NCBI GenBank assembly: GCA_963842525.1
Contig: CAWJGT010000003.1
Coordinates: forward strand, 128,001-192,000
DNA: 64,000 nucleotides
Source: an uncultured Holophagales bacterium
Lineage (GTDB): Bacteria; Acidobacteriota; Thermoanaerobaculia; Multivoradales; UBA5704
Direction: 5' to 3'
In this document: in pieces, positions 1 through 64,000 of the stretch
How the letters are laid out: each line of letters begins with the position of its first letter
How positions within the stretch are numbered: position 1 is the first letter of the stretch
Position numbers and translations under genes: made by a program
The notes under the pieces: generated by a model
Databases searched by the model: none
What the model saw: the letters and a program-made list of their open reading frames with translations, nothing else
Told to the model about the DNA's origin: nothing

Positions 1-1686
1 GGAGCAACGAGAACACCCGGCTCATGCTCGACGTGCAGGCACGGTTCAGTCCCGAGACCTCCGGCGTGTTCGGGGTCGAGGGGCTCGACGAGATGGTGGT
101 GGGCCTGCCGCTCGACCGCCCCGCCCAGGAGGCGCAGGCCTGGGAGACGGCGGTGGCCGAGCTCGAACGGAGGCTCGCGGTCGAACGGGATCCGGCGGTG
201 CGCCTGGACCTCGAAATCCTGATCGATGCCGGGAAGCGGTACGTCCAGGACCTGCGTCTCGAACGGAAATACTTTCTCCCTGTCTTCAACCTGCCGCAGA
301 TGGTCTTCCAGGGGCTTCGCGCCCTGCTCGAAGACCGGGTGCCGAAGGAGCGCCATCCGGCCGCGCTGGTGCGCCTGCGCAAGTACGCCGGGGTCGAGCC
401 GGGCACCACGTCGCTCGCCGCCCAGGCGACCGCCTTGCTGCGCGACCGGCTCGATGATCTCGACGATCCCGGGCTGCTCCCGCCGTTCCGCGACGACCTT
501 GAGCGGCAGCTCAACAACTCGTCCCGCTTCGTGACAGGGACCGCCGATCTGTTCCGGCAATACGGTTTGACCGGCTGGGAGGAGCCCTACGCGAAGCTGA
601 AGGACCAGCTCGACGCCTATGACGCGTTCCTCCGCGCCGAGGTGCTGCCGCGGGCCCGCCAGGACTTCCGGCTGCCCGAGGAGGTCTACCGTTTTCGCCT
701 CCGCCAGCGCGGCATCGACATGAGCCTCGAAGATCTCGTGAGCCGGGCGAAGACCAGCTTCCGGGAGATCCAGAACGAGATGCAGACCGTGGCCGCGCTG
801 GTCGCGAAGGAGCGCAATCTTCCTTCTTCTGACTACCGCGACGTCATCCGTGCCTTGAAGCGCGAGCAGCTCGTCGGCGAAGCGATCGTCCCGCACTACC
901 AGGCGCGTATCGCCGACCTCGAACGGCTGATCCGCGAAAACAAGGTGGTGACGCTGCCGCAGCGGTCGATGCGTATTCGTCTCGCCAGCGCGGCCGAGAG
1001 CGCCGCCGTTCCCATGCCGAACGTGCCGCCCGTGCGCCTCCTCGGCAACACCGGCGAGACCCCCGAGCTCGTCCTGCCTCTGCGCATCCCCGGTGAAGCG
1101 GGCGAGGGACAGGTCGGCTTCGACGACTTCACGTTCGAAGCCGCCTCGTGGACGCTGACCGCCCACGAAGGGCGTCCCGGGCACGAGCTGCAGTTCAGCT
1201 CGGTCATCGAAAAAGGGGTGTCGATCGCGCGGGTCATGTACGCCTTCAACAGCGTCAACGTCGAGGGGTGGGCGCTCTACGCCGAGGCGGAGATGAAGCC
1301 GCTGCTGCCGCTCGACGGCCAGCTCATCGCTCTCCAGCACCGCCTGCTGCGCGCCGCTCGCGCCTTCCTCGATCCCGGGCCTGCAGACCGGCGCCATCTC
1401 GCGCGAGGAGGCGTTCCGCGTCCTCGAAGAGGAGGGTGCCTTCTCCCATGCCATGGCCCTCCAGGAGGTCGAGCGCTACACCTTCCGCACTCCGGGTCAG
1501 GCGCCCTCCTATTTCGTCGGCTATTGCCGTCTCCTGGAGCTGCGGACCGATGTCGAGCGGTTGCTCGGCGACCGCTTCGACCGCCAGACCTATCACGATT
1601 TCGTCCTCGCCCAGGGATTGCTCAGCCCGGCGCTGCTGCGCAAGGTGGTGATGGAGCAGTTCGTGCCGGCGCAACGGCCCAGATGA
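1..1686 (+). CDS. DUF885 family protein, 5' partial, apparent +1 frameshift at ~1378-1381
   Basis: Frame is open from the window edge. Motifs TAHEGRPGHELQ and NVEGWALYAE. After AFLDPG the reading continues one base shifted as LQTGAISREEA...EVERY...PGQAPSYFVGY (ORF 1453..1686). Confidence 0.8.
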
Positions 1687-1749
1687 CGAATGGATATAGG
1701 ACCTCGTGACCTCGCAATGTTAAGCTGAAGGTCATCGAAGGGAGCTCTT

Positions 1750-3213
1750 ATGGCGGGAGAGGAAAGAGCGAACAGGCCCAAGCGGTGCTTCGTTGTCATG
1801 GGCTTCGGGCTCAAGACCGACTACGTCACGGGGCGGAAGCTCGACCTTGACAAATCGTACCGGCTGCTGATCAAGCCCGTTGTGGAGGAGAACGGCCTCG
1901 CCTGCGTCCGGGCCGACGAGATCCGCCATTCCGGGAGCATCGATGTGCCCATGTATCAGGAGCTCTTGACGGCCGACCTTGTCATCGCCGACCTCTCGAC
2001 GGCAAACCCAAATGCTCTCTATGAGCTGGGAGTCCGGCACGCGTTACGGCCAGAGACGACGATCGTGATCTCCGAGAGCAAGTTCCCCTATCCTTTCGAC
2101 CTGAACCACATTTCGATCACCAGCTATACTCATCTGGGCGAGGCCATCGATTACGACGAGGTCACGCGATTCCGCCATGTGTTGGGCGAGACGATCCAGG
2201 CCGTCCTCAAAGAACCGAAGACGGACAGTCCGGTCTACACGTTCCTGAGCCAACTCACGCCTCCCTCGCTCGGCGGGCCTGCCGCCCAGGCGATGGCGCA
2301 AGCCGAAGAGGCCCTGGAGCAGGCGGGTAAGGCCGTGGCTGCGGTGGCGGACAGTATCCAGCCTCCCGAGCCCGGCCCCGAGGACAGGACGCTGGCCATG
2401 CTCATCGCGGAGGGAGAACAGGCGATCCGCGCGGACCGCTTCTCCGACGCGAAGACCCTGTTCGATCGCGCCCGGAGGCGCTCCATGGACAGGCCCGACA
2501 GCGATCCCCTGCGGCATGATCCCTACCTCATCCAGCGCTCGGTGCTCGCGACCTACAAGGCCCAGCAACCCGACGAGCTCTCGGCTCTGCGCGCGGCGCA
2601 AGATGTGCTTGCTCCGCTCGGCCCCGAGGAATCCAACGATCCGGAGACGGTGGGGCTGGCTGGCTCCATCGCGAAGCGGCTCTTCGAAAGGGGCGAGGGG
2701 GATGAGCATCTCACTCAAGCCATCTGGTATTTCGGGCGGGGCTACTATCTCCGGAACGATAGTTATAACGGGATCAGCCTGGCCTATTTGCTGAACGTCC
2801 GCACCGATACTCCGCTCGACCCGACGAATGAGGACAAAATCGCCGATCTCGTCTGGGCCAATCGCATCCGGCGCGAAATCCTCCCTCTGTGCCACCGGGA
2901 ATTGCAGGAGATCCTCGATCGCGAGGAGCGGACGCAGACGAAACACGACGATCTCGTGAAGGAGCAGAAGGCTCGGGACCGAGAAAAGAAATTCTGGTGC
3001 ATTGCCACAATGGCTGAAGCCCAGCTCGGCCTCGGCGAGCTCGCCAATTTCGAGCGGATGCGATCCCAAGCCCGGAAGCACTTTCCCGCAGACTGGATGG
3101 TGTCTACCTTCGAGGAGCGTATCGAGAGGCTGAGAAGGCTTCTCGAAAAGCACGGTCATCTCCTGAATCCGCCATGGCCCGGAAGCCTGGCCGGCCCTGG
3201 CGGTCCGGGCTGA
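1750..3213 (+). CDS. Nucleoside deoxyribosyltransferase/TIR-like N-terminal domain plus TPR-like domain (DUF4071 / MAP3K TRAFs-binding type)
   Basis: N-terminal CFVVMGFG...RADE...ADLVIADLSTANPNALYELGVRHALRP; helical C-terminus with DPETVGLAGSIAKR and YNGISLAYLL. Confidence 0.75.
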   Translation: MAGEERANRPKRCFVVMGFGLKTDYVTGRKLDLDKSYRLLIKPVVEENGLACVRADEIRHSGSIDVPMYQELLTADLVIADLSTANPNALYELGVRHALRPETTIVISESKFPYPFDLNHISITSYTHLGEAIDYDEVTRFRHVLGETIQAVLKEPKTDSPVYTFLSQLTPPSLGGPAAQAMAQAEEALEQAGKAVAAVADSIQPPEPGPEDRTLAMLIAEGEQAIRADRFSDAKTLFDRARRRSMDRPDSDPLRHDPYLIQRSVLATYKAQQPDELSALRAAQDVLAPLGPEESNDPETVGLAGSIAKRLFERGEGDEHLTQAIWYFGRGYYLRNDSYNGISLAYLLNVRTDTPLDPTNEDKIADLVWANRIRREILPLCHRELQEILDREERTQTKHDDLVKEQKARDREKKFWCIATMAEAQLGLGELANFERMRSQARKHFPADWMVSTFEERIERLRRLLEKHGHLLNPPWPGSLAGPGGPG

Positions 3214-3274
3214 GTAGCCCGTCAGACTCTCCTTCTCGCCCCGACCTGCTGGTCGGACCGCCGGAGAACATGAA

Positions 3275-3827
3275 ATGCGAACGACACTCCCTGCTGCAGT
3301 GATCTGCCTTCTGGTCGCCAGCAGGCGGCGACCTTGGCATCGATCCCCAGCGCGTGGCCGGCTACGGGACTTCCGCCGGCGGTCATCTAGTGGCCAGCGC
3401 AGTCACCGTAAGTTGCCCGCCAGCAGGCACCGAAACGGCACGTGCCGAGCCGGACCTGCTCCTGTTGTGGTCGCCTGCGCTCGACATGGCGCGGGACGGA
3501 TGGTTTGAGAAGAAGCTGCAGGGCCGGGCTCCGGTGAACGACTACTCGCCCGCAGACCACGTCAGCGCGACGACACCGCCGACGAGCATCGTCCACGGCG
3601 CCGAGGATACGCTGACGCCGCTCGCGGGCGCCCGACGTTACTGCGATCGATTGGTCGCGGCCGGAAAAGCCTGCGAGCTGAACGTGTACAAGGGCGTCGG
3701 GCACCTCCTGACGAGGAACCTGGCGAACCAGGAGAGCGACTACGATCCCGACCCCGAAGCACGCGCCGACGGCATCGCGCAACATGCGAGCTTCCTTCGG
3801 AAGATGGGCTTCATTCCATCTGGGTAG
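3275..3827 (+). pseudogene. Alpha/beta hydrolase (esterase/lipase) with internal deletion
   Basis: Signal-peptide-like start MRTTLPAAVICLLVAS joins out of frame to GIDPQRVAGYGTSAGGH (GxSxG), then HGAEDTL and GVGH. The N-terminal catalytic half is missing. Confidence 0.7.
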
Positions 3828-3903
3828 GCTCCCCGGAGCACACAGATCCTTGCAACCGGTCCCACCCACCTGAGGCGGCCGTCCGCCCCACGAAGGTCTC
3901 CGC

Positions 3904-3928
3904 TGGGAGCGCCGGCATCCTTGCCGGC
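3904..3928. repeat. REP-like palindrome GGGAGCGCCGGC-N5/7-GCCGGC (second copy 47389-47413)
   Basis: Two near-identical intergenic hairpins downstream of genes. Confidence 0.55.
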
Positions 3929-4004
3929 GATCCCTGCAAATCTAAACCCCAAGCCCCAGCGGTGCGTTGGCCTTCCTCCATGCCCTGGGCCGTTCCCACC
4001 GCCC

Positions 4005-4277
4005 ATGGCCCTCAGAGTCCGGCAGATGGCCCTCAAGGGCCGGCAGGATGCCCTTGAGAGCAGCCGCATCGCCCTCAGGGGCGAGCACGTTGCTCCTAGT
4101 GGCGAGCTCATGGCCCCCAAGGGCGAGTGCGTTGCCATCAGGGGCCGGAGCATGGCCCTCAAGAGCCGGCGCGCTGCTCTCAAGGGCGAGCTCATGGCCT
4201 CCAAGGGCGAGCGCGTTGCCCTCAGGGGCGAGCCGATGGCCCCCAGGGGCGAGCACGTCGCCCTCAAGGGCCAGTTC
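4005..4277. repeat. Tandem array, 13 x 21 bp, palindromic core GCCCTCAAGGGC
   Basis: Units counted directly, e.g. ATGGCCCTCAAGGGCCGGCAG and ATGGCCCCCAAGGGCGAGTGC. Confidence 0.9.
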
Positions 4278-4320
4278 CCCCAGGATAGGTGCCGGCCACT
4301 TAGTTTGGGAGGCATCTCGT

Positions 4321-4447
4321 GCGTTGACTCTCCTAAAGCAGGGGTGTATGCTCTTCTAAGTTGAGGGGCGACAAGACGTTAGCGCCGGAGGAGCGAAGAT
4401 CGGCGAGGTGCTTAGCCGGCGCGTAGAAGCCCTAAGAAAGTCGCTCA
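4321..4447 (+). promoter_or_regulatory. Sigma70-type promoter plus attI-like module, copy A
   Basis: TTGACT(4324)-17 bp-TATGCT(4347), AAGTTGAGG, GTTAGCG(4378), CTTAGCCGGCGCGTAGAAGCCCT. Homologous to 55158-55283 on the minus strand. Confidence 0.6.
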
Positions 4448-4588
4448 CGCAGACGGTTGAACTAAACCGCTACGCGGTAGTGCCCTCCGAGCCGAATTTC
4501 GCTTTTTTTAGCCGATTTCTTCTCCAAGACGACAAACGTTTCTGAGCGGTCTACCTTTCGGGCTGTACTTTCCCGAAAGGAGGACCCC

Positions 4589-4810
4589 ATGACAGAGATG
4601 CGTCACGGATGGAAGAGGAGTTGAAGCTGCGGGGCTACAGCCCGCGCACACATGAGGCGTACATCCACTGGGAACGCCAGTTTGCCGCGCACTATCGTCG
4701 GCCGCCCGAGCAGATGGGAGCTGAAGAGGTTCGCGCCTACCTGGTCGATCTTCTCGAAAATCGTAAGCTGGCGCGGTCGTCGTTGGTTCAGGCCTTGTGC
4801 GCTTTTCGTG
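4589..4810 (+). pseudogene. N-terminal SAM-like fragment of a tyrosine recombinase (integron or IS91-associated type)
   Basis: AGGAGG RBS then MTEMR.RMEEELKLRGYSPRTHEAYIHW...RRPPEQMGAEEVRAYL...SSLVQALCAFR. Frameshift near 4605; homology stops at ~4810 with no catalytic domain. Confidence 0.75.
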
Positions 4811-4987
4811 CGAGCCGGCGTACTGTTGGTCGCTCTTTGTACTCTGGGCTTGGTCGCCGGCATCTGTGGCATCCTGTTCAATCTTCGCCCGTTGCGCGCT
4901 GCCCTTACGATTCCTCTGATCGGGACCGCTGCCAACGCAATCCTTTTGTGGTACTACGCACCGCCATTCCTGGGACTCGCCTTCTAG
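4811..4987 (+). pseudogene. C-terminal fragment of a membrane protein
   Basis: Two hydrophobic helices (GVLLVALCTLGLVAGICGILF; LTIPLIGTAANAILLWYY) in lower-GC DNA fused to the integrase fragment. Confidence 0.4.
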
Positions 4988-5031
4988 TCGAGGGGATATT
5001 GAACTCTGGTGAAGTAGCGGCGGCGAAGCTG

Positions 5032-5139
5032 CTGCCGCCCCTACCGGGGCTTGGAAATAATTTTGTCTCTATTTACCCGGGGTCGCCGCTCCTTCGTCGC
5101 TCTGACCCCGGGCTACACGCCGTGAGCCCCTCCGGGGCC
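5032..5139. repeat. Palindromic interspersed element, family 2 (second copy 30655-30761)
   Basis: GCCCCTACCGGGGC...CCCGGGGTC...GACCCCGGG...GCCCCTCCGGGGC; same layout at 30655. Confidence 0.65.
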
Positions 5140-5211
5140 TTTTCTGTTGGAGCCTATTTGGCAGGCGGAGAGACTTGGTACACTTCGACGGACTTTCGAG
5201 GACAACAGATC

Positions 5212-6111
5212 ATGACGGCTCCTGAGACTCTCGACAACCTGTTTCGCGTGGCCGTATCGGCGATGGACGCCGGTGATTTGGCCACGCTGCAACGCCTGCT
5301 GGGCGAGCATCCAAGGCTGGTGTGTGACCGCATCGACTCTCCCGGCGACTGGTTGCGCGACACGGTGGGCGACGCGCTCGACGGATTCTTCCAGCGGCCC
5401 TATCTGCTTTGGTTCGTGGCGGAAGATCCGGTCCGCAATGGCAAGCTGCCTGGGAACATCGCGGAGGTGGCTCGCGCGATCATTCAGGCGGCAGAGCGCC
5501 AGGGCGTGGACAGCTTGCAGGAACAGCTCGATTATGCCCTTCGACTGGTGGCCTGGTCATGGATCGCACGGGATTGCAGTGTGCAGACAGTGCTCATCGA
5601 TGTGCTGATCGATGCCGGTGCTTCGCCGGGTGACACGATTACGCATGACGCTCTCATCAACGGCAACTTCGCCGCGGCCGAACGTCTCGTTGAGCGCGGC
5701 GCGAATCTGACGTTGGCGACTGCCCTTTGTCTGGAACGTTGGGACGACGTGGCGCGTCTCGGGCCGACGGCAAGCGGCAGGGACAAGCAGGTGGCGCTGG
5801 TCCTCGCCGCTCTCAACGGCAAGGCAGAGGCGCTCGCGAGGCTGCTCGACCTCGGCATCGACCTGAATGCCTACAGCACCGACATCTACACGCATGCGAC
5901 GGCCCTTCATCACGCCGTGTCTTCGGGCTCGCTGGATGCGGTGAAGGTGCTCGTGGAAGCCGGGGCCGAGCTCGGCACCAAAGACCGCGCCTGGGATGGG
6001 ACGCCGTTGGAGTGGGCCGAGCATTACAGTCGCGAAGCGAAGGGAGAGGGCGCAGGGAAACTCTACCCCGAAATCGCCGTATACCTTCGTGAAAATGCTG
6101 GAGGTGCGTGA
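5212..6111 (+). CDS. Ankyrin-repeat protein
   Basis: ATG 5212 after GAGGA; motifs TALHHAVSSGSLDAVKVLVEAGA and GTPLEWA. The 4609-6111 ORF is an in-frame read-through chimera. Confidence 0.85.
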   Translation: MTAPETLDNLFRVAVSAMDAGDLATLQRLLGEHPRLVCDRIDSPGDWLRDTVGDALDGFFQRPYLLWFVAEDPVRNGKLPGNIAEVARAIIQAAERQGVDSLQEQLDYALRLVAWSWIARDCSVQTVLIDVLIDAGASPGDTITHDALINGNFAAAERLVERGANLTLATALCLERWDDVARLGPTASGRDKQVALVLAALNGKAEALARLLDLGIDLNAYSTDIYTHATALHHAVSSGSLDAVKVLVEAGAELGTKDRAWDGTPLEWAEHYSREAKGEGAGKLYPEIAVYLRENAGGA

Positions 6112-6251
6112 GGCGAAGGCGGACCAGCGGTGGGCTCGAAAGGGTAGGGAAGACCTGGCTCCGGGGGGATCGGAGAGGGGAACCACGACGCCCGTGCCCT
6201 TTGGGGCAGCGAGCACGGGCGGTTGTCAAATCCGGCGTGGTCTTTACCGAT

Positions 6252-6536
6252 TTACAACATGTCGCGATGGTCCCGAGGACCTCCAGCCCCTCCGGTGCGG
6301 GGTCGAGCCTCGTTGACATTGAGCTTCCGGCCCATCATGTCCCGCCCGTTCAAGCCGTTGATCGCCGCTTCGGCTTCCGAGTGCTCGGGCATTTCGAGGA
6401 AGCCGAAACCCTTGGACTGCCCCGTCATCTTGTCCTTGATGATGGTGCAGGACACGACCGTGCCGTACTCCTCGAAGGCTTGCTTGAGATCGTCTTCGGT
6501 GAGACGGTAGGGCAGGTTGCCGACATACAGGTTCAT
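6252..6536 (-). CDS. RRM (RNP-1) RNA-binding protein
   Basis: RNP2 LYVGNL; RNP1 KGFGFLEM. Confidence 0.95.
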   Translation of the reverse strand: MNLYVGNLPYRLTEDDLKQAFEEYGTVVSCTIIKDKMTGQSKGFGFLEMPEHSEAEAAINGLNGRDMMGRKLNVNEARPRTGGAGGPRDHRDML

Positions 6537-6678
6537 CGATTCTCTCCTTTGGGGCTTGGGTCTCGGCCCATATATCTTGCAAAAGATCTGCCCGATTTAT
6601 CGATAAACGTGAAATTATCGCGCGGAGGCCTGCGGGAGGGATGCAGGCGGCGGGGGACCGCCCCGCCGCCGTGAGGGC

Positions 6679-8901
6679 TCAGCCCATCGAGGGATAGAGC
6701 TGCCGGTAGCTGTCGGTCAGCACCAGGACGCGCTTGACGTAATCGCGGGACTCGTCGATCCCCAGGTTCTCGACGAAGTCGTCGAGCTCGGCCTCGGGCC
6801 CGGCCTCCTTCCACAGCCGCTGGATGCGGTTCGGCCCGCCGTTGTAGCCGGCGACCGCGAGCTCGACGTTGCCGTCGAACATGTTGAGGAGCTGCCGGAG
6901 ATAGGCCGTGCCCAGCTCGATGCTGAACTCCGGGTCGTAGAGCCCGTCGGACGGATAGCGGCGGTCGAGCCGGCGCGCCGTCTCACTCGCCGTGGCCGGC
7001 ATGAGCTGCATGAGCCCGCGGGCGCCGACCGGGCTGGTGGCGCGCGGATCGAAGGCGCTCTCCTGGCGGATGATGCCGGCCACCAGGGGGGCGGGCAGAT
7101 CGTTCTCCCGGGCCTGGGCCAGGATCGTCTCGCCGTATTCCAGGGGATAGTAGGCGCGCAGGACCTCGTCCGGCACGGCCGACTGCCGGGGCCCGCCGAG
7201 GGCGGGGAAGGCCTCGCGCAGCAGGGCGATCGAGGTGCGGCGGCCACCGTCGCGGCCCATGATCAGGGCCTTGAGGGCCAGCAGGTCGCGCGGGTCCGCC
7301 TTCGCCTCCACGAGCTCCATCTCGCGGCCGGCGAGCTTGTCGAGGCCGAGGTCGGTCAAGGCCTTGGCCCGCTGCAGCAGGGGATCGACCAGCCAGGAGC
7401 CGGCGGAGCGTGCCAGCTCGATGTCGGAGGACACCGGCGGCACCCCCAGCCGGGCCATGGCGCGGCGGCGGTAGAAGTCGGTGGTGTCCGAGGAGGCGAC
7501 CAGCCGGCGGTAGGCCTGGCGAGCGCCGTCTTCCCGGCCGAGCTTCTCGAGCGCCCGCGCCTGCCAGTAGAGGCCGCGCTGGGCGTCCGTGTGGCCGGGA
7601 TAGATGTCGGCGAGCTCGGTCCACCAGGTCACGGCCTTCTCGAGGTCCTGGGCGCGGTATTCCTCCCAGCCGCGCTCCCAGAGCTTGCGGGCGCCGGTCG
7701 TGTCGCGCGTGTCGATGCGGCGCAGGATGCGTAGCGCATCCATGGCGGGCTCGAACAGACCGGCCGCCAGGAAGTCCTCGTAGAGCCCGCGCAGCGCGTC
7801 GACCGTCATCTGCGTGGCTCCGAGCTCGGCGGCCTTCGCCAGGTGGCGGTGCGAGGTCACCAGCAGGGCCCGCCGCTCGGCGCCGCCCAGGCGGAGCCCG
7901 GCGCTGGCCGTGGCCATGGCGCGTTCCCACTCCAGGCCGGCCTGCTCCACGGGATCGTGGGCGTCCACCTGATCGAGCACGGTGAGGGCGTCCTGCGCGC
8001 GATCCGCCTCGGTGAGGGCGCGCGCCTTGATGAGGTGCCATTCGAGGTCCCGCTCCGCGGCAGGGACGTGATCCAGGGTGTCCAGAGCGGCGGTGAGGCG
8101 CTCCACGTCGAGGAACGAGCGCGCGCGCTGCATGACCCCGCCGTTCGAGAGCACGTGGTTCCAGTCGATCGAGCCGTCCAGGGCGCGGAAGGTGTCGGCC
8201 ACCTCCAGTGCGCCGGCGGTCATGGGGGCGTCGACCAGCAGGCGGCGGGCCGCCTCGCGGCGCACCTGGTGGTCGTTCAGCTTCTTGCCCAGCTTCCAGG
8301 CGAGGTTTTCGATCTCGACGGCCTCCTCGCCGCCGATCTTCTGCCGCCGCGCCCCGTCGATCAGCTCCAGGGTGCGCCGCTCGTCGCCCGCCTCGTAGGC
8401 GAGCTCGGCGGCCTCCAGGAAGGCCCGGGCGCGCAAGGGCGACGCGGGGTAGTCGGCGATCAGCCGGCCGAGGACGGCGGCCGCCTTCTCGTGGTGCCCG
8501 TTGTCCTGGGCGCTCTCGGCGAGGAGGTAGAGGCGCCAGTCTTCGAACGCGTTGCCGGGGGCCGCGGCCTGCGCCAGGATCTCCTCGGCGAGCGCGAGCT
8601 CGTCCAGCTCGTGGGCGTACAGGCCTTCGAGGATGCGCGCGCGCTCCGCCTCGTCCGGATACCGGCGGGCGACCTCTCCAAGGAGATGGCGCGCCTCTTG
8701 CAAATCATTGTTGCGAAGGGCCTGGGCGGCCGGGGCGTAGCGAGAGGTGAAGGACCAGGGGCTGAAGGCGATGGGTGGGGAGGGTAGCGGTGGCGTTTCC
8801 GCCTGCACCTTGTCCGGGAGGCTCAACTGGATGTAGAGGAAGGCAACGACACAGAGCAGGAGGACAGCGGCAGCAAGACGAAAGCGTGAAAAATTCACCA
8901 C
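6679..8901 (-). CDS. Soluble lytic transglycosylase (SLT domain) with TPR repeats
   Basis: IIRQESAF, GARGLMQLMPATA, AGYNGGP, ESRDYV; N-terminal membrane anchor. Confidence 0.9.
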   Translation of the reverse strand: MVNFSRFRLAAAVLLLCVVAFLYIQLSLPDKVQAETPPLPSPPIAFSPWSFTSRYAPAAQALRNNDLQEARHLLGEVARRYPDEAERARILEGLYAHELDELALAEEILAQAAAPGNAFEDWRLYLLAESAQDNGHHEKAAAVLGRLIADYPASPLRARAFLEAAELAYEAGDERRTLELIDGARRQKIGGEEAVEIENLAWKLGKKLNDHQVRREAARRLLVDAPMTAGALEVADTFRALDGSIDWNHVLSNGGVMQRARSFLDVERLTAALDTLDHVPAAERDLEWHLIKARALTEADRAQDALTVLDQVDAHDPVEQAGLEWERAMATASAGLRLGGAERRALLVTSHRHLAKAAELGATQMTVDALRGLYEDFLAAGLFEPAMDALRILRRIDTRDTTGARKLWERGWEEYRAQDLEKAVTWWTELADIYPGHTDAQRGLYWQARALEKLGREDGARQAYRRLVASSDTTDFYRRRAMARLGVPPVSSDIELARSAGSWLVDPLLQRAKALTDLGLDKLAGREMELVEAKADPRDLLALKALIMGRDGGRRTSIALLREAFPALGGPRQSAVPDEVLRAYYPLEYGETILAQARENDLPAPLVAGIIRQESAFDPRATSPVGARGLMQLMPATASETARRLDRRYPSDGLYDPEFSIELGTAYLRQLLNMFDGNVELAVAGYNGGPNRIQRLWKEAGPEAELDDFVENLGIDESRDYVKRVLVLTDSYRQLYPSMG

Positions 8902-9089
8902 ACCTCCAGTACGTCACGAGTGAGCTCTTACGACGGACGGGTTACCTTCCCCGACTCCGCCGGGTGGGTGCTTACAAAGAGCCCAACACCCATAGCTCTT
9001 CTTCCATTCCCCTTCCGGGAAATTTGTAAAAATTTCTGTCTGTTAGGATGTTGGCCCGGGCTGCTCGGGGTCCCGGGAAGGAGATAGGC

Positions 9090-9629
9090 ATGTCGATCCT
9101 GGATTGGCTGGGGCTGCGCCGCGAGGAGCCGGAGGCGGGCGCCGGCGGCGACACGGAGGGCGACACGGAAACAGTGCGGCGGATCGTGCGCGAGCTGCGG
9201 TCGCTGGAGCCGCCGCGGGCGCGCCATCTGGCCGCCTTCGCCTTCATCCTGGCGCGGGTGGCGCACGCCGACCTGGAGATCAGCGAGGAGGAGATGCGGA
9301 AGATGGAGCGCATCCTGCAGGACGTCGGCAAGCTGCCCGAGGCGCAGGCGGTGCTCGCGGTGGAGATCGCCAAGCGGCAGAGCGAGCTCTCGGGCGGCAC
9401 GGAGAATTTCCTGGTGACCCGCGAGCTCCGGGAGGTGGCCACGCGGGAGGAGTGCCGGGAGCTGCTCGACTGCCTCTTCGCCGTCTCGGCAGCCGACGAC
9501 TCGATCTCGAGCGCCGAGGAGTCGCAGATCCGCCAGATCGCCAGCGAGCTCGGCTTCAGCCTCGAAGAGTACGTGGAGATCCGCTCCGCCTGGAACGACA
9601 AGCGCGCGGTGCTCAAGGGGCTGCGGTAG
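9090..9629 (+). CDS. TerB family protein
   Basis: RVAHADLEISEEE and AVSAADDSISSAEESQIRQIASELG; AAGGAG RBS before ATG 9090. Confidence 0.8.
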   Translation: MSILDWLGLRREEPEAGAGGDTEGDTETVRRIVRELRSLEPPRARHLAAFAFILARVAHADLEISEEEMRKMERILQDVGKLPEAQAVLAVEIAKRQSELSGGTENFLVTRELREVATREECRELLDCLFAVSAADDSISSAEESQIRQIASELGFSLEEYVEIRSAWNDKRAVLKGLR

Positions 9630-9631
9630 CG

Positions 9632-9675
9632 CCCTCTCCCCCTGGCCCCTCTCCCGCGAGAGCGGGAGAGGGGGA
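9632..9675. repeat. Short PSP-type palindromic element (family 1)
   Basis: CCCCTCTCCCGC-GAGA-GCGGGAGAGGGG hairpin. Confidence 0.65.
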
Positions 9676-9761
9676 ATGCGTCTGCCGACATCCTTGCGCC
9701 CCTGCCTCGTCGTCTGCGACAATGCCGCCGTTTCCTCAGCCGATGCCGAAGGGGAGGTGCG

Positions 9762-10760
9762 GTGGCGAAGCACGATACCAGCTACAAGGCGCTGTTCTCT
9801 TATCCCGAAATGGTGGCCGACCTGATTCGCGGCTTCGTCCGCGAGGAGTGGGTTGCCGAGCTCGACTTCTCCACCCTGGAGAAGGTTCCGGCGAGCTTCG
9901 TCACGCCGGATATGAGTCCCCGCGAGAGTGACGGCCTCTGGCGGCTGCGCTGGGGACGCAAGCGCTGGCTCTACGTCTACATCCTCCTGGAGTTCCAGTC
10001 CAAGGTCGATCCTTTCATGGCGCTGCGCGTGATGGTCTACCTGGGCCTGCTCTATCAACACCTGATCAGGGAGCACCAGCTCACAGCCTCCGGCAAGCTT
10101 CCCGCGGTCCTGCCGCTGGTTCTCTATAATGGGTTGAAGCCTTGGCGGGCCGCCCTGGACATCGCCGAGCTGATCGAAGATGTTCCGGGCGGTCTGGAGC
10201 GCTATCGGCCGCAGCTCCGCTATTGTCTTCTGGACGAAGGGCGGATTGCGACGGCCGAGCTGGGGTCGCTGCGGAACCTGACGGCGGCGCTGTTCCGGTT
10301 GGAGAAGAGCCGTGGCCCTGAGGAGATCGAAGGGATCCTGGTCGCCCTGATCGAGTGGCTCCAGGAGCCGGAGCTGGCCGAACTGCGGCGCGCGTTTGCC
10401 ACCTGGCTGCGGGATGTTCTGCTCCCCGCCCGGGTGCCTGGAGTGGAGATTCCGCAGATGGCGGATCTCGAGGAGGTCAAGACGATGCTGGCGGAACGAG
10501 TCAAGGAGTGGACCCGCGAGTGGCAGCAGGAGGGCTTCGAGAAGGGGCTCGAGAAGGGGCTCGAAAAGGGGCTTGAGAAGGGGCGTGCGGAAGGGCTTGA
10601 GAAGGGGCGCGCCGTTCTGATCCGCCAATTGGAGAGGCGCTTCGGGCCTCTGCCTCAAGAAGCCCGGCAGTGCATCGAAGCGCTCGATCTTGAGGCGATC
10701 GTGGAGCTGAGCGCCGCGGTTGCGACGGCCCCGTCGCTTGCGGCTTTAGGGTTGAGCTGA
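9762..10760 (+). CDS. Rpn family (YhgA-like) recombination-promoting nuclease with C-terminal DUF4351-like domain
   Basis: HDTSYKALF, RESDGLW, YILLEFQS, PLVLYNG and GLEK repeats. Confidence 0.9.
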   Translation: MAKHDTSYKALFSYPEMVADLIRGFVREEWVAELDFSTLEKVPASFVTPDMSPRESDGLWRLRWGRKRWLYVYILLEFQSKVDPFMALRVMVYLGLLYQHLIREHQLTASGKLPAVLPLVLYNGLKPWRAALDIAELIEDVPGGLERYRPQLRYCLLDEGRIATAELGSLRNLTAALFRLEKSRGPEEIEGILVALIEWLQEPELAELRRAFATWLRDVLLPARVPGVEIPQMADLEEVKTMLAERVKEWTREWQQEGFEKGLEKGLEKGLEKGRAEGLEKGRAVLIRQLERRFGPLPQEARQCIEALDLEAIVELSAAVATAPSLAALGLS

Positions 10761-10969
10761 CGAGGGCTAGGCCGGTCGATCTCGTTCGCTCGCAACGATT
10801 TCGAACACCGGGCTGAGGCCGAAGCCTTCGGCTGGTCGCCCCAGATTCCGGCCTCGCTTGGGTCGAGACGTAAGATAAGATACGGTCTTGCGGCCGGTTG
10901 GGGCGTGGTGCCTGCCTCTCGCAGTAGGTCCCCGTTTTGCAGAGCAACTCCCGAGAGAGGTAGTAGACG

Positions 10970-12415
10970 ATGCGTGATCGTGATCGCGGCAAAGCCAAAG
11001 CCGCTGGCTGTTTCCTCCGTACCCTGCTGGCCCTGGCACTCCTGGTGGTGGCCGTGGCGGCGTTCGCCACCTTCTACACGGGGGCCACGCCGGAGGTGAG
11101 CGTCCAGTCCAAGCTGCCCGGCATCGGCCGGCGGACGCCGATCCACATCCGGATCGAGGACCCGCAGCGGGTCTCCAAGGTCAAGGTCGAGGTGGTTCAG
11201 GGTGCGGACGTCAAGCCGGTCCAGGAGAAGGAGCTCCAGCCGGGGTCGTCGTTCGCCTTCGGCGGCGGCGAGCCGGTCGACATGACCGTCGAGGTCGGCC
11301 GCGAGACGGTCCAGGGGCTGCGCTCGGGTGAGGCCACGGTGCGGGTGACGGCGGAGCGGGCGGGGACCTGGCTGCGGCGGCCGGCGCCGGTCGTGGCCGA
11401 GGTCAAGCTCCCAGTCCGCCTGGCGCCGCCGACCCTGCAGATCCAGTCGAATTTCCACTACGTGAACCAGGGCGGCAGCGAGGTGGTGGTCTACCGGGTT
11501 GGCGAGGGGGCGATCCGCGACGGCGTCCAGTCCGGCGACTGGTGGTTCCCGGGCTTCCCCTTCCCCGGCAGCAACGACAAGCAGCAGCGCTTCGCCTTCT
11601 TCGCCGTGCCGTACGACATGGGCGATGCATCGCGCATCCGGCTGGTCGCGGTCGACGAGGTGGGCAACCGGGCCGAGGCCGGGTTCATCGACAAGTTCAC
11701 CCCGCGGCCACTGAAGACCGACACGATCGATGTGAACGACGCCTTCATGAACAAGGTCGTGCCCGAGATCATGTCGCAATCGTCCGAGGTTTCGGACCAA
11801 GGAAACCTCCTGGCCAACTACCTGGAGATCAATCGCAACCTGCGAAAGAAGAACGCGCAGACGCTCAAGGATTTGGGGCAGAAGTCGGCCCGTCAGTTCC
11901 TTTGGAGCCAGCCCTTCGAGCCGATGATGAATGCCGCGATCACCGCCGCCTTCGCCGACCGCCGGACCTATACCTACAACGGCAAGAACGTCGACCAGCA
12001 GGACCACCTCGGCTTCGACATGGCCTCGGTCGAGCGCGACGCCATCAAGGCCTCGAACAACGGCCGGGTGGTGCTGGCGCGCTTCTTCGGGATCTATGGC
12101 AACGCCGTGGTGATCGACCACGGCTATGGCATCCAGAGCCTCTACGGGCACCTCTCCTCAATCGGGGTGCGCGAAGGGCAGGAGGTCCAGCGCGGCCAGG
12201 AGCTGGGCCGCTCCGGCCAGACCGGCCTCGCGGCCGGCGACCACCTGCACTTCACCATGCTCCTCCAGGGCCTGGCCGTGACGCCGGTCGAGTGGTGGGA
12301 CCCGCACTGGATCCAGGACCGCGTCGCGCGGAAGCTGGGGCCGACGCTGCCGTACAACGCCAAGGCGGCAGCGCCGGCGGCGTCCGCTACATCACCAGCG
12401 CGTACCCGACCTTGA
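10970..12415 (+). CDS. M23 family metallopeptidase
   Basis: HLGFD, YGNAVVIDHG, YGHL, HLHF; N-terminal membrane anchor. Confidence 0.9.
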   Translation: MRDRDRGKAKAAGCFLRTLLALALLVVAVAAFATFYTGATPEVSVQSKLPGIGRRTPIHIRIEDPQRVSKVKVEVVQGADVKPVQEKELQPGSSFAFGGGEPVDMTVEVGRETVQGLRSGEATVRVTAERAGTWLRRPAPVVAEVKLPVRLAPPTLQIQSNFHYVNQGGSEVVVYRVGEGAIRDGVQSGDWWFPGFPFPGSNDKQQRFAFFAVPYDMGDASRIRLVAVDEVGNRAEAGFIDKFTPRPLKTDTIDVNDAFMNKVVPEIMSQSSEVSDQGNLLANYLEINRNLRKKNAQTLKDLGQKSARQFLWSQPFEPMMNAAITAAFADRRTYTYNGKNVDQQDHLGFDMASVERDAIKASNNGRVVLARFFGIYGNAVVIDHGYGIQSLYGHLSSIGVREGQEVQRGQELGRSGQTGLAAGDHLHFTMLLQGLAVTPVEWWDPHWIQDRVARKLGPTLPYNAKAAAPAASATSPARTRP

Positions 12416-14753
12416 AGAACAGCGTCCGGTCGGCGCGGGTGAGGTCGACGATCTCGTCGCGCCGCACCTCGCCGCCGACCTGGTTGTCCGAGTAGCCGAG
12501 GAAGAGCACCGTCTGCGGGTTCAGCTTGTAGGAGAAGAGGAGCTGGCTGAACAGGTGCTCGTCCTGGCTCGGCACCTCGGCAGCCGTGTAGAGGTCCTGG
12601 TTGTACCGGAAGTCCTCGTACAGGAAGGTGGCGCGGACGAAGGTGCGGATGTTGATCTGGTAGACCGCCCGCATCTCGCTCAGGTTGACCTCCAACAGCT
12701 CCTCGTCGCGCACCGTCACCCGTTGCAGGTCGTGGGAGGCGGTCATCCGGAGGTGGCGGCCGAAGTTGTAGCCGACCCAGGGGCGGATGCGCAGCAGGTC
12801 GCCCGCCCGGGTATGGGCGAAGTCGATGGTGTCCGCCACCGTCGAGGACAGCCCGAGGTCGAGGGCGCCCGTGGGCCGCATTTCCATCTCGAAGTGGGTG
12901 AAGCGCTCGTCGAAGGTGACTCCGTTCCAGAACCGGTCGCGCCGACCCGTGTCGATCATGTAGAACGACTGCAGCGGGCCACGGAGCTGGAGCCAGGTCT
13001 CGAGCTCGCGTTCGAGGACGTTGCCGCCGGCGTCTTCGGTCTGGTCCCAGTCGCCGCCGAAGGTGAAGCTGGTCCACCAGCCGTCCGGCTTCTTGGCCCA
13101 CCAGGTGTGCTCGAGCCCGGCGAGGCCCAAGGTATAGCCGACCTGCGGCATGAAGCCGAGATCGGCACGGAACTCGGGGTCGATGTCCTCGTAGCGCGCC
13201 CACCAACCCCAGTTTCGCGTGCCGTGGTTGTAGCCGACGCGCCAAGCCGAGCCGTCGAGCTGCCCCTCCGGCAGGCCGTCTCCTCCTGTCCCTCCTGCCG
13301 CTCCCGCCCCCCCCGGATACTCCGTCCGGGAGCCGAGAGCATGGGCGGTCACCACGTCGCTCGGCGTCGGGCGCCAACGGCCGTCGATCCCGAAGACGTC
13401 GTTCGAGTAGTCGCCGCCCGCGCGGTGGGTCATCACCGCGCCCAGGGTGGAGGAGGCCCCGAGGTCCACCCGATAGCGCAGGGCGGCGTTGGTCGTCTGT
13501 TCCTTGAGCTCCAGGCTCCTGGAGGACTGGCTGCTGGGGAGGAGGGACGTGCTCGCGTCGTCCTGCGCCACGAAGACGCCGATGCCGTGCCTGCCCTCCT
13601 TGCCGGTCAGCTTCGCGCCCCACGACGGGTCGACCACGGTGCGGGTATGCACGATGTTGAAGGGGGTCTCGAAGAAATCCGCCCCCTCCAGGAAGAACGG
13701 CCGCTTTTCCGGATAGAAGAGCGCGAACTGGCTGTTGACGTCGAACTGGGTGGCATCGGCCTCGACCTGCGAGAAGTCGGGGTTGAGGGCGCCGGAGAGG
13801 ATCAGGTTCGGAGTGATCCCCCAGCGTGCCGTGAGCCCCAGGTTGGCCTCTGGGTCGCCATCCTCGATCGAGCCGCGGGGGAAGTCCTGCCGCGCGTCGG
13901 TCCGATGGGCCGTCAGCGTGGGGTCGAGCTCGATGTTGCGCCCCGGCGTGACCCCTGCGAATCCGGTCACCTTCGGGATCTGGCAGAGCAGGCAGTTGTC
14001 GTCCGGGTCGACCGTCGCGGTGGTCATCTGGTGGCGCCGGCTGCGGGGGTAGGAGCGGAAGGCGCCGAGCCCCCAGGTCTGCTCCCCCGCGGCGCGCTGG
14101 AACCGCAGCGAGCTGAACGGGATGGCGATCTCGACCGTGTACCCCTGCTCGTCGATGCGGCCCGCGGACTGCCAGATGGCGTCCCAGGCGGCATCCTCCT
14201 CCTCGTCCGCGGTCTCGTCGAGAGAGAGGTCCATCTGCACGCCCAGCGGGTTGACGAAGATCTCGAAGCCGCGGCGCTCGTCGTTGAAGGTATCAAGGAA
14301 GAGGCCGACGAAGTCGTCGCGGAACGGCGTATCGCGGTCCGCGAGGTTGGCGCGGATCGCCGGCGGGTCTGGGTCGTAGGCCCGGAAGGCGGCATAGAGC
14401 TTGTCGCTGTCGTAGGCCAGGTAGGCGATCGTCCTGACCGGCGCCGGCACGTTCTTGCCCGGATCGATCTCGTTGTCGACGCGGACGACCAGGGCATGGC
14501 GCCAGGCCTCCTCCTGGAGGAGCCCGTCGATCCGGATCTCCGAGGTGATGCGAGGCATCCGGTAGTGCAGCTTGCCCGCGGTCGTACGTTCCGGAGCAGT
14601 CGGCTCCGTCGCCTCCAGGGTGAGCTCGGCCGGCGCGGCGGCAGCGGCTCCGAGCGGAAAGGACAGGGTCAGGGTCGCAAGCAGGCAGGTGGAACGGAGT
14701 GATTTCAAGTCAGGGCCCTCCGGCAGATTCAATCTCCGCCCTGACGTACGCAA
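12387..14753 (-). CDS. CBM9-like / DUF5916 outer-membrane protein (start uncertain, possibly ~14708)
   Basis: IDGLLQEEAW, EIAIPFSSLRF, LNPDFSQVEAD, FYPEKRPFFLEG; beta-barrel-like C-terminus. Confidence 0.8.
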   Translation of the reverse strand: MRTSGRRLNLPEGPDLKSLRSTCLLATLTLSFPLGAAAAAPAELTLEATEPTAPERTTAGKLHYRMPRITSEIRIDGLLQEEAWRHALVVRVDNEIDPGKNVPAPVRTIAYLAYDSDKLYAAFRAYDPDPPAIRANLADRDTPFRDDFVGLFLDTFNDERRGFEIFVNPLGVQMDLSLDETADEEEDAAWDAIWQSAGRIDEQGYTVEIAIPFSSLRFQRAAGEQTWGLGAFRSYPRSRRHQMTTATVDPDDNCLLCQIPKVTGFAGVTPGRNIELDPTLTAHRTDARQDFPRGSIEDGDPEANLGLTARWGITPNLILSGALNPDFSQVEADATQFDVNSQFALFYPEKRPFFLEGADFFETPFNIVHTRTVVDPSWGAKLTGKEGRHGIGVFVAQDDASTSLLPSSQSSRSLELKEQTTNAALRYRVDLGASSTLGAVMTHRAGGDYSNDVFGIDGRWRPTPSDVVTAHALGSRTEYPGGAGAAGGTGGDGLPEGQLDGSAWRVGYNHGTRNWGWWARYEDIDPEFRADLGFMPQVGYTLGLAGLEHTWWAKKPDGWWTSFTFGGDWDQTEDAGGNVLERELETWLQLRGPLQSFYMIDTGRRDRFWNGVTFDERFTHFEMEMRPTGALDLGLSSTVADTIDFAHTRAGDLLRIRPWVGYNFGRHLRMTASHDLQRVTVRDEELLEVNLSEMRAVYQINIRTFVRATFLYEDFRYNQDLYTAAEVPSQDEHLFSQLLFSYKLNPQTVLFLGYSDNQVGGEVRRDEIVDLTRADRTLFFKVGYALVM

Positions 14754-14778
14754 AGAGGGGGGGCTGGGTTACAACGGG

Positions 14779-14931
14779 CCCTCACCCCCCTGGCCCCCCT
14801 CTCCCATCCGCACTCCCTGCCCCCGGGAGAGGGGGGAAGAAGGCAGAGAAGCCATCTCATTGTCGGATCACCACGACTCCCCTCTCCCGGTGGATCGGGA
14901 GTGCGGATGGGAGAGGGGCCGGGGGTGAGGG
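14779..14931. repeat. PSP-type long palindromic element (family 1)
   Basis: CCCTCACCCC...CTCTCCC at the left end, GGGAGAGGGGCCGGGGGTGAGGG at the right end. Confidence 0.8.
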
Positions 14932-14932
14932 C

Positions 14933-15646
14933 TCAGCGTCGCCGGCGGGCGTTCTGGCGGGCCTGGAGCAGCTCGGGCAGGTGCTCCAGGATCCAGCGGT
15001 CGGCGCGGTCGAGGTTGCGGTACAGCCTCTCCCGGCGCCGGAACTCCGGCGTATGGAAGTACCGCCGGCCGTTGCGCACCACCGGCGGCAGGTCGGCGTG
15101 CAGCAACTCGTGGTAGACGACCGCCTCGAGGACGTAGCGGGGCACCATGGGCTGGTCGAGCACCCGGTGCAGGCGGATCAGCCGGTCCTCGTAAGAGTAG
15201 CTGCCGAGCTGGAGGCTGGACGTGCGGCGGCCCCGCCGGCAGCGGTGGGCCTCGCCGACCGAGGACCGTCCCCAGGTGATCTCGACCTTCAACCGGCTGT
15301 CGAAGTAGCGCTGGTTCAAGTCGTCCACGATCTGGCGCAGGTCGCAGGAGATCCCCTCGGTCCGGAGCGAGGCGCGGCGGGGGCGTCCACCCTCTGCCTT
15401 GTGGGAGAAGTGCTGGCGGATCGTGAGCAGGGCCTGCCGCGACTTGTCGGTCCCCTTGCGGCTCTCGACGAAGACGGCCACGGCGGCAAGGACCTCCGGC
15501 GGCGCGTCCAGGAAGCAGCGGTGGATGCGCAGCGCAAGCTGGTCCCCGGGCCGGCCCGGCCGGACGCTCAGGATCGTGCGGCGGTTCTCGGTCAGCGTCA
15601 GTGCGGCGACGCGTCCGCCGGTCAGGCGGTTCAAGGCTCGCATCAA
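14933..15646 (-). CDS. SprT-like / M48-like zinc metalloprotease-domain protein
   Basis: LNQRYF, LGSY, IRLHRVLD, YHELLH, HTPEF. Confidence 0.75.
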   Translation of the reverse strand: MMRALNRLTGGRVAALTLTENRRTILSVRPGRPGDQLALRIHRCFLDAPPEVLAAVAVFVESRKGTDKSRQALLTIRQHFSHKAEGGRPRRASLRTEGISCDLRQIVDDLNQRYFDSRLKVEITWGRSSVGEAHRCRRGRRTSSLQLGSYSYEDRLIRLHRVLDQPMVPRYVLEAVVYHELLHADLPPVVRNGRRYFHTPEFRRRERLYRNLDRADRWILEHLPELLQARQNARRRR

Positions 15647-15983
15647 GGCGAGCCGCGGACCTTCCGGATTGGGGACGACCGTGGGCCGGGGGTGCTCGCC
15701 CGTGGCCCGGGGCAGGACTCGGATGCCCGTTCCCGAACAGCTCCAATTGGAGCGGACGGCGACCCGCCGGTCCAGCGGGACGACCGGCGGACCGGCGCAA
15801 AGGTCCGCGGGAGGGTTCCCTGGAGGGGCGAGGAAGAGCCTGGCTCGAAGATCTCATGCGTCGTCGATCCCCTCTTGGCCGACAGAGGAAGGACACTCTA
15901 GCACAGGGGTCTCACCCCGCCGGTTCCGTTCGACCTCTCTTGAACCCAGACGTTGCTTGGACTATGGTGCACAGGGTAACCCG

Positions 15984-17321
15984 ATGCAGAAAGATCACGG
16001 CCTGCAGAGACTGGTCACGCTGATCCGCGAGCGGACAGGCAACGTCGTCCCGCCGAGCCGGTATGCATTCCTTGAAGAGCTGATCGAGCGGCGGTCCCAG
16101 GCCCGGCGCTGCGGCTCGGCGGCCGAATACGTCCGGGAGCTGGAGACCGGCGGGGTGCCGGGGGAGTGGGAGAACCTCATCCCCCTGGTCACCATCAAGG
16201 AGTCGTACTTCTTCCGGGCGCCGCAGCAGTTCGACATCATCCGCGAACAGATCCTGCCACAGCTCGTCCGCGCCCGGGCCTCCGCGAAGCATCTGCGCAT
16301 CTGGTCCGCGGCCTGCGCGCGAGGGGAGGAGCCGGCGACGCTTGCCATGGTGCTGGCCGAGGAGCGCGCGCTGGCCGGCTGGACGTGGAGCATCATGGCG
16401 ACCGACCTCGACGAGGAGGCCCTTGCCGGAGCGCGGCTGGGGCTCTACGGCGAGCGGGCCGTGGCGCAGGTGCCGCCGCCGCTCGCCCAACGCTATTTCA
16501 GCCCGCGCGGCAAGCTCTACGAGCTCGATCCGGCGTTGCGCGCACGCATCGAATACCGGCTGCTGAACCTGGCCGAGCCGCCATACCCCCTGCCGGCGCG
16601 CGGGTTCGACCTTATCCTGCTGCGCAACGTCCTCATCTACTTCCGCCAGCCCCTCCAGCGGCGGGTCGTGACACACGCCGCGCAGCACCTCTCCGCGGAA
16701 GGCTACCTTTTCCTGGGCGCCTCCGAGACCCTCTGGCAGATCCAGGAGGAGGGCCTGGAGGCCGCGGGCCTCGGCTCCTGCTTCGCGTACCGGCTGCCCC
16801 GGGAGCCCCGGGCGGAGCGCTCTCCCACGAAAGCCGCACGGCCGGCTGCAGGACCGGAGGAGCGCTCCGTGCCCCCGGTCGTCGTCTCCTCCAGGCCGGA
16901 GCCGCCCCTGAAGCCCGAAGACGTCCAGGAGCGTCTGCGGGCTGCGGCCCGCAGCCTGGCCGGGAACCGGATCGACGAGGCGAGCCGGGCGCTCGAGCAG
17001 GTGCTGGCGGCGGACCCGTCGGAGCCGGCCGGCCACGCCCTGGAGGGGTTCCTCCACGACGTCACCGGCCGCACCGGCGAGGCGGTCGTCTCCTACCGCG
17101 CCGCGCTCTACCTCGACCCCGAGCTCTACCAGGTGCGCCTCCTGCTGGCCGACTGCCTCCTGCGCCTCGGCAACCGCGACCGGGCCGAGCACCACTACCG
17201 CGAGGTCCTGACCCATCTCGGCAACGACCGCCAGCGGGACCTGCAGATCCTGGAGGACCTCCCGTTCCCGGACCGCCTCCGGGCGCGGAAGCGGTGCCGG
17301 CAGGTGCTGGGGGGCGGGTAG
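15984..17321 (+). CDS. CheR family methyltransferase with TPR (WspC-like)
   Basis: TIKESYFFR, IWSAACARGEE, ATDLD, RNVLIYF, GASE; C-terminal TPRs. Confidence 0.9.
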   Translation: MQKDHGLQRLVTLIRERTGNVVPPSRYAFLEELIERRSQARRCGSAAEYVRELETGGVPGEWENLIPLVTIKESYFFRAPQQFDIIREQILPQLVRARASAKHLRIWSAACARGEEPATLAMVLAEERALAGWTWSIMATDLDEEALAGARLGLYGERAVAQVPPPLAQRYFSPRGKLYELDPALRARIEYRLLNLAEPPYPLPARGFDLILLRNVLIYFRQPLQRRVVTHAAQHLSAEGYLFLGASETLWQIQEEGLEAAGLGSCFAYRLPREPRAERSPTKAARPAAGPEERSVPPVVVSSRPEPPLKPEDVQERLRAAARSLAGNRIDEASRALEQVLAADPSEPAGHALEGFLHDVTGRTGEAVVSYRAALYLDPELYQVRLLLADCLLRLGNRDRAEHHYREVLTHLGNDRQRDLQILEDLPFPDRLRARKRCRQVLGGG

Positions 17322-17366
17322 GCTCCCCTGGCATCCTCCCGCCGATCGCGCTACATTCAGACTTGT

Positions 17367-18176
17367 ATGGCTGTTCGCGTCCGCCCCGCCGCTGTGGCCG
17401 GAGCGTTCTACCCCGGCTCCCCGGACACCCTGCGGTCGACCGTCGAAGGCCTTCTCGCAGAGGCTCCAGCGCCGGATGGTCCCCCGCTCAAGGCGCCCAA
17501 GGCGATCATTGTGCCTCATGCGGGGTACGTCTATTCGGGGCCGGTCGCCGCGTCCGCGTTCCGGACCGTCACTCCCCTGGCCGGGTCGATCGAGACGGTC
17601 GTGCTTCTGGGGCCCGCCCACTTCGTGCCGATCCAGGGGCTCGCTTTGCCGGACACGCGGGCCTTCGAGACGCCGCTCGGCCAGGTGGCGATCGATCCCG
17701 AGGGAGTCCAGGCCGCGAGCCGGCTGCCGCAGGTCCGGGTCCAGCCGGCGGCCCATGCCCAGGAGCACTCCCTGGAGGTCGAGCTGCCGTTCCTCCAGGT
17801 CCTCCTGGGGGAGGGCTTCAAGATCGTCCCTCTGGTGGTCGGCGATACTGACGGTGACGAGGTGGCCGAGGTGCTGGAACGGCTTTGGGGCGGGCCGGAG
17901 ACCCTGATCGTCATCAGCTCGGACCTGTCCCACTACCTCTCCTATGAGCAGGCGCGGGAGGCCGACCGCCGGACCGCGCAAGAGATCCTGGAGCTGGGAG
18001 GGCCGCTCAAGGGGCGGCAGGCCTGCGGCGCGCGGCCGATCAACGGCCTGCTCGCGGCGGCCCGCCGGCTGGGGCTCACCCCCGAGCTGCTCGACCTGCG
18101 CAACTCAGGAGACACCGCAGGAGACCGCTCCCGGGTCGTCGGCTATGGTGCCTTCGCCTTTCGGGAGGCGGCATGA
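17367..18176 (+). CDS. amrB: AmmeMemoRadiSam system protein B (MEMO1 family)
   Basis: RPAAVAGAFYP, PHAGYVYSG, EHSLEVELPF, SSDLSHY, RVVGY. Confidence 0.9.
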   Translation: MAVRVRPAAVAGAFYPGSPDTLRSTVEGLLAEAPAPDGPPLKAPKAIIVPHAGYVYSGPVAASAFRTVTPLAGSIETVVLLGPAHFVPIQGLALPDTRAFETPLGQVAIDPEGVQAASRLPQVRVQPAAHAQEHSLEVELPFLQVLLGEGFKIVPLVVGDTDGDEVAEVLERLWGGPETLIVISSDLSHYLSYEQAREADRRTAQEILELGGPLKGRQACGARPINGLLAAARRLGLTPELLDLRNSGDTAGDRSRVVGYGAFAFREAA

Positions 18177-18787
18177 GAGAACCCCAGGGTGAGATCCTCC
18201 TGGTGATCGCGCGGAAGAGCCTCGCCGATGCGTTCGGGCTGGGGGAGGGGGCGGAGTATGGCAAAGGCGAGCCCTGGCTCCGGGAGCCGGGCGCCTCCTT
18301 CGTGACCCTGATGCGGTACGACCAGCTCCGCGGCTGCGTCGGCTCGGTCCGCGCCTACCGGCCGCTGCTCGAAGACGTCTGGTCCAATGCCCGCGCCGCG
18401 GCCTTTTCGGACACCCGGTTCCCGCCCCTCGGACGCGACGAGCTGCCGGACGTCTCGATCGAGGTCTCCCTCCTGTCCGCGGCCGAGCCGATGGAGTGCT
18501 CGTCCGAAGCGGAGGCCCTGGCCCTCCTGCGCCCGGGCCATGACGGCGTGATTTTCGAGTGCGACGACTGCCGCAGCACCTTCCTGCCCCAGGTCTGGGA
18601 CCAGCTCCCGGACCCCCGCGACTTCCTCGGCCACCTCAAGCGCAAGGCCGGCCTGCCTCCGACCTTCTGGAGCCCGCAGGTCCGTCTGTTGCGCTACACG
18701 GTCACGAAGTGGGTGGAGCGGGAGAGGACCCCTCACCCCCGGCCCCTCTCCCAACCGCCCTCCCGGCCCCCCGGGAGAGGGGAGTAA
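18173..18787 (+). CDS. amrA: AmmeMemoRadiSam system protein A (AMMECR1 family)
   Basis: SFVTL, LRGCVG, AAFSDTRF, TFLPQVW, LKRKAG; ATGA coupling to amrB. Confidence 0.9.
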   Translation: MREPQGEILLVIARKSLADAFGLGEGAEYGKGEPWLREPGASFVTLMRYDQLRGCVGSVRAYRPLLEDVWSNARAAAFSDTRFPPLGRDELPDVSIEVSLLSAAEPMECSSEAEALALLRPGHDGVIFECDDCRSTFLPQVWDQLPDPRDFLGHLKRKAGLPPTFWSPQVRLLRYTVTKWVERERTPHPRPLSQPPSRPPGRGE

Positions 18788-18860
18788 AAGTCGCTTCTGT
18801 TCCCCCCTCTCCCGGAGGTTGTGGGGGGCGGATGGGAGAGGGGGGTTAGGGGGGTGAGGG
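18730..18860. repeat. PSP-type long palindromic element (family 1)
   Basis: Same termini as 14779; overlaps the 3' end of amrA. Confidence 0.8.
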
Positions 18861-20057
18861 CTACTCCGTCCGTAGCGCCTCGATCGGATCGAGAGCGGCG
18901 GCGCGGCGGGCGGGGAGGACGCCTGAGAGCAGGCCGGTGACGACGCTGACTGCCACCGCCAGCACCACGAAGAGCAGCGGCGTGTGGATGGGCAGGCCGG
19001 GCACGGCGAGGCGGAGCAGGGTGGCGAGGCCGAGCCCGGCGAGCACCCCGATCGAGCCTCCCAGCGTGGCCAGGGCCGCGGCCTCGGTCAGGAAGAGGAG
19101 CTGGACCTGCCGCTGTGTGGCCCCGATCGCCCGCACCAGGCCGATCTCGGAGGTCCGCTCGCCCACCGCGATCCACATCATCGTCAGGATGCCGATCGCC
19201 CCCACGAGCAGCGAGATGCCGGCGATCGCTCCCACCGACATCGTGACCACGTTCATGACGTTGTCGAAGACGACCAGCATGGCCTCCTGGCTGGTGATCG
19301 TGAAATCTTCGTTGCCGCCGTGCCGGTCGGTCAGCACGCGCCGGACGTCCCGCTCCACCCGGTCGGTCAGGCCGGCGTGGCTGAAGACGATGTGGATCTC
19401 GTTGACCTCCGGGAGGTTGAAGATCCGCAGGGCGGTGGCCACGGGGATGTAGGCGGCGTCGTCGATGTCGAAGCCGAGGAACTGGCCTTTCGGCTCCATG
19501 ATCCCGATCACCCGGAAGCGGCTGCCGGCGATGCGGACGAACCGGCCCAGCGCGTTCGCTTCGCCGAACAGCTCGCGCTTGAGCTTCGGCCCGAGGACGA
19601 CCACCTGGGAGCCCCGGCGCGGGTCCCCCTCCGGCCAGAAGATGCCCTGCCGGACGCGGAACTTCCACGCCCGCGGCACGTTCGGCGTGACTCCATAGAT
19701 GAAGACGCTGCGCCCGCGGCCGCCTCCCTCGACCCTGGCGGTGCCGTAGCCGTTGGCCACGATCTCCTCGACGCCCGCGATCCGCCCCAGGGCCATGGCG
19801 TCGTCGATCGTCAGCTTGCGCGTGGTGCCGCCGAACACCCCCGGGATGCCGCTTGTCTGCGACTTGCCCGGCACCACCGACAGGATGTTGGTGCCGAACT
19901 GGGAGAACTGGCTGACCACGTAGCGCCGCGTCCCCTCGCCGATCGAGGTCAGCAGGATCACCGAGGCGATGCCGATGGCGATGCCCAGCATGGACAGGGC
20001 CGACCGCAGCTTCTGCCCGGCGACGGCGTGGAAGGCGAGGCGGAGGAGGTCCCTCAC
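18861..20057 (-). CDS. ABC transporter permease (MacB/FtsX type)
   Basis: LSMLGIAIGIASV, ERTSEIG, PARRAAALDPIEALR. Confidence 0.9.
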   Translation of the reverse strand: MRDLLRLAFHAVAGQKLRSALSMLGIAIGIASVILLTSIGEGTRRYVVSQFSQFGTNILSVVPGKSQTSGIPGVFGGTTRKLTIDDAMALGRIAGVEEIVANGYGTARVEGGGRGRSVFIYGVTPNVPRAWKFRVRQGIFWPEGDPRRGSQVVVLGPKLKRELFGEANALGRFVRIAGSRFRVIGIMEPKGQFLGFDIDDAAYIPVATALRIFNLPEVNEIHIVFSHAGLTDRVERDVRRVLTDRHGGNEDFTITSQEAMLVVFDNVMNVVTMSVGAIAGISLLVGAIGILTMMWIAVGERTSEIGLVRAIGATQRQVQLLFLTEAAALATLGGSIGVLAGLGLATLLRLAVPGLPIHTPLLFVVLAVAVSVVTGLLSGVLPARRAAALDPIEALRTE

Positions 20058-20201
20058 CCCCCTGACCCCCCTCTCCCATCCTCACTCCCTTCCCCCGGGA
20101 GAGGGGGGAAAAAGGAAAAAAGATAGGGTGGAATGCTTTTGTTTTGCTCCCCTCTCCCGGGTGGTCGGGAGTGCGGGTGGGAGAGGGGCCGGGGGTGAGG
20201 G
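20051..20201. repeat. PSP-type long palindromic element (family 1)
   Basis: Lies between the two permease genes and includes the predicted GTG start at 20057. Confidence 0.8.
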
Positions 20202-20202
20202 T

Positions 20203-21402
20203 TCATCGCGACGCCAACGCCAGCACCGGGTCCAGCCGGGCGGCGCGGCGGGCCGGGAGCCAGCCGAAGAGGAGGCCGACGCCGAAGGAGAGGCCGAGCG
20301 CGGCGGCTACGGCCCAGGGCGGCGGAGAGGCCGGCAGGGCAGGGTAGAGCCCCACCAGGATGCGGATTGCGGCCCAGCCGATGGCGAGCCCCACCAGGCC
20401 GCCGGCCGCCGAGAGCAGCGCGGCCTCGGTCAGGAAGACAGCCAGCACCTGGCCGCTGCCGACGCCCACGGCGCGCAGCAGGCCGATCTCCCGCGTGCGC
20501 TCCGCCACCGCGACCAGCATCACGTTCATGATGCCGATCCCCGCCACCGTCAGCGAGATGGCGGCGATCGCTCCCACCGCGAGGGTGAGCGCGCCGAGGA
20601 TCTGGGAGAAGGTGGAGACCACCGCGTCCTGGGTGAGGACCGTGATGTCCTCCTCGCCGTGCCGCTCCGTGAACAGCCGGATCACCTGGGCCTTGACCCG
20701 TTCGAGGTCGGACGCACCGCGGACCTGGATCATGACCCGGAAGAGCGACCGCCGGTCGAACATCTTCATGGCCGTCACCACCGGCACGACGACCACGTCG
20801 TCGAAGTCCATGCCGAGCTGGACGCCCCGCGGCGCCATCACCCCGAGGACCCGCATCCGCCAGCCGCCGATGCGCACCACCCGGCCGACCGGCGACTCGC
20901 CCGGGAAGAGCTCGCGCGCGACCTTGGTCCCCAGCACCGCCACGGGACGGCCGCGCAGGGTCTCCTCGTCCGGCAGGAACTCGCCGCTCTCCATGGTGAG
21001 CTTGCGCACCTCGTAGAACTCGTCGGTCGAGCCGGCGATGAGCACCTGCCGCCGCCGCGCGCCGTGGGCTACGAGCTCGGTGCCGACGACGAGCGGCGCC
21101 ACCTTCTCGGCCCCGGGGATCTGGCGTACCACGGCCTCGGCGTCCTCGAGCGTGATGTCGTTCGCTCCGGCGGCCAGGCCGGGGATGCCTGTCGTATCGG
21201 TCCTGCCCGGCACCACGATCAGCAGGTTGGTGCCGATGCTGGCGAACTGGTCGATCACATACCGCCGCGCCCCCTCGCCCAGAGCCGTCAGCGCGATCAC
21301 CGCCGCCACCCCGATCGCCATGCCGACCAGGGACAGCAGGGTCCGCAGCCGGTGCCCGGAGAGGGACCTGAGGGTGAAGCGGAGGAGGTCGGAGGGGCTC
21401 AT
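20203..21402 (-). CDS. ABC transporter permease (MacB/FtsX type)
   Basis: GIGIMNVMLVAVAERTREIG, PARRAARLDPV. Confidence 0.9.
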   Translation of the reverse strand: MSPSDLLRFTLRSLSGHRLRTLLSLVGMAIGVAAVIALTALGEGARRYVIDQFASIGTNLLIVVPGRTDTTGIPGLAAGANDITLEDAEAVVRQIPGAEKVAPLVVGTELVAHGARRRQVLIAGSTDEFYEVRKLTMESGEFLPDEETLRGRPVAVLGTKVARELFPGESPVGRVVRIGGWRMRVLGVMAPRGVQLGMDFDDVVVVPVVTAMKMFDRRSLFRVMIQVRGASDLERVKAQVIRLFTERHGEEDITVLTQDAVVSTFSQILGALTLAVGAIAAISLTVAGIGIMNVMLVAVAERTREIGLLRAVGVGSGQVLAVFLTEAALLSAAGGLVGLAIGWAAIRILVGLYPALPASPPPWAVAAALGLSFGVGLLFGWLPARRAARLDPVLALASR

Positions 21403-22109
21403 GGCGCGAACAGGTCCGCCGTCGCGGCCACGTCCGCGCCGGCGAGGCGCCGGACGACATGGCCGTCCACCAGGACGATGATCCGCTCGGCGCGCTTGGC
21501 CACCGAGGGGTCGTGGGTCACCACGACCAGGGTGGTCCCTTCACCGTTCATCCGGTCGAGGAGGTCGAGGATCTGCTTGCCGGAGCTGGTGTCGAGGTTG
21601 CCCGTGGGCTCGTCGGCGAGGAGCACGCGGGGGCCCATCACCGTGGAGCGGGCGAGGGCGACGCGCTGGCGCTCGCCGCCGGAGAGCTGGTCCGGGCGGT
21701 GGTCCATGCGGGCCCCGAGGTCCACCGAGCCGAGGGCAGTCTCCACCCGCTGCCGGCGCTCCGCCCGCGACAGGCCGGCGAAGATCATCGGCAGCTCCAC
21801 GTTCTCGGCCGCGGTCAGGCGCGGCACGAGGTGGAACGACTGGAAGACGAAGCCGATCATGTGCCGCCGCACCTCGGTCAGCTCCGCGTCCGAGAGGTGG
21901 GCCACGTCCCGGCCGTCGAGGAAATAGGAGCCGCTGTCCGGGCGGTCCAGGCAGCCGACCGTGTAGAGGAGGGTCGACTTGCCCGACCCCGAGGGGCCCA
22001 TGATGGCGACGTGCTCGCCCGTCCGGATGTGCTCGTGGATGTCCACCAGGGCGTGGACCGGCTGGCCGCCGAGCTGGTACGTGCGGGAGATCCCCTCCAG
22101 GCGGATCAC
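21399..22109 (-). CDS. ABC transporter ATP-binding protein
   Basis: Walker A GPSGSGKST, LSGGERQRV, ADEPTGNLD; GTG at 22109 coupled to the upstream stop. Confidence 0.92.
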   Translation of the reverse strand: MIRLEGISRTYQLGGQPVHALVDIHEHIRTGEHVAIMGPSGSGKSTLLYTVGCLDRPDSGSYFLDGRDVAHLSDAELTEVRRHMIGFVFQSFHLVPRLTAAENVELPMIFAGLSRAERRQRVETALGSVDLGARMDHRPDQLSGGERQRVALARSTVMGPRVLLADEPTGNLDTSSGKQILDLLDRMNGEGTTLVVVTHDPSVAKRAERIIVLVDGHVVRRLAGADVAATADLFAP

Positions 22110-23302
22110 CGGCCGGCTCCGCGCGCCCGCTCGGTGGTCCCCTCGGTCGTCCCATCGGTGGCAGGCGGAGTCACCCGGACCTCGGCGCCCGCCTTGACCT
22201 CCGGCCGGTCGAGCGACGTGACCACGAGGTCTCCGGCCGACACGCCCGAGCGCACCTCCGTCCAGTCCCAGTTCTTGAGACCGATCTCGAGCTGGCGTTC
22301 CACCAACAGCCCGTTCTCGGCCACCAGGACCCGGTTGCCTTCGAGCAGGGCCGGCGTCGGGACCCGCAGCACGTCGGGGTGCTCCTCCAGGATCACTTCG
22401 ACGTCGGCCGAGGTGCCGGGCAGCAGCCGCACACCCTCGGGGAGCCCGTCGAAGGCCGCTTCGGTCTCCACCGTCCGGTTCTGCTCCTCGCGGTCGAGCA
22501 CGTATGGGGCGATGCGCGCCACCCGTCCAGGGAAAGTCCGGCCGGGATAGGAGTCCACCGTGATCCGCGCCGGCCGGTCCACCTGGATGCGGGCCGAATC
22601 GACCTCGTCCATGGGAGCGCTCACGTAGACCGACTCCGGGTCGATCAGGTCGATGACCGCCGGGATCGGCATGCCGGGCGGCGACGGCGTGGTGTACTCG
22701 CCGACCTCGATCGACACATCGGCGACCACGCCCGGGAAGGGGGCGCGGATCACCATCAGGCGGGTCTGCCGCGACGCGAGCTCGATCGACGCCTGCGCCT
22801 GCTCGACGCCGGCCCGGGCCGCGCGGCAGGCGGCGGCAGATGTCTCGACCGACGTCTGGGCCTGGTCGAGGACGTCGGCCGAGATGATCCCCTCCTTGGC
22901 GAGCTTCGAGATCCGGGCGAGCTCGCGGCGGGAGCGCTCGGTGGCGGCGCAAGCCTGCTCGCGCTGGGCCTGGACGGCCTGGAGCTCGCGGCGGGCGAGA
23001 GAGGTCCGCGCTTCCAGCACGTCGGTGTCGAGCCGGAGCAGGATGTCTCCCTGTTGGACCCGGTCCCCCTCGCGGTGCGGGACCTCGACCGCCCGGCCGC
23101 CGACCTCAGGGGAGATCTGGGCCCGCCGGCGGGCCTTGACCGTGCCCGCCCGCGAGTTGGTCACCGTCTCCTCCACCCGTCCTCTGCCCACGGGTACCGC
23201 CTGCACCTCGATCGGCTTGGGAGCGAGCACCGTCGTGCGGAGCGCGAACGCCACCGCCACGATCACGAGGATCGCCGCGATCCGGATCACCCATCGCCGC
23301 AT
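22106..23302 (-). CDS. Efflux periplasmic adaptor (MacA/HlyD type)
   Basis: ISPEVGGR..EV.HREGDRV, IRAPFPGVV, coiled coil, LRVPTPAL. Confidence 0.88.
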   Translation of the reverse strand: MRRWVIRIAAILVIVAVAFALRTTVLAPKPIEVQAVPVGRGRVEETVTNSRAGTVKARRRAQISPEVGGRAVEVPHREGDRVQQGDILLRLDTDVLEARTSLARRELQAVQAQREQACAATERSRRELARISKLAKEGIISADVLDQAQTSVETSAAACRAARAGVEQAQASIELASRQTRLMVIRAPFPGVVADVSIEVGEYTTPSPPGMPIPAVIDLIDPESVYVSAPMDEVDSARIQVDRPARITVDSYPGRTFPGRVARIAPYVLDREEQNRTVETEAAFDGLPEGVRLLPGTSADVEVILEEHPDVLRVPTPALLEGNRVLVAENGLLVERQLEIGLKNWDWTEVRSGVSAGDLVVTSLDRPEVKAGAEVRVTPPATDGTTEGTTERARGAGR

Positions 23303-23356
23303 AGCGGCATGACTCTATCATTGTGGCATGATGGATTCCGGAAGGGAGGGCCCCCG

Positions 23357-23785
23357 ATGTTCCGCAAGATCCTGATTCCCGTCGATTTCAGCGAGAAGAA
23401 TGAAGCGGCGCTCGAAGCCGCCCTGCAGATGGCCCTGCACCCCGACCGGCAGGAGCCCGAGGTCACCCTCCTGCATGTGATCGAGACCATCGAGCACATC
23501 TCTTTCGAGGAGATGGGCGACTTCTACCGCGGCCTGGAGACGCGGGCCGAGGCCAAGCTGAGCGTCATGGAGGAGCGGTTCCGCGCCGCGGGGGTCAAGG
23601 CTTTTCACGAGACCCTCTACGGCAAACGGGCCGAGACCATCGTCCGCTACGCGGAGGAGAGGAGCTTCGACCTGATCCTCCTCTCCTCCCACAAGGTCGA
23701 TCGCGACCATCCCGCCCTGGGCCTGGGGACGATCAGCTACCGGATCGCCATCGTGGCGCGGTGCGCCGTGCTCCTGGTGAAGTAG
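23357..23785 (+). CDS. Universal stress protein
   Basis: MFRKILIPVDFS, LLHV, DLILLSSH, CAVLLVK. Confidence 0.9.
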   Translation: MFRKILIPVDFSEKNEAALEAALQMALHPDRQEPEVTLLHVIETIEHISFEEMGDFYRGLETRAEAKLSVMEERFRAAGVKAFHETLYGKRAETIVRYAEERSFDLILLSSHKVDRDHPALGLGTISYRIAIVARCAVLLVK

Positions 23786-24597
23786 GGGAAAGGGTCCTCG
23801 GCCGCCCTCATCTCCACGATGAGGCTAGGCGACGTGGCGCGGTGCCAGGGCCGGCCGTCGAAGTCCCCCCAGAGCCGGGAAATCCGGAGCCCCGCCCTGC
23901 GTCCGCGGCGCTCCAGCTCCTCGACCGACCAGAGGCGGGCCTGGAACGAAGCCTCCTCGACGCACCGGCCGCCGAGCCGGTACTCCCAGCGGGCCGTGCA
24001 GATCCGGCTGCCGGGATCGCAGCGCCAGGTCTCCCGGACCCGCAGTCCGCTGCCCTCCACGGAGCGCTCCCCGGTCCACCCCTGATCCCCGGAGGCGACC
24101 CGCCCCCGCTCCGGCGGCAGCCACGCCGCGTCCAGCAGGAACCGCCCTTCCGGCGCGAGGTGCCGGGCCACGGTGGCGAGCGCCCGGTCGCGGTCCTCCT
24201 CCAGGATCAGGTGGACGAAGGGGTCGTCCACCGCCACGACCAGGTCGAACCGTGCGCGCAACCGGACGTCGCGCATGTCAGCGACGAAGAGGGTCACGTG
24301 GGAGAGCCCGGCGAGCCGGCGCCGGGCCGTGGCGACGAGCTCCGGGCTGAGGTCGAAGGCGACCACCCGCCGGGCGTGGCGCGCCAGGAAGGCCGTGGCC
24401 CGCCCCGTGCCCGCACCCAGCTCCAGCACCCGGCACGGCGTCCCGGCAGCGGCCCGGGTCCAGAAGCCGGCGTCCCCCCGATCGCTCAGCTCGAGATCGA
24501 AGAACGGGAGGATGCGGTGGTAATACGCCTGGACGCCGGAGGAGTGTCCGGTTTCCTGCGGCGCTGGAGGAGGCCCCTCGATCACGGCAACGCTCAT
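23737..24597 (-). CDS. Class I SAM-dependent methyltransferase
   Basis: VLELGAGTGR, AFDLS, ADMRD, HLAPEGRF, WGDFDG. Confidence 0.88.
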   Translation of the reverse strand: MSVAVIEGPPPAPQETGHSSGVQAYYHRILPFFDLELSDRGDAGFWTRAAAGTPCRVLELGAGTGRATAFLARHARRVVAFDLSPELVATARRRLAGLSHVTLFVADMRDVRLRARFDLVVAVDDPFVHLILEEDRDRALATVARHLAPEGRFLLDAAWLPPERGRVASGDQGWTGERSVEGSGLRVRETWRCDPGSRICTARWEYRLGGRCVEEASFQARLWSVEELERRGRRAGLRISRLWGDFDGRPWHRATSPSLIVEMRAAEDPFPYFTRSTAHRATMAIR

Positions 24598-24747
24598 GCC
24601 TCCTCATCCCCTGCAATGAGTGGGCCGGCCTTGAGATAACTTGAGATAAGATGACAGTAAATAAAGACAAGCGCGGTATGGACCCCTGCGTTCCCGGCAG
24701 ATCCTCCGGCGGCGCAGACTCCCCCTCCCGCGCGGGAGGAACGACTC

Positions 24748-25863
24748 ATGGCCAGCAGGAAGAAAGCGGTACCGCCCCCGGAGGAAAAACCGGAGCCCAG
24801 GAACAAATCGCGGAACGTCGAGGTCTACGCCCCCAAGCTGCTCCTGCACCTGATCGGCGTGGACCGGGCCCCGACAAATGACGTCGCGGAGTGGGAGGCA
24901 GCCTATAAGCGCGACCTGAGGCCCGGCTTCGCTGCGCTGTCCGGACAAGGCAGCTTCAACCACCAGCAGATGCTCCGGGCCGTCGATCTGTGGAAGACGA
25001 ACGACCCGTCGTGGTGGAAGACCTACCTGCGCTGGCAATGCGGCGTGGAAGAGCCGCCGCCAGAGCACGCCCTGCTGCGCTTCTTTGGCGGCAGCGAGCC
25101 GTTCAGCCCGACCTATGAGCCGTTCCGCTGGGGCTCCGTGCTGGCCGCCCGGCTCTGGACCCTCCGGAAAAGAGACGCCGAGCTGCTGCGGCTCACCTCG
25201 CGCTACGCCGAGGCGATCTGTGCCCTGTGCGCCTTGACGGCGGTGCCCTGGCCGGACACCGCGCGTTCCGTCAACAGGAGGGGGGAGCCGGTCTACCGGG
25301 GTCCTTTCGTCTCTCCCGTGGGAGAGCGCTCCAACCAGCACGTCGTCTCCGACCTGGGGCCCCTGTTCGGGTTCTCCGTGCACTGGCCGGACGTCTGGGT
25401 CAAGAACCTGGACTCCTGGCCGCTGCGCGTCGCCCATGAGCTGCGCGGCGACCTGGGGGTGAACGAGTCCCTGGCCGAAGACCTGAAGAGCCACGTCAAC
25501 GGAGAGGACCGCGCCGGTGTCCTCGAACGGGTGCTCAAGGGCATCACCGTGCGGGGGGAGAACCGGGTCCTCCGCTTTCCGGAAGGCCGGCTGGTCTACA
25601 AGCTCGAAAGGACCAACGGCAACACGCCCTGCATCTTCTACGAGTGGTACGACTTCACGACGAAGACCGCGACCATCGGCTTTCCCTGGCCGGAAGGCCG
25701 CGGCGCCCGGCTGCGGGGTGCGGGCCAATGCGACATCGTCGAGGAGGACGGAACCCGCAAGGTCGTCGCCCAGACGGAATACGGCACCGTCTCCTTCTCC
25801 CTGCCCGCTGGTGGATTCTCCCGGAGCGCTCTAGGAACGGAGGGCTTCCGGAGAGAGAGCTGA
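24748..25863 (+). CDS. Hypothetical protein (371 aa, Trp-rich)
   Basis: GGAGG RBS and host-like codon bias; no motif recognised. Confidence 0.7.
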   Translation: MASRKKAVPPPEEKPEPRNKSRNVEVYAPKLLLHLIGVDRAPTNDVAEWEAAYKRDLRPGFAALSGQGSFNHQQMLRAVDLWKTNDPSWWKTYLRWQCGVEEPPPEHALLRFFGGSEPFSPTYEPFRWGSVLAARLWTLRKRDAELLRLTSRYAEAICALCALTAVPWPDTARSVNRRGEPVYRGPFVSPVGERSNQHVVSDLGPLFGFSVHWPDVWVKNLDSWPLRVAHELRGDLGVNESLAEDLKSHVNGEDRAGVLERVLKGITVRGENRVLRFPEGRLVYKLERTNGNTPCIFYEWYDFTTKTATIGFPWPEGRGARLRGAGQCDIVEEDGTRKVVAQTEYGTVSFSLPAGGFSRSALGTEGFRRES

Positions 25864-26001
25864 AGCGACCCGCGACGCGGCCGTCGTGGCAAGCTGGCTT
25901 CCCGCGCAACGCGCCACCCAGGCGGACCCGGTGTTCCTCCTGCGGGCGAATTAGGCGCGAACGAATCCGAGGTAGGATGGAGCGGAAGCTCTGCGTCCGG
26001 C

Positions 26002-26506
26002 ATCGATTTCAGATAACTCTGGATGCCTTCCAAGAATTCTGTATCGATTTCGGGTGACGTGAAACGCATTCGAGGCCAGATGGAATCGATTTCGCGTGAG
26101 GTGGAATCGATTCCAAAAAATCTGGATGCGTTCCAAAAATTCTGAATCGATTTCGCGTGACGTGGAACGCGTTCCAGTTTAAGTGAAATCGATTCCAAAA
26201 AATCTGGACGCGTTCCAAAAATTCTGAATCGATTTCGCGTGACGCGGAACGCGTTCCAGTTTAAGTGAAATCGATTTCACGTGAGGTGGAATCGATTCCA
26301 AAAAATCTGGACGCGTTCCAAAAATTCTGAATCGGTTTCGCGTGACGTGGAACGCGTTCCAGTTTAAGTGAAATCGATTTCACGAGAGGTGAAATCGATT
26401 CCAAAAAATCTGGACGCGTTCCAAAAATTCTGAATCGGTTCAACGTCACCCGCTACGCGTTCAGGGTCGCGGTGGATCGATCCAGCGTCATTCTGGATCG
26501 ACATCC
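26002..26506. repeat. AT-rich higher-order tandem array of 20-21-bp palindrome monomers
   Basis: About 25 monomers centred on ATCGAT or ACGCGT; block starts at 26106, 26188, 26291 and 26394 (82/103/103 bp). Confidence 0.9.
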
Positions 26507-26603
26507 TTCCCCGCCCGAGAAGACAGGATACCTTCATCCCGATAGGGCAGGCGCGTCCGGCCGATCGAGGCCGGGCCGGCGTCCTGCCGGAAGGGAGCTT
26601 TCC

Positions 26604-26909
26604 ATGTCCTGCAAGTCTCTCGGACTCGGAGCCGGCCTCGTCCTCCTCCTCGCCTGCCTGGGAGCCGCACCGCTGACCGCCGCGCCGGGGCCGCGCGGGC
26701 TCGTTGCGCCCGAGCCAGCCGCCCGGAGCCTCCTCGCCGACCTGTGGACCCTCTTCGGCCGGCTGTTCCAGACTGACACGGCGGACAACCGGTGCAGCAT
26801 CGATCCCGATGGATGCCCGGCCGCGACCGGCGACAACCGGGGCAGCATCGACCCGAACGGGCTGCTGTCGGAGCCGGACAACCGGGGGACCATCGATCCC
26901 AACGGCTGA
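26604..26909 (+). CDS. Secreted peptide precursor with three DNRxxIDPxG repeats
   Basis: Signal peptide then DNRCSIDPDG, DNRGSIDPNG, DNRGTIDPNG-stop. Confidence 0.8.
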   Translation: MSCKSLGLGAGLVLLLACLGAAPLTAAPGPRGLVAPEPAARSLLADLWTLFGRLFQTDTADNRCSIDPDGCPAATGDNRGSIDPNGLLSEPDNRGTIDPNG

Positions 26910-27016
26910 CTCCGGCCCGGGGAGCCGTCCTGCGGTCGCGGCTCCCCGCATCTTCCCTTGCATCCGAGGTTCCTTCTTCAGGTAAACTGTTCTCGACGAG
27001 AGAGACGGAGCCCGGC

Positions 27017-27271
27017 ATGACCTCCTCCGACCGCCCCAGCCCCGAGGACCTCGAACGGGTCGTGGCGAGCGCCCGTTCCGAGATCGTCCGCCTGTTCGAG
27101 GAGCGGGGAGTGCCGGACGAGGAGGCCGAGCGCCGGATCGGCGACGCCCTGGTGCGGCTCGCCTGGCGCTGGGGCCGGGTGCGCAACCGGGCCCGCTGGC
27201 TGGTGACGACCCTGGACAAGGAGACCCGGAACCGTGAGCAGACAACCCGAGAAAGACCCGCAGGAGGATGA
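27017..27271 (+). CDS. Small protein resembling ECF sigma region 2 only
   Basis: VPDEEAERRIGDALVRLAWRWGRVRNRARWLVTTL resembles the ECF sigma2 pattern; ATGA coupling to the TPR gene. Confidence 0.55.
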   Translation: MTSSDRPSPEDLERVVASARSEIVRLFEERGVPDEEAERRIGDALVRLAWRWGRVRNRARWLVTTLDKETRNREQTTRERPAGG

Positions 27272-28488
27272 GCAGCCCCCGACGGGGGAGCCGAAGACGC
27301 CCGCACCGGCCAACCGCTACGAGAGGCCGTTGGACCGAGGGCTCGCTCGCGGGGTCCGGGAGCTTCTCCCGGCTGTTTCAGGAGATCGACGAGGGGAAGG
27401 CTCTCCTGACCGACCTCTTCCGCAGAAGCGCGCCCGAGCGCAGCGTGGCCGTGGTGGAGGAGACCCGGTTCCAGGCGCTCGGGCTCTGCGAGCTCCTGCA
27501 GGCGAGGAGCCAGGAGCTCTGGTTCTCCGACCCCGCCGCCGCGGTCGACCTGGCCGAGCTTGCCGTCGCCGTGGCCGGCCGGCTGGACGAGGAGCACTAC
27601 GGCCGAGCGTTGGTCGAGGATGCCCGCGCCCTGGCCTGGGGCCATCTGGGCAATGCGCGCCGCATCGCCTCCGACCTCCGGAAGGCGGAGGAGGCGCTCC
27701 AGACCTCCGAGCAACACCTCGCCTTATCCGATGCCGACGCTCACACCGAGGCCCAGATCCTGAGCTTCAAGGCGTCCCTGAGAAACTCCCAAGGGCGCTT
27801 CGATGAAGCAACCCAGCTCCTGGACCGAGTCATCGCCATCTACCGCGACGCCAGGGATCGCCACCTGGAAGGCAAGGCTCTGATCAAGAAAGGAATGGTC
27901 ATGGGAGACGCGGGCCGGCACCGTCCGGCCGTCCGCCTGCTCCGGCAGGGGCTCTCTCGGATCGTCCCCTTCGAAGAACCGGCCCTCCTGGTCTCGGCGC
28001 GGCACAACCTCATTCTGTATCTCCATGAGAGCGGGAGGAACGCGGAGGCGGAAAGCGCTCTTGTCGAGACGCGTGGGCTCTACGACGAGTTGGGCCAGCC
28101 GACGCACCGGATCCGCCTCGGTTGGCTGGCGGGGAAGATCGCCCGCGATCTCGGCCGCCTCGACGAGGCGGAGACCGTCCTGCGGCAAGCCCGGGACGCC
28201 TTTATCGCCCAGGGCATCGGCTTCGACGCGGCCCTGGTCGCCCTCGACCTCGCGCTGGTCCACGTACGGAAGGGAGACCGCGCCGAGATCAAGCATCTGG
28301 CGGCGGAGATGGTCCCCATCTTCCAGTCGCGTGACGTGCACGCGGAAGCGGCCGCCGCGCTGGTCCTCTTCCAGAACGCCGCCGAGGCCGAGGAGGTCAC
28401 CGAAGATCTGGTCCGCCAGATGGCCGCCTACCTCCAGCGCGCCCGGCACGACCCGGATCTGCGGTTCGCCGCCAGGAAGAGGAGCTAG
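27268..28488 (+). CDS. TPR-repeat protein
   Basis: AWGHLGNARR, QGRFDEA, RHNL, GRLDEAE, FDAALVALDLA. Confidence 0.85.
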   Translation: MSSPRRGSRRRPHRPTATRGRWTEGSLAGSGSFSRLFQEIDEGKALLTDLFRRSAPERSVAVVEETRFQALGLCELLQARSQELWFSDPAAAVDLAELAVAVAGRLDEEHYGRALVEDARALAWGHLGNARRIASDLRKAEEALQTSEQHLALSDADAHTEAQILSFKASLRNSQGRFDEATQLLDRVIAIYRDARDRHLEGKALIKKGMVMGDAGRHRPAVRLLRQGLSRIVPFEEPALLVSARHNLILYLHESGRNAEAESALVETRGLYDELGQPTHRIRLGWLAGKIARDLGRLDEAETVLRQARDAFIAQGIGFDAALVALDLALVHVRKGDRAEIKHLAAEMVPIFQSRDVHAEAAAALVLFQNAAEAEEVTEDLVRQMAAYLQRARHDPDLRFAARKRS

Positions 28489-28510
28489 TCCGCCGCGGGG
28501 CCGTCGCCGA

Positions 28511-28687
28511 TCAGCAGTTGCCCGAGCAGTCCCACCCCGCGATGGTGCAGGCCTTGTAGATTTCGCAGCTCGGCCCGGTGTTGCCACCTGCGACCGCTTC
28601 GTCGCGCAGCTCAATGCTCTCGGATTGGAGTCGGAGCAGCGTCTCTTTGTTGAGGGTGATTTTCTTGCCTTCTTTGGTCTTCTTCAC
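28511..28687 (-). CDS. Putative lanthipeptide/RiPP precursor (58 aa)
   Basis: AAGGAG RBS and GTG start; leader KKITLNKETLLRL, VAGG, core NTGPSCEIYKACTIAGWDCSGNC. Confidence 0.75.
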   Translation of the reverse strand: MKKTKEGKKITLNKETLLRLQSESIELRDEAVAGGNTGPSCEIYKACTIAGWDCSGNC

Positions 28688-28836
28688 GGCTTCTCCTTCG
28701 GCGCAGCGGTGAACCTGCACAGGAAGCTGTGCGGACGCGAAGATCCTCTCACCAACGACCACGCACTGCAACAGGCTCAGACTCCCTTCCCCGTGGCCAC
28801 GTCGCTGGTGACGTCTTTCTAGAGTGATAGGATCAG

Positions 28837-29145
28837 ATGATGAAGTCGAGAACTTTCCCTGAGCTGTTTGAGGAAGCGGAGCGGCACGAAGACTACTGGG
28901 TGGCGGGCGCGATCCTCGAGCTCACGGAAGACGTAGTGCGGGAGATGGAGCGCCAGGGAATCACCCGCACGGAGCTTGCGCAGAGACTCGGCATTACCCC
29001 CGCGTACGTGACCAAGACCCTGCGCGGCCAGGTGTGCTTCTCCCTCGCCACGATGGTGCGGCTGGCTCGCGCGCTCGACGCGGAGCTCCGCGTCCAAATC
29101 GCAGGCCCAACTGTGACGACTGCGAAGAGAGCACACCCCCGGTGA
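28837..29145 (+). CDS. XRE-family HTH protein (antitoxin-like, orphan)
   Basis: ITRTELAQRLGITPAYVTKTLRG...SLATMVRLARAL. Confidence 0.85.
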   Translation: MMKSRTFPELFEEAERHEDYWVAGAILELTEDVVREMERQGITRTELAQRLGITPAYVTKTLRGQVCFSLATMVRLARALDAELRVQIAGPTVTTAKRAHPR

Positions 29146-29481
29146 GCAGTCGAAAGCCGATTAACCGTGAAGCGGCGCGAGAGGGCGCTCCGCCACGGCC
29201 ACCCCCCGACGCTCCAACGCTGGCGGGCGCTGCATCACCTTGCGGGCCGCAGCGCCGCGCTTTGGGCCTCTCTGGTGGCCGACCGTCCGGCCACGCGGAC
29301 CTTTTCCTACCGAGAAGGGCAACGAGCAGAAGACAGGGCCGCTTCGGTGGAAGTTCGTCCGTCCCCAGCTTCATCCGGGTATGTGGCTCGGCGAAGAGGC
29401 ACCTAGTCCGGGCCGGATCTCCAAGACCGGCCGCCACTCGCCCTTCCACCCAAACCAGGCGGGACCCAGTTCCTAGGCAAT

Positions 29482-30231
29482 TTGCATAGTTACCCTGCGG
29501 CAGGTGAAGTTCTCGAAGATCTCGGCGCCAAGTTCGATTTGCCACCCATGCAGCGCTGGCGAATCGGTTTAGCTCTTCAAGATCTTGGACGCTTTACTGC
29601 GGCCCTTAACATATTTCGGGAAATTGCATCCGTATCCCAAGATGCGGGATTGTTTGCTGTTACCACTTTGCACGAAGCGGGAGAGGCTGAACTACTTATT
29701 AGCATACTACGCGACCCGCTTGTAGATCCAGTTATACGAATGCTGGCCGCGCAGCACTCTGGTGAACTTGGGCGTGGAGAGGAGGTTCTAAAGATCGCGG
29801 CCCTTGATAGCATGGACGACTCTGGGCGGAAGGCGGCTATTTCAGCTCTCAATTTGCTTGGTAGAAAGAGCGATCTTGAGGTGCTCGTGCGCAGAAGAGA
29901 TTTAAAAAGTGATTTATGCTTCGCTGTGGCAGAGAGCTTGGAGAAGACACGTAGTGATGAAATATTAAGCAGAATAGCAGGGGATCGAAAAGCCTCGAAT
30001 GATGCTCGGATGGCTGCCGGCATTGCTCTTAAAAAACTCGATCGGCTCGAAGTCATCAAGGCCTTGGCTAGAGATAAGACTACGCCTCGTGAAGTTGCAC
30101 TATTCTTCGGAGTCCTGGCTGGCGCTACAGATCTTGCATCGCTTAAAAGGGCCGTAGGGCCAGGCCGGGCCATTCCAGGCCGACCTTATTTCCAGCAAAG
30201 AGGAAGGAAGAAGCGTCCAAAGAAGCGTTAA
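29482..30231 (+). CDS. Low-GC helical-repeat (HEAT-like) protein, probably N-truncated
   Basis: Repeated R..AA.AL..LG motifs; AT-richer codons; no good start codon. Confidence 0.5.
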   Translation: MHSYPAAGEVLEDLGAKFDLPPMQRWRIGLALQDLGRFTAALNIFREIASVSQDAGLFAVTTLHEAGEAELLISILRDPLVDPVIRMLAAQHSGELGRGEEVLKIAALDSMDDSGRKAAISALNLLGRKSDLEVLVRRRDLKSDLCFAVAESLEKTRSDEILSRIAGDRKASNDARMAAGIALKKLDRLEVIKALARDKTTPREVALFFGVLAGATDLASLKRAVGPGRAIPGRPYFQQRGRKKRPKKR

Positions 30232-30269
30232 TGCAGAGGGAGTCTTCCTTCAATAGATGCATGCTGGAA

Positions 30270-30309
30270 GGACTACGCGTGGCGGAGTTTTCGTCGGCAA
30301 AAACCTCAT
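30270..30309 (-). pseudogene. Remnant of a DUF5615 PIN-like toxin
   Basis: ATG coupled to the DUF433 stop reads MRF-(frameshift)-ADEN, the typical DUF5615 start, then breaks off. Confidence 0.5.
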
Positions 30310-30608
30310 CTCCTGATATGGAGCCCGAGGAGGATCCCGTCCGTGCTGAGTACGTCTCGCGCGTAGCCGACCGCAGCGAGCACGTCCTCGCGGGTCAGAC
30401 CGGGGTAGTCGACGAGGATGTCATCGATCGCGGAGCCGGCAGCGATCTTTTCGAGGAGGATCTCCACCGTGATCCGAGTGCCCCGGATGACGGGCTTTCC
30501 CAACATAACTTGCGGGTTGATGTTGATGCGTTCCAGGAGATCCTCCGGTATAAGGTGGCTCGGGGAGGGGCGGCCTTCCCGGCAGGCGTAGTCTAGCAGG
30601 AACCGCAC
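30306..30608 (-). CDS. DUF433 domain antitoxin-like protein (start uncertain)
   Basis: RININPQVMLGKPVIRGTRITVEILLEKIAAG...YPGLTREDVLAAV. Confidence 0.85.
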   Translation of the reverse strand: MRFLLDYACREGRPSPSHLIPEDLLERININPQVMLGKPVIRGTRITVEILLEKIAAGSAIDDILVDYPGLTREDVLAAVGYARDVLSTDGILLGLHIRR

Positions 30609-30654
30609 AGAAGGTCCCGCGCCCGTCCTCCATCGGGGCTCACGCCCCTCGTCC

Positions 30655-30761
30655 CTGCCGCCGCCCGTTGGGGCTTGGAGAGATGGGGGATGCCTTCCCG
30701 GGGTCGCCGCGCCTTCGACGCTCGGACCCCGGCTCTATGCTGTCGCCCCCTCTGGGGGCTC
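30655..30761. repeat. Palindromic interspersed element, family 2
   Basis: Homologous to 5032-5139. Confidence 0.65.
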
Positions 30762-30843
30762 AGCAGCCACAGGCCGAGAGCGCTCCCGGGAACGTGAGGA
30801 TGGACGAAGTGATGGTAAACTCACGAGGCATGAGGTTGAGCGT

Positions 30844-31296
30844 ATGGTGACCCGACACGTCGAGTTGACAGAAGAGCAGAATGAGACTCTGGAGCGGCTT
30901 GCCGCCTCTGAGGGACGACCCGTCTCAGAGCTGATCCGTGCCGGGGTGGATGTCGTCCTGGGTAGAAGGGGATCCACCCTGCGCCTCGTCCATGGCAACG
31001 GCAAGGGGACGTCTGAGCAGGCGCCGCGCCTTTCGGAGAAAGAGTCGGAGCTTCTCCTGGCGATCAATCGAAGTCTGCCAGAGCCAAGGGCCGGGCGTTA
31101 CCGAGAGCTGGTGAGCCGGCGCCGGGCGGGTACGCTCAGTCCGAAGGAGCATCAGGAGCTGCTGGACTTGACCGACCAAGTGGAGCAGTTGCAGGCCGAG
31201 CGGATCGAGCATCTGGCAGAGCTTGCGCAGCTCCGCGGCCGGCCGCTCGGAGTGCTGCTGGAGGAGCTCGGAATCCGGCCCTCTCCGTCCGAATGA
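30844..31296 (+). CDS. RHH-like N-terminus plus helical domain; putative HNH partner
   Basis: VELTEEQNETLERLAASEGRPVSELIRAGV; ESELLLAIN...GTLSPKEHQELL; ATGA coupling to the HNH gene. Confidence 0.7.
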   Translation: MVTRHVELTEEQNETLERLAASEGRPVSELIRAGVDVVLGRRGSTLRLVHGNGKGTSEQAPRLSEKESELLLAINRSLPEPRAGRYRELVSRRRAGTLSPKEHQELLDLTDQVEQLQAERIEHLAELAQLRGRPLGVLLEELGIRPSPSE

Positions 31297-31735
31297 TTGA
31301 CAAACACTTGGGGAGTGCGCGGAGGGAGGGGGTCAAGTCTCGCGCCGCGGGCTTTGTGAGTACTGCCGCAGCCAGGATCGTTTCGCAACCCAATCGTTTG
31401 CGGTCGAGCACATCGTCCCTGTTCAGGCCGGAGGAGGGAGCGATTTGGACAATCTGGCTTTCGCCTGCCAGGGCTGCAACAACCATAAATACACCAAAGT
31501 CGAGGCTCTCGATCCTGTGACCGGAGAGGCCGTCGCCCTCTTCCATCCAAGGCGCGATCGGTGGCCTGACCATTTCATCTGGAGCCACGACTTCGCTCGC
31601 ATCGTCGGCCTTACCGCCAAGGGCCGGGCGACGGTCGAGGCGCTTCGCCTCAACCGTCCAGGTCTCGTGAATCTGCGGCAGGCGCTCTTCCGCTGTGGCG
31701 AGCACCCTCTCGCGGAACCAGACGAAGACTCCTGA
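31293..31735 (+). CDS. HNH endonuclease, frameshift at ~31354
   Basis: After the shift: CEYC...EHIVP..GG...NLAFACQGCNNHK, LFHPR..W..HF.W, GLT..GRATVEALRLNR. Confidence 0.85.
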
Positions 31736-31779
31736 TAGCCCCGGCGGCGGTGCAGAAGCCGGAGCCCAGCCGGTCGAAG

Positions 31780-32511
31780 CTACCGGAAGGCTCTGAAGAG
31801 AAGGCTTGCCAGCGCCCAGGCCAGCATCAGTATTCCGAAGATGAGGTTGCCGCGACGAGGCCTGGGGCGCACCTGGGGCATGAAAGAGGTGGTCAGGAGC
31901 GCAATGGCAGCCGCGATCAGCCACAGCTCGGCGGGGAAATCCTTGAGGCCGAACCGCTCGATCAGGATTTTGAGGAGCTCGACCCCCCCTTGCGCAACGA
32001 TCAGGCATACGGCCAGGAAGGCGGCAAAGAGGAAGGGATTCTCCAGGCTCCAGCGATGTCGTTTCACCTCGACAGGAACGGTAGTGGGAAGGCCGGCTTG
32101 CACGAGGGCGACGAGGTCGGGCATCGCTTCGAAACCGGCGAGGAGGAAGGATGGACCGGTCCGCGGAAAGACCTGGACGGACCCCGGCGTACCCCGGGAA
32201 TCCTGATGGATCCGGACCTTCTTGATCTCTTCCCAGGGGACCTCGTGCCGGAGCTTCCCAGACTCGCGGACGATGCCGTCAGGCCGTACGAGAAGCCGTG
32301 AACGGCCCCATTTGCGTAGCTCAACCTGGACGAGCAGGAACAAGACGAAGGCGGTGATCCCAACGGGAACGAACGCGGAGATCCGAGCGCCGCCGCCGCT
32401 GCCGACGAGCGCGTGCACAGCGACGAAGGCCAGGATCATCAGGATCAGGATGACCATGCGCCTTCGAGCTCTGGCGAGGAAGTCTTCAGAAAGGGTGAAT
32501 TCCTGGGTCAC
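31780..32511 (-). CDS. Hypothetical membrane protein
   Basis: Five hydrophobic segments around a PH-like 'VPWEEIKKV' region; GGAG-spaced GTG at 32511. Confidence 0.65.
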   Translation of the reverse strand: MTQEFTLSEDFLARARRRMVILILMILAFVAVHALVGSGGGARISAFVPVGITAFVLFLLVQVELRKWGRSRLLVRPDGIVRESGKLRHEVPWEEIKKVRIHQDSRGTPGSVQVFPRTGPSFLLAGFEAMPDLVALVQAGLPTTVPVEVKRHRWSLENPFLFAAFLAVCLIVAQGGVELLKILIERFGLKDFPAELWLIAAAIALLTTSFMPQVRPRPRRGNLIFGILMLAWALASLLFRAFR

Positions 32512-32693
32512 GGAGTCACTCCAGACCAAGACCAGGGACGAACATGGATCGCAATGAGACTACCACAGACAGGTCTCCCATCCTCCGACCCCCGTGCGTT
32601 GACACCGCACCACCCCGGCGATAGAGTCCGCGCGAAACGGAAAGAGCAGGGGTCTCGTTCGCTGCTCCGGGGGCAGCGGTCGGAGCGGATGCC

Positions 32694-34859
32694 TTGAGCC
32701 GGTCCAAACCTATCGAGGTCGCCGTCGTTGGCGGCGGATGCGCTGGTCTCACGGCGGCTTTCGAGCTGAGCCGGCCGGAGCACCGCGGCAGGTTCCATGT
32801 CACCGTCTATCAGGTCGGGTGGCGCCTGGGTGGCAAGGGCGCTTCCGGGCGGGGGGCGGCCGACCGCATCGAGGAGCATGGGCTCCATGTCTGGATGGGG
32901 TTCTATGAGAACGCCTTCCGGCTGATGCGGGAGTGCTATGCCGAGCTGGGCCGCGATCCCAAGACCTGCCGCATCGCGACCTGGCGCGACGCTTTCTTTC
33001 CCGATCCTTATGTCTGCCTGACCGAGCGCTGCGGCAATGACCGTGGGGGTGACGACTGGCGCTTCTGGACGGCGTTCTTTCCGGAGGGGCACGGCAACCC
33101 CGGGGACCCCCTGCGCGACGAGAACCCGTTCACGGTCGCCGGCTATCTCTCCCGCTGTGCGACGCTGCTGCGCTCGCTGCTGGTCTCGGCGTGCGACCAG
33201 GCCGCGCCTCCCGGCCGTCGCGACCGGCCGGAGCCTTCGGTCTTCTCTCCCGAAACCCTTCTCGAGAACATCAACCGGCTGCTGCGCTATGGCCAGCTCG
33301 CGACCATGGCCGGCGTGCTGGAGGCTTGCCGCCTGCTGGAGGGGGGCCTGGCTTCGGTGGTGCGCGCCCCGGACAACCTCATCCTCCGCCTGATCGACGC
33401 GGTGGCGGCCGGCGCGCGCAGGCTGCTGGAGACCCTCTGCCAGACCAACGACGAGACGCGGCGCATCTGGGAGCTGGTCGACCTGGTGCTCGCCATCCTG
33501 CGTGGGTCCGTCCGCTTCGGGCTGGCCACGCATCCCAAGGGGTTCGACGCCATCGACGACTACGACTGGCGCGAGTGGCTGCGGCTCAACGGTGCGTCGG
33601 AGGCGGCGCTCGATTCGGCGTTCCTGCGCGGGGTCTACGACCTGCTGTTCGCGTATGAGGACGGCGACCCCGAGCGGCCCCGCATGGCCGCCGGGCAGGC
33701 GTTGCGCGGCGCGGTGCGGATGTTCTTCACCTATCGCGGCGCCCTGTTCTGGAAGATGAGCTCCGGCATGGGGGACATCGTCTTCGCCCCCCTCTACGAG
33801 GTCCTCCGGCGGCGCGGCGTCTCGTTCCGGTTCTTCCATCGTCTGGAGAACGTCCGGCTGGCTGACCCGGCACAGCTCGCTCCGGGCGAGCGTCCCTATG
33901 TCGAATCTTTGGAGCTCGACGTCCAGGCTGAGATCGAAGGGGATGAGTACCGCCCCCTGATCGACGTGCGCGGCCTGCCGTGCTGGCCCGCGGCGCCGGA
34001 CTGGGACCAACTCGTGGACGGTCCGCGGCTGCGCGACGAGGACTGGCGCTTCGAGTCGTTCTGGGATCGCCGCAAGGCAGGGCAGCGCACGTTGCGCGTC
34101 ACCGAGGACTTCGACTTCGTCGTCCTCGCCCTGGGCCTCGGAGCCATCCCTCATGTGGCCCGCGACATCCTGGCCCGCGATCCGCGCTGGCGCGACATGG
34201 TGCGCCACGTCAAGACGGTGGAGACCCAGGCCTTCCAGCTCTGGCTGAAGGAGGACGCCCGCGGCCTGGGATGGACCGGCCCGGCGGTCAATCTGTCGTC
34301 CTTTGTCGAGCCCTTCGACACCTGGGCTGACATGCGGCAGCTCATTCCGGAGGAGAGCTGGCCCGTGCCGCCGCGGTCGATCGCCTATTTCTGCAACGTC
34401 CTGCCGGGCCCGGCGAAGGCGCCCGGCCGGTCGCGCAAGGGCTATCCGGCCGAGCGGCACAAGGAGGTGCGGGAGAACGCGGTCCGCTTCCTGGAGCGCG
34501 ATATCGTCCAGCTTTGGCCGCGTGCGGCCGGTCCAGGCGGTTTCCGCTGGGACCTGCTGGCGGCCCCGGACAGTGGTGTCCAGGGCGAGGCCCAGGGGGA
34601 GGCCCGGTTCGACACGCAGTTCTGGACGGCGAACGTGAATCCCTCGGACCGCTATGTGCTGACGCTCCCCGGCAGCTCGAAGCACAGGATCTCGCCGCTG
34701 GACAATACTTATGACAATTTGACCATCGCCGGGGATTGGACGGATTGTGGGCACAATGCAGGCTGCGTCGAAGCGGCGGTGATAGCGGGCCGGCTGGCCG
34801 CGCACTCTCTTTCCGGGTCGCCCGCGCTGGAGGATATTGTCGGCTATGACCATCCGTAG
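32694..34859 (+). CDS. FAD/NAD(P)-dependent oxidoreductase (amine oxidase / carotenoid-desaturase-like)
   Basis: VAVVGGGCAGLTAAFEL, RLGGKGAS, EHGLHVWMGFYENAF, AGDWT, GCVEAA. Confidence 0.85.
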   Translation: MSRSKPIEVAVVGGGCAGLTAAFELSRPEHRGRFHVTVYQVGWRLGGKGASGRGAADRIEEHGLHVWMGFYENAFRLMRECYAELGRDPKTCRIATWRDAFFPDPYVCLTERCGNDRGGDDWRFWTAFFPEGHGNPGDPLRDENPFTVAGYLSRCATLLRSLLVSACDQAAPPGRRDRPEPSVFSPETLLENINRLLRYGQLATMAGVLEACRLLEGGLASVVRAPDNLILRLIDAVAAGARRLLETLCQTNDETRRIWELVDLVLAILRGSVRFGLATHPKGFDAIDDYDWREWLRLNGASEAALDSAFLRGVYDLLFAYEDGDPERPRMAAGQALRGAVRMFFTYRGALFWKMSSGMGDIVFAPLYEVLRRRGVSFRFFHRLENVRLADPAQLAPGERPYVESLELDVQAEIEGDEYRPLIDVRGLPCWPAAPDWDQLVDGPRLRDEDWRFESFWDRRKAGQRTLRVTEDFDFVVLALGLGAIPHVARDILARDPRWRDMVRHVKTVETQAFQLWLKEDARGLGWTGPAVNLSSFVEPFDTWADMRQLIPEESWPVPPRSIAYFCNVLPGPAKAPGRSRKGYPAERHKEVRENAVRFLERDIVQLWPRAAGPGGFRWDLLAAPDSGVQGEAQGEARFDTQFWTANVNPSDRYVLTLPGSSKHRISPLDNTYDNLTIAGDWTDCGHNAGCVEAAVIAGRLAAHSLSGSPALEDIVGYDHP

Positions 34860-34871
34860 GAGGAGCCCGAG

Positions 34872-35681
34872 GTGAAGGGCCAACGTCTGCGAAGGGAGGA
34901 CCCCGTGAGGACGGAACCCATCCGCAATTTCTCGAACGCCTTCCGGACCGATCCCTGGGAGGACCCCGATCGGTATGGAACCGGCGACCCATGCGGCCCC
35001 GGTCCGGCCGGAGACGCCGGAAGGTACCGCGACCGCGCGTCCTGGAACGACGTGGTCTCGCGCGGCGTCGAGCTCGGTTATCAGGTGATCGAGGACCAGA
35101 TCCGCCAGGGCCAGCGCGTGGCTCGCGACCTGAACGATCGGCCGTACGACGTCGGCCGGATGAGCGACGACCTCTGGGAGGTCACGGAGAGGAGCTTCCG
35201 TTACTACTCGGAGGCGACCAATCTCTGGATGCAGTTCCTGACCGGCATGTCCTGGATGGGGGGCCCCGGGATGGGCGGCCCCTGGACGAGGCCGTGGGGC
35301 AGGCCTGGGGACAGACGGCGCCCCGAGGAGGCTGCGTCTGCGCCATCCCCGGCCGAGAGCGGCTGGCGCCGGGTGGCCGTCGCGTTCGAGGTGGACTCTC
35401 TCCGCCCGGTGAGCGTGGAGCTCGACCTGCATACGCCCGGCGACGTCGCCCTCCCCCTGGCCGCGGTCGGGCTGCAATCGCTGGAGGGGCACACGGCGTT
35501 GACGGAGATCACGTTCGAGCCCGGCGTCGTCCGCGAGGGGGTCCGCCTGCGGCTGCGCATTCCGGACGACCAGCCGGCCGGCTTCTACACCGGCGTGGTC
35601 TTCGACCAGCGCACAGGACAGTCACAGGGCACGCTGTCGGTGCGCGTGTCCGAGCGGGTCGAGCGGGTCGAGCGGGACTAG
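34872..35681 (+). CDS. Hypothetical protein within the cluster
   Basis: GGAGGAG RBS; helical VSRGVELGYQVIEDQIRQG segment and beta-rich C-terminus. Confidence 0.75.
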   Translation: MKGQRLRREDPVRTEPIRNFSNAFRTDPWEDPDRYGTGDPCGPGPAGDAGRYRDRASWNDVVSRGVELGYQVIEDQIRQGQRVARDLNDRPYDVGRMSDDLWEVTERSFRYYSEATNLWMQFLTGMSWMGGPGMGGPWTRPWGRPGDRRRPEEAASAPSPAESGWRRVAVAFEVDSLRPVSVELDLHTPGDVALPLAAVGLQSLEGHTALTEITFEPGVVREGVRLRLRIPDDQPAGFYTGVVFDQRTGQSQGTLSVRVSERVERVERD

Positions 35682-35685
35682 GGCG

Positions 35686-36735
35686 ATGGCTGCCGCGGAT
35701 CTGCCGAAGCTGGTCCCGGAGGTCTTGCGGGAGTACAGCGAGATCACCCGCGAGGCGCTGCGGGAATACCTGCCGTCGCGGGAGCCGCGGCGCCACCTCT
35801 ACGACCTGCTGCCCGACTACCCGCTGCGCGGCGGCAAGGGGATGCGCCCGAGCCTCTGCATCGCCACGGCGCGCGCTTTCGGGGGCCGGCTCGAGGACGC
35901 CCTCGGCACGGCGGTGGCCATCGAGCTGCTCCACAACGCCCTGTTGATCCACGACGACATCGAGGACGAGAGCGAGGAGCGCCGCGGCAAGCCGACGCTG
36001 CACATGCTCCACGGCATCCCGCTCGCGCTGAACGTCGGCGACATGCTGACCCTGCTGAGTCTGCGTCCGCTGATCGAGAACCGGGCGCGGATCGGCCCGC
36101 GGCTCGCCATGCAGGTGATCGAGGAGACCGAGCGCATGGCGCAGGAGTCGGCCGAAGGGCAGGCCATGGAGCTGGGCTGGCGCCGCGACAACACCCTGGG
36201 CGTCGACGACTCCGACTACCTGCTGATGGTCCTCAAGAAGACCTGCTGGCTGGCGTCGATCCACCCCTGCCGGGTGGGCGCGCTCCTCGGCACCCACGGC
36301 GGCCTTTGCGGCAACGACCTCGAGCCGTTCCTCCGTTTCGGCTTTTTCCTCGGCGCCGCCTTCCAGATCCACGACGATCTGCTCAACCTGGTGGGCGATC
36401 CCGGGAAATTCGGCAAGGAGCTCGGCGGCGACCTGTGGGAAGGCAAGCGGACGCTGATGCTGATCCACCTCTACCGCGAAGCCGCGCCCGCCGAGAAGGA
36501 CCGCATCTCCGAGCTCCTGGGCCTGCCGCGGGAGCAGAAGAGGGCCGCCGACATCGCCTGGATGCGCCGGCGGATGGACGACTACGGCTGCATCGAATAT
36601 GCGCGGCACATCGCTCACGGACTGGCCGGCGCCGCGCTCCACGAGTTCTCCCTCCTCTATGGAGGACTACCCGACTCGCGGGACAAACGGTTCATCGAAG
36701 GCATGGTGACCTGGGTCTTCGAGCGGGAATCGTGA
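35686..36735 (+). CDS. Polyprenyl diphosphate synthase family protein
   Basis: GGKGMRP, FARM HDDIED...RRG, GQAMEL, KKT, SARM FQIHDDLLN, DLWEGKRT. Confidence 0.93.
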   Translation: MAAADLPKLVPEVLREYSEITREALREYLPSREPRRHLYDLLPDYPLRGGKGMRPSLCIATARAFGGRLEDALGTAVAIELLHNALLIHDDIEDESEERRGKPTLHMLHGIPLALNVGDMLTLLSLRPLIENRARIGPRLAMQVIEETERMAQESAEGQAMELGWRRDNTLGVDDSDYLLMVLKKTCWLASIHPCRVGALLGTHGGLCGNDLEPFLRFGFFLGAAFQIHDDLLNLVGDPGKFGKELGGDLWEGKRTLMLIHLYREAAPAEKDRISELLGLPREQKRAADIAWMRRRMDDYGCIEYARHIAHGLAGAALHEFSLLYGGLPDSRDKRFIEGMVTWVFERES

Positions 36736-36745
36736 AAGGCTCCGC

Positions 36746-38993
36746 ATGAAAACTGCTCCCGATCCTGGCAGCCCTCTCCTCGCCAGCCCGTTCCTCTCCC
36801 GCAGCCCCGGGATGGTCCCGCCGTTCAACTTCCCCGGCGTGACCATGCGCGTCTTCCCCCTGAAGGCGGACATGTACGTCCTGCGGGCCTTTTGCGACAA
36901 GTACCTGAACGTCGCCCCGCCCGAGGTCGCCGAGTTCGAGCCGTTCGCCCCGTTCGTCTACATGATCGTGCTGCACTACGGCAAGATGTCCGTGGAGGCC
37001 GCCAACCTCGGGTGGATCTCGCAGCACGAGGTGACCTTCAGCGTGCCGCTCCTGTGGCACCGGCGCCGCGCGAACGGGCGGGAAACCGTCGACTGGGCCT
37101 ACGTGACGCCCTTCATCTTCGTCGACAATCCGCTGTCGCTCACCACCGGACGGGAGGTGTACGGCTGGCCGAAGGTGCTGTCACATTTCCAGAGCGACAT
37201 CGACCGCTGGATGAGGTCCCCGACCAACGCGCAGACCCTGATGTCGATGAGCACCCTGGTGGTCGACCAGATCGGCGGAGTCGAAAGCGAGCAGGTGCTG
37301 TTGGAGATCGAGGACACCCTGATCCCCAACACGCCGCTCGCGCCGCCCGCCTACAAGCCCCTCTTCCGGGCCTTGACCGCCGCTCCCCGCGCGCTCTTGA
37401 GCTCCCTGTCGTTGGCCAGCGACCTGATGTCGATCTGGACCGCGCCGCCGCTGCTGGGCTATTCGCCGAACGATCGCCGCCTGCTGATGCAGAGCCTGGC
37501 CCAGGGCTTCCAGAGCACGCTGCCGCTGCGCGGGAGCCCGTACTACAACATCGTCACCCAGAAGCAGTTCCGGGACGTGCAGTTTCCCCAGACCCTCTGC
37601 TACCAGGCCCTGGTCATGTCGCGCATGACCCTCCGGCGTTACAACCGGGGCGGCCTGCTGGGCGACTTCAGCTACTTCCAGGGCGATAACTCGGGAGGGC
37701 TCCGCATCCTGGTCCACCGCTATGCCACGCAGACGATCGTCGACATCCTCGGGCTGGAGGTCGACCAGCAAATGGCGGTCGCTGGCAGGGCGGTCGACAT
37801 CCTGATGCCGATCTACCCCTTCTGGCTCGACCTGGATGTCGAGTACGGGCGGGGATCGACCCTCTGCTGGCGGACGCGCGAGTCGGCGTGGCACAGGGGG
37901 TCCGAAATCCTGCCGTCGGCGCCGGCGCAGCCGCCGGGCCACCTCTACAACACGGCGCAGGGGCCGACGTTCGTGGACATCGGAGGGCCCCAGCAGTCCG
38001 ACGACACCACGATCAACATCCTCCCGCTGCTGGCGAGCTTCGAGCGCCTCCAGCAGGTCGTCGACAACTACCTCAACGTCGCGCCGGATGTCAGGTTCGA
38101 GGCCTGTGGACAGTACGTCTATCTCGTCACGATGTCCTTTGGCCAGGTCACCTCGTCGCTCGACGCCCTCGGCTCCATCGCCGGGCGGGAGCTCGCCTTC
38201 TATATCCCGGTCTTGCAGCGCGGCGCGGACGGCCAGGAAAAGAGAGCCCTGCTGGCCCCCTTCATCTACGCGGACAACTCCACGGTCGCCGTCACGGGCC
38301 GGGAGGTGGGCGGCATCCCCATGATGCAGGCCCAGCTCGCCAGCCCGCCGGACACCTGGATGCGCGGCCCGTCGGGCTGGCGCACGCTCCTGCAGGTCAC
38401 GACGCTGCTCTTTCCCGTCCAGGACCTCGGCGTCGAGGCCACACAGCGGGTGCTCCTGGACATCTACGAGGGGAATCCGGAGGCGAGCGTGAGCCCCTTG
38501 CGCAAGCCGGGGGCCGCGGCCGCGGGCGAGGCGCTGGAGACGGAGCTGCGCCAGAGGGAGGAGCTGCGGCCGGCGGACCCTGAGGATCTAGTGCCCGGCG
38601 GGGACTTCTTCCTCGAGATGCTGGAGAGCAGAGAGCTCCGGGTGGTCACGCTCAAGCAGATCCCGGACTCGTGGGATGCGTCTCGCGCCGCCTACCAGGA
38701 AGCTCCTGATCACCGGCTGGTCCGTCGTGGGGCCCGACGACCCGAAGGCGCTGCGGGAGGAGCTGCATGTCCGGATCTTCCGCTATCCCAGCGCGCCCAT
38801 CGTCGAGACTCTGGGCCTGCGGTCCACGGCGAGCGGCAGCGTGGGCGGCGTCAATTTCGACGTCTGCGAGGTGGTCAAGCCTCACTCCGTCCGGCTCTCC
38901 CTGCGCAGCCATTGCCTCGGGTCGCTGGGCTGGCGGGCCGGCGGGGGAGCATGGCACGGGCCGGCCTCCTCCGGCCTCGTGAAGGGGGCTTGA
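36746..38993 (+). CDS. Two-domain acetoacetate-decarboxylase-like protein, +1 frameshift at ~38700
   Basis: PFIFVDNPLSLTTGREVYGWPK and KQFRD..CYQ repeated. After AYQ the homologous reading continues in ORF 38676..38993 (HVRIFRYPSAPIVETLGL). Confidence 0.75.
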
Positions 38994-39044
38994 AGCCGGC
39001 GGGGTGCCCGAACGAACGGAGAGCCAGGAGAGGAGATCCCGAGA

Positions 39045-42000
39045 ATGGACCTGCCACGGTACAGCACCGGACGCGGCCCGGAAGATTCGGCTCCGGACCT
39101 CGTGCCGCCGTTCCTCTTCCCCGGGACGACGATGCGCGTCTTCCCCCTCAAGGCGAACATGTTCCGCCTGCGGCACTTCTGCGACACCTACCTCAACCTG
39201 ATGCCGCCCACGGTCGCGCGGTTCCAACCGGCCCTCCCGTATGTCTACATGATCGTCCTCGACTACGGGAAGATGGCCGTGGAGGAGGCGAACTTCGGCT
39301 GGATCTCGCAGCATGAGATCACATTCAGCATACCGCTCGAATGGCAACGGCAGCGCGCTGGGTGCTGGGAGCTGGTCGACCAGGTCTACGTGAACCCCTT
39401 CATCTTCGTCGACAGCCCCTTGTCGCTGACCACGGGGCGGGAGGTCTACGGCTGGTCGAAAATCCTCACCGAGCTGAGCCCCGGCATCCACTCGTGGCTC
39501 TCGGACCCGCGCGGCCCGCAGCGGCTGATGAGCCTCCGCGTCAAGGGCCTGGCCGGGATGCCCGCGCCGAAGGGCGTGCTCCTGGCGGAGGTCGTCTCCG
39601 AGCCGCCGCCCAACCCGAGCCTGGTGCCGCCGGACCTGAATAACGCCTGGAATCCGCTGGTGTGCATCCCCCGGGCGCTCCTCGGCTCCTGGAGCCTCCT
39701 GCAGGACTTCTGCGACCTGTCCGCGGCCCTGCCCATCCGGGGCTATGGGCCGAGCCCGCTCTCCTTCTTCGAGCGGCTGCTCCGGTCGGGGAGGAGGAAC
39801 AGCCCGAGTCAATCCGAGTCCGCCTCCGGCATCGTGACCCTCAAACAGTTCCGCGACGCCGAGCATCCGGACTGCGCCTGCTACCAGGCCCTGATCCATT
39901 CCGAGATGACGACCCGGAGGTTCAACCGGGGCGGCTTGCTCGGCGACCTCGACCTGCTGCGCGGCGACACTACGGGCGGCTATCGGATCCGCCTCCACCA
40001 TCTCGAGGCCTTGCCGATCCTGGAGTCGCTCGGCCTGGAGGCAGCCCGGGAGGTGGGGTTCGAGTCCTCCTACGTGGCGACGCTGAGACCGGTCTTTCCC
40101 TTCTGGCTCGACCTGGACCTGGAGTACGGCACGGGCCAGGCCGTCTGCTGGCGGACGCGGGAGTCCGACTGGGTGGTGGCCGGCAAGCCGGCCATCAAGG
40201 GGAGCGGGTCGCAAGCTCCGGCGGCGCCCCGCGGGAACCGCTACAACACCGTCCAGGGCTCCGCCGTGCTGCCGGGCCCGTTCTCCTACCCGCAGACGAC
40301 CCTGCACGGCTTCGCCCTCGCGGCGGACCCGGGCCGGCTCAAGAAGTTCGTCGACGGGTACCTCAACCTCGACGGCCTCGAGGCTGAGGCCGGCCTCCGC
40401 TTCGAGCCCTGGGGAAACCTCGTGCTCCTCGTCGTTGTGCACGGAGAGATCCGGTCCCAGGCGACCGCGCTCGGGTCCCTGCCAGCGCGGGAGGCCGGCT
40501 TCTTCGTCCCGGTCAAGGTATTCGAAAAGCGGACGGTGCCCGGCAGGGGTGCGGCTGAAGAGGGGCCGTACAGCGTAGCCCTGGTGACGCCGTTCCTTTT
40601 CACGGACAACAGCCTGCTCGCCATCGCGCACCGCGAGATGGCGGGGCATGCGATCACCGAGGCCACCCTGGAAGGGCCTGACGATCCGCGGCTCCCCGGG
40701 CCGGAGGTATCCCGCTCCCTGTTGCGGGTGGTGAAGGACGTCTTTCCAGGCTTAGGGCTGGGACTGGGCGCGGAAAAGCGGGTGCTCGTCGAGCTCGTCC
40801 AGCAACCGGGACCGGCGGACTGGCAGCTCGCGGGAGGAGGGGGCGACGAGGGACGGGTCCTCTCGGATGTGCTGAGCCTGGCCCGCAACATCATCACGCT
40901 CAAGCAGTTCCGCGATGCTCAGGACCCGAGCCGCGCCTGCTATCAGTCGTTCGTCTCCATCAAGAGGATCACCGGGGCGATGGTTCAGCCCACCAAGATC
41001 ACCGAGAACATCCAGGTAAAGATCCACCGCTATCCCAGCCACCCGGTCGCCGAGATGCTCGGGCTCGCCGGGGATGACTCCGGCGCCGCGGTGGAGACCT
41101 TCCAGCCGCTGCTGGCGGTCTGGGCGCAGGTGCACCTGCGCACCGCCAGGCTCCGGGAGATCTGCTGGCGGGCAGGCTCGAAGTGGCAGCGGCGGCACGA
41201 AGAGCTCCGCTCCCTGAGCCTCCGCGGCGAGACCAAAAAGGAGGTGGGGAAGATCGAGACGATTCTGAACAATGTCCTGGATGGCTGGAATACCCGGCTC
41301 GGCAACGTGCCGGCGAGCGCCGCGGCCCCCGCTCCGCTCCGAGCCGCCCGCTCGACGGCCCAGGCCCAGGCCGACTACGTCGAATTCACCTGGGGCCAGC
41401 AGTTGCCCGCGCCGTACACGTTCAAGGATGTCCGTCTGCGCGGCTTCACCCTGGCCGCCTCGTACGACAAGCTCGCAGAGCTCTGCGACAGGTTCCTCAA
41501 CTTCAAAGGATTTCACTACGAGCCGTTCCCCACGCTGATCCCGGGACAGTCCGTGGTCTACCTGCAGGCCCTCACCTACGGGTCCATCCGGTCGCTCGTC
41601 CCCGCCTACGGGAACGCCGGGTACAGCCAGCAGGACGAGGTCTACTTCGCCGTTCCCGTGATCGATCCCCAGACCGGCGATTTCGGCCTCTTCACACCCG
41701 TCATCTTCGTGAGCAATCCCTGGTCGCTGACCGCCGGCCGGGAGGTGCTCGGGTTCCCCAAAGGCCTGGGCCAATTCGAGCTGCCCATGGATATGGAGAA
41801 CCCTTATCCGATCCGGGTGGAGACCATGGCCTTCAACGAGTTCCAGCCCGAGAGCCGGCTCTCCTGGGGGCCGCTGCTCGAGATCATCGACCGGCCGGGG
41901 CCGGTGGCCGCGGCAGAGGAATTCGATCCGCGGGGGTTCTGGCCTTTCGGCGACCTGCGGAAGCTTCATGGCGACAGGGGGCCTCTGCCGCTGAAGAAGG

Positions 42001-42302
42001 ACTACTTCGACCGGCTGGAGGAGATCGCGAAGGAGATGAGCTATTCGAGCATCCAGCTCAAGCAGATCCGCGGCCTGCTGGCGGCGAAGGCGGCCTACCA
42101 GGAGGTCGTCCGCTCGACGGTCAAGCTGACCTCGCTCGACAACGGCGGCTTCCTGCCGCCCGCCGGCATCCGGCTCTTCACGACCGAGACCCTGCCGACC
42201 GCGGACGTCCTCGGCCTCGACGTCCAGAACGGCGTCGTGGAACCCTACCTCCCCTTCTGGCTCGACTGCGGCTTCGACTTCCTGGACCCGGTGGTGGTGT
42301 AA
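39045..42302 (+). CDS. Three-domain acetoacetate-decarboxylase-like protein
   Basis: Three repeats of FCD/VDxxLN...P(F/V)xFxxxxxxxxxxRE..G...LKQ...YQ. Confidence 0.8.
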   Translation: MDLPRYSTGRGPEDSAPDLVPPFLFPGTTMRVFPLKANMFRLRHFCDTYLNLMPPTVARFQPALPYVYMIVLDYGKMAVEEANFGWISQHEITFSIPLEWQRQRAGCWELVDQVYVNPFIFVDSPLSLTTGREVYGWSKILTELSPGIHSWLSDPRGPQRLMSLRVKGLAGMPAPKGVLLAEVVSEPPPNPSLVPPDLNNAWNPLVCIPRALLGSWSLLQDFCDLSAALPIRGYGPSPLSFFERLLRSGRRNSPSQSESASGIVTLKQFRDAEHPDCACYQALIHSEMTTRRFNRGGLLGDLDLLRGDTTGGYRIRLHHLEALPILESLGLEAAREVGFESSYVATLRPVFPFWLDLDLEYGTGQAVCWRTRESDWVVAGKPAIKGSGSQAPAAPRGNRYNTVQGSAVLPGPFSYPQTTLHGFALAADPGRLKKFVDGYLNLDGLEAEAGLRFEPWGNLVLLVVVHGEIRSQATALGSLPAREAGFFVPVKVFEKRTVPGRGAAEEGPYSVALVTPFLFTDNSLLAIAHREMAGHAITEATLEGPDDPRLPGPEVSRSLLRVVKDVFPGLGLGLGAEKRVLVELVQQPGPADWQLAGGGGDEGRVLSDVLSLARNIITLKQFRDAQDPSRACYQSFVSIKRITGAMVQPTKITENIQVKIHRYPSHPVAEMLGLAGDDSGAAVETFQPLLAVWAQVHLRTARLREICWRAGSKWQRRHEELRSLSLRGETKKEVGKIETILNNVLDGWNTRLGNVPASAAAPAPLRAARSTAQAQADYVEFTWGQQLPAPYTFKDVRLRGFTLAASYDKLAELCDRFLNFKGFHYEPFPTLIPGQSVVYLQALTYGSIRSLVPAYGNAGYSQQDEVYFAVPVIDPQTGDFGLFTPVIFVSNPWSLTAGREVLGFPKGLGQFELPMDMENPYPIRVETMAFNEFQPESRLSWGPLLEIIDRPGPVAAAEEFDPRGFWPFGDLRKLHGDRGPLPLKKDYFDRLEEIAKEMSYSSIQLKQIRGLLAAKAAYQEVVRSTVKLTSLDNGGFLPPAGIRLFTTETLPTADVLGLDVQNGVVEPYLPFWLDCGFDFLDPVVV

Positions 42303-42410
42303 AGCGTTCAGCGCCAGGCGGGCGGCCGGTTATCGCACTCCGCCTCCCTCGGGCCCGCCTTTTTCTCTCTTGACAGGACCAGCGGGACGGCGACAAGCTA
42401 TTCCGCACTC

Positions 42411-43086
42411 ATGACGGCGACCCGGAGGCCGGGTCGATCGTCTGTTGCAGGAGGGAATCGCGGCTCTGCGATACGAGGAACCTCAGCTCGAGCCAACGGA
42501 GGTGGACCTGCTGGCGGCCTTCGACGTCCTGGTCCAGGAGGTCGGGCGCCTGCGCAAGCTGCTCCTGAAGCTGGGCCATGCCCAGGAGCTGTTCCAGGGC
42601 AGGGTCGAAGAGGAGGTCGGGCGCCTCTCCCAGGCTCTGGACCGCGGCACGGCTGCCAGCCCCGGGGACCGGGACGCCGCCCGAGACGCCGCCCGAGACG
42701 CAATACCGAGCCCGCCCCAGCTTCGGACGTTGATGGAGCTCGACCGGGCGGTCCTCTATCTGCTCGCCTTCGTCCAGGATGGGGGCCGCGGCCCGCTCGC
42801 GAGCAATCCAGGGGAGGCGGACATGAGCCCGCGCTCGGTCCGGGAGGGGCTGGCCCTCCTGCAGGTCCGCGTGCGCAACCTCCAGAAGTCGTTCGGCCTC
42901 GAGCCGATCCCTTCGACGGGCTACCTGTTCGACGACCGCTGGCACCAGGCGTACGGCGTCTGCCACCGGCCCGATCTGGAGGATGGCGAGGTGGCCGAGG
43001 AGGTCCTGCCCGGGTACCGCCTGGGAGAGAAGGTGGCGCGGCCGGCTCTGGTGATCGTCAACCGTCACATGGAGGGACAAGAGTGA
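42411..43086 (+). CDS. GrpE-like nucleotide exchange factor (start 42411 needs an indel fix; TTG at 42445 otherwise)
   Basis: GLEPIPSTGYLFDDRWHQA...GEVAEEVLPGYRLGEKVARPALVIV. Confidence 0.8.
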
Positions 43087-44852
43087 AAGAAACGATTTTC
43101 GGCATCGATCTGGGGACGACCAACTCCTGCCTCGCGCTCGTGGAGCCGGGCGGGCCGCGAGTGATCGACATCGACGGCCAGCCCATCGTCCCGTCCGTGG
43201 TGAGCCTCGACCGCAAGACCGGCGCGATGATCGTCGGGAGCCGGGCGCGCAATCGCCTGGCGCTCGAGCCGGGGTGGACCGTGCGCTCCATCAAGCGGCG
43301 GATGGGGCTGAACGAGCCGGTGCGGATCGGCGACCGGACGCTGCTGCCGGAAGAGATCTCCGCCGAGATCCTCCGCTATCTGCGCGAGCAGGGCGGGGAG
43401 GCCTGTGGCCGGGAGGTGCGCCGGGCTGTGATCACCGTCCCCGCGTACTTCGGCGACGCGCAGCGGCGGGCCACCCTGCGGGCCGGCGAGCTCGCCGGGC
43501 TCGACGTGGTGCGGCTCCTCAACGAGCCGACCGCCGCCGCTCTCGTCTATGACCGCACCTGGGTGCGCGGTCACGGCGCCGGAGCGGCGCTATCGGACAT
43601 TGCGGGAGCGGCGCTGTCCGACGTCGCCGGCTCCGGGCCCGGGGCACCGCAGCGGGTCCTGGTCTACGACCTGGGCGGCGGCACGTTCGACGTATCGGTG
43701 GTCGAGATCGGCGGCGAGATCAACGAGGTGCGCGCGAGCTGCGGCAACAACCATCTCGGCGGCGACGACTTCGACCTCCTGCTGGCGGAGCACATCCTGG
43801 CCGAGGTGCGCGAGCGCTACGGACGCGATCTCGGCGACGATCCGCGCGCCCGCGCACGGCTGCTCGACGCCGCGGAACGGGCGAAGATCGACCTCTCGAC
43901 GCACCCCTACGCGCGGGTCACCGAAGAGGCCCTGGCCCCGGGGCTCCATCTCGACCTGGAGATCGAGCGGACCGCCTTCGAAGAGCTGATCCAGCGCGAT
44001 CTCGACGGTACGCTTGCGGAGGTGGACCGCGCTCTCGCGGAGGCGCGCCTGCGGCCCGGGCAGATCGACCGGGTGGTCCTGGTGGGCGGCTCGACGCGCA
44101 TCCCCAAGGTTCTCCAGATGCTCGAAAACCGTTTCGAATGCCCTGTCGAGCACGCGATCGATCCGGCTCTGGGCGTGGGGTTGGGCGCCGCTCTGCAGGG
44201 CGCCATCCTGGGCGGTGAGATCTTCGACCAGATCCTGGTCGACGTGGCGGCCCACTCGCTGGGGGTCAGGACGCTGGGCGGCGCATTTCCGATGAGCATG
44301 GGGGAGCATTTCTCGGCCGTCATTCGCCGCAACACCCAGATCCCCGCCACCCGTTCGGAGGTCTACTTCACGATCCACGACAACCAGGAGAAAGTGCAGG
44401 TCGCGGTCTATCAGGGCGAGAGCGTCCGGTGCAGCGAGAATACCTTCATTGGTCACTTTTTCTTCGAGCTGGCGCCCATGCCGGCGGACAGCCCGGTGCT
44501 CGTGGAATTCAGCTACGACCTCGACGGGATCATCCGCGTGGTGGTGAGCCAGAAGGGCACCGACCGGCGCAAGGAGGTGACGCTGAGCACCCGCCGCGGC
44601 GGCCCGGATGCCGCGGATACCGCGGCGCCGGTTGGAGCGCGGCCGGTGGACAACTACATCCTGCGCAAGGCCCGGGCGCTTGCCGCTTCCCTGCCGGCCG
44701 GCGACATGCAGGAGCGCCTGCGAACGGCTGCTGTTGCCTACGAGGCGGAGCTGGGGCGCGGCGAGGGATCGCCCGATCTGGAGCAGGCGGAGAACGAGCT
44801 TTTGGAGCTTCTCGAGGCGCTGGAGGAGGCGCCGCTGTCCAGTGAGCCGTAG
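43083..44852 (+). CDS. Hsp70/DnaK-family chaperone (non-canonical paralog)
   Basis: GIDLGTTNS, VITVPAYF, NEPTAAA, YDLGGGTFDVS, LGGDDFD, LVGGSTRIP; GTGA coupling to the GrpE-like gene. Confidence 0.93.
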   Translation: MKETIFGIDLGTTNSCLALVEPGGPRVIDIDGQPIVPSVVSLDRKTGAMIVGSRARNRLALEPGWTVRSIKRRMGLNEPVRIGDRTLLPEEISAEILRYLREQGGEACGREVRRAVITVPAYFGDAQRRATLRAGELAGLDVVRLLNEPTAAALVYDRTWVRGHGAGAALSDIAGAALSDVAGSGPGAPQRVLVYDLGGGTFDVSVVEIGGEINEVRASCGNNHLGGDDFDLLLAEHILAEVRERYGRDLGDDPRARARLLDAAERAKIDLSTHPYARVTEEALAPGLHLDLEIERTAFEELIQRDLDGTLAEVDRALAEARLRPGQIDRVVLVGGSTRIPKVLQMLENRFECPVEHAIDPALGVGLGAALQGAILGGEIFDQILVDVAAHSLGVRTLGGAFPMSMGEHFSAVIRRNTQIPATRSEVYFTIHDNQEKVQVAVYQGESVRCSENTFIGHFFFELAPMPADSPVLVEFSYDLDGIIRVVVSQKGTDRRKEVTLSTRRGGPDAADTAAPVGARPVDNYILRKARALAASLPAGDMQERLRTAAVAYEAELGRGEGSPDLEQAENELLELLEALEEAPLSSEP

Positions 44853-47007
44853 ACGGCAGCAGAAGAAGGAGCTTCAGCGGCTCGTGTCTCTGGAGCGGCA
44901 GCTCGAGGCTCTCTATCAGCGCGGAGCCGACGGGGAGCTCCTGGAGCTGGCTCATCGGCCCGGCCGGCCTGCCCTGTCGCCAGAAGCGGCCGGTCTCTAC
45001 GGGGAGGTGGTGGACCGGACGTTGCGCCGGGCCCTCGCCGGCAGTGACCTCGCAGCGGTCGACCGCCTCCTCCGGCAGATCGGCCGCGAGGCTGCGGACC
45101 GGCCGTGGGTGCGGCTCGCCGAGGCCGTGAGGCATCTGGTGGAGGGGAAGCTCGACGCGGCCCGAACCTGCCTGGCCGCGTTGTCCGATCCTTCGCTCCC
45201 GTCGCAGCTCGTGGCAGCTCTCGCCGCGTTCTGCGCTCCGAGCCCCGAGCCCGCCGTCGAGGAGCCGGTGCCGCAGGCCCTGGACCGTCTCTACCGCTCG
45301 CTCGCCACCCTCGCCGAGCAGGGCTCCCGCCCGGAAGCCGTCCACCTTGCGGGCCTGGAAAAGGACGTGGCACTCCTGTGTGCGGAGCTCTCCGGCGATC
45401 CGGCGGCGAAGAAGCTGCTCGATGCCGCGCAGGCGTGCCTCCTCCGCCTGGCCGAGCTGGCGGACCTGGAGCAGGCGCTGCGCGGTGAGGAGGGGAGCGC
45501 CAACGTCCATCGGCTCTTCCTGGAGCGGGTGAACCGCCTCTCCGGTCCCCTGCTGGAGGCCCTTCGCGACAGTCCGGCCGTTCCCTTGATGCAGCCTCTG
45601 CGGCAGGCCCTGCGTCTGCGCTGGCGGGCGGTCCTCTCGCTCGTGATGGGGCGCGGGGACGATGAAGCCTGGCCTGCGGCCTTTGCGGGCTCCCCCTCTC
45701 TCTTCGCCCTGGACGTGGAGGCTGGCGATGGCCGGGCCCGGCTGGCACATCGCCAGGAGCTGCGCGAGCTCCTGGCGGCCGGGCGTTACCAGGCGCTCGC
45801 GCGCCGGTTGGCCTCCTGGAGCAGGTCCGAGCGGGTGCCCGAGCGCCTGGCCCGGCTCTGGAGCCTCGAGCTCTGGGCCTGGGAGCACGCGGCGACCGGC
45901 GGGGCTATGGAGGATGAGATCGTGGCGGCGCCCTCGGACACGGAGATGCATGATGTCCTGCTCCGCCTCGTGGCCATGGCCGGCGAGATCGAGCAGCGGT
46001 TCCCTGCCGAGCAGCGCCCCGAGGTCGCCCGCTTCCTGCGCACGGGGCTGTTCGATCTCTTCGAGACCGTGTACTTCTGCGACCATTTCCTCGCCGCCGC
46101 CGCGGCACTGCTCCGGCACCTCCCGGACGACCCCGGGCTGCTGGGAGTGGCGGTCACCGCCGCGGTCTGTGCGCAGGATCACCAGGCGTGCGCTGTGTTC
46201 GCGTCCCTCATCGCGGCCCGGACGGGTGTGCCGGACATGGAGCAGGAGCCCCTCTTGCGGCTCATCCCCCAGCTCGCGCATGAACCGGCGCGGCACGCCG
46301 CGCGCATTCTGCCCCTGCTGCGCCCCCTCCTGGAAGGGGAGGCCTGGTCGCGCGCCGTCTCGGCGTTCGCACAGCGGGTCACCAACCTCGCCTGCTCCGG
46401 TCTCCGCCGGGACGACAGCGAGCTCTGGGTGCACGACATCGTCCGGGACATCGGGCTCTACCGGACCGCGCTGCCCGACTCGGGCCAGCTCGCCGTCCTG
46501 GACGCAGCGGTCCGCTGCCTGCGCAGAGCCGGCGAGCCGCGGGATCTGCGCCAGCTCCTGGAGAGGACCCCCGGCCTCGCGCCGGCCCTTGTCGCGGTGC
46601 AGGTGTTGGTGGCCGCCGGCCCCCTGGTGCTCCCGCCCGTCCGGAAAGCTCTCGAGGATGTCCGGGAGACCGCCATCGAGCGCCTCGACGCCGACTGGCG
46701 GGTGTGGCGGCCGGCGTTACCCGACCTGGTGATCGGTGCGGAGAAGGGAACGGTCCGTAAGCTGCGCAAGCGGCTGCAACAACTCCTGCGCCAGCGCGAC
46801 CTCGGCGACACGGACCGGAAAGCGTTCGAAGAGATGCGCGAACAGATCCAGATGATGCAAAGCCTGGAGAAAGACCTGTGGCGAGACCTCGGTGGCTGGA
46901 GCATCCCCCACGACGAGGACGACAAGAGCGAGGAGAGCAAGCCGCCCCGCCCGAGGAAGTCACGCCGGCGCGCTGCCGGCGACGACCTGCAGCCCGAGCC
47001 TTTCTGA
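44842..47007 (+). CDS. Large all-helical hypothetical protein (721 aa)
   Basis: GTG 44842 overlaps the Hsp70 stop; Leu/Ala/Arg-rich helices. Confidence 0.75.
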   Translation: MSRRRQQKKELQRLVSLERQLEALYQRGADGELLELAHRPGRPALSPEAAGLYGEVVDRTLRRALAGSDLAAVDRLLRQIGREAADRPWVRLAEAVRHLVEGKLDAARTCLAALSDPSLPSQLVAALAAFCAPSPEPAVEEPVPQALDRLYRSLATLAEQGSRPEAVHLAGLEKDVALLCAELSGDPAAKKLLDAAQACLLRLAELADLEQALRGEEGSANVHRLFLERVNRLSGPLLEALRDSPAVPLMQPLRQALRLRWRAVLSLVMGRGDDEAWPAAFAGSPSLFALDVEAGDGRARLAHRQELRELLAAGRYQALARRLASWSRSERVPERLARLWSLELWAWEHAATGGAMEDEIVAAPSDTEMHDVLLRLVAMAGEIEQRFPAEQRPEVARFLRTGLFDLFETVYFCDHFLAAAAALLRHLPDDPGLLGVAVTAAVCAQDHQACAVFASLIAARTGVPDMEQEPLLRLIPQLAHEPARHAARILPLLRPLLEGEAWSRAVSAFAQRVTNLACSGLRRDDSELWVHDIVRDIGLYRTALPDSGQLAVLDAAVRCLRRAGEPRDLRQLLERTPGLAPALVAVQVLVAAGPLVLPPVRKALEDVRETAIERLDADWRVWRPALPDLVIGAEKGTVRKLRKRLQQLLRQRDLGDTDRKAFEEMREQIQMMQSLEKDLWRDLGGWSIPHDEDDKSEESKPPRPRKSRRRAAGDDLQPEPF

Positions 47008-47022
47008 ACCGGAGGCCGTTGC

Positions 47023-47373
47023 ATGGACGATTCCTATCAAGTGCTCGGGCTGAAGCCGGGTGCCGCCAGGGAAGAGATCGATCGCGCCTACCGCACCCTG
47101 GTCCGCCGCTATCCGCCGGAGCTCAATCCCGAGCGTTTCGCCCTCATCCATGACGCCTACGACCGGCTCCGCTCCTTCGAGCGCACGATGGAAGAGGTAC
47201 GCAAAATCCCCGAAGCCGGGCTGGACTCGCTGTTCCCGGTGCCCCGGATGAGCCTGCGGCCTTTCGCTCCCCTGGACGCGCCTCTGCAGCCGCAGGACCT
47301 GGAGCCGCTCCTGCGTCCGTGGCGTTGTATCCTGCTGGCACGCCTGCTCCGCGAGCACCTCGCAGAGCGCTGA
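47023..47373 (+). CDS. J-domain-like protein lacking HPD
   Basis: YQVLGLKPGAAREEIDRAYRTLVRRYPPELNPERFALIHDAYDRL. Confidence 0.85.
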   Translation: MDDSYQVLGLKPGAAREEIDRAYRTLVRRYPPELNPERFALIHDAYDRLRSFERTMEEVRKIPEAGLDSLFPVPRMSLRPFAPLDAPLQPQDLEPLLRPWRCILLARLLREHLAER

Positions 47374-47654
47374 GCCGCAGGTTCGGCCCTGGGAGCGCCG
47401 GCGTCTCGCCGGCTCTACTTCCCCGTAGCCGCCTCCTGGACCCCCAGGGCGCCGCCCGAGCCTCCCCTCCCTTCAGGCCTCTCCTCAACGGCCAAGAGCA
47501 GCCGCCTCAATAGGGTCCTCAGGCTCGTTCGGAGGTAACTCGGGCCACGCGCACCCTGGGAAAAACAGCCCTGGCTTGGTCGACCGGTTGGCGGCCGGCC
47601 GCGCGGCGGAGTAGAGTCTTGCCTATAGGCGGATCGACTCCGAGCGAGCTCCCG

Positions 47655-48233
47655 ATGTCCTCTCCTGACGAAGTCACCCGGCTGTTGCGGGCCTGGCGAA
47701 GCGGCGACGCGGGCGCTCTGGAGGAGCTTGCGCCGCTGGTCTATGCCGAGCTTCACCGCCTGGCCGAGAGCCGCATCCGGCATGAGCGGGCCGACCATAC
47801 CCTGCAGGCCACGGCCCTGGTGCACGAGGCCTATCTCCGGCTGGCGGGCGCCGACGCTCCCGACTGGCAGGACCGGGCCCACTTCTTCGCCGTCGCCGCG
47901 CGGATGATGCGGCGCATCCTGGTCGATCATGCCCGCGCCCGCGGCGGCCCCAAACGCGGCGGCTCCGTGCGCAAGGTCTCACTGGAGGAAGCCGCCGTGC
48001 TCACGGACGAACGCACGGAGGACATTCTCGAGCTGGACGAGGCCCTCGGCCGGCTGGCCGCTTTCGATCCCCGCCAGCACCAGGTGGTGGAGCTGCGGTT
48101 CTTCGGCGGCCTGTCGGTCGAGGAGACGGCGGAGGTGCTCGGCCTGTCTCCGATCACGGTGAAGCGCGACTGGCGGGTGGCGCGGGCCTGGCTGTATGCG
48201 GAGCTTGCGGGAGCCCGGGGAGCAGAGGCGTGA
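47655..48233 (+). CDS. ECF sigma factor (kinase-associated, TIGR02999-like)
   Basis: VYAELHRLA, HTLQATALVHEAYLRL, ILVDHAR, VELRFFGGLS, TVKRDW. Confidence 0.92.
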   Translation: MSSPDEVTRLLRAWRSGDAGALEELAPLVYAELHRLAESRIRHERADHTLQATALVHEAYLRLAGADAPDWQDRAHFFAVAARMMRRILVDHARARGGPKRGGSVRKVSLEEAAVLTDERTEDILELDEALGRLAAFDPRQHQVVELRFFGGLSVEETAEVLGLSPITVKRDWRVARAWLYAELAGARGAEA

Positions 48234-50872
48234 CGCCCGAGCGCTGGCGGCGGATCAACGAGCTGTTCGAGCAGGAAGCCGCGCTCGATCCGGCCGGGCG
48301 GGCCGCCCGCCTGGAGGCGGCCAGCGGCGGCGATCCGGAGCTTCCGGCCGAGGTCGAAAGGCTTCTCGCCGCGGACCTTCAGGCCGGCAGCTTCCTGGAG
48401 AACCTGGTCCAGTGGACCCCTGAGGAGCCATCGGCCGCCGGGGGAGACCTGCCGGCGGACCGGCAGATCGGGCCCTATCGGATCGAGCGCGAGATCGGAC
48501 AGGGCGGGATGGGCACCGTCTATCTGGCGGCACGCGCTGACGGCCTGTTCGAAAAAGAGGTGGCGGTGAAGGTCGTGCGCCGGGGCTTCGACACCGCCGA
48601 CGCCCTGCGCCGCTTCGAGCTGGAGCAACGGATCCTCGCCCGGCTGGAGCACCCCGGGATCGCCCGGCTCTATGACGCGGGCACCACCGCGGAGGGCCGG
48701 CCCTATGTTGTGATGGAGCACGTCGAGGGGCTGCCGATCCACCGCTGGTGCGAGCAGCACCGGCTCGCCGTGGCCGAGCGGCTGAAGCTCTTCCTGGAGG
48801 TCTGCGCGGCGGTCCACTACGCGCACCAGAACCTGGTGGCGCACCGTGACCTCAAGCCGAGCAATATCCTGGTCGATGCCGCCGGCCGGCCGCGGCTCCT
48901 CGACTTCGGCATCGCCAAGCTGCTCAGCCCGGAGGGTGAGGTTGCCGCCGACCTGACCCATGCGGCGCAGCGGCCCATGACCCCCGGCTACGCGAGCCCG
49001 GAGCAGATCCGCGGCGAGCCGGTGACCACGGCAAGCGACGTCTACTCCCTGGGCGTCCTCCTCTACGAGCTGCTCGCCGGCCGGCAGCCCTTCGCCCTCG
49101 CCGGCCTGTCCCCGCGCGAGATGGAACGGATCGTCTCCGAGACCGAGCCGCAGCCGCCCAGCCGGGCAGCCGGCAGCCCGGAGCTGCTTGCCGGCCGGCC
49201 TGAAGGGGCCGAACGGCTGCGGAGGTTACTGGCGGGGGACCTCGACCGCATCGTCCTCAAGGCCATGCACAAGGAGCCCGGCCGGCGCTATGCAACGGTC
49301 GATCAGCTCGCGGACGACGTCCGCCGCCATCTCACCGGCCTGCCGGTGCTCGCGCGCGGAGACTCCTTCTGGTACCGGGCCGGCAAGCTGGTGCGGCGCC
49401 ACAAGCTGGCGGCGGCCCTGGTCCTGGTCGTGACGACTGCCGGTCTGGGGACCGCGGTGCTCGCCGTGGAGAGGGCGCGCGCCCTGGAGCGAGCTACGGC
49501 CGCTCTCGTCCGCGCCGATCGCGAAGCGGCCAAGGCGCGCGAGGCGACCGATCTCCTCGTCGAGCTGTTCAAGCTGTCGGACCGCCGCGAAACCGCCGGC
49601 GAGACGGTCACCGCCCGCGAGGTCCTGCGCCAGGGGACCCAGCGCGTCGAGGCGACGATCGCGAAACAGCCCGAGATCGCGGGCGAGCTGCTCGGCACGA
49701 TCGGCCGGGTCTACCTCAACCTCGGGCTGCCGCGGGAGGCGGTGCCGGTCCTTCAGCGGGCGTTGGCCGCACACCGGCGCGCCCGCGGCCCGCGCCATCC
49801 GGACGTTGCCGCCGCTCTCGACGATCTGGCGCGGGCCCTGCGCGACGAAGGGAAATACGCGGCGGCCGAGCCCCTGGCCCGGCATGCATTGGCGCTGCGC
49901 CGCGATCTGCTGGGAGAGGACCACCCCGACGTGGCCGCGAGCCTCGGCAATCTGGGGGTGCTGCTCTTCCGGAGCGGCGAGTATCCGGCCGCCGAGGCGG
50001 CGCTCACCGAGGCGCTGGCCCTCCGCCGCCGCCTCCCCCTGAACGAACGGGTCCTGCTTGGCGACAGCCTGACCGATCTGGCCTTTCTGTACCAGGCGAA
50101 GGCGGAGTACGGCCGCGCCGAGTCCCTTTTTCGCGAGGCGGTGGAGGTCTATCGCCAGCAGCTCGGGCCGGAGCATCCGACTGTGGCGAGCGGCCTCAAC
50201 AACCTCGCCATGACGCTGTACCGCAAGGGCGATACCGCGGCGGCCGAGCCTCTTCTCCGCGAGGCGTTGCGGCTCCACCGCCGTGATCTGGGGGACGACC
50301 ACCCGGCGGTCGCCGCCTCCCTGGAGAACCTCTCCGGCATGCTCGCGGAGCGCGGCGACTTCACAGCGGCCGAGCCGCTCGCCCGCGAGGCCCTCGCTCT
50401 GCACCGGAAAACGTTGGGTGACCGGCACCCCACTGTGGCGGGAAGCATCAACAGCCTCGCCGTCCAGATCCACTCGCGCGGCGACCTCGCAGCCGCCGAG
50501 CGGCTGTTCCGCGAGGTCCTGGCGTTGCGCCGCGAGATCCTCCCCCCGGAGCATCCGGACATCGCCTCTTCGCTCCTGGGGCTCGGAGCCGTCCTGTCCG
50601 ACCGGGGCGAGGAGAAGGCCGCCGAGCCGCTCCTGCGCGAGGCGCTCGCCATCCGCCGCCGCGTGCTGCCGCCCGGCCACTGGCGCATCGCGACCGTCGA
50701 GAGCGAGCTCGGAGGCTGCCTCGCCCGCCAGCGCCGGTGGCAGGAAGCGAGGCCGCTGCTGGTCGACAGCTACTCCCGGCTGCGCCAGGCGTTCGGCGCC
50801 GAGAACCAGCACACGCGGCGGGCCTTCGCCCATCTCGCGCGGCTCACCGCTTCTTCCCCCCCAGGGGGTTGA
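48230..50872 (+). CDS. Membrane Ser/Thr protein kinase with TPR repeats
   Basis: GQGGMGTV, HRDLKPSN, DFG, TPGYASPEQ, TM helix, kinesin-light-chain-like TPRs. Confidence 0.95.
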   Translation: MTPERWRRINELFEQEAALDPAGRAARLEAASGGDPELPAEVERLLAADLQAGSFLENLVQWTPEEPSAAGGDLPADRQIGPYRIEREIGQGGMGTVYLAARADGLFEKEVAVKVVRRGFDTADALRRFELEQRILARLEHPGIARLYDAGTTAEGRPYVVMEHVEGLPIHRWCEQHRLAVAERLKLFLEVCAAVHYAHQNLVAHRDLKPSNILVDAAGRPRLLDFGIAKLLSPEGEVAADLTHAAQRPMTPGYASPEQIRGEPVTTASDVYSLGVLLYELLAGRQPFALAGLSPREMERIVSETEPQPPSRAAGSPELLAGRPEGAERLRRLLAGDLDRIVLKAMHKEPGRRYATVDQLADDVRRHLTGLPVLARGDSFWYRAGKLVRRHKLAAALVLVVTTAGLGTAVLAVERARALERATAALVRADREAAKAREATDLLVELFKLSDRRETAGETVTAREVLRQGTQRVEATIAKQPEIAGELLGTIGRVYLNLGLPREAVPVLQRALAAHRRARGPRHPDVAAALDDLARALRDEGKYAAAEPLARHALALRRDLLGEDHPDVAASLGNLGVLLFRSGEYPAAEAALTEALALRRRLPLNERVLLGDSLTDLAFLYQAKAEYGRAESLFREAVEVYRQQLGPEHPTVASGLNNLAMTLYRKGDTAAAEPLLREALRLHRRDLGDDHPAVAASLENLSGMLAERGDFTAAEPLAREALALHRKTLGDRHPTVAGSINSLAVQIHSRGDLAAAERLFREVLALRREILPPEHPDIASSLLGLGAVLSDRGEEKAAEPLLREALAIRRRVLPPGHWRIATVESELGGCLARQRRWQEARPLLVDSYSRLRQAFGAENQHTRRAFAHLARLTASSPPGG

Positions 50873-50879
50873 GGGGTTC

Positions 50880-51560
50880 TTATTGCAGGCCGCCCCACCT
50901 CTCGATCAGCACCTGGACATCCGACAGCCCGACCAAGCCGTCCTGATCGAGATCGAAGGGGCATTTCTGGTTCAGGTGGGCCGCGACGATCTGCTGGTCT
51001 TCCAGGTCCACCGTGCCGTTGCCATCGAAGTCGACGTTGGGATAGCCGGTGCCCGCCGGCCCGAAGAAGCAGGCCACGAGAGCGACGTCGTGCAACGTGA
51101 CGACGCCGCTGTTGTCGACGTCGAGGCCCGGATCGCGGGCGTCCCACTTGCCGTTCAGATTGGCGTCGATGAAACAGTTGCCATAGCCGGCGAGCAGGGC
51201 CACCAAGTCGCGGCAGTCGATGACCCCGTCGCCGGACAGATCGGCGCCGGCTTCCGCGCACGAGCCCCAGTGCCCGAGCACGAAGGCGCGGTCGAAGCAC
51301 CCCACGACGCCGTCATGGTTCACGTCGGCGGCCATGCCCGGGGCTGCGGAGCCCCAGTCTTTGACGACCAGCCCCAGATCCGCGGCATCGACGACGCCGT
51401 CTCCATTCACGTCCGCGGAGAGGACACAGTGTCCGCCCGGGCAGTCGGGCCCGGTGAGCTTGAGGGTACAAACGGTCGGTGCCGCCAGCGCGCAGGTGGG
51501 TGCGAAGAGGACGATCAGGACCGGGAGGGCGGCAGGGAACATTTGGATCTTGGGTGTCAT
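50880..51560 (-). CDS. Secreted dockerin/EF-hand-like repeat protein
   Basis: Signal peptide; about seven DxNGDGxV-like repeats with Cys. Confidence 0.8.
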   Translation of the reverse strand: MTPKIQMFPAALPVLIVLFAPTCALAAPTVCTLKLTGPDCPGGHCVLSADVNGDGVVDAADLGLVVKDWGSAAPGMAADVNHDGVVGCFDRAFVLGHWGSCAEAGADLSGDGVIDCRDLVALLAGYGNCFIDANLNGKWDARDPGLDVDNSGVVTLHDVALVACFFGPAGTGYPNVDFDGNGTVDLEDQQIVAAHLNQKCPFDLDQDGLVGLSDVQVLIERWGGLQ

Positions 51561-51669
51561 CGCGTCTCCTTTCCTACAAGGGTGCCTGGCAGATGGCCGA
51601 GCGCGCCCCCACTCTCATCAGCGGAGAACGCTGGCGAGAGGGATCATGGGGGTGCTAGAATCGCTGCAT

Positions 51670-52879
51670 GATGGCACGAGCGTTGGCCGCCACCCTGCAG
51701 ATCACCTTCCTGGCTCTCCTCGCCGGGCCGGCTGGCGCTGCGCCGCCTCCGGTGCCACGAGGCGCCGAGATCCGTGTCAACACCGACACGCAGGTCTCTC
51801 ACTTCAACCCCTCCGTCGCCGTCTTCCCGGACAGCCGCTTCGTGGTCGTCTGGTCGGCGACCTCCGGAGCGCGGGCGCGGTTTTTCGACAGCCAGGGAAG
51901 ACCGACGAGCGGCGAGCGCCGCCTCGCGGTCAGCGGGATCGTCGATCAGGTCGTCGCGGACCGTGACGGCAGCTTCCTCGTGGTCTGGAGTGGGGGCACG
52001 GGCCCCGCGCTTGGCGTCTACGTACGCCGCTTCAACCGAGACGGCATGCCGCGGGGCAAGGCGATCCGCGCCAACGCGCCCAGCACATCCAGCCGGTTTG
52101 ACGCCGTGGCCGCCATCGGACCGGATGGCCGCTTCGCAGTCGCCTGGAAAGCGCAGGTCGACGTGTCCGAGGAGAGCGGCTATACCAACGCCGTGGCGCG
52201 GATCTTCACCGCCAAGGGGACCCCCGTCACGCCGGAGATCCTCCTTCTCGAAGGCGATGCCGCCGGCGCTGCCGGAGACGACGCCATCGACGCCTATCCG
52301 ACCAGCCTGGCCCTGACACCCGACGGCACCCTGGCGGCGCTGGTCCAGTCCTTTGAGTCGAGCGGCTGTCTCAATAGCTACCTGATACGGGTGCCTTCGG
52401 CGGGTGGGTCCCTCAGCTCGCAAGCTCTGGGCTCGATCCTCTGCGCGCCGGACTATTTCGGCTCGTCTCTGGCCATGGGACTGGATGGCAGCCTGGTCGC
52501 CACCTGGAGCGACTTCTCGATTCGGGCCCAGCGATTCTCTCCGGACGGAACCCCCCGGGGCCAGTACTTTGGGGTCAGCACCGGGCAAGATGGTCAGACC
52601 GACGCGGCGGTCGCTCTGCAGGCCGGCGGGAGCTTCGTCGTCGCCTGGGCCGAGCCGTTCGGGCGGGACGGGGACGGCAGCGGCATCTTCGGCCGCGCCT
52701 TTGCTCCCAATGGAGCACCGCGCACGCAGGACTTCCGGATCAACGTCACGACGGCCGGCAACCAGCACGATCCGGCGATCGCCGCGGCCCGTCAAGGTCC
52801 TGTCCTGGTCGTCTGGACCCAACTGACTCCGGATGGCCGGAGCGACGTCTTCGCGCGCGTGCTCTCGGCGAAGCCATAG
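51670..52879 (+). CDS. Secreted repeat protein (beta-propeller-like)
   Basis: Signal peptide; repeated P.VA...DG.F.VVW...RRF..DG.P.G units. Confidence 0.8.
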
Positions 52880-52975
52880 CCGAGCGGCGCCGCACCCACC
52901 GCGCGGGCTCGCCGCGCAGCCTCACAGCATGCACGAAGGATCCGGCCAGCTATGCCGCGCAAGCCGATCCGCCGT

Positions 52976-53356
52976 GGATAACGATATCCGGCGCAGATAA
53001 GCTTATCCGAGCCAGTGTAAGCTTATCCGCCGATCAGATAAGCTTATCCGCCGTGGATAACACTATCCGGCGCGGATAAGCTTATCCACCGCGGATAACA
53101 CTATCTGGCGCAGATAAGCTTATCCGTGGCAGATAAGCTTATCCGGCGTGGATAACGGTATCCGGCGCAGATAAGCTTATCCGCCACGGATAACACTATC
53201 TGGCGTGGATAAGCTTATCTGGGCCAGTGTAAGCTTATCTGGCGCAGATAAGCTTATCTGCCGTGGATAACACTATCCGGCGCGAACTAAGCTTATCCGT
53301 GGCAGATACATTTATCCGACATGGATTACGGTATCCGGCGCGGATGGCGTGATCCG
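52976..53356. repeat. Tandem array, ~20 x 19 bp: palindrome RGATAAGCTTATCY plus 5-bp GC-rich spacer
   Basis: Units counted directly; almost no ORF-track coverage. Confidence 0.92.
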
Positions 53357-53474
53357 GGCCGGCTCAAGCAGATCTGTCGCAGATATCAGCATCCCACTCA
53401 TCTCGCCAGCCGGCGATTTAGCTCCTCTTTACAGCTACAGGAGTTTGACGCGAGAGGAGGCGTGGAAAGGGCCC

Positions 53475-53520
53475 GTGCACGCCGATCCCTGCGGCAGGGC
53501 GAGTGCAGCGAGGGTTAGGC
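53475..53520 (-). mobile_element. Partial attC-like site
   Basis: GCCTAAC (RYYYAAC) 25 bp after the stop codon, followed by a hairpin; no matching GTT R' box found. Confidence 0.45.
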
Positions 53521-53545
53521 GGCCAGTCACGAGCATAGGAGAAGG

Positions 53546-53902
53546 TCAGTCGATAGCTTCGAGGATGGCGTCCATCGGCAGACGGACAGCAGTAAGCAGC
53601 CAGGCGCAAAGTGCGAACGCACAAAGAATAGTCCCGCCAGACACCAGGACAGCGTAGAGAAGGGATGGTCGAGACCTTTTGAGGATGTCGATTGCAAGGA
53701 TGGCGAAGGGTGCCAACAGGAGCCACCACCACTTGTAGGTTGCGACGAAGAACCGGGTGAGCGTAGGGAGTGGCGCGGCGAGCCCGGTTAGAAGTTTGTC
53801 AAAGTCGGGGGCATACCAATATGTGAAACCGAGAACGAAGAGAAGAGACAGGAATGCGGCCGCGAGAAGGGCCGAGGCGACGATCCTGTGTGGCTGGCTC
53901 AT
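53546..53902 (-). CDS. Small 3-TM hypothetical protein (cassette-like)
   Basis: Hydrophobic segments around LPTLTRF; lower GC. Confidence 0.7.
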   Translation of the reverse strand: MSQPHRIVASALLAAAFLSLLFVLGFTYWYAPDFDKLLTGLAAPLPTLTRFFVATYKWWWLLLAPFAILAIDILKRSRPSLLYAVLVSGGTILCAFALCAWLLTAVRLPMDAILEAID

Positions 53903-53959
53903 AGCAGTGCGCTCTCGGTCCGCAATAACGTCACGTGGGGGCACGATTGATCCCTGGCC

Positions 53960-54033
53960 GCCTTACGCGCAGATGGTGAGCGGCGGGAACCACGCTGTTT
54001 GCGGTTTCCGTCCGCTCGACCGTGGGGTTATGC
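53960..54033 (-). mobile_element. attC-like integron cassette recombination site
   Basis: R'' GCATAAC 5 bp after the TIR stop. Stem GTGAGCGG-CGGGAACC pairs with GGTTTCCG-T-CCGCTC-G-AC with bulged T and G. R' is degenerate (GTAAGGC). Confidence 0.7.
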
Positions 54034-54038
54034 GTCCC

Positions 54039-55034
54039 CTACTTGGTTGGCTCGTTCGGTTCTTCGGATTCATCGTCTACTGCACCCCTCAGCCGGCGCC
54101 CCTCGTACCTGTGCAGCAAGTGATCGAGCATCATTGGAAGCTCCATCATCATCATGTGCGCTTCTTTCGAGGAACCGCCGAACTCTTCCATAAAAGGGCC
54201 ACGGCTAACATATTTGACAACCCGCCGCAGGCGCTCGATCGCTCTCTGCGCTGCCTTGGGATCGCCGTCCTTGACATCACGATAAGCCTCCATGATGATC
54301 TCATAGAGCCAAGGATAGTCGTCTCGCAGAAGGCCACCGAACATGAGCAATGCAACAGGATCCTCTCCGTCTTCAGACATCATATGTGCCATTTCGTCGA
54401 ACATCATAGGATGAAACCTTCGACGGCGGCGTGATCGCGGAGCCTGTTCGGAAACTATACCCTCAAGATCGCGAAAACGCGAGTCGAGGCCCCGCACACT
54501 AGTAACAAGCTCTTCAAGGATCTCGTGATGAGGCCGCATATGTCTTTCAGTCGGGGCTTCCTTCGGAATGCCAGCCAACCGCTTTTCAAGCTCCGGCCAC
54601 AAAGCGGCGAATAACTGTTTAACGCGGTCGTCGGGAATCGCTTGGTCCGTGGCATGGTTTATCGACTGAACCACCTCGCCCAGTCCGCTCCTTTCGACTT
54701 TTTTGGCTTGAAACTGCGCAAGTGGTCCCGTAATGTCACTGAACTCAAGATTGAAGAGAAGAGGAATGACCTTGGCACCCTGCATCGACTTCGCAAGGGC
54801 TCCGGCCTCAAACAACACCCAAGGCGAACCGACGTTCTCCGGAGTCACACATATTACTCCAAAGTTCGATGCTTCCAACTCTTTTGCCACAGCTTGTGCC
54901 CAGCGGTCTCCGGCAGACACATCCGCCTCAGAGAGCCAAGGCTCCACATAATGGAGTACGAGCGGGAACCACTCCCGTAATGCCTGCGCGAGCGCTTGGC
55001 TACGCTCTCCGCTCCAACTAATGAATAGCTTCAT
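54039..55034 (-). CDS. TIR-domain protein with unknown C-terminal domain
   Basis: MKLFISWSGERS, GDRW, SPWVLFEAGAL, GPLAQFQ; lower GC than the flanks. Confidence 0.9.
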   Translation of the reverse strand: MKLFISWSGERSQALAQALREWFPLVLHYVEPWLSEADVSAGDRWAQAVAKELEASNFGVICVTPENVGSPWVLFEAGALAKSMQGAKVIPLLFNLEFSDITGPLAQFQAKKVERSGLGEVVQSINHATDQAIPDDRVKQLFAALWPELEKRLAGIPKEAPTERHMRPHHEILEELVTSVRGLDSRFRDLEGIVSEQAPRSRRRRRFHPMMFDEMAHMMSEDGEDPVALLMFGGLLRDDYPWLYEIIMEAYRDVKDGDPKAAQRAIERLRRVVKYVSRGPFMEEFGGSSKEAHMMMMELPMMLDHLLHRYEGRRLRGAVDDESEEPNEPTK

Positions 55035-55064
55035 GTAGGTTCCTCGCTTAACCGCATCGGTTCA

Positions 55065-55193
55065 CGCCGCATAATAAGCGTCTATCCGGGGTCCTCCCAC
55101 AACACAGCTCCGGAGTCCACCACCTTCTCAGGGGAGGACCGCGGATAGACGCACGAGGAGCGACAGCCTTCAGGGCTTCTACGCGCCGCATAA
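55065..55193. repeat. Long hairpin flanked by 10-bp direct repeats CGCCGCATAA
   Basis: Direct repeats at 55065 and 55184; inverted repeat CGTCTATCCGGGGTCCTCCC / GGGAGGACCGCGGATAGACG. Confidence 0.75.
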
Positions 55194-55283
55194 GAGTCCC
55201 TGGCTCGTCGCGTCCTTGCCCGTAACTTGTTCTCGCGCCTCAACTTGAAGAAGGATACGCCTCCGCCTTGAGAGAGTCAACGC
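55158..55283 (-). promoter_or_regulatory. Sigma70-type promoter plus attI-like module, copy B
   Basis: TTGACT-17 bp-TATCCT, AAGTTGAGG, GTTACGG, CTTATGCGGCGCGTAGAAGCCCT; homologous to 4321-4447. Confidence 0.6.
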
Positions 55284-55727
55284 GACTGGTGAAGGGCGAT
55301 AAGGCACCCGGAGGGGGCTTCTCCGTCTCCGGAAGACGGATACGATGCTCTGCCCTTGCTCAAAGGGTAGACCTATCTCTATGGCTCTCCGGGAGATCGT
55401 GCCACCCAGACGGACGCCCGCCGGCGTCTTCTGCGTATTGACTACAGGAAACGTCTCGTTGACTCGGGTCCGTGAGACCTCGAGTGCGGTGCGCGGCAGG
55501 CTCAGCGAAGCTGCGATGCCGCTGAGCCCGGTGCCGTACGCTCTCGGCGGAGACAGTGCTCCGCCGTGAACGGACGGCGTGGCCGATAGTGCGCTGAGGA
55601 GAGGTTCGAGCGCGGTCCGCGCGCGACCGAGCGCAGTTGGCACGTCCCGGCGCGATCTACGGCCGCACCTATTCTCAGCTGCAGCCGCACCGAGATCGAC
55701 TGGTCGAGCCGCGTGGAAAACCGCAAC

Positions 55728-56414
55728 TTAGTCGGCGGTCTCGAACGAGCCCTCGAAGATCGTCTGGTTGCCGTTCTTCTCGATGGTCAAGACCTCGAAG
55801 CCGTACTCCCTGCCGGGGCGGAGGATCTCGGGCGGCACGCGCAGGTGAGTCAGCCAGGCCGGGACCTTGATCGACATCTCGGCGATGCCATCCCCCGAGA
55901 CGATCACTTCGTAGCCAGCGATCTCGACCCCCGCCGGGCTGGTCACCGGCTCCCAGTTGATCACCGTGTTCGTGCGGTCCTGCGGCACGCCCTCCTGCGG
56001 CGTGAGGATGTTGGGTGCACCCGGGATGCGGTGGCTGAATCGGGCCTTGGCCCGGACCCTCTCGCCGTCCTCCGACCTGCCCTCGAAGGTGTAGAGACCC
56101 TCCGGGAAGAGCGCGAAGAGCTCTGCGAGCGGCAACTCGTCGAGCGATGGCTCCTCGCCCTCCACGAAGAGCTCGCTCAGGCCGATCTCGCCGAGGGCGT
56201 TGACGCCGGCGACGTTGAAGATGACCCGGCCCTGGGGATCGGTGATGCGGATCGACTCCCACTCGCCGTCGAGGAAGATGTGGACTCCTACGTCCTGGTC
56301 GGTGTCGTTGAACTCGATGAAGATCTTGGCTTCCTCCAGGGTCGCCGCGGCCAAGGGTGTGGCGAGGAGGGCGAACGAAGCGATGAATAGGAATCCTCGT
56401 GCTGCTTTCTTCAT
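55728..56414 (-). CDS. Secreted hypothetical protein
   Basis: AGGAGG RBS, signal peptide, IFIEFNDTDQDVGVHIFLDGE, FN3-like C-terminus. Confidence 0.8.
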   Translation of the reverse strand: MKKAARGFLFIASFALLATPLAAATLEEAKIFIEFNDTDQDVGVHIFLDGEWESIRITDPQGRVIFNVAGVNALGEIGLSELFVEGEEPSLDELPLAELFALFPEGLYTFEGRSEDGERVRAKARFSHRIPGAPNILTPQEGVPQDRTNTVINWEPVTSPAGVEIAGYEVIVSGDGIAEMSIKVPAWLTHLRVPPEILRPGREYGFEVLTIEKNGNQTIFEGSFETAD

Positions 56415-56510
56415 GGCGTAGGCCTCCTTTTGCGGTCACTGGGCGCCGATCTTCGACACCCACCTCCTTGGATGCGCCAGCAGGCAGAATCCTTCGCCTT
56501 CAGCAGGTTT

Positions 56511-56613
56511 GAGGCACTGTAAGTAGCAGGGCGGTCCCTCCGCTCCGTGGTGGGGCGGGGGAGAGAGCCGCCTCGAAGGCGGTGCCTCATGATGGCACCG
56601 CTGGATGTCGTGC
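56511..56613. repeat. ~100-bp structured direct repeat, copy 1
   Basis: GAGGCACTGTAAG...GTGCCTCATGATG..CACCGCTGGATG; matches 57283-57385. Confidence 0.8.
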
Positions 56614-56904
56614 CACAAGAAACTCCAGGCACCTATTCTCAGGCACCTATTCTCCCGGTAAACAGATACACCCCCAGGCACCCCTTGGGGGAGCACCATT
56701 ACGACCGTCCTGCATAACTTGCCCAGGTGGGGAGTGGCTCAGTGGGGCAGGAGCGGCCATAGGGACGAGTTGTCCTGATGAGGCTGAAGGCTCCTGCCAG
56801 AGCATCTCAGAATGGAACCGTCGGACACGAAGCGGAGGACGACTCGGCCAGCGCTGGCCGTCCCGACTTGATGAAGAGCATGTTCTTCGTGGAGGGCTGC
56901 TGGC

Positions 56905-57228
56905 TCAGGCGGCGCGGGACTCGAACAGGATCTCCTCGTCTGCCGGGCTGACGAAGCTATACCCTCCGAGCTCGGCGATCTGATCCTCGGTCAAGCCGGT
57001 CAGGAGCATGACGATGTGAGCCCACATCGGTCCGTGCCTCTCGTCAAGAGGCCCGCTCGTGTCGAAGGCCACGAAGACACTGGAGGCCGGTAGTTGTGCA
57101 GATTCCCTAGCCGTCAGCATCGCTCGAGTCTGCGGGCTGAGTTGGAACGTGGCCCCGTTCATCTGCTTCCCGACGTCAACGACGATTTGCGACGTGACGA
57201 ACCTCCGGACGGTGTCCTGACGCAACAA
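56905..57228 (-). CDS. Hypothetical protein
   Basis: 107-aa ORF between the two repeats; start uncertain. Confidence 0.55.
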   Translation of the reverse strand: MLRQDTVRRFVTSQIVVDVGKQMNGATFQLSPQTRAMLTARESAQLPASSVFVAFDTSGPLDERHGPMWAHIVMLLTGLTEDQIAELGGYSFVSPADEEILFESRAA

Positions 57229-57282
57229 GTCTAGTACAGCGGCCTTGCGCGCGGCTAGGTCCGGTATTATGTGGGACTGATC

Positions 57283-57385
57283 GAGGCACTGTAAGAGGCA
57301 GGAGGCGGTCCCTTCGCTCCGTGGGGCGGGGGAGAGGGCCGCCTCGAAGAAGGTGCCTCATGATGCGCACCGCTGGATGCCGTGC
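57283..57385. repeat. ~100-bp structured direct repeat, copy 2
   Basis: See copy 1. Confidence 0.8.
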
Positions 57386-57487
57386 TGCCCTCCTGTCCGT
57401 CGCTCTCGCTCTGCTGGTCATCCCCACCCTCCTGCCGTAGCTCCGATCGTGCTTGCATTTTGCAGTCAACGGTGTCAGGATGCTGGC

Positions 57488-57724
57488 ATGAGTGTACAGA
57501 TCACCATCCGTGACGTGCCGGACGCGGTGAGGGATGAGCTCGCCTCGCGGGCAGCTCTACAAGGCAAGTCGATGCAGGAATACCTGCGTGTCGAGTTGGA
57601 ACGCCTGGCCGCACGCCCTCCGGTCGAGAAGGTGCTCGAGCGGATCCGGGAGCGCAAGGCGACGGCAGGAGTCAGGCTCTCTCCGGAAGAGATCCTGGGC
57701 CACCGTGACGCGGACCGCCGGTGA
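57488..57724 (+). CDS. FitA/VapB-like RHH antitoxin
   Basis: QITIRDVPDAVRDELASRAALQGKSMQEYL; GTGA coupling to the toxin. Confidence 0.85.
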   Translation: MSVQITIRDVPDAVRDELASRAALQGKSMQEYLRVELERLAARPPVEKVLERIRERKATAGVRLSPEEILGHRDADRR

Positions 57725-58116
57725 GCCCAGTCGTCGACGCGTCGCTCCTGGTCGCCGCCACGTCGGATCCGGGCGCAGAAGGAAGATGGGCCGAGGACGT
57801 GGTGCGTGCCGGTAACCTGGTCGCGCCCCATCTGGCTCTCGTCGAAGCTACGAATATCCTCCGACGGTTCGAGCTAGAGGGCCGGCTTGGCCGGATGGAA
57901 GCCGGTGCCGCTGCCCGTGATCTTCTTCTGTTCGACCTCGAGTTGATGCCCTTTACCCCATTCGCGGAGCGGGTCTGGGAATTGCGGGCCAACGTAACGA
58001 GCTACGACGCCTGGTACGTTGCGGTGGCCGAACAATGCGATCTCCCCCTGGCGACGCTCGACCGCCGTCTCGCCAAAGCCACCGGCCCTCGCTGCCGCTT
58101 CCTGCTGCCGCCCTAG
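57721..58116 (+). CDS. vapC: VapC family PIN toxin
   Basis: VVDAS, APHL..VE, SYDAWYVAVAE, LATLDRRL. Confidence 0.9.
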   Translation: MSPVVDASLLVAATSDPGAEGRWAEDVVRAGNLVAPHLALVEATNILRRFELEGRLGRMEAGAAARDLLLFDLELMPFTPFAERVWELRANVTSYDAWYVAVAEQCDLPLATLDRRLAKATGPRCRFLLPP

Positions 58117-58607
58117 CCGATATCCAGGACATACTTCCCGAGATCCCCGATGCGTTGCAACGTCTCGGGACGAATGCGCGAGGCCTGGTTGATCGCCGCT
58201 CGAGCCTCCCGTGGGATCAAGGCGCCCTGGATCGAACGCCGGGGCTGGGCTGACCGGTTGGCGCTATAGCCATGCCATACCGACCCATTGAAGATGATGA
58301 TTGATCCGGCTGGGCCACACGCGATGACCTGCCCCTCGTAGACATCGGTCGCATCCTTCATCGACTCGGCAGGCTCGTGGGACAGCAAATGCGAGCCAGG
58401 CACGAAACGCGTGGCGCCGTTCTCCTTGTGAAACTCGTCAACCATGAGGATGAAACCGACCAGCGGCCACCCATCGGCTTGATGCTTGACGTCCACGTGA
58501 AGCGCCTGTGCCGGCGCGCCCGGTTGCAGCGTCCTGGCGTGCATCGTGCTGAGCTTGAAAGGTCGACCAATGATCCGGCAACATGCAGCCAGCAGGCGAC
58601 CGTACAT
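58113..58607 (-). pseudogene. Phytanoyl-CoA dioxygenase (PhyH) family, N-truncated
   Basis: QALHVD, NGATRFVPGSH, GSVWHG; N-terminus replaced by an unrelated fragment. Confidence 0.7.
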
Positions 58608-58814
58608 GTGTGGTTCTCGCAGTCTTCACGAAGTGCACTCAAAAACTGATTGAACGATTTTTCGTCAGTGACCTTTTCGAGCAGCTCTCGCAGTTGGTCG
58701 GCCGGCATCGGGCTCCTCCCCGGGGATTCCGTTTCCGCAACAATACCGCAGATGGCCCTGAAGAAGGCCGGCGCGGTCACCGCGTGCCGTTGCGATGACC
58801 GCGCTACGGGTGCC

Positions 58815-58890
58815 GCTCAGCTCCAGGCCGAGCCCGCCACCTGCTGGTGCTGACGTTGAGGCGGTTCCAGACGTTGATGGTGGCAATCAG
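58815..58890 (-). pseudogene. C-terminal remnant of a carboxymuconolactone decarboxylase/AhpD-like protein
   Basis: LIATINVWNRLNVST, then a frameshift. Confidence 0.5.
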
Positions 58891-59297
58891 AGGCGGAATC
58901 GATAGACGACCGTACCGGAGTCCGACACGTCCATCTCGCTGAAGCTGCGGAGGTGGAGCCGCTGGAGTATTTCCTCGGCTTGCTCCAAGCTCATACCACA
59001 ATCGGCGGCCACGTCCACGGCGGTAACGATCCCCTGCCGCTCTCTTGCCACCCTCAGCACGGCGGCTTCCTTCGCCTCTCCTTTGCGTCTGGCAGCAGCT
59101 CTTCGGACGCGCCAGAAGAGGAACAAGCCGCCAGCCAAGGGGAAGACCCCGAACAAGAACGAGAGCAGCAGGTTGGTGGATGGGGAATACTCCGAAGTTC
59201 CCTCGAGGGTTCCGATGAGGATTCCTGCAAGGATCACGACGCCGAAAAGGCCGATGAGCAGGGCACCGGCAAGCAGCAGCCTCTCGCCGAATCTCAT
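58887..59297 (-). CDS. 2-TM protein with winged-helix-like C-terminus
   Basis: GGGAG RBS before MRFGERLLL; VTAVDVAADCGMSLEQAEEIL...GTVVYRF. Confidence 0.7.
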   Translation of the reverse strand: MRFGERLLLAGALLIGLFGVVILAGILIGTLEGTSEYSPSTNLLLSFLFGVFPLAGGLFLFWRVRRAAARRKGEAKEAAVLRVARERQGIVTAVDVAADCGMSLEQAEEILQRLHLRSFSEMDVSDSGTVVYRFRL

Positions 59298-59531
59298 AAG
59301 TCTCCCTTGGACCGTCCGGTCCTTTGGTCCTGCGCGGATTGTATCCGGCACCAGGCACTTCCGGGTAGAAGGTGCACCCAAGAATCCCCATGCACCTCTT
59401 CTGCCGCAGCGCGGCCATCCCGTCTCGCGCACCAGCGTGCGCAGGTAGGCCAAGGCGGCACCGAAAAGGGCTTAGACTACTAGACGCCCCGGCCGTGCGC
59501 CGCGCGGGCGGACACCGATGGAGCAAGACCT

Positions 59532-61211
59532 ATGACCGAACCTGCGCCGCTGATCCAGCCGACCCTCGCCACGCCGGTCGAGCAGATGTTCCCGACGTTG
59601 ACGCCGGCTCAGGTGGCGCGGATCGCGGCGCATGGACGTGTGCGGCCGATCCGGCCGGGCGAGGTGCTCGTCGAGGCGGGAGACCATGCGGTGCCGTTCT
59701 TCGTGGTCAAGACGGGCCGGATCGAGGTCGTCCAACCGTCCGCCGGCAGCGAGACGCTCGTCGCCGCTCATGGGCCGGGCCAGTTCACCGGCGAGGTCAA
59801 CATGCTGTCCGGCCGCCGCACGCTCGTGCGCTCGCGGGTGGCCGAGCCGGGCGAGGTCATCGAGCTGGACCGCGAATGCCTGCTGGAGCTCGTGCAGACC
59901 GACAGCGAGCTCGGCGAGGTCATCCTCCGGGCCTTCATCCTGCGCCGGGTGGAGCTGATCGCGCACGGCGTGAGCGATGTCGTTGTGGTCGGCTCGAATT
60001 TCTGCTCGGGAACGCTGCGCGTCCGCGAGTTCCTGACCCGCAACGGCCATCCGTATTCCTACGTCGACCTCGACCGCGACGCCGGTGTCCAGGAGCTGCT
60101 GGATCAATTTCACATCGGCGACGAAGATGTCCCCTTCCTGATCTGCCGCGGCGAGGTGGTGCTGCGGAATCCGACCAATCAGAAGATCGCCGACTGCCTC
60201 GGCTTCAACGAAGGGATCGACCAGAGCCATCTCCGCGACGTGGTTATCGTCGGCGCCGGCCCTTCGGGATTGGCTGCGGCGGTGTACGGCGCGTCGGAAG
60301 GGCTGGACGTCCTGGTGCTGGAGTCGAGCGCGCCGGGCGGCCAGGCGGGCGCGAGCTCGAAAATCGAGAACTATCTCGGTTTTCCAACCGGCATCTCGGG
60401 CCAGGATCTCGCCGGCCGCGCCTATACCCAGGCGCAGAAGTTCGGCGCGCAAGTGATGATCGCCAAGGGCGCCCAGCGGCTGGCGTGCGACCGTAAACCG
60501 TACGCCCTCGAGATCGACGGCGGCTCGCGCGTGCCGGCACGCACCGTCATCATTGCGACGGGCGCCGAATATCGCAGGCTGGCGCTGCCGAACCTCTCAC
60601 AATTCGAAGGCGCCGGCGTCTACTACGGCGCCACCTTCATGGAGGCGCAGCTCTGCGTGGGTGAAGAGGTGGTCGTGGTGGGGGGCGGAAACTCCGCCGG
60701 CCAGGCCGCGGTGTTCCTCGCCCGGACGGCCCGGCGCGTGCACATGCTCGTCCGCTCGGACGGGCTCGCGGACACCATGTCGCGCTATCTGATCCGGCGG
60801 ATCGAAGACAGCCCCGCGATCGCCTTACGGACCCGCACCGAGATCACGGCCCTCGAAGGGAACGGTCATCTCGAGCGCGTGCGCTGGCAGGACCACCAGA
60901 CGGGGGAGATCGAGACGCACGGCGTCCGCCACGTCTTCCTCATGACGGGCGCCGCTCCCAGCACGAGCTGGCTCGACGGTTGTATCAAGCTCGACGAGAA
61001 AGGCTTCATCAAGACCGGACCGGACCTGTCGCGGGAAGACCTGGCCGCCGCGGAGTGGCCGCTCGTTCGGGCACCTTATCTCCTCGAAACCAGCCTCCCC
61101 GGAGTCTTCGCGGTCGGCGACGTCCGGGGCGGCAGTATCAAACGTGTGGCGTCGGCCGTCGGCGAGGGATCGATCGCCGTCTCCTTCGTGCACCAGGTTC
61201 TTCACGAGTGA
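59532..61211 (+). CDS. cNMP-binding domain plus thioredoxin-reductase-like flavoprotein
   Basis: GQFTGE cNMP motif, GAGPSG, IENYLGFP, GGGNSA, AVGDV; CxxC replaced by GATF. Confidence 0.9.
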   Translation: MTEPAPLIQPTLATPVEQMFPTLTPAQVARIAAHGRVRPIRPGEVLVEAGDHAVPFFVVKTGRIEVVQPSAGSETLVAAHGPGQFTGEVNMLSGRRTLVRSRVAEPGEVIELDRECLLELVQTDSELGEVILRAFILRRVELIAHGVSDVVVVGSNFCSGTLRVREFLTRNGHPYSYVDLDRDAGVQELLDQFHIGDEDVPFLICRGEVVLRNPTNQKIADCLGFNEGIDQSHLRDVVIVGAGPSGLAAAVYGASEGLDVLVLESSAPGGQAGASSKIENYLGFPTGISGQDLAGRAYTQAQKFGAQVMIAKGAQRLACDRKPYALEIDGGSRVPARTVIIATGAEYRRLALPNLSQFEGAGVYYGATFMEAQLCVGEEVVVVGGGNSAGQAAVFLARTARRVHMLVRSDGLADTMSRYLIRRIEDSPAIALRTRTEITALEGNGHLERVRWQDHQTGEIETHGVRHVFLMTGAAPSTSWLDGCIKLDEKGFIKTGPDLSREDLAAAEWPLVRAPYLLETSLPGVFAVGDVRGGSIKRVASAVGEGSIAVSFVHQVLHE

Positions 61212-61227
61212 GGGAAAGGAGAGATCC

Positions 61228-61497
61228 ATGCCCGGCGAAACCTGTTCTCATCTCGATGCGATCAAGACCGTCACCCACGAGAAGCGCCACGAATGCGATG
61301 AGTGCGTGAAGATCGGCTCCCGCTGGGTCCATCTGCGGACCTGCCAGACCTGCGGCACGACGCTCTGCTGCGACAGCTCGCCGAACCGCCACGCCAGCAA
61401 GCACGCGCACGCGAGCGGGCATCCCGTGGTCGCCTCGGCAGAGCCCGGGGAGCGCTGGCTGTATTGCTATCGGGACGAGGCCTTCACGGAATATTGA
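61228..61497 (+). CDS. UBP-type zinc finger protein
   Basis: CSHL, CDEC, HLRTCQTCG..LCCDSS...HA..H. Confidence 0.9.
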   Translation: MPGETCSHLDAIKTVTHEKRHECDECVKIGSRWVHLRTCQTCGTTLCCDSSPNRHASKHAHASGHPVVASAEPGERWLYCYRDEAFTEY

Positions 61498-61586
61498 AGT
61501 TGGATCTACGGGAGGCCCGCAGCTGCAAGCGATCGTGCCGCAGAACCAGGCGGCTGTAGCGGTCATGCTTCGGGTGCCGGGGAGAG

Positions 61587-61695
61587 CCGCCCGGGCATGA
61601 ATGCCCGGGCTAGGAACAGCGCCGGGTAAACCCGGCTTCAAAGCCCCATTCATGGGGCGCCATTCCTAGCCCGGCGATTCATCGCCGGGCGGGGC
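61587..61695. repeat. REP-like palindrome pair (family 4)
   Basis: CCCGGGCATGAATGCCCGGG and GCCCGGCGATTCATCGCCGGGC between convergent genes. Confidence 0.65.
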
Positions 61696-61707
61696 TAAAA
61701 CACCCTT

Positions 61708-63141
61708 CTACATCCGGTGCCGCGTGGCCAGCTTCGTCAGGTCGATGAAGTCCGGGTCCGTGTGCAGGCTCGCGAACATGAAGTCGTCGCGGGCTTCCTG
61801 CATCTCCATGGCGCGCACGGCGTCGAACTGCTCGTACTGGTAGAAGTGCCGGCGCAGCAGCTCCATGGCCTTCTTGCGGTCTCCCACCTGGGCCCAGATG
61901 GCGGCGAGGTTGTAGCTTGCTTCGAGCACCTCTTCGTTGGCGCTCGCGATGCGGGCGGCCTCTTCTTTCTGTCCGGCGGCGGCCAGGTAGACGGCGGCGA
62001 AGATGCGGTTGTAGCGGTCGTCGGGATCGAGGGCCAGGGACTGGCGCATGTAGCCGGCCGCCTTGTCGGCCTGCTTCTCGGAGAACCAGTAGACGGCGAG
62101 GTTGCGGTAGGTGATCGGCAGCGGGTGCTCGGCGATCGACGTCTCGAAGAGGGCCAGCCCCTCGGCGAAGCGCCCGCCGTGGATGGTCATCTTGCCGAGG
62201 CCGTGCATGGCGACGGCCCGCGCGATCGGGTCCGCCGGCTGGGCGAGCACGCGCTCGAAGGCGGTCCGGGCCTTGCCCCAGTCGCCGGTCTGATGGCGGT
62301 AGACCTCGCCCAGGTAGCGCAGCGCCGTGGGGTCGGCGGGGTCGAGCCGGGCCGCCTTGGCGTAGAGCCGCTCGGCTTCGGAGTAGCGGCCGGCGAGCTC
62401 GGCGCGGAGCCCTTGGAGCAGGGTAGGCTCGACGGCGGCGATCCGTCCATGGACGTCGGGATCGGCGAGACCGTCCGGGCCGAGCCGCTGGAGCTCCGCC
62501 TCTTCAACGGTCACGCCAAGCTTGCGCAGGCTCTTGGCGGCCTTCTTGCCGAGGCTCGGGAAGAGGCAGCGCTGGTCCCAGACCTGCTGCAGGTCGGCGA
62601 TGGCAGCCTCGCGGTCGGCCGCAGCTTTCTTGTCGGCGGCCTTGAGGAGGGCTCCCAGGGTGGACTCGCGCTTGTCCATCTCCGCATTCAAGAGCTGCTC
62701 GACGGTGCGCGCCTCCAGCTTGCCCCCCTTGGAAGGCACGCGCCCGAGCTCCGTGCCGTCGGCGGCGGTGAGGATGGCGAGCGGTTCCTCGGCCGGGGCC
62801 TTGAAGCTCTCATGGAGCGCTTTGTTGTCGGTGGTCACGATGGCCATGGCCACGCAGCGCGCGCCGGCGAGCGACAGGGCGCGCGAGGTCTGGAGCGGCG
62901 AGGTCCGCGCTTCGTCGGGCGAGGTCGGGAACCAGTAGACGGTGAGCGGCGCCCTGGGCTGCTCGGCGCCGGGCGCGAGCACCTTCCAGGAGACGCGGTA
63001 GACGACCGGCTCGCTGCCGCCGACGTTGGGTACGACGCCGCCCGCTCCGCCTCCTCCACCGCCGCCGCAGGTGGCAGCGGCCGGCAGGGCCGGCAGCAGC
63101 AGGACGAGAACGAGCGCGAGACAGCGGAGACGGTTCTTCAT
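61708..63141 (-). CDS. Secreted TPR protein with thioredoxin-like N-terminal domain
   Basis: MKNRLRCLALVLVLLLP signal peptide, ATCGGGGGG, TPRs, YNLA. Confidence 0.8.
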   Translation of the reverse strand: MKNRLRCLALVLVLLLPALPAAATCGGGGGGGAGGVVPNVGGSEPVVYRVSWKVLAPGAEQPRAPLTVYWFPTSPDEARTSPLQTSRALSLAGARCVAMAIVTTDNKALHESFKAPAEEPLAILTAADGTELGRVPSKGGKLEARTVEQLLNAEMDKRESTLGALLKAADKKAAADREAAIADLQQVWDQRCLFPSLGKKAAKSLRKLGVTVEEAELQRLGPDGLADPDVHGRIAAVEPTLLQGLRAELAGRYSEAERLYAKAARLDPADPTALRYLGEVYRHQTGDWGKARTAFERVLAQPADPIARAVAMHGLGKMTIHGGRFAEGLALFETSIAEHPLPITYRNLAVYWFSEKQADKAAGYMRQSLALDPDDRYNRIFAAVYLAAAGQKEEAARIASANEEVLEASYNLAAIWAQVGDRKKAMELLRRHFYQYEQFDAVRAMEMQEARDDFMFASLHTDPDFIDLTKLATRHRM

Positions 63142-63195
63142 GGCGTCGAGCCCTCCGGGTCGGGAGTCCAGGGGACTATGATACGCCGAAGATCC

Positions 63196-63888
63196 ATGCG
63201 AGCTGCCCTTCCCAGGAGCGTCAAGACCGCCGAGACCGCGACCGGCCGCCGCGTCCCTCTCTGGCTCAAGCTGGCCTACACGGCCTGGGTCGCGGTCTGG
63301 GTGCCGGTCTACTGGTATTACAACGGCCCGGACAATTTCCTCTGGCTGTGTGACGTCGCGAACCTGATCGTGGCCGTGGCGCTCTGGCGGGAGAGCCGGC
63401 TGCTGTTCTCGTCCCAGGCCGTGGGGGTCCTGCTCGTGCAGGTGGTCTGGGCGGTGGACTTTCTCGGCCGCCTGTTCTTCGGTGTCCATCCGGTCGGCGG
63501 CACGGAGTACATGTTCAATGTCGCCGAGCCGCTCCTGCCGCGCCTGATGTCGCTCTTCCACCTGGTCATGCCGCCGCTGCTGCTCTGGGGCGTGAGGCGC
63601 CTGGGCTACGACCGCCGCGCCTGGCGCCTGGAGACTGCGCTCGTCTGGGTGCTGCTGCCGGTGACGTTTCTCCTCACCGGCCCGGATGTGAACATCAACT
63701 GGGTCTGGGGACCGTTCGGCAAGATCCAGCACGTGATGCCGCCGTGGCTTTACATGATCGTCAACATGGCGGCCTACCCGTTGCTCCTCTTCCTGCCCAC
63801 CCACCTCCTCCTGAGCCGCTGGCGGGTCCTCACCCCCGGCCCCTCTCCCGTCTCCCTTCCGTCCCCCGCCGGGAGAGGGGAGGAATAG
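63196..63888 (+). CDS. Integral membrane protein
   Basis: NFLWLCD, GGTEYMF, SLFH, NINW; last ~18 aa derive from a repeat. Confidence 0.8.
   Translation: MRAALPRSVKTAETATGRRVPLWLKLAYTAWVAVWVPVYWYYNGPDNFLWLCDVANLIVAVALWRESRLLFSSQAVGVLLVQVVWAVDFLGRLFFGVHPVGGTEYMFNVAEPLLPRLMSLFHLVMPPLLLWGVRRLGYDRRAWRLETALVWVLLPVTFLLTGPDVNINWVWGPFGKIQHVMPPWLYMIVNMAAYPLLLFLPTHLLLSRWRVLTPGPSPVSLPSPAGRGEE
63828..63881. repeat. PSP-type half element (family 1)
   Basis: CCTCACCCCCGGCCCCTCTCCC...GGGAGAGGGG. Confidence 0.7.
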
Positions 63889-63938
63889 AGCGGCTGCCGG
63901 AGGAGCGAGGCCCGTGCCCGGCAGCCGGTCTGGAGGGA

Positions 63939-64000
63939 TCAGTTGGTGGCGTAGACGGTCACGAGGAAGCTGCCGCCGTTGCTGCCGCTGGGATTGGCGA
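63939..64000 (-). CDS. 3' end of a gene running off the window
   Basis: ...NPSGSNGGSFLVTVYATN-stop. Confidence 0.45.
   Translation of the reverse strand, partial: ANPSGSNGGSFLVTVYATN

Follow-up and report, generated by a model that had tools for sequence, protein, structure and literature searches.

Architecture of the locus

The window, meaning the whole 64,000-nt stretch of Holophagales DNA that was analysed, contains two related segments, hereafter platform copies A and B, which are separated by 51 kb, have opposite orientations and can be aligned by genome-wide BLAST with 74% identity over 126 nt (E 3.4e-10). The core of copy A (4321..4458, + strand; nhmmer E 4.8e-33) comprises a promoter, a ~105-nt leader and an attI-like end, and the core of copy B (55164..55283, − strand; nhmmer E 2.3e-33) has lost its last ~15 nt, including the terminal GTT, by deletion. 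A consensus scan places a sigma-70-type, Pc-like promoter reading towards the cassettes in copy A (TTGACT-17-TATGCT; 4324..4352, +) and a second one in copy B (TTGACT-17-TATCCT; 55252..55280, −), with one and two promoter-like sites per 900 nt, respectively, as compared with 0.1 and 0.2 in shuffles; that these promoters read into cassettes is predicted from the consensus match. Downstream of both copies the GC content falls from ~0.68-0.72 to 0.50-0.60. The original prediction had described the alignment, the opposed orientation at 51 kb, the exact 17-bp spacer, foreign-looking DNA downstream, and the blocks AAGTTGAGG, GTTA, CTTAnnCGGCGCGTAGAAGCCCT and GTCGCTC, most of which are invariant over 14 aligned copies. 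Its estimate of a ~125-bp module proved too short, although the underlying alignment is real: the module extends upstream towards ~-190 in most copies and ends in GTT ~140 nt after its start. The upstream half of copy B (55284..55473, −; outer limit approximate) is recognized by the boxes ...ACGCAGAAGACGCCGG, ATAGAGATAGGTC, TATCCGTC...GAGACGG and GCCTTATCGCC, which are common to most other copies. The similarity of copy A to other copies begins at 4321, hence the upstream half is absent from copy A.

The GTT of copy A (4456..4458, +) separates the conserved platform from inserted DNA and is the putative crossover. It is followed by the 348-nt 5' stump of an IS91-type element (4459..4805, +; 98.6% identical), which includes the left end GAACTAAACCGC... 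together with the initial codons of an IntI-like recombinase (TIGR02249 positions 4-71). Fused behind the stump is an open frame (4807..6108, +) with ankyrin repeats near its end (Ank_2, E 1.4e-13), probably a piece of some unrelated gene that a deletion left behind. The integrase fragment proposed behind copy A is thus the beginning of an IS91-type element, and the membrane-gene fragment proposed next to it is not only that, as it carries ankyrin repeats.

Copy B is followed by 89 nt from the 3' terminus of the IS91-type element (55075..55163, −; 93% identity), which contain the long hairpin GTCTATCCGCGGTCCTCCCC...GGGAGGACCCCGGATAGAC and are the remnant of an element formerly located at the crossover of this copy. 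Next comes the first cassette gene, encoding a 331-aa TIR-domain protein (54039..55034, −; Pfam TIR_2, E 5.3e-11), with an attC-like imperfect palindrome at its 3' side (GCATAAC...GTTATTG; 53923..54033, −; fold -41.4 kcal/mol), the first ~60 nt of which are 85-94% like sites at C9:1076729, C19:419239, C19:418210 and C3:664418. A second, small and hydrophobic cassette ORF (53546..53944, −; 132 aa as listed) has no family match and precedes a lone, partnerless R''-type box, GCCTAAC, found by eye (53514..53520, −). This succession of hairpin, TIR gene, attC, membrane gene and "half attC" had been predicted and was recovered in full.

Distribution of the platform

With nhmmer (E<0.01), 12 full and 6 partial copies of the platform were identified in the 9.95-Mb genome, so that the module is multi-copy and not confined to the two copies of the window, which the original prediction had named among its refuting conditions. 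Two of the other 91 family genomes have one full copy each. Identity among four copies compared is 57-89%; the -35 box is invariant in 14/14 aligned copies, and conservation continues upstream towards ~-190 in 9 of the 10 copies aligned there (8 of G000 plus G036; not G037). Some fragments retain the promoter half only (C19:391783 and C9:68341, plus copies in G026 and G027), and three others, which lack the promoter, cover only the 3' 50 nt (C9:164067, C9:1905508 and C34:210482). When the pattern AAGTTGAGG-N48-60-CGTAGAAGCC was searched in 185,579 species genomes, 72 loci were returned, approximately the number estimated by chance, among which the single true copy was L123, from a Thermoanaerobaculia MAG record, with a score equal to that of the G037 copy. 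Comparison of the copy B flank with five genomes of the same genus gave one match of 64%, these genomes being too diverged for synteny. The sequence GTTAGGCG just upstream of the C25:539773 module was considered as a cassette end and rejected, because a ~400-nt MITE has its inverted end there.

The GTT boundary and the IS91-type element

Platform conservation stops at ...GGCGGTT in 11 of the 12 copies (GCGTT in two) and unrelated sequence follows, the end of copy B being lost. The tetramers after GTT are ATGC, ATTC, ATAC, GGGC, AGGC, CGGC, AGCT and GAAC, and most fit GTTRRRY. This pattern is consistent with a G|TT crossover bordering a conserved site and variable cassettes, and an IS91-type element is located exactly there in three intact cases and one truncated case. 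The GTT lies ~106 nt past the -10 box and ~25 nt from a GCCCTAA box, the latter distance being a misfit with the L/R box spacing of attI1.

The intact element is 2547 bp long, follows the platform GTT directly at three platforms in the genome, and has its inverted ends, GTTGAACTAAACCGC and GCGGTTTCGCTCAAC, inside these 2547 bp. Its three copies are 99.92-100% identical, as against 58-89% for the adjoining platforms. The left junction reads GGCGGTT|GAAC (GGCGTT|GAAC in one copy), the right junctions read ...ACGTT|GGGC, |GTGC and |GGCC, and all five copies or remnants in the genome sit at platform ends. In relatives, six of seven full left ends of the element are likewise found at ...GGTT|GAAC behind such a promoter, the GTT lying 101-128 nt past the -10 box at these six loci and L054, and at three of the seven relatives' loci a co-oriented intI is located upstream of the element. 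A plasmid relative has the same kind of ends, carries no module and is not located in an integron. One further platform-IS junction, of the C1 type, was recovered from the contigs of run X1; no empty site or circle junction was seen in the contigs of runs X1-X3, and the joints in X2 and X3, which show low likeness and fall inside the transposase gene, are probably from other organisms. The element has arrived at the G|TT of several platforms recently and precisely. However, IS91-type elements have a short target preference of their own, hence these insertions alone do not prove a crossover by a tyrosine recombinase.

The element encodes a recombinase (Phage_int_SAM_4 + Phage_integrase), followed by a gene with Zn_Tnp_IS91 and Y2_Tnp domains. 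On TIGR02249 the recombinase scores 238.9 bits, below the cut-off of 265, and leaves profile positions 178-235 unmatched; in the alignment the IntI insertions of 26 and 10 residues are missing, and R, K, HxxR, H and Y are retained. It is therefore not an IntI by score or by possession of the extra domain, which is regarded as the hallmark of integron integrases.

Cassettes and attC sites downstream of platforms

The first ORFs begin 20-30 nt past the platform GTT, and Pfam matches among the ORFs downstream of platforms include TIR_2 (in four), AbiJ_NTD4, DUF2971, AHSA1, glyoxalase and a group II intron reverse transcriptase. The genes behind the platforms thus vary, and many have an attC after them, in keeping with the original prediction. 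The attC sites were called with an HMM of the genome's own sites and a fold-based scan. The HMM gave 30 matches, with same-strand attC within 1.2-4.1 kb of six platforms, and the fold-based scan added copy B and C6:254160, so that attC-bounded cassettes are found downstream of 8/12 platforms; neither scan recognized a downstream attC at the remaining four (both C1 copies, C10 and copy A). Some arrays qualify as clusters of attC sites lacking an integrase (CALINs; at least two same-strand attC, no intI nearby), for instance C3:1118552 + 1118999 and C9:137990 + 138952, while copy B has one attC-like site and the lone R'' box. No whole cassette was found to be shared between a platform and an attC elsewhere in the genome; only attC-type stretches are common. 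Most platforms stand at the start of a short array in which attC hairpins delimit promoter-less cassettes with TIR, AbiJ and other small genes.

Integrases and the integrons of relatives

The genome, which is 96% complete, contains no intact IntI; its only true intI is broken, and apart from it there are two small fragments. A profile built from the IntI of 11 relatives detected neither an intI nor a remnant in the 2.5 kb upstream of the 12 platform copies (best E 2.9), and tblastn with the relatives' IntI gave no match near any platform copy, in agreement with the prediction of a module that lacks an adjoining integrase gene. The canonical integrase of this genome is dead, and its only intact integron-like recombinase is the one borne by the IS91-type element.

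An IntI above the curated cut-off is encoded in 24 of the 92 family genomes, and in these relatives the order on one strand is intI, a ~350-nt spacer, a TTGACN-17-TAnnnT promoter and cassettes. In G055, a duplicated cassette sets the attI crossover at CCATAG-GTT, 103 nt past the -10 box, as compared with ~106 nt in the platforms. Platform profiles of core and upstream half found nothing below E 0.2 at the relatives' intI loci (nhmmer), which means that the platforms resemble the relatives' attI in layout and behaviour and not detectably in sequence; apart from layout, only short boxes are common to both. Among 7-mers common to platforms and the relatives' intI-Pc spacers, GCGTAGA alone passed the filter, and the shared boxes CTTAYNCG, GCATATC and CGTAGAAG are suggestive rather than statistical.

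Probable orphan integron platforms and alternative explanations

Taken together, the segments are likely to be orphan integron platforms, each composed of a putatively strong, outward-reading Pc promoter, a ~105-nt leader and an attI-type site that ends in a GTT crossover, with no adjoining integrase gene. The platform promoter would transcribe the first cassette or cassettes, and circular cassettes would enter at G|TT by means of an integron-type tyrosine recombinase made elsewhere. The original prediction of stand-alone Pc/attI sites served in trans is borne out as regards the family, the predicted promoter and the attI-type behaviour, but not as regards service in trans, since the genome is without an intact IntI.

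The module might instead be only a portable promoter with its leader, a dispersed repeat that has no role in recombination and is found near arrays by history, which we regard as improbable. The promoter is indeed the best-conserved part, as seen from the -35 box, there are fragments that retain the promoter half only, the genome lacks an integrase, and homology to intI-linked attI regions was not detectable. However, such a repeat would not be expected to end sharply at GTT in 11/12 copies, to be entered there independently, in several diverged copies, by an element with integron-like ends that occupies the equivalent point of intact integrons elsewhere, to leave three 3' fragments devoid of the promoter, or to be followed by attC arrays in 8/12 copies.

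It is very unlikely that the ~100 nt past the promoter represent a structured regulatory RNA, either a leader or a small RNA, controlling the defence-type genes. Such an RNA would be compatible with the promoter and the conserved, untranslated sequence behind it, which contains invariant blocks such as GCGTAGAAGCC, and a closing stem GAGGAGCGAC/GTCGCTCCTC is seen in the folds of single copies. The consensus structure obtained with RNAalifold is almost nil (-3.8 kcal/mol), however, and the best candidate stem, with 61% of cells paired, shows no compensatory changes and is equalled by shuffles (175 of 500). The whole window gave no Rfam match at gathering scores, an Rfam E-value scan of 4200-4700 around copy A returned matches at chance level only, none of them on the module, and the downstream genes are mutually unrelated.

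That the module is the terminal part of an IS91-like element, a reading for which the 5/12 copies adjoining an element or remnant might speak, can practically be dismissed, as 7/12 copies bear no trace of the element, the near-identical element copies have not evolved with their much more diverged modules, the element has inverted ends of its own, and the plasmid relative has such ends and no module; the module is rather the target of the element, in keeping with the original prediction, which would have fallen had the module been an IS end.

If the segments are orphan platforms, a more speculative and on balance doubtful extension is that the IS91-type element works as an "integrase cassette" that can integrate itself, docks at them and serves all of them in trans, so that the whole would form a distributed integron with a mobile integrase. 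The HUH rolling-circle transposase would free a single-stranded circle, in which an attC mimic may form by folding of the right end (GCTCAAC) together with the 3' hairpin and the left end (GTTGAAC). The IntI-like recombinase would then recombine the mimic with a Pc/attI platform at its G|TT, and this one enzyme, travelling between platforms, would act in trans on every orphan platform. If the recombinase does act on attI, the extra IntI domain would be dispensable for at least one integron-type reaction.

Relation to known systems

In the usual description an integron comprises a single integrase, a single attI and a single array, and integrase-less arrays (CALINs) are treated as debris. The genome studied here holds a recognizable Pc/attI unit that can be traced through 12 diverged copies, most of which head their own small array, with defence-type genes among the cassettes, and, given the predicted promoters, at least some CALINs may be organized, expressible units rather than loose fragments. 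CALINs have been defined as clusters of attC sites without an integrase (Cury et al. 2016, PMC4889954), and the platforms are like them in having cassette arrays with no neighbouring integrase. A CALIN with its own attI has already been published for the Shewanella prophage M16-3, in which the same attI sequence also heads a complete integron (PMC9892861). As described there, M16-3 has two attI and an intact IntI on one element, whereas the platforms number 12, are diverged, have their own promoters, are targeted by an IS and reside in a genome with no intact IntI. In "inverted integrase" chromosomal integrons, such as those of some Treponema, the integrase is co-oriented with the cassettes (PMC4889954). 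Intact examples of this layout are those of the 24 family genomes mentioned above. These integrons resemble the platforms in that promoter, attI and attC-bounded cassettes lie on one strand, with the crossover at GTT, and small accessory or defence-type genes are carried; in contrast to what is described for them, the platforms stand alone, 12 per genome, with no intI or remnant and no detectable sequence kinship to the relatives' intI-linked platforms.

For the majority of integrons no attI is known (PMC4889954), and the precise and recent insertion of an IS91-type element at the crossover, seen in orphan platforms as well as in intact integrons of related genomes, may provide a natural marker for such sites in a poorly studied soil lineage. 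It also suggests that rolling-circle transposons and integron recombination are linked, which can be tested. Smyshlyaev et al. (10.1101/542381) described IS91-family elements whose IntI-like tyrosine recombinase is devoid of the IntI insertion; the element studied here shares with them the gene pair of recombinase and Zn_Tnp_IS91/Y2_Tnp and the absence of the IntI insertions, and differs from the elements as described in that report by its insertion exactly at attI crossovers and by ends that read like integron core sites. In a literature search, supplements aside, no paper was found on attI-targeting IS91 elements or multi-copy orphan attI.

Mobile elements that target integron sites include the IS1111-attC elements and the group IIC-attC introns, which, like the IS91-type element, are parasitic elements specific for an integron recombination site; both target attC, whereas the element described here targets an attI-type crossover. 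A link between group IIC introns and integrons has been reported (PMC7923331). The group II intron reverse transcriptase of this genome mentioned above lies inside one platform array.

Platform family and anatomy

The window segments at 4321-4447 (+ strand, copy A) and 55158-55283 (- strand, copy B) are related, as the original prediction held, with an alignment that contains the blocks it had named and 74% identity over 126 nt (E 3.4e-10) in a BLAST search of the entire genome (9.95 Mb) with copy A. The exact 17-nt promoter spacer was likewise recovered in both copies by a consensus scan, which places sigma-70-type promoters at 4324-4352 (+, TTGACT...TATGCT) in copy A and at 55280-55252 (-, TTGACT...TATCCT) in copy B; promoter-like sites number 1 (copy A) and 2 (copy B) per 900 nt, compared with 0.1 and 0.2 in shuffles. 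The module extends beyond this pair to a dispersed, real and well-defined family of promoter-plus-site platforms, and a profile search of the genome returned 12 full-length copies, together with 6 that are partial (E<0.01) and 4 matches that are weak. The full copies are located on contigs C1 (C1:555 and C1:1251, a tandem pair), C3 (C3:132321, which is copy A, C3:183285, which is copy B, C3:356524 and C3:1117367), C6 (C6:254158), C9 (C9:136521 and C9:1899871), C10 (C10:22696) and C25 (C25:236270 and C25:539886). In the rest of the family (91 genomes), full copies are confined to G036 and G037, with the promoter part alone in G026 and G027. A platform match in a public record of a Thermoanaerobaculia MAG equals the G037 copy in score.

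Upstream, conservation extends back towards about -190 in nine of the ten copies aligned there (eight of this genome and that of G036, the exception being G037), and this half comprises the boxes GCATATCGCGACGTAGAAGAC, ATAGAGATAGG and CTTATCCG...GAGACG, as well as GCCTTATCG directly before the -35 box. In the aligned copies, the -10 box is followed in order by CTAAGTTGAGG, GTTA, CTTATNCGGCGCGTAGAAGCCC and GTCGCT, and the platform also includes the CTTATNCG and GCGTAGAAGCC boxes and the GTT end. Conservation ends at ...GGCGGTT in 11 of the 12 copies (GCGTT in two), about 106 nt from the -10 box in the platforms of this genome, after which the sequence is copy-specific (ATGC, ATTC, ATAC, GGGC, AGGC, CGGC, AGCT or GAAC); in most copies GTT and the letters that follow match the integron core GTTRRRY. 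Copy A consists of the platform core only, and copy B retains the upstream half and has lost the last ~15 nt, including GTT.

Cassettes and attC sites behind the platforms

Downstream of the platforms the GC content drops from about 0.68-0.72 to 0.50-0.60, and the first ORF begins 20-30 nt after GTT. A Pfam scan of 20 downstream ORFs identified TIR_2 in four, including the one at window 55034-54039, as well as AbiJ_NTD4, DUF2971, AHSA1, glyoxalase, an HTH/TPR protein and a group II intron reverse transcriptase; the remaining ORFs matched no Pfam family, except for one sub-threshold DUF2484 match. The ORFs are separated by imperfect palindromes of attC type of 46-110 nt (e.g., GGCCTCAACCGGACGGCACCGC...GCGGCGCCGCGCGGTTAGGCC). 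An attC profile detects 30 sites genome-wide and places attC within 1.2-4.1 kb on the same strand at six platforms, and a fold-based scan adds sites at C6:254160 (-60 kcal/mol) and at copy B (54033-53923), so that attC cassettes stand behind 8 of the 12 platforms.

The intron reverse transcriptase (RVT_1 and GIIM, L170:7036-8364) belongs to the array that the C3:356526 platform heads, and a 315-nt stretch near it recurs at 98-99% identity beside attC matches on two other contigs (C25:512272 and C11:179875), which suggests that this intron may target attC.

An IS91-type element at the platform border

In three platforms, GTT is directly followed by a 2547-bp insertion sequence (IS) encoding a tyrosine recombinase of 284 aa together with an IS91-type transposase (Zn_Tnp_IS91 and Y2_Tnp), and remnants are found in the window at copy A (the first 348 nt) and copy B (the last 89 nt), hence all five copies or remnants in the genome are at platform ends. 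The left junction reads GGCGGTT/GAACTAAACC, or GGCGTT/GAAC in one copy, and the right junctions read ...GCTTACACGTT/GGGC, /GTGC and /GGCC (a slash marks the junction), so that the IS is framed like a cassette inserted at G/TT. Its 3' end (GCTCAAC, a long hairpin and GTTGRRC) adopts a fold like that of a 97-nt attC (-55 to -59 kcal/mol). As the three IS copies are 99.92-100% identical while their host platforms share 58-89% identity, the site-specific entries at this border are, judged from sequence divergence, recent and independent. One further junction, in contigs from a soil metagenome run, joins a C1-type platform end to the IS left end.

A plasmid relative of the IS has like ends (ATT/GAACTAACCCGC ... 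GGGTTAGCTCAA/TT) outside any integron. In a genome of the same genus (G090:C5, loci L188 and L060), an IS relative begins just behind an intact-looking intI, 4 nt past its stop codon (...TGAGCGC/TTGAACAAAACCGC), an insertion point that differs from the promoter-distal GTT.

Integrase genes and intact integrons of the family

The platforms have no neighbouring integrase, in agreement with the original prediction, since no IntI match was found within 2.5 kb upstream of any of them. The best TIGR02249 matches in the genome are to the IS-borne recombinase, with 238.9 bits compared with a cut-off of 265 and with profile positions 178-235 unmatched; this protein is 42% identical to the relatives' IntI and lacks their 26- and 10-residue insertions, and it retains the catalytic R, K, HxxR, H and Y. 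True intI is present only as pieces, namely C9:1070914-1071159 and C9:1073687-1073905 (IntI residues 125-206 and 183-252), which an IS21-like insertion separates and which, with three attC sites behind them, belong to a dead classical integron at about C9:1070914-1077564 (locus L041, C9:1066001-1080000), and two small C-terminal fragments at C9:849785 and C19:416790. The L041 pieces are followed by a TTGACG-17-TAGAGT promoter with CTAAGTCGAAG, weakly like the module (E 0.27). The canonical integrase of this genome is dead, and the IS-borne recombinase is the only intact candidate for service of the platforms; as completeness of the assembly is 96%, an intI outside it may exist.

IntI exceeds the curated cut-off in 24 of the 92 family genomes. 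The relatives' integrons consist of intI, a ~350-nt spacer with CTTAYNCG / CGNRTAAG and GCATATC boxes, and a TTGACN-17-TAnnnT promoter, often with CTAAGTT just 3', all on the same strand. In the genome G055, the attI crossover is fixed at CCATAG-GTT/GAGCAG, 103 nt after the -10 box, by a cassette that is tandemly duplicated there, and the same cassette start also follows an attC ending ...CTAAGAC-GTT. Relatives of the IS mark the point that corresponds to this attI crossover: six of their seven full-length left ends lie at ...GGTT/GAAC behind such a promoter, and the distance from -10 to GTT is 101-128 nt over these six loci and locus L054. A co-oriented IntI C-terminus is located upstream in three of the seven loci (E 1e-92, 4e-35 and 4e-8); the other four have no IntI within 1.5 kb, and three of these have the promoter, so that orphan platforms are apparently present elsewhere in the family as well. 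Profile searches of the relatives' intI loci detected no sequence homology between the platforms of G000, the genome of the window, and any intI-linked attI, and the putative attI identity of the platforms draws on layout, geometry and IS behaviour.

In intact integrons of relatives (loci L042, L046, L052 and L053), inverted pairs of CTTAYNCG ... CGNRTAAG, ~20 nt apart, directly follow intI (in L042, in the first 90 nt past its stop codon), and L042 also contains GGCGCGTAGAAGCC, the most conserved block of the module; these may be shared protein-binding boxes.

Proposed mechanism and alternative readings

The platform promoter would express the first cassettes, with transcripts expected to begin ~7 nt past the -10 box, near CTAAGTTGAGG; GTT would be the crossover of a tyrosine recombinase, and the platforms would be served, now or formerly, by a recombinase made elsewhere. 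A mere portable promoter would leave unexplained the sharp GTT border, the targeting by the IS and three fragments limited to the 3' 50 nt. The original prediction had itself considered that the module could be the end of an IS91-like element, which was rejected, as 7 of the 12 copies are without the IS and module and IS differ widely in evolutionary rate. Nothing supports a structured RNA: there was no Rfam match, an almost nil consensus fold and no compensatory change in the best stem.

Our literature search found no paper on attI-targeting IS91-type elements or on a single genome with many orphan attI copies. Passages of Cury et al. (2016; PMC4889954) describe CALINs and a co-oriented integrase group, and give attI as unknown for most integrons, and sections of two further reports describe a CALIN that has its own attI and lies beside a complete integron in the Shewanella prophage M16-3 (PMC9892861) and IntI-like recombinases without the IntI insertion in IS91 and IS3 elements (10.1101/542381).

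Repeats and mobile elements around the platforms

On its upstream side, copy A adjoins a tandem array (window 4004-4272) with a period of 42 nt and half units of 21 nt, and an array of the same period and different sequence follows the C10 platform (L169:2798-3108) and recurs at many places (C19, C11, C16, C25, C5 and C1). Just beyond the cassettes of copy B, window 52967-53345 holds a 19-nt unit repeated in tandem ~17-20 times and composed of GATAAGCTTATC and GTTATCCACG (DnaA-box-like) motifs; three of the 17 such arrays in the genome have an attC or platform match within 3 kb, compared with 0.38 expected (P ~0.005). The repeat at window 5022-5151 (~115-130 nt) occurs >20 times over many contigs, frequently as adjacent copies in opposite orientations, and looks like a palindromic MITE.

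The tandem platforms at C1:1-1400 (L164) repeat a 696-nt unit at 96% identity, and this unit also holds a small secreted-protein ORF on the opposite strand. Contig C1 begins ~7 nt from the expected border of this unit, and the assembly gap probably holds a further unit with the IS, given the junction between a C1-type platform and the IS in the metagenome contigs. At the C25:539773 platform (L167), a ~400-nt MITE whose inverted ends read AGCGCCTA(A)CAAA(A)CC occupies -418 to -25, having entered the CTTAT box that immediately precedes the -35 box, with CTTA repeated at both junctions.
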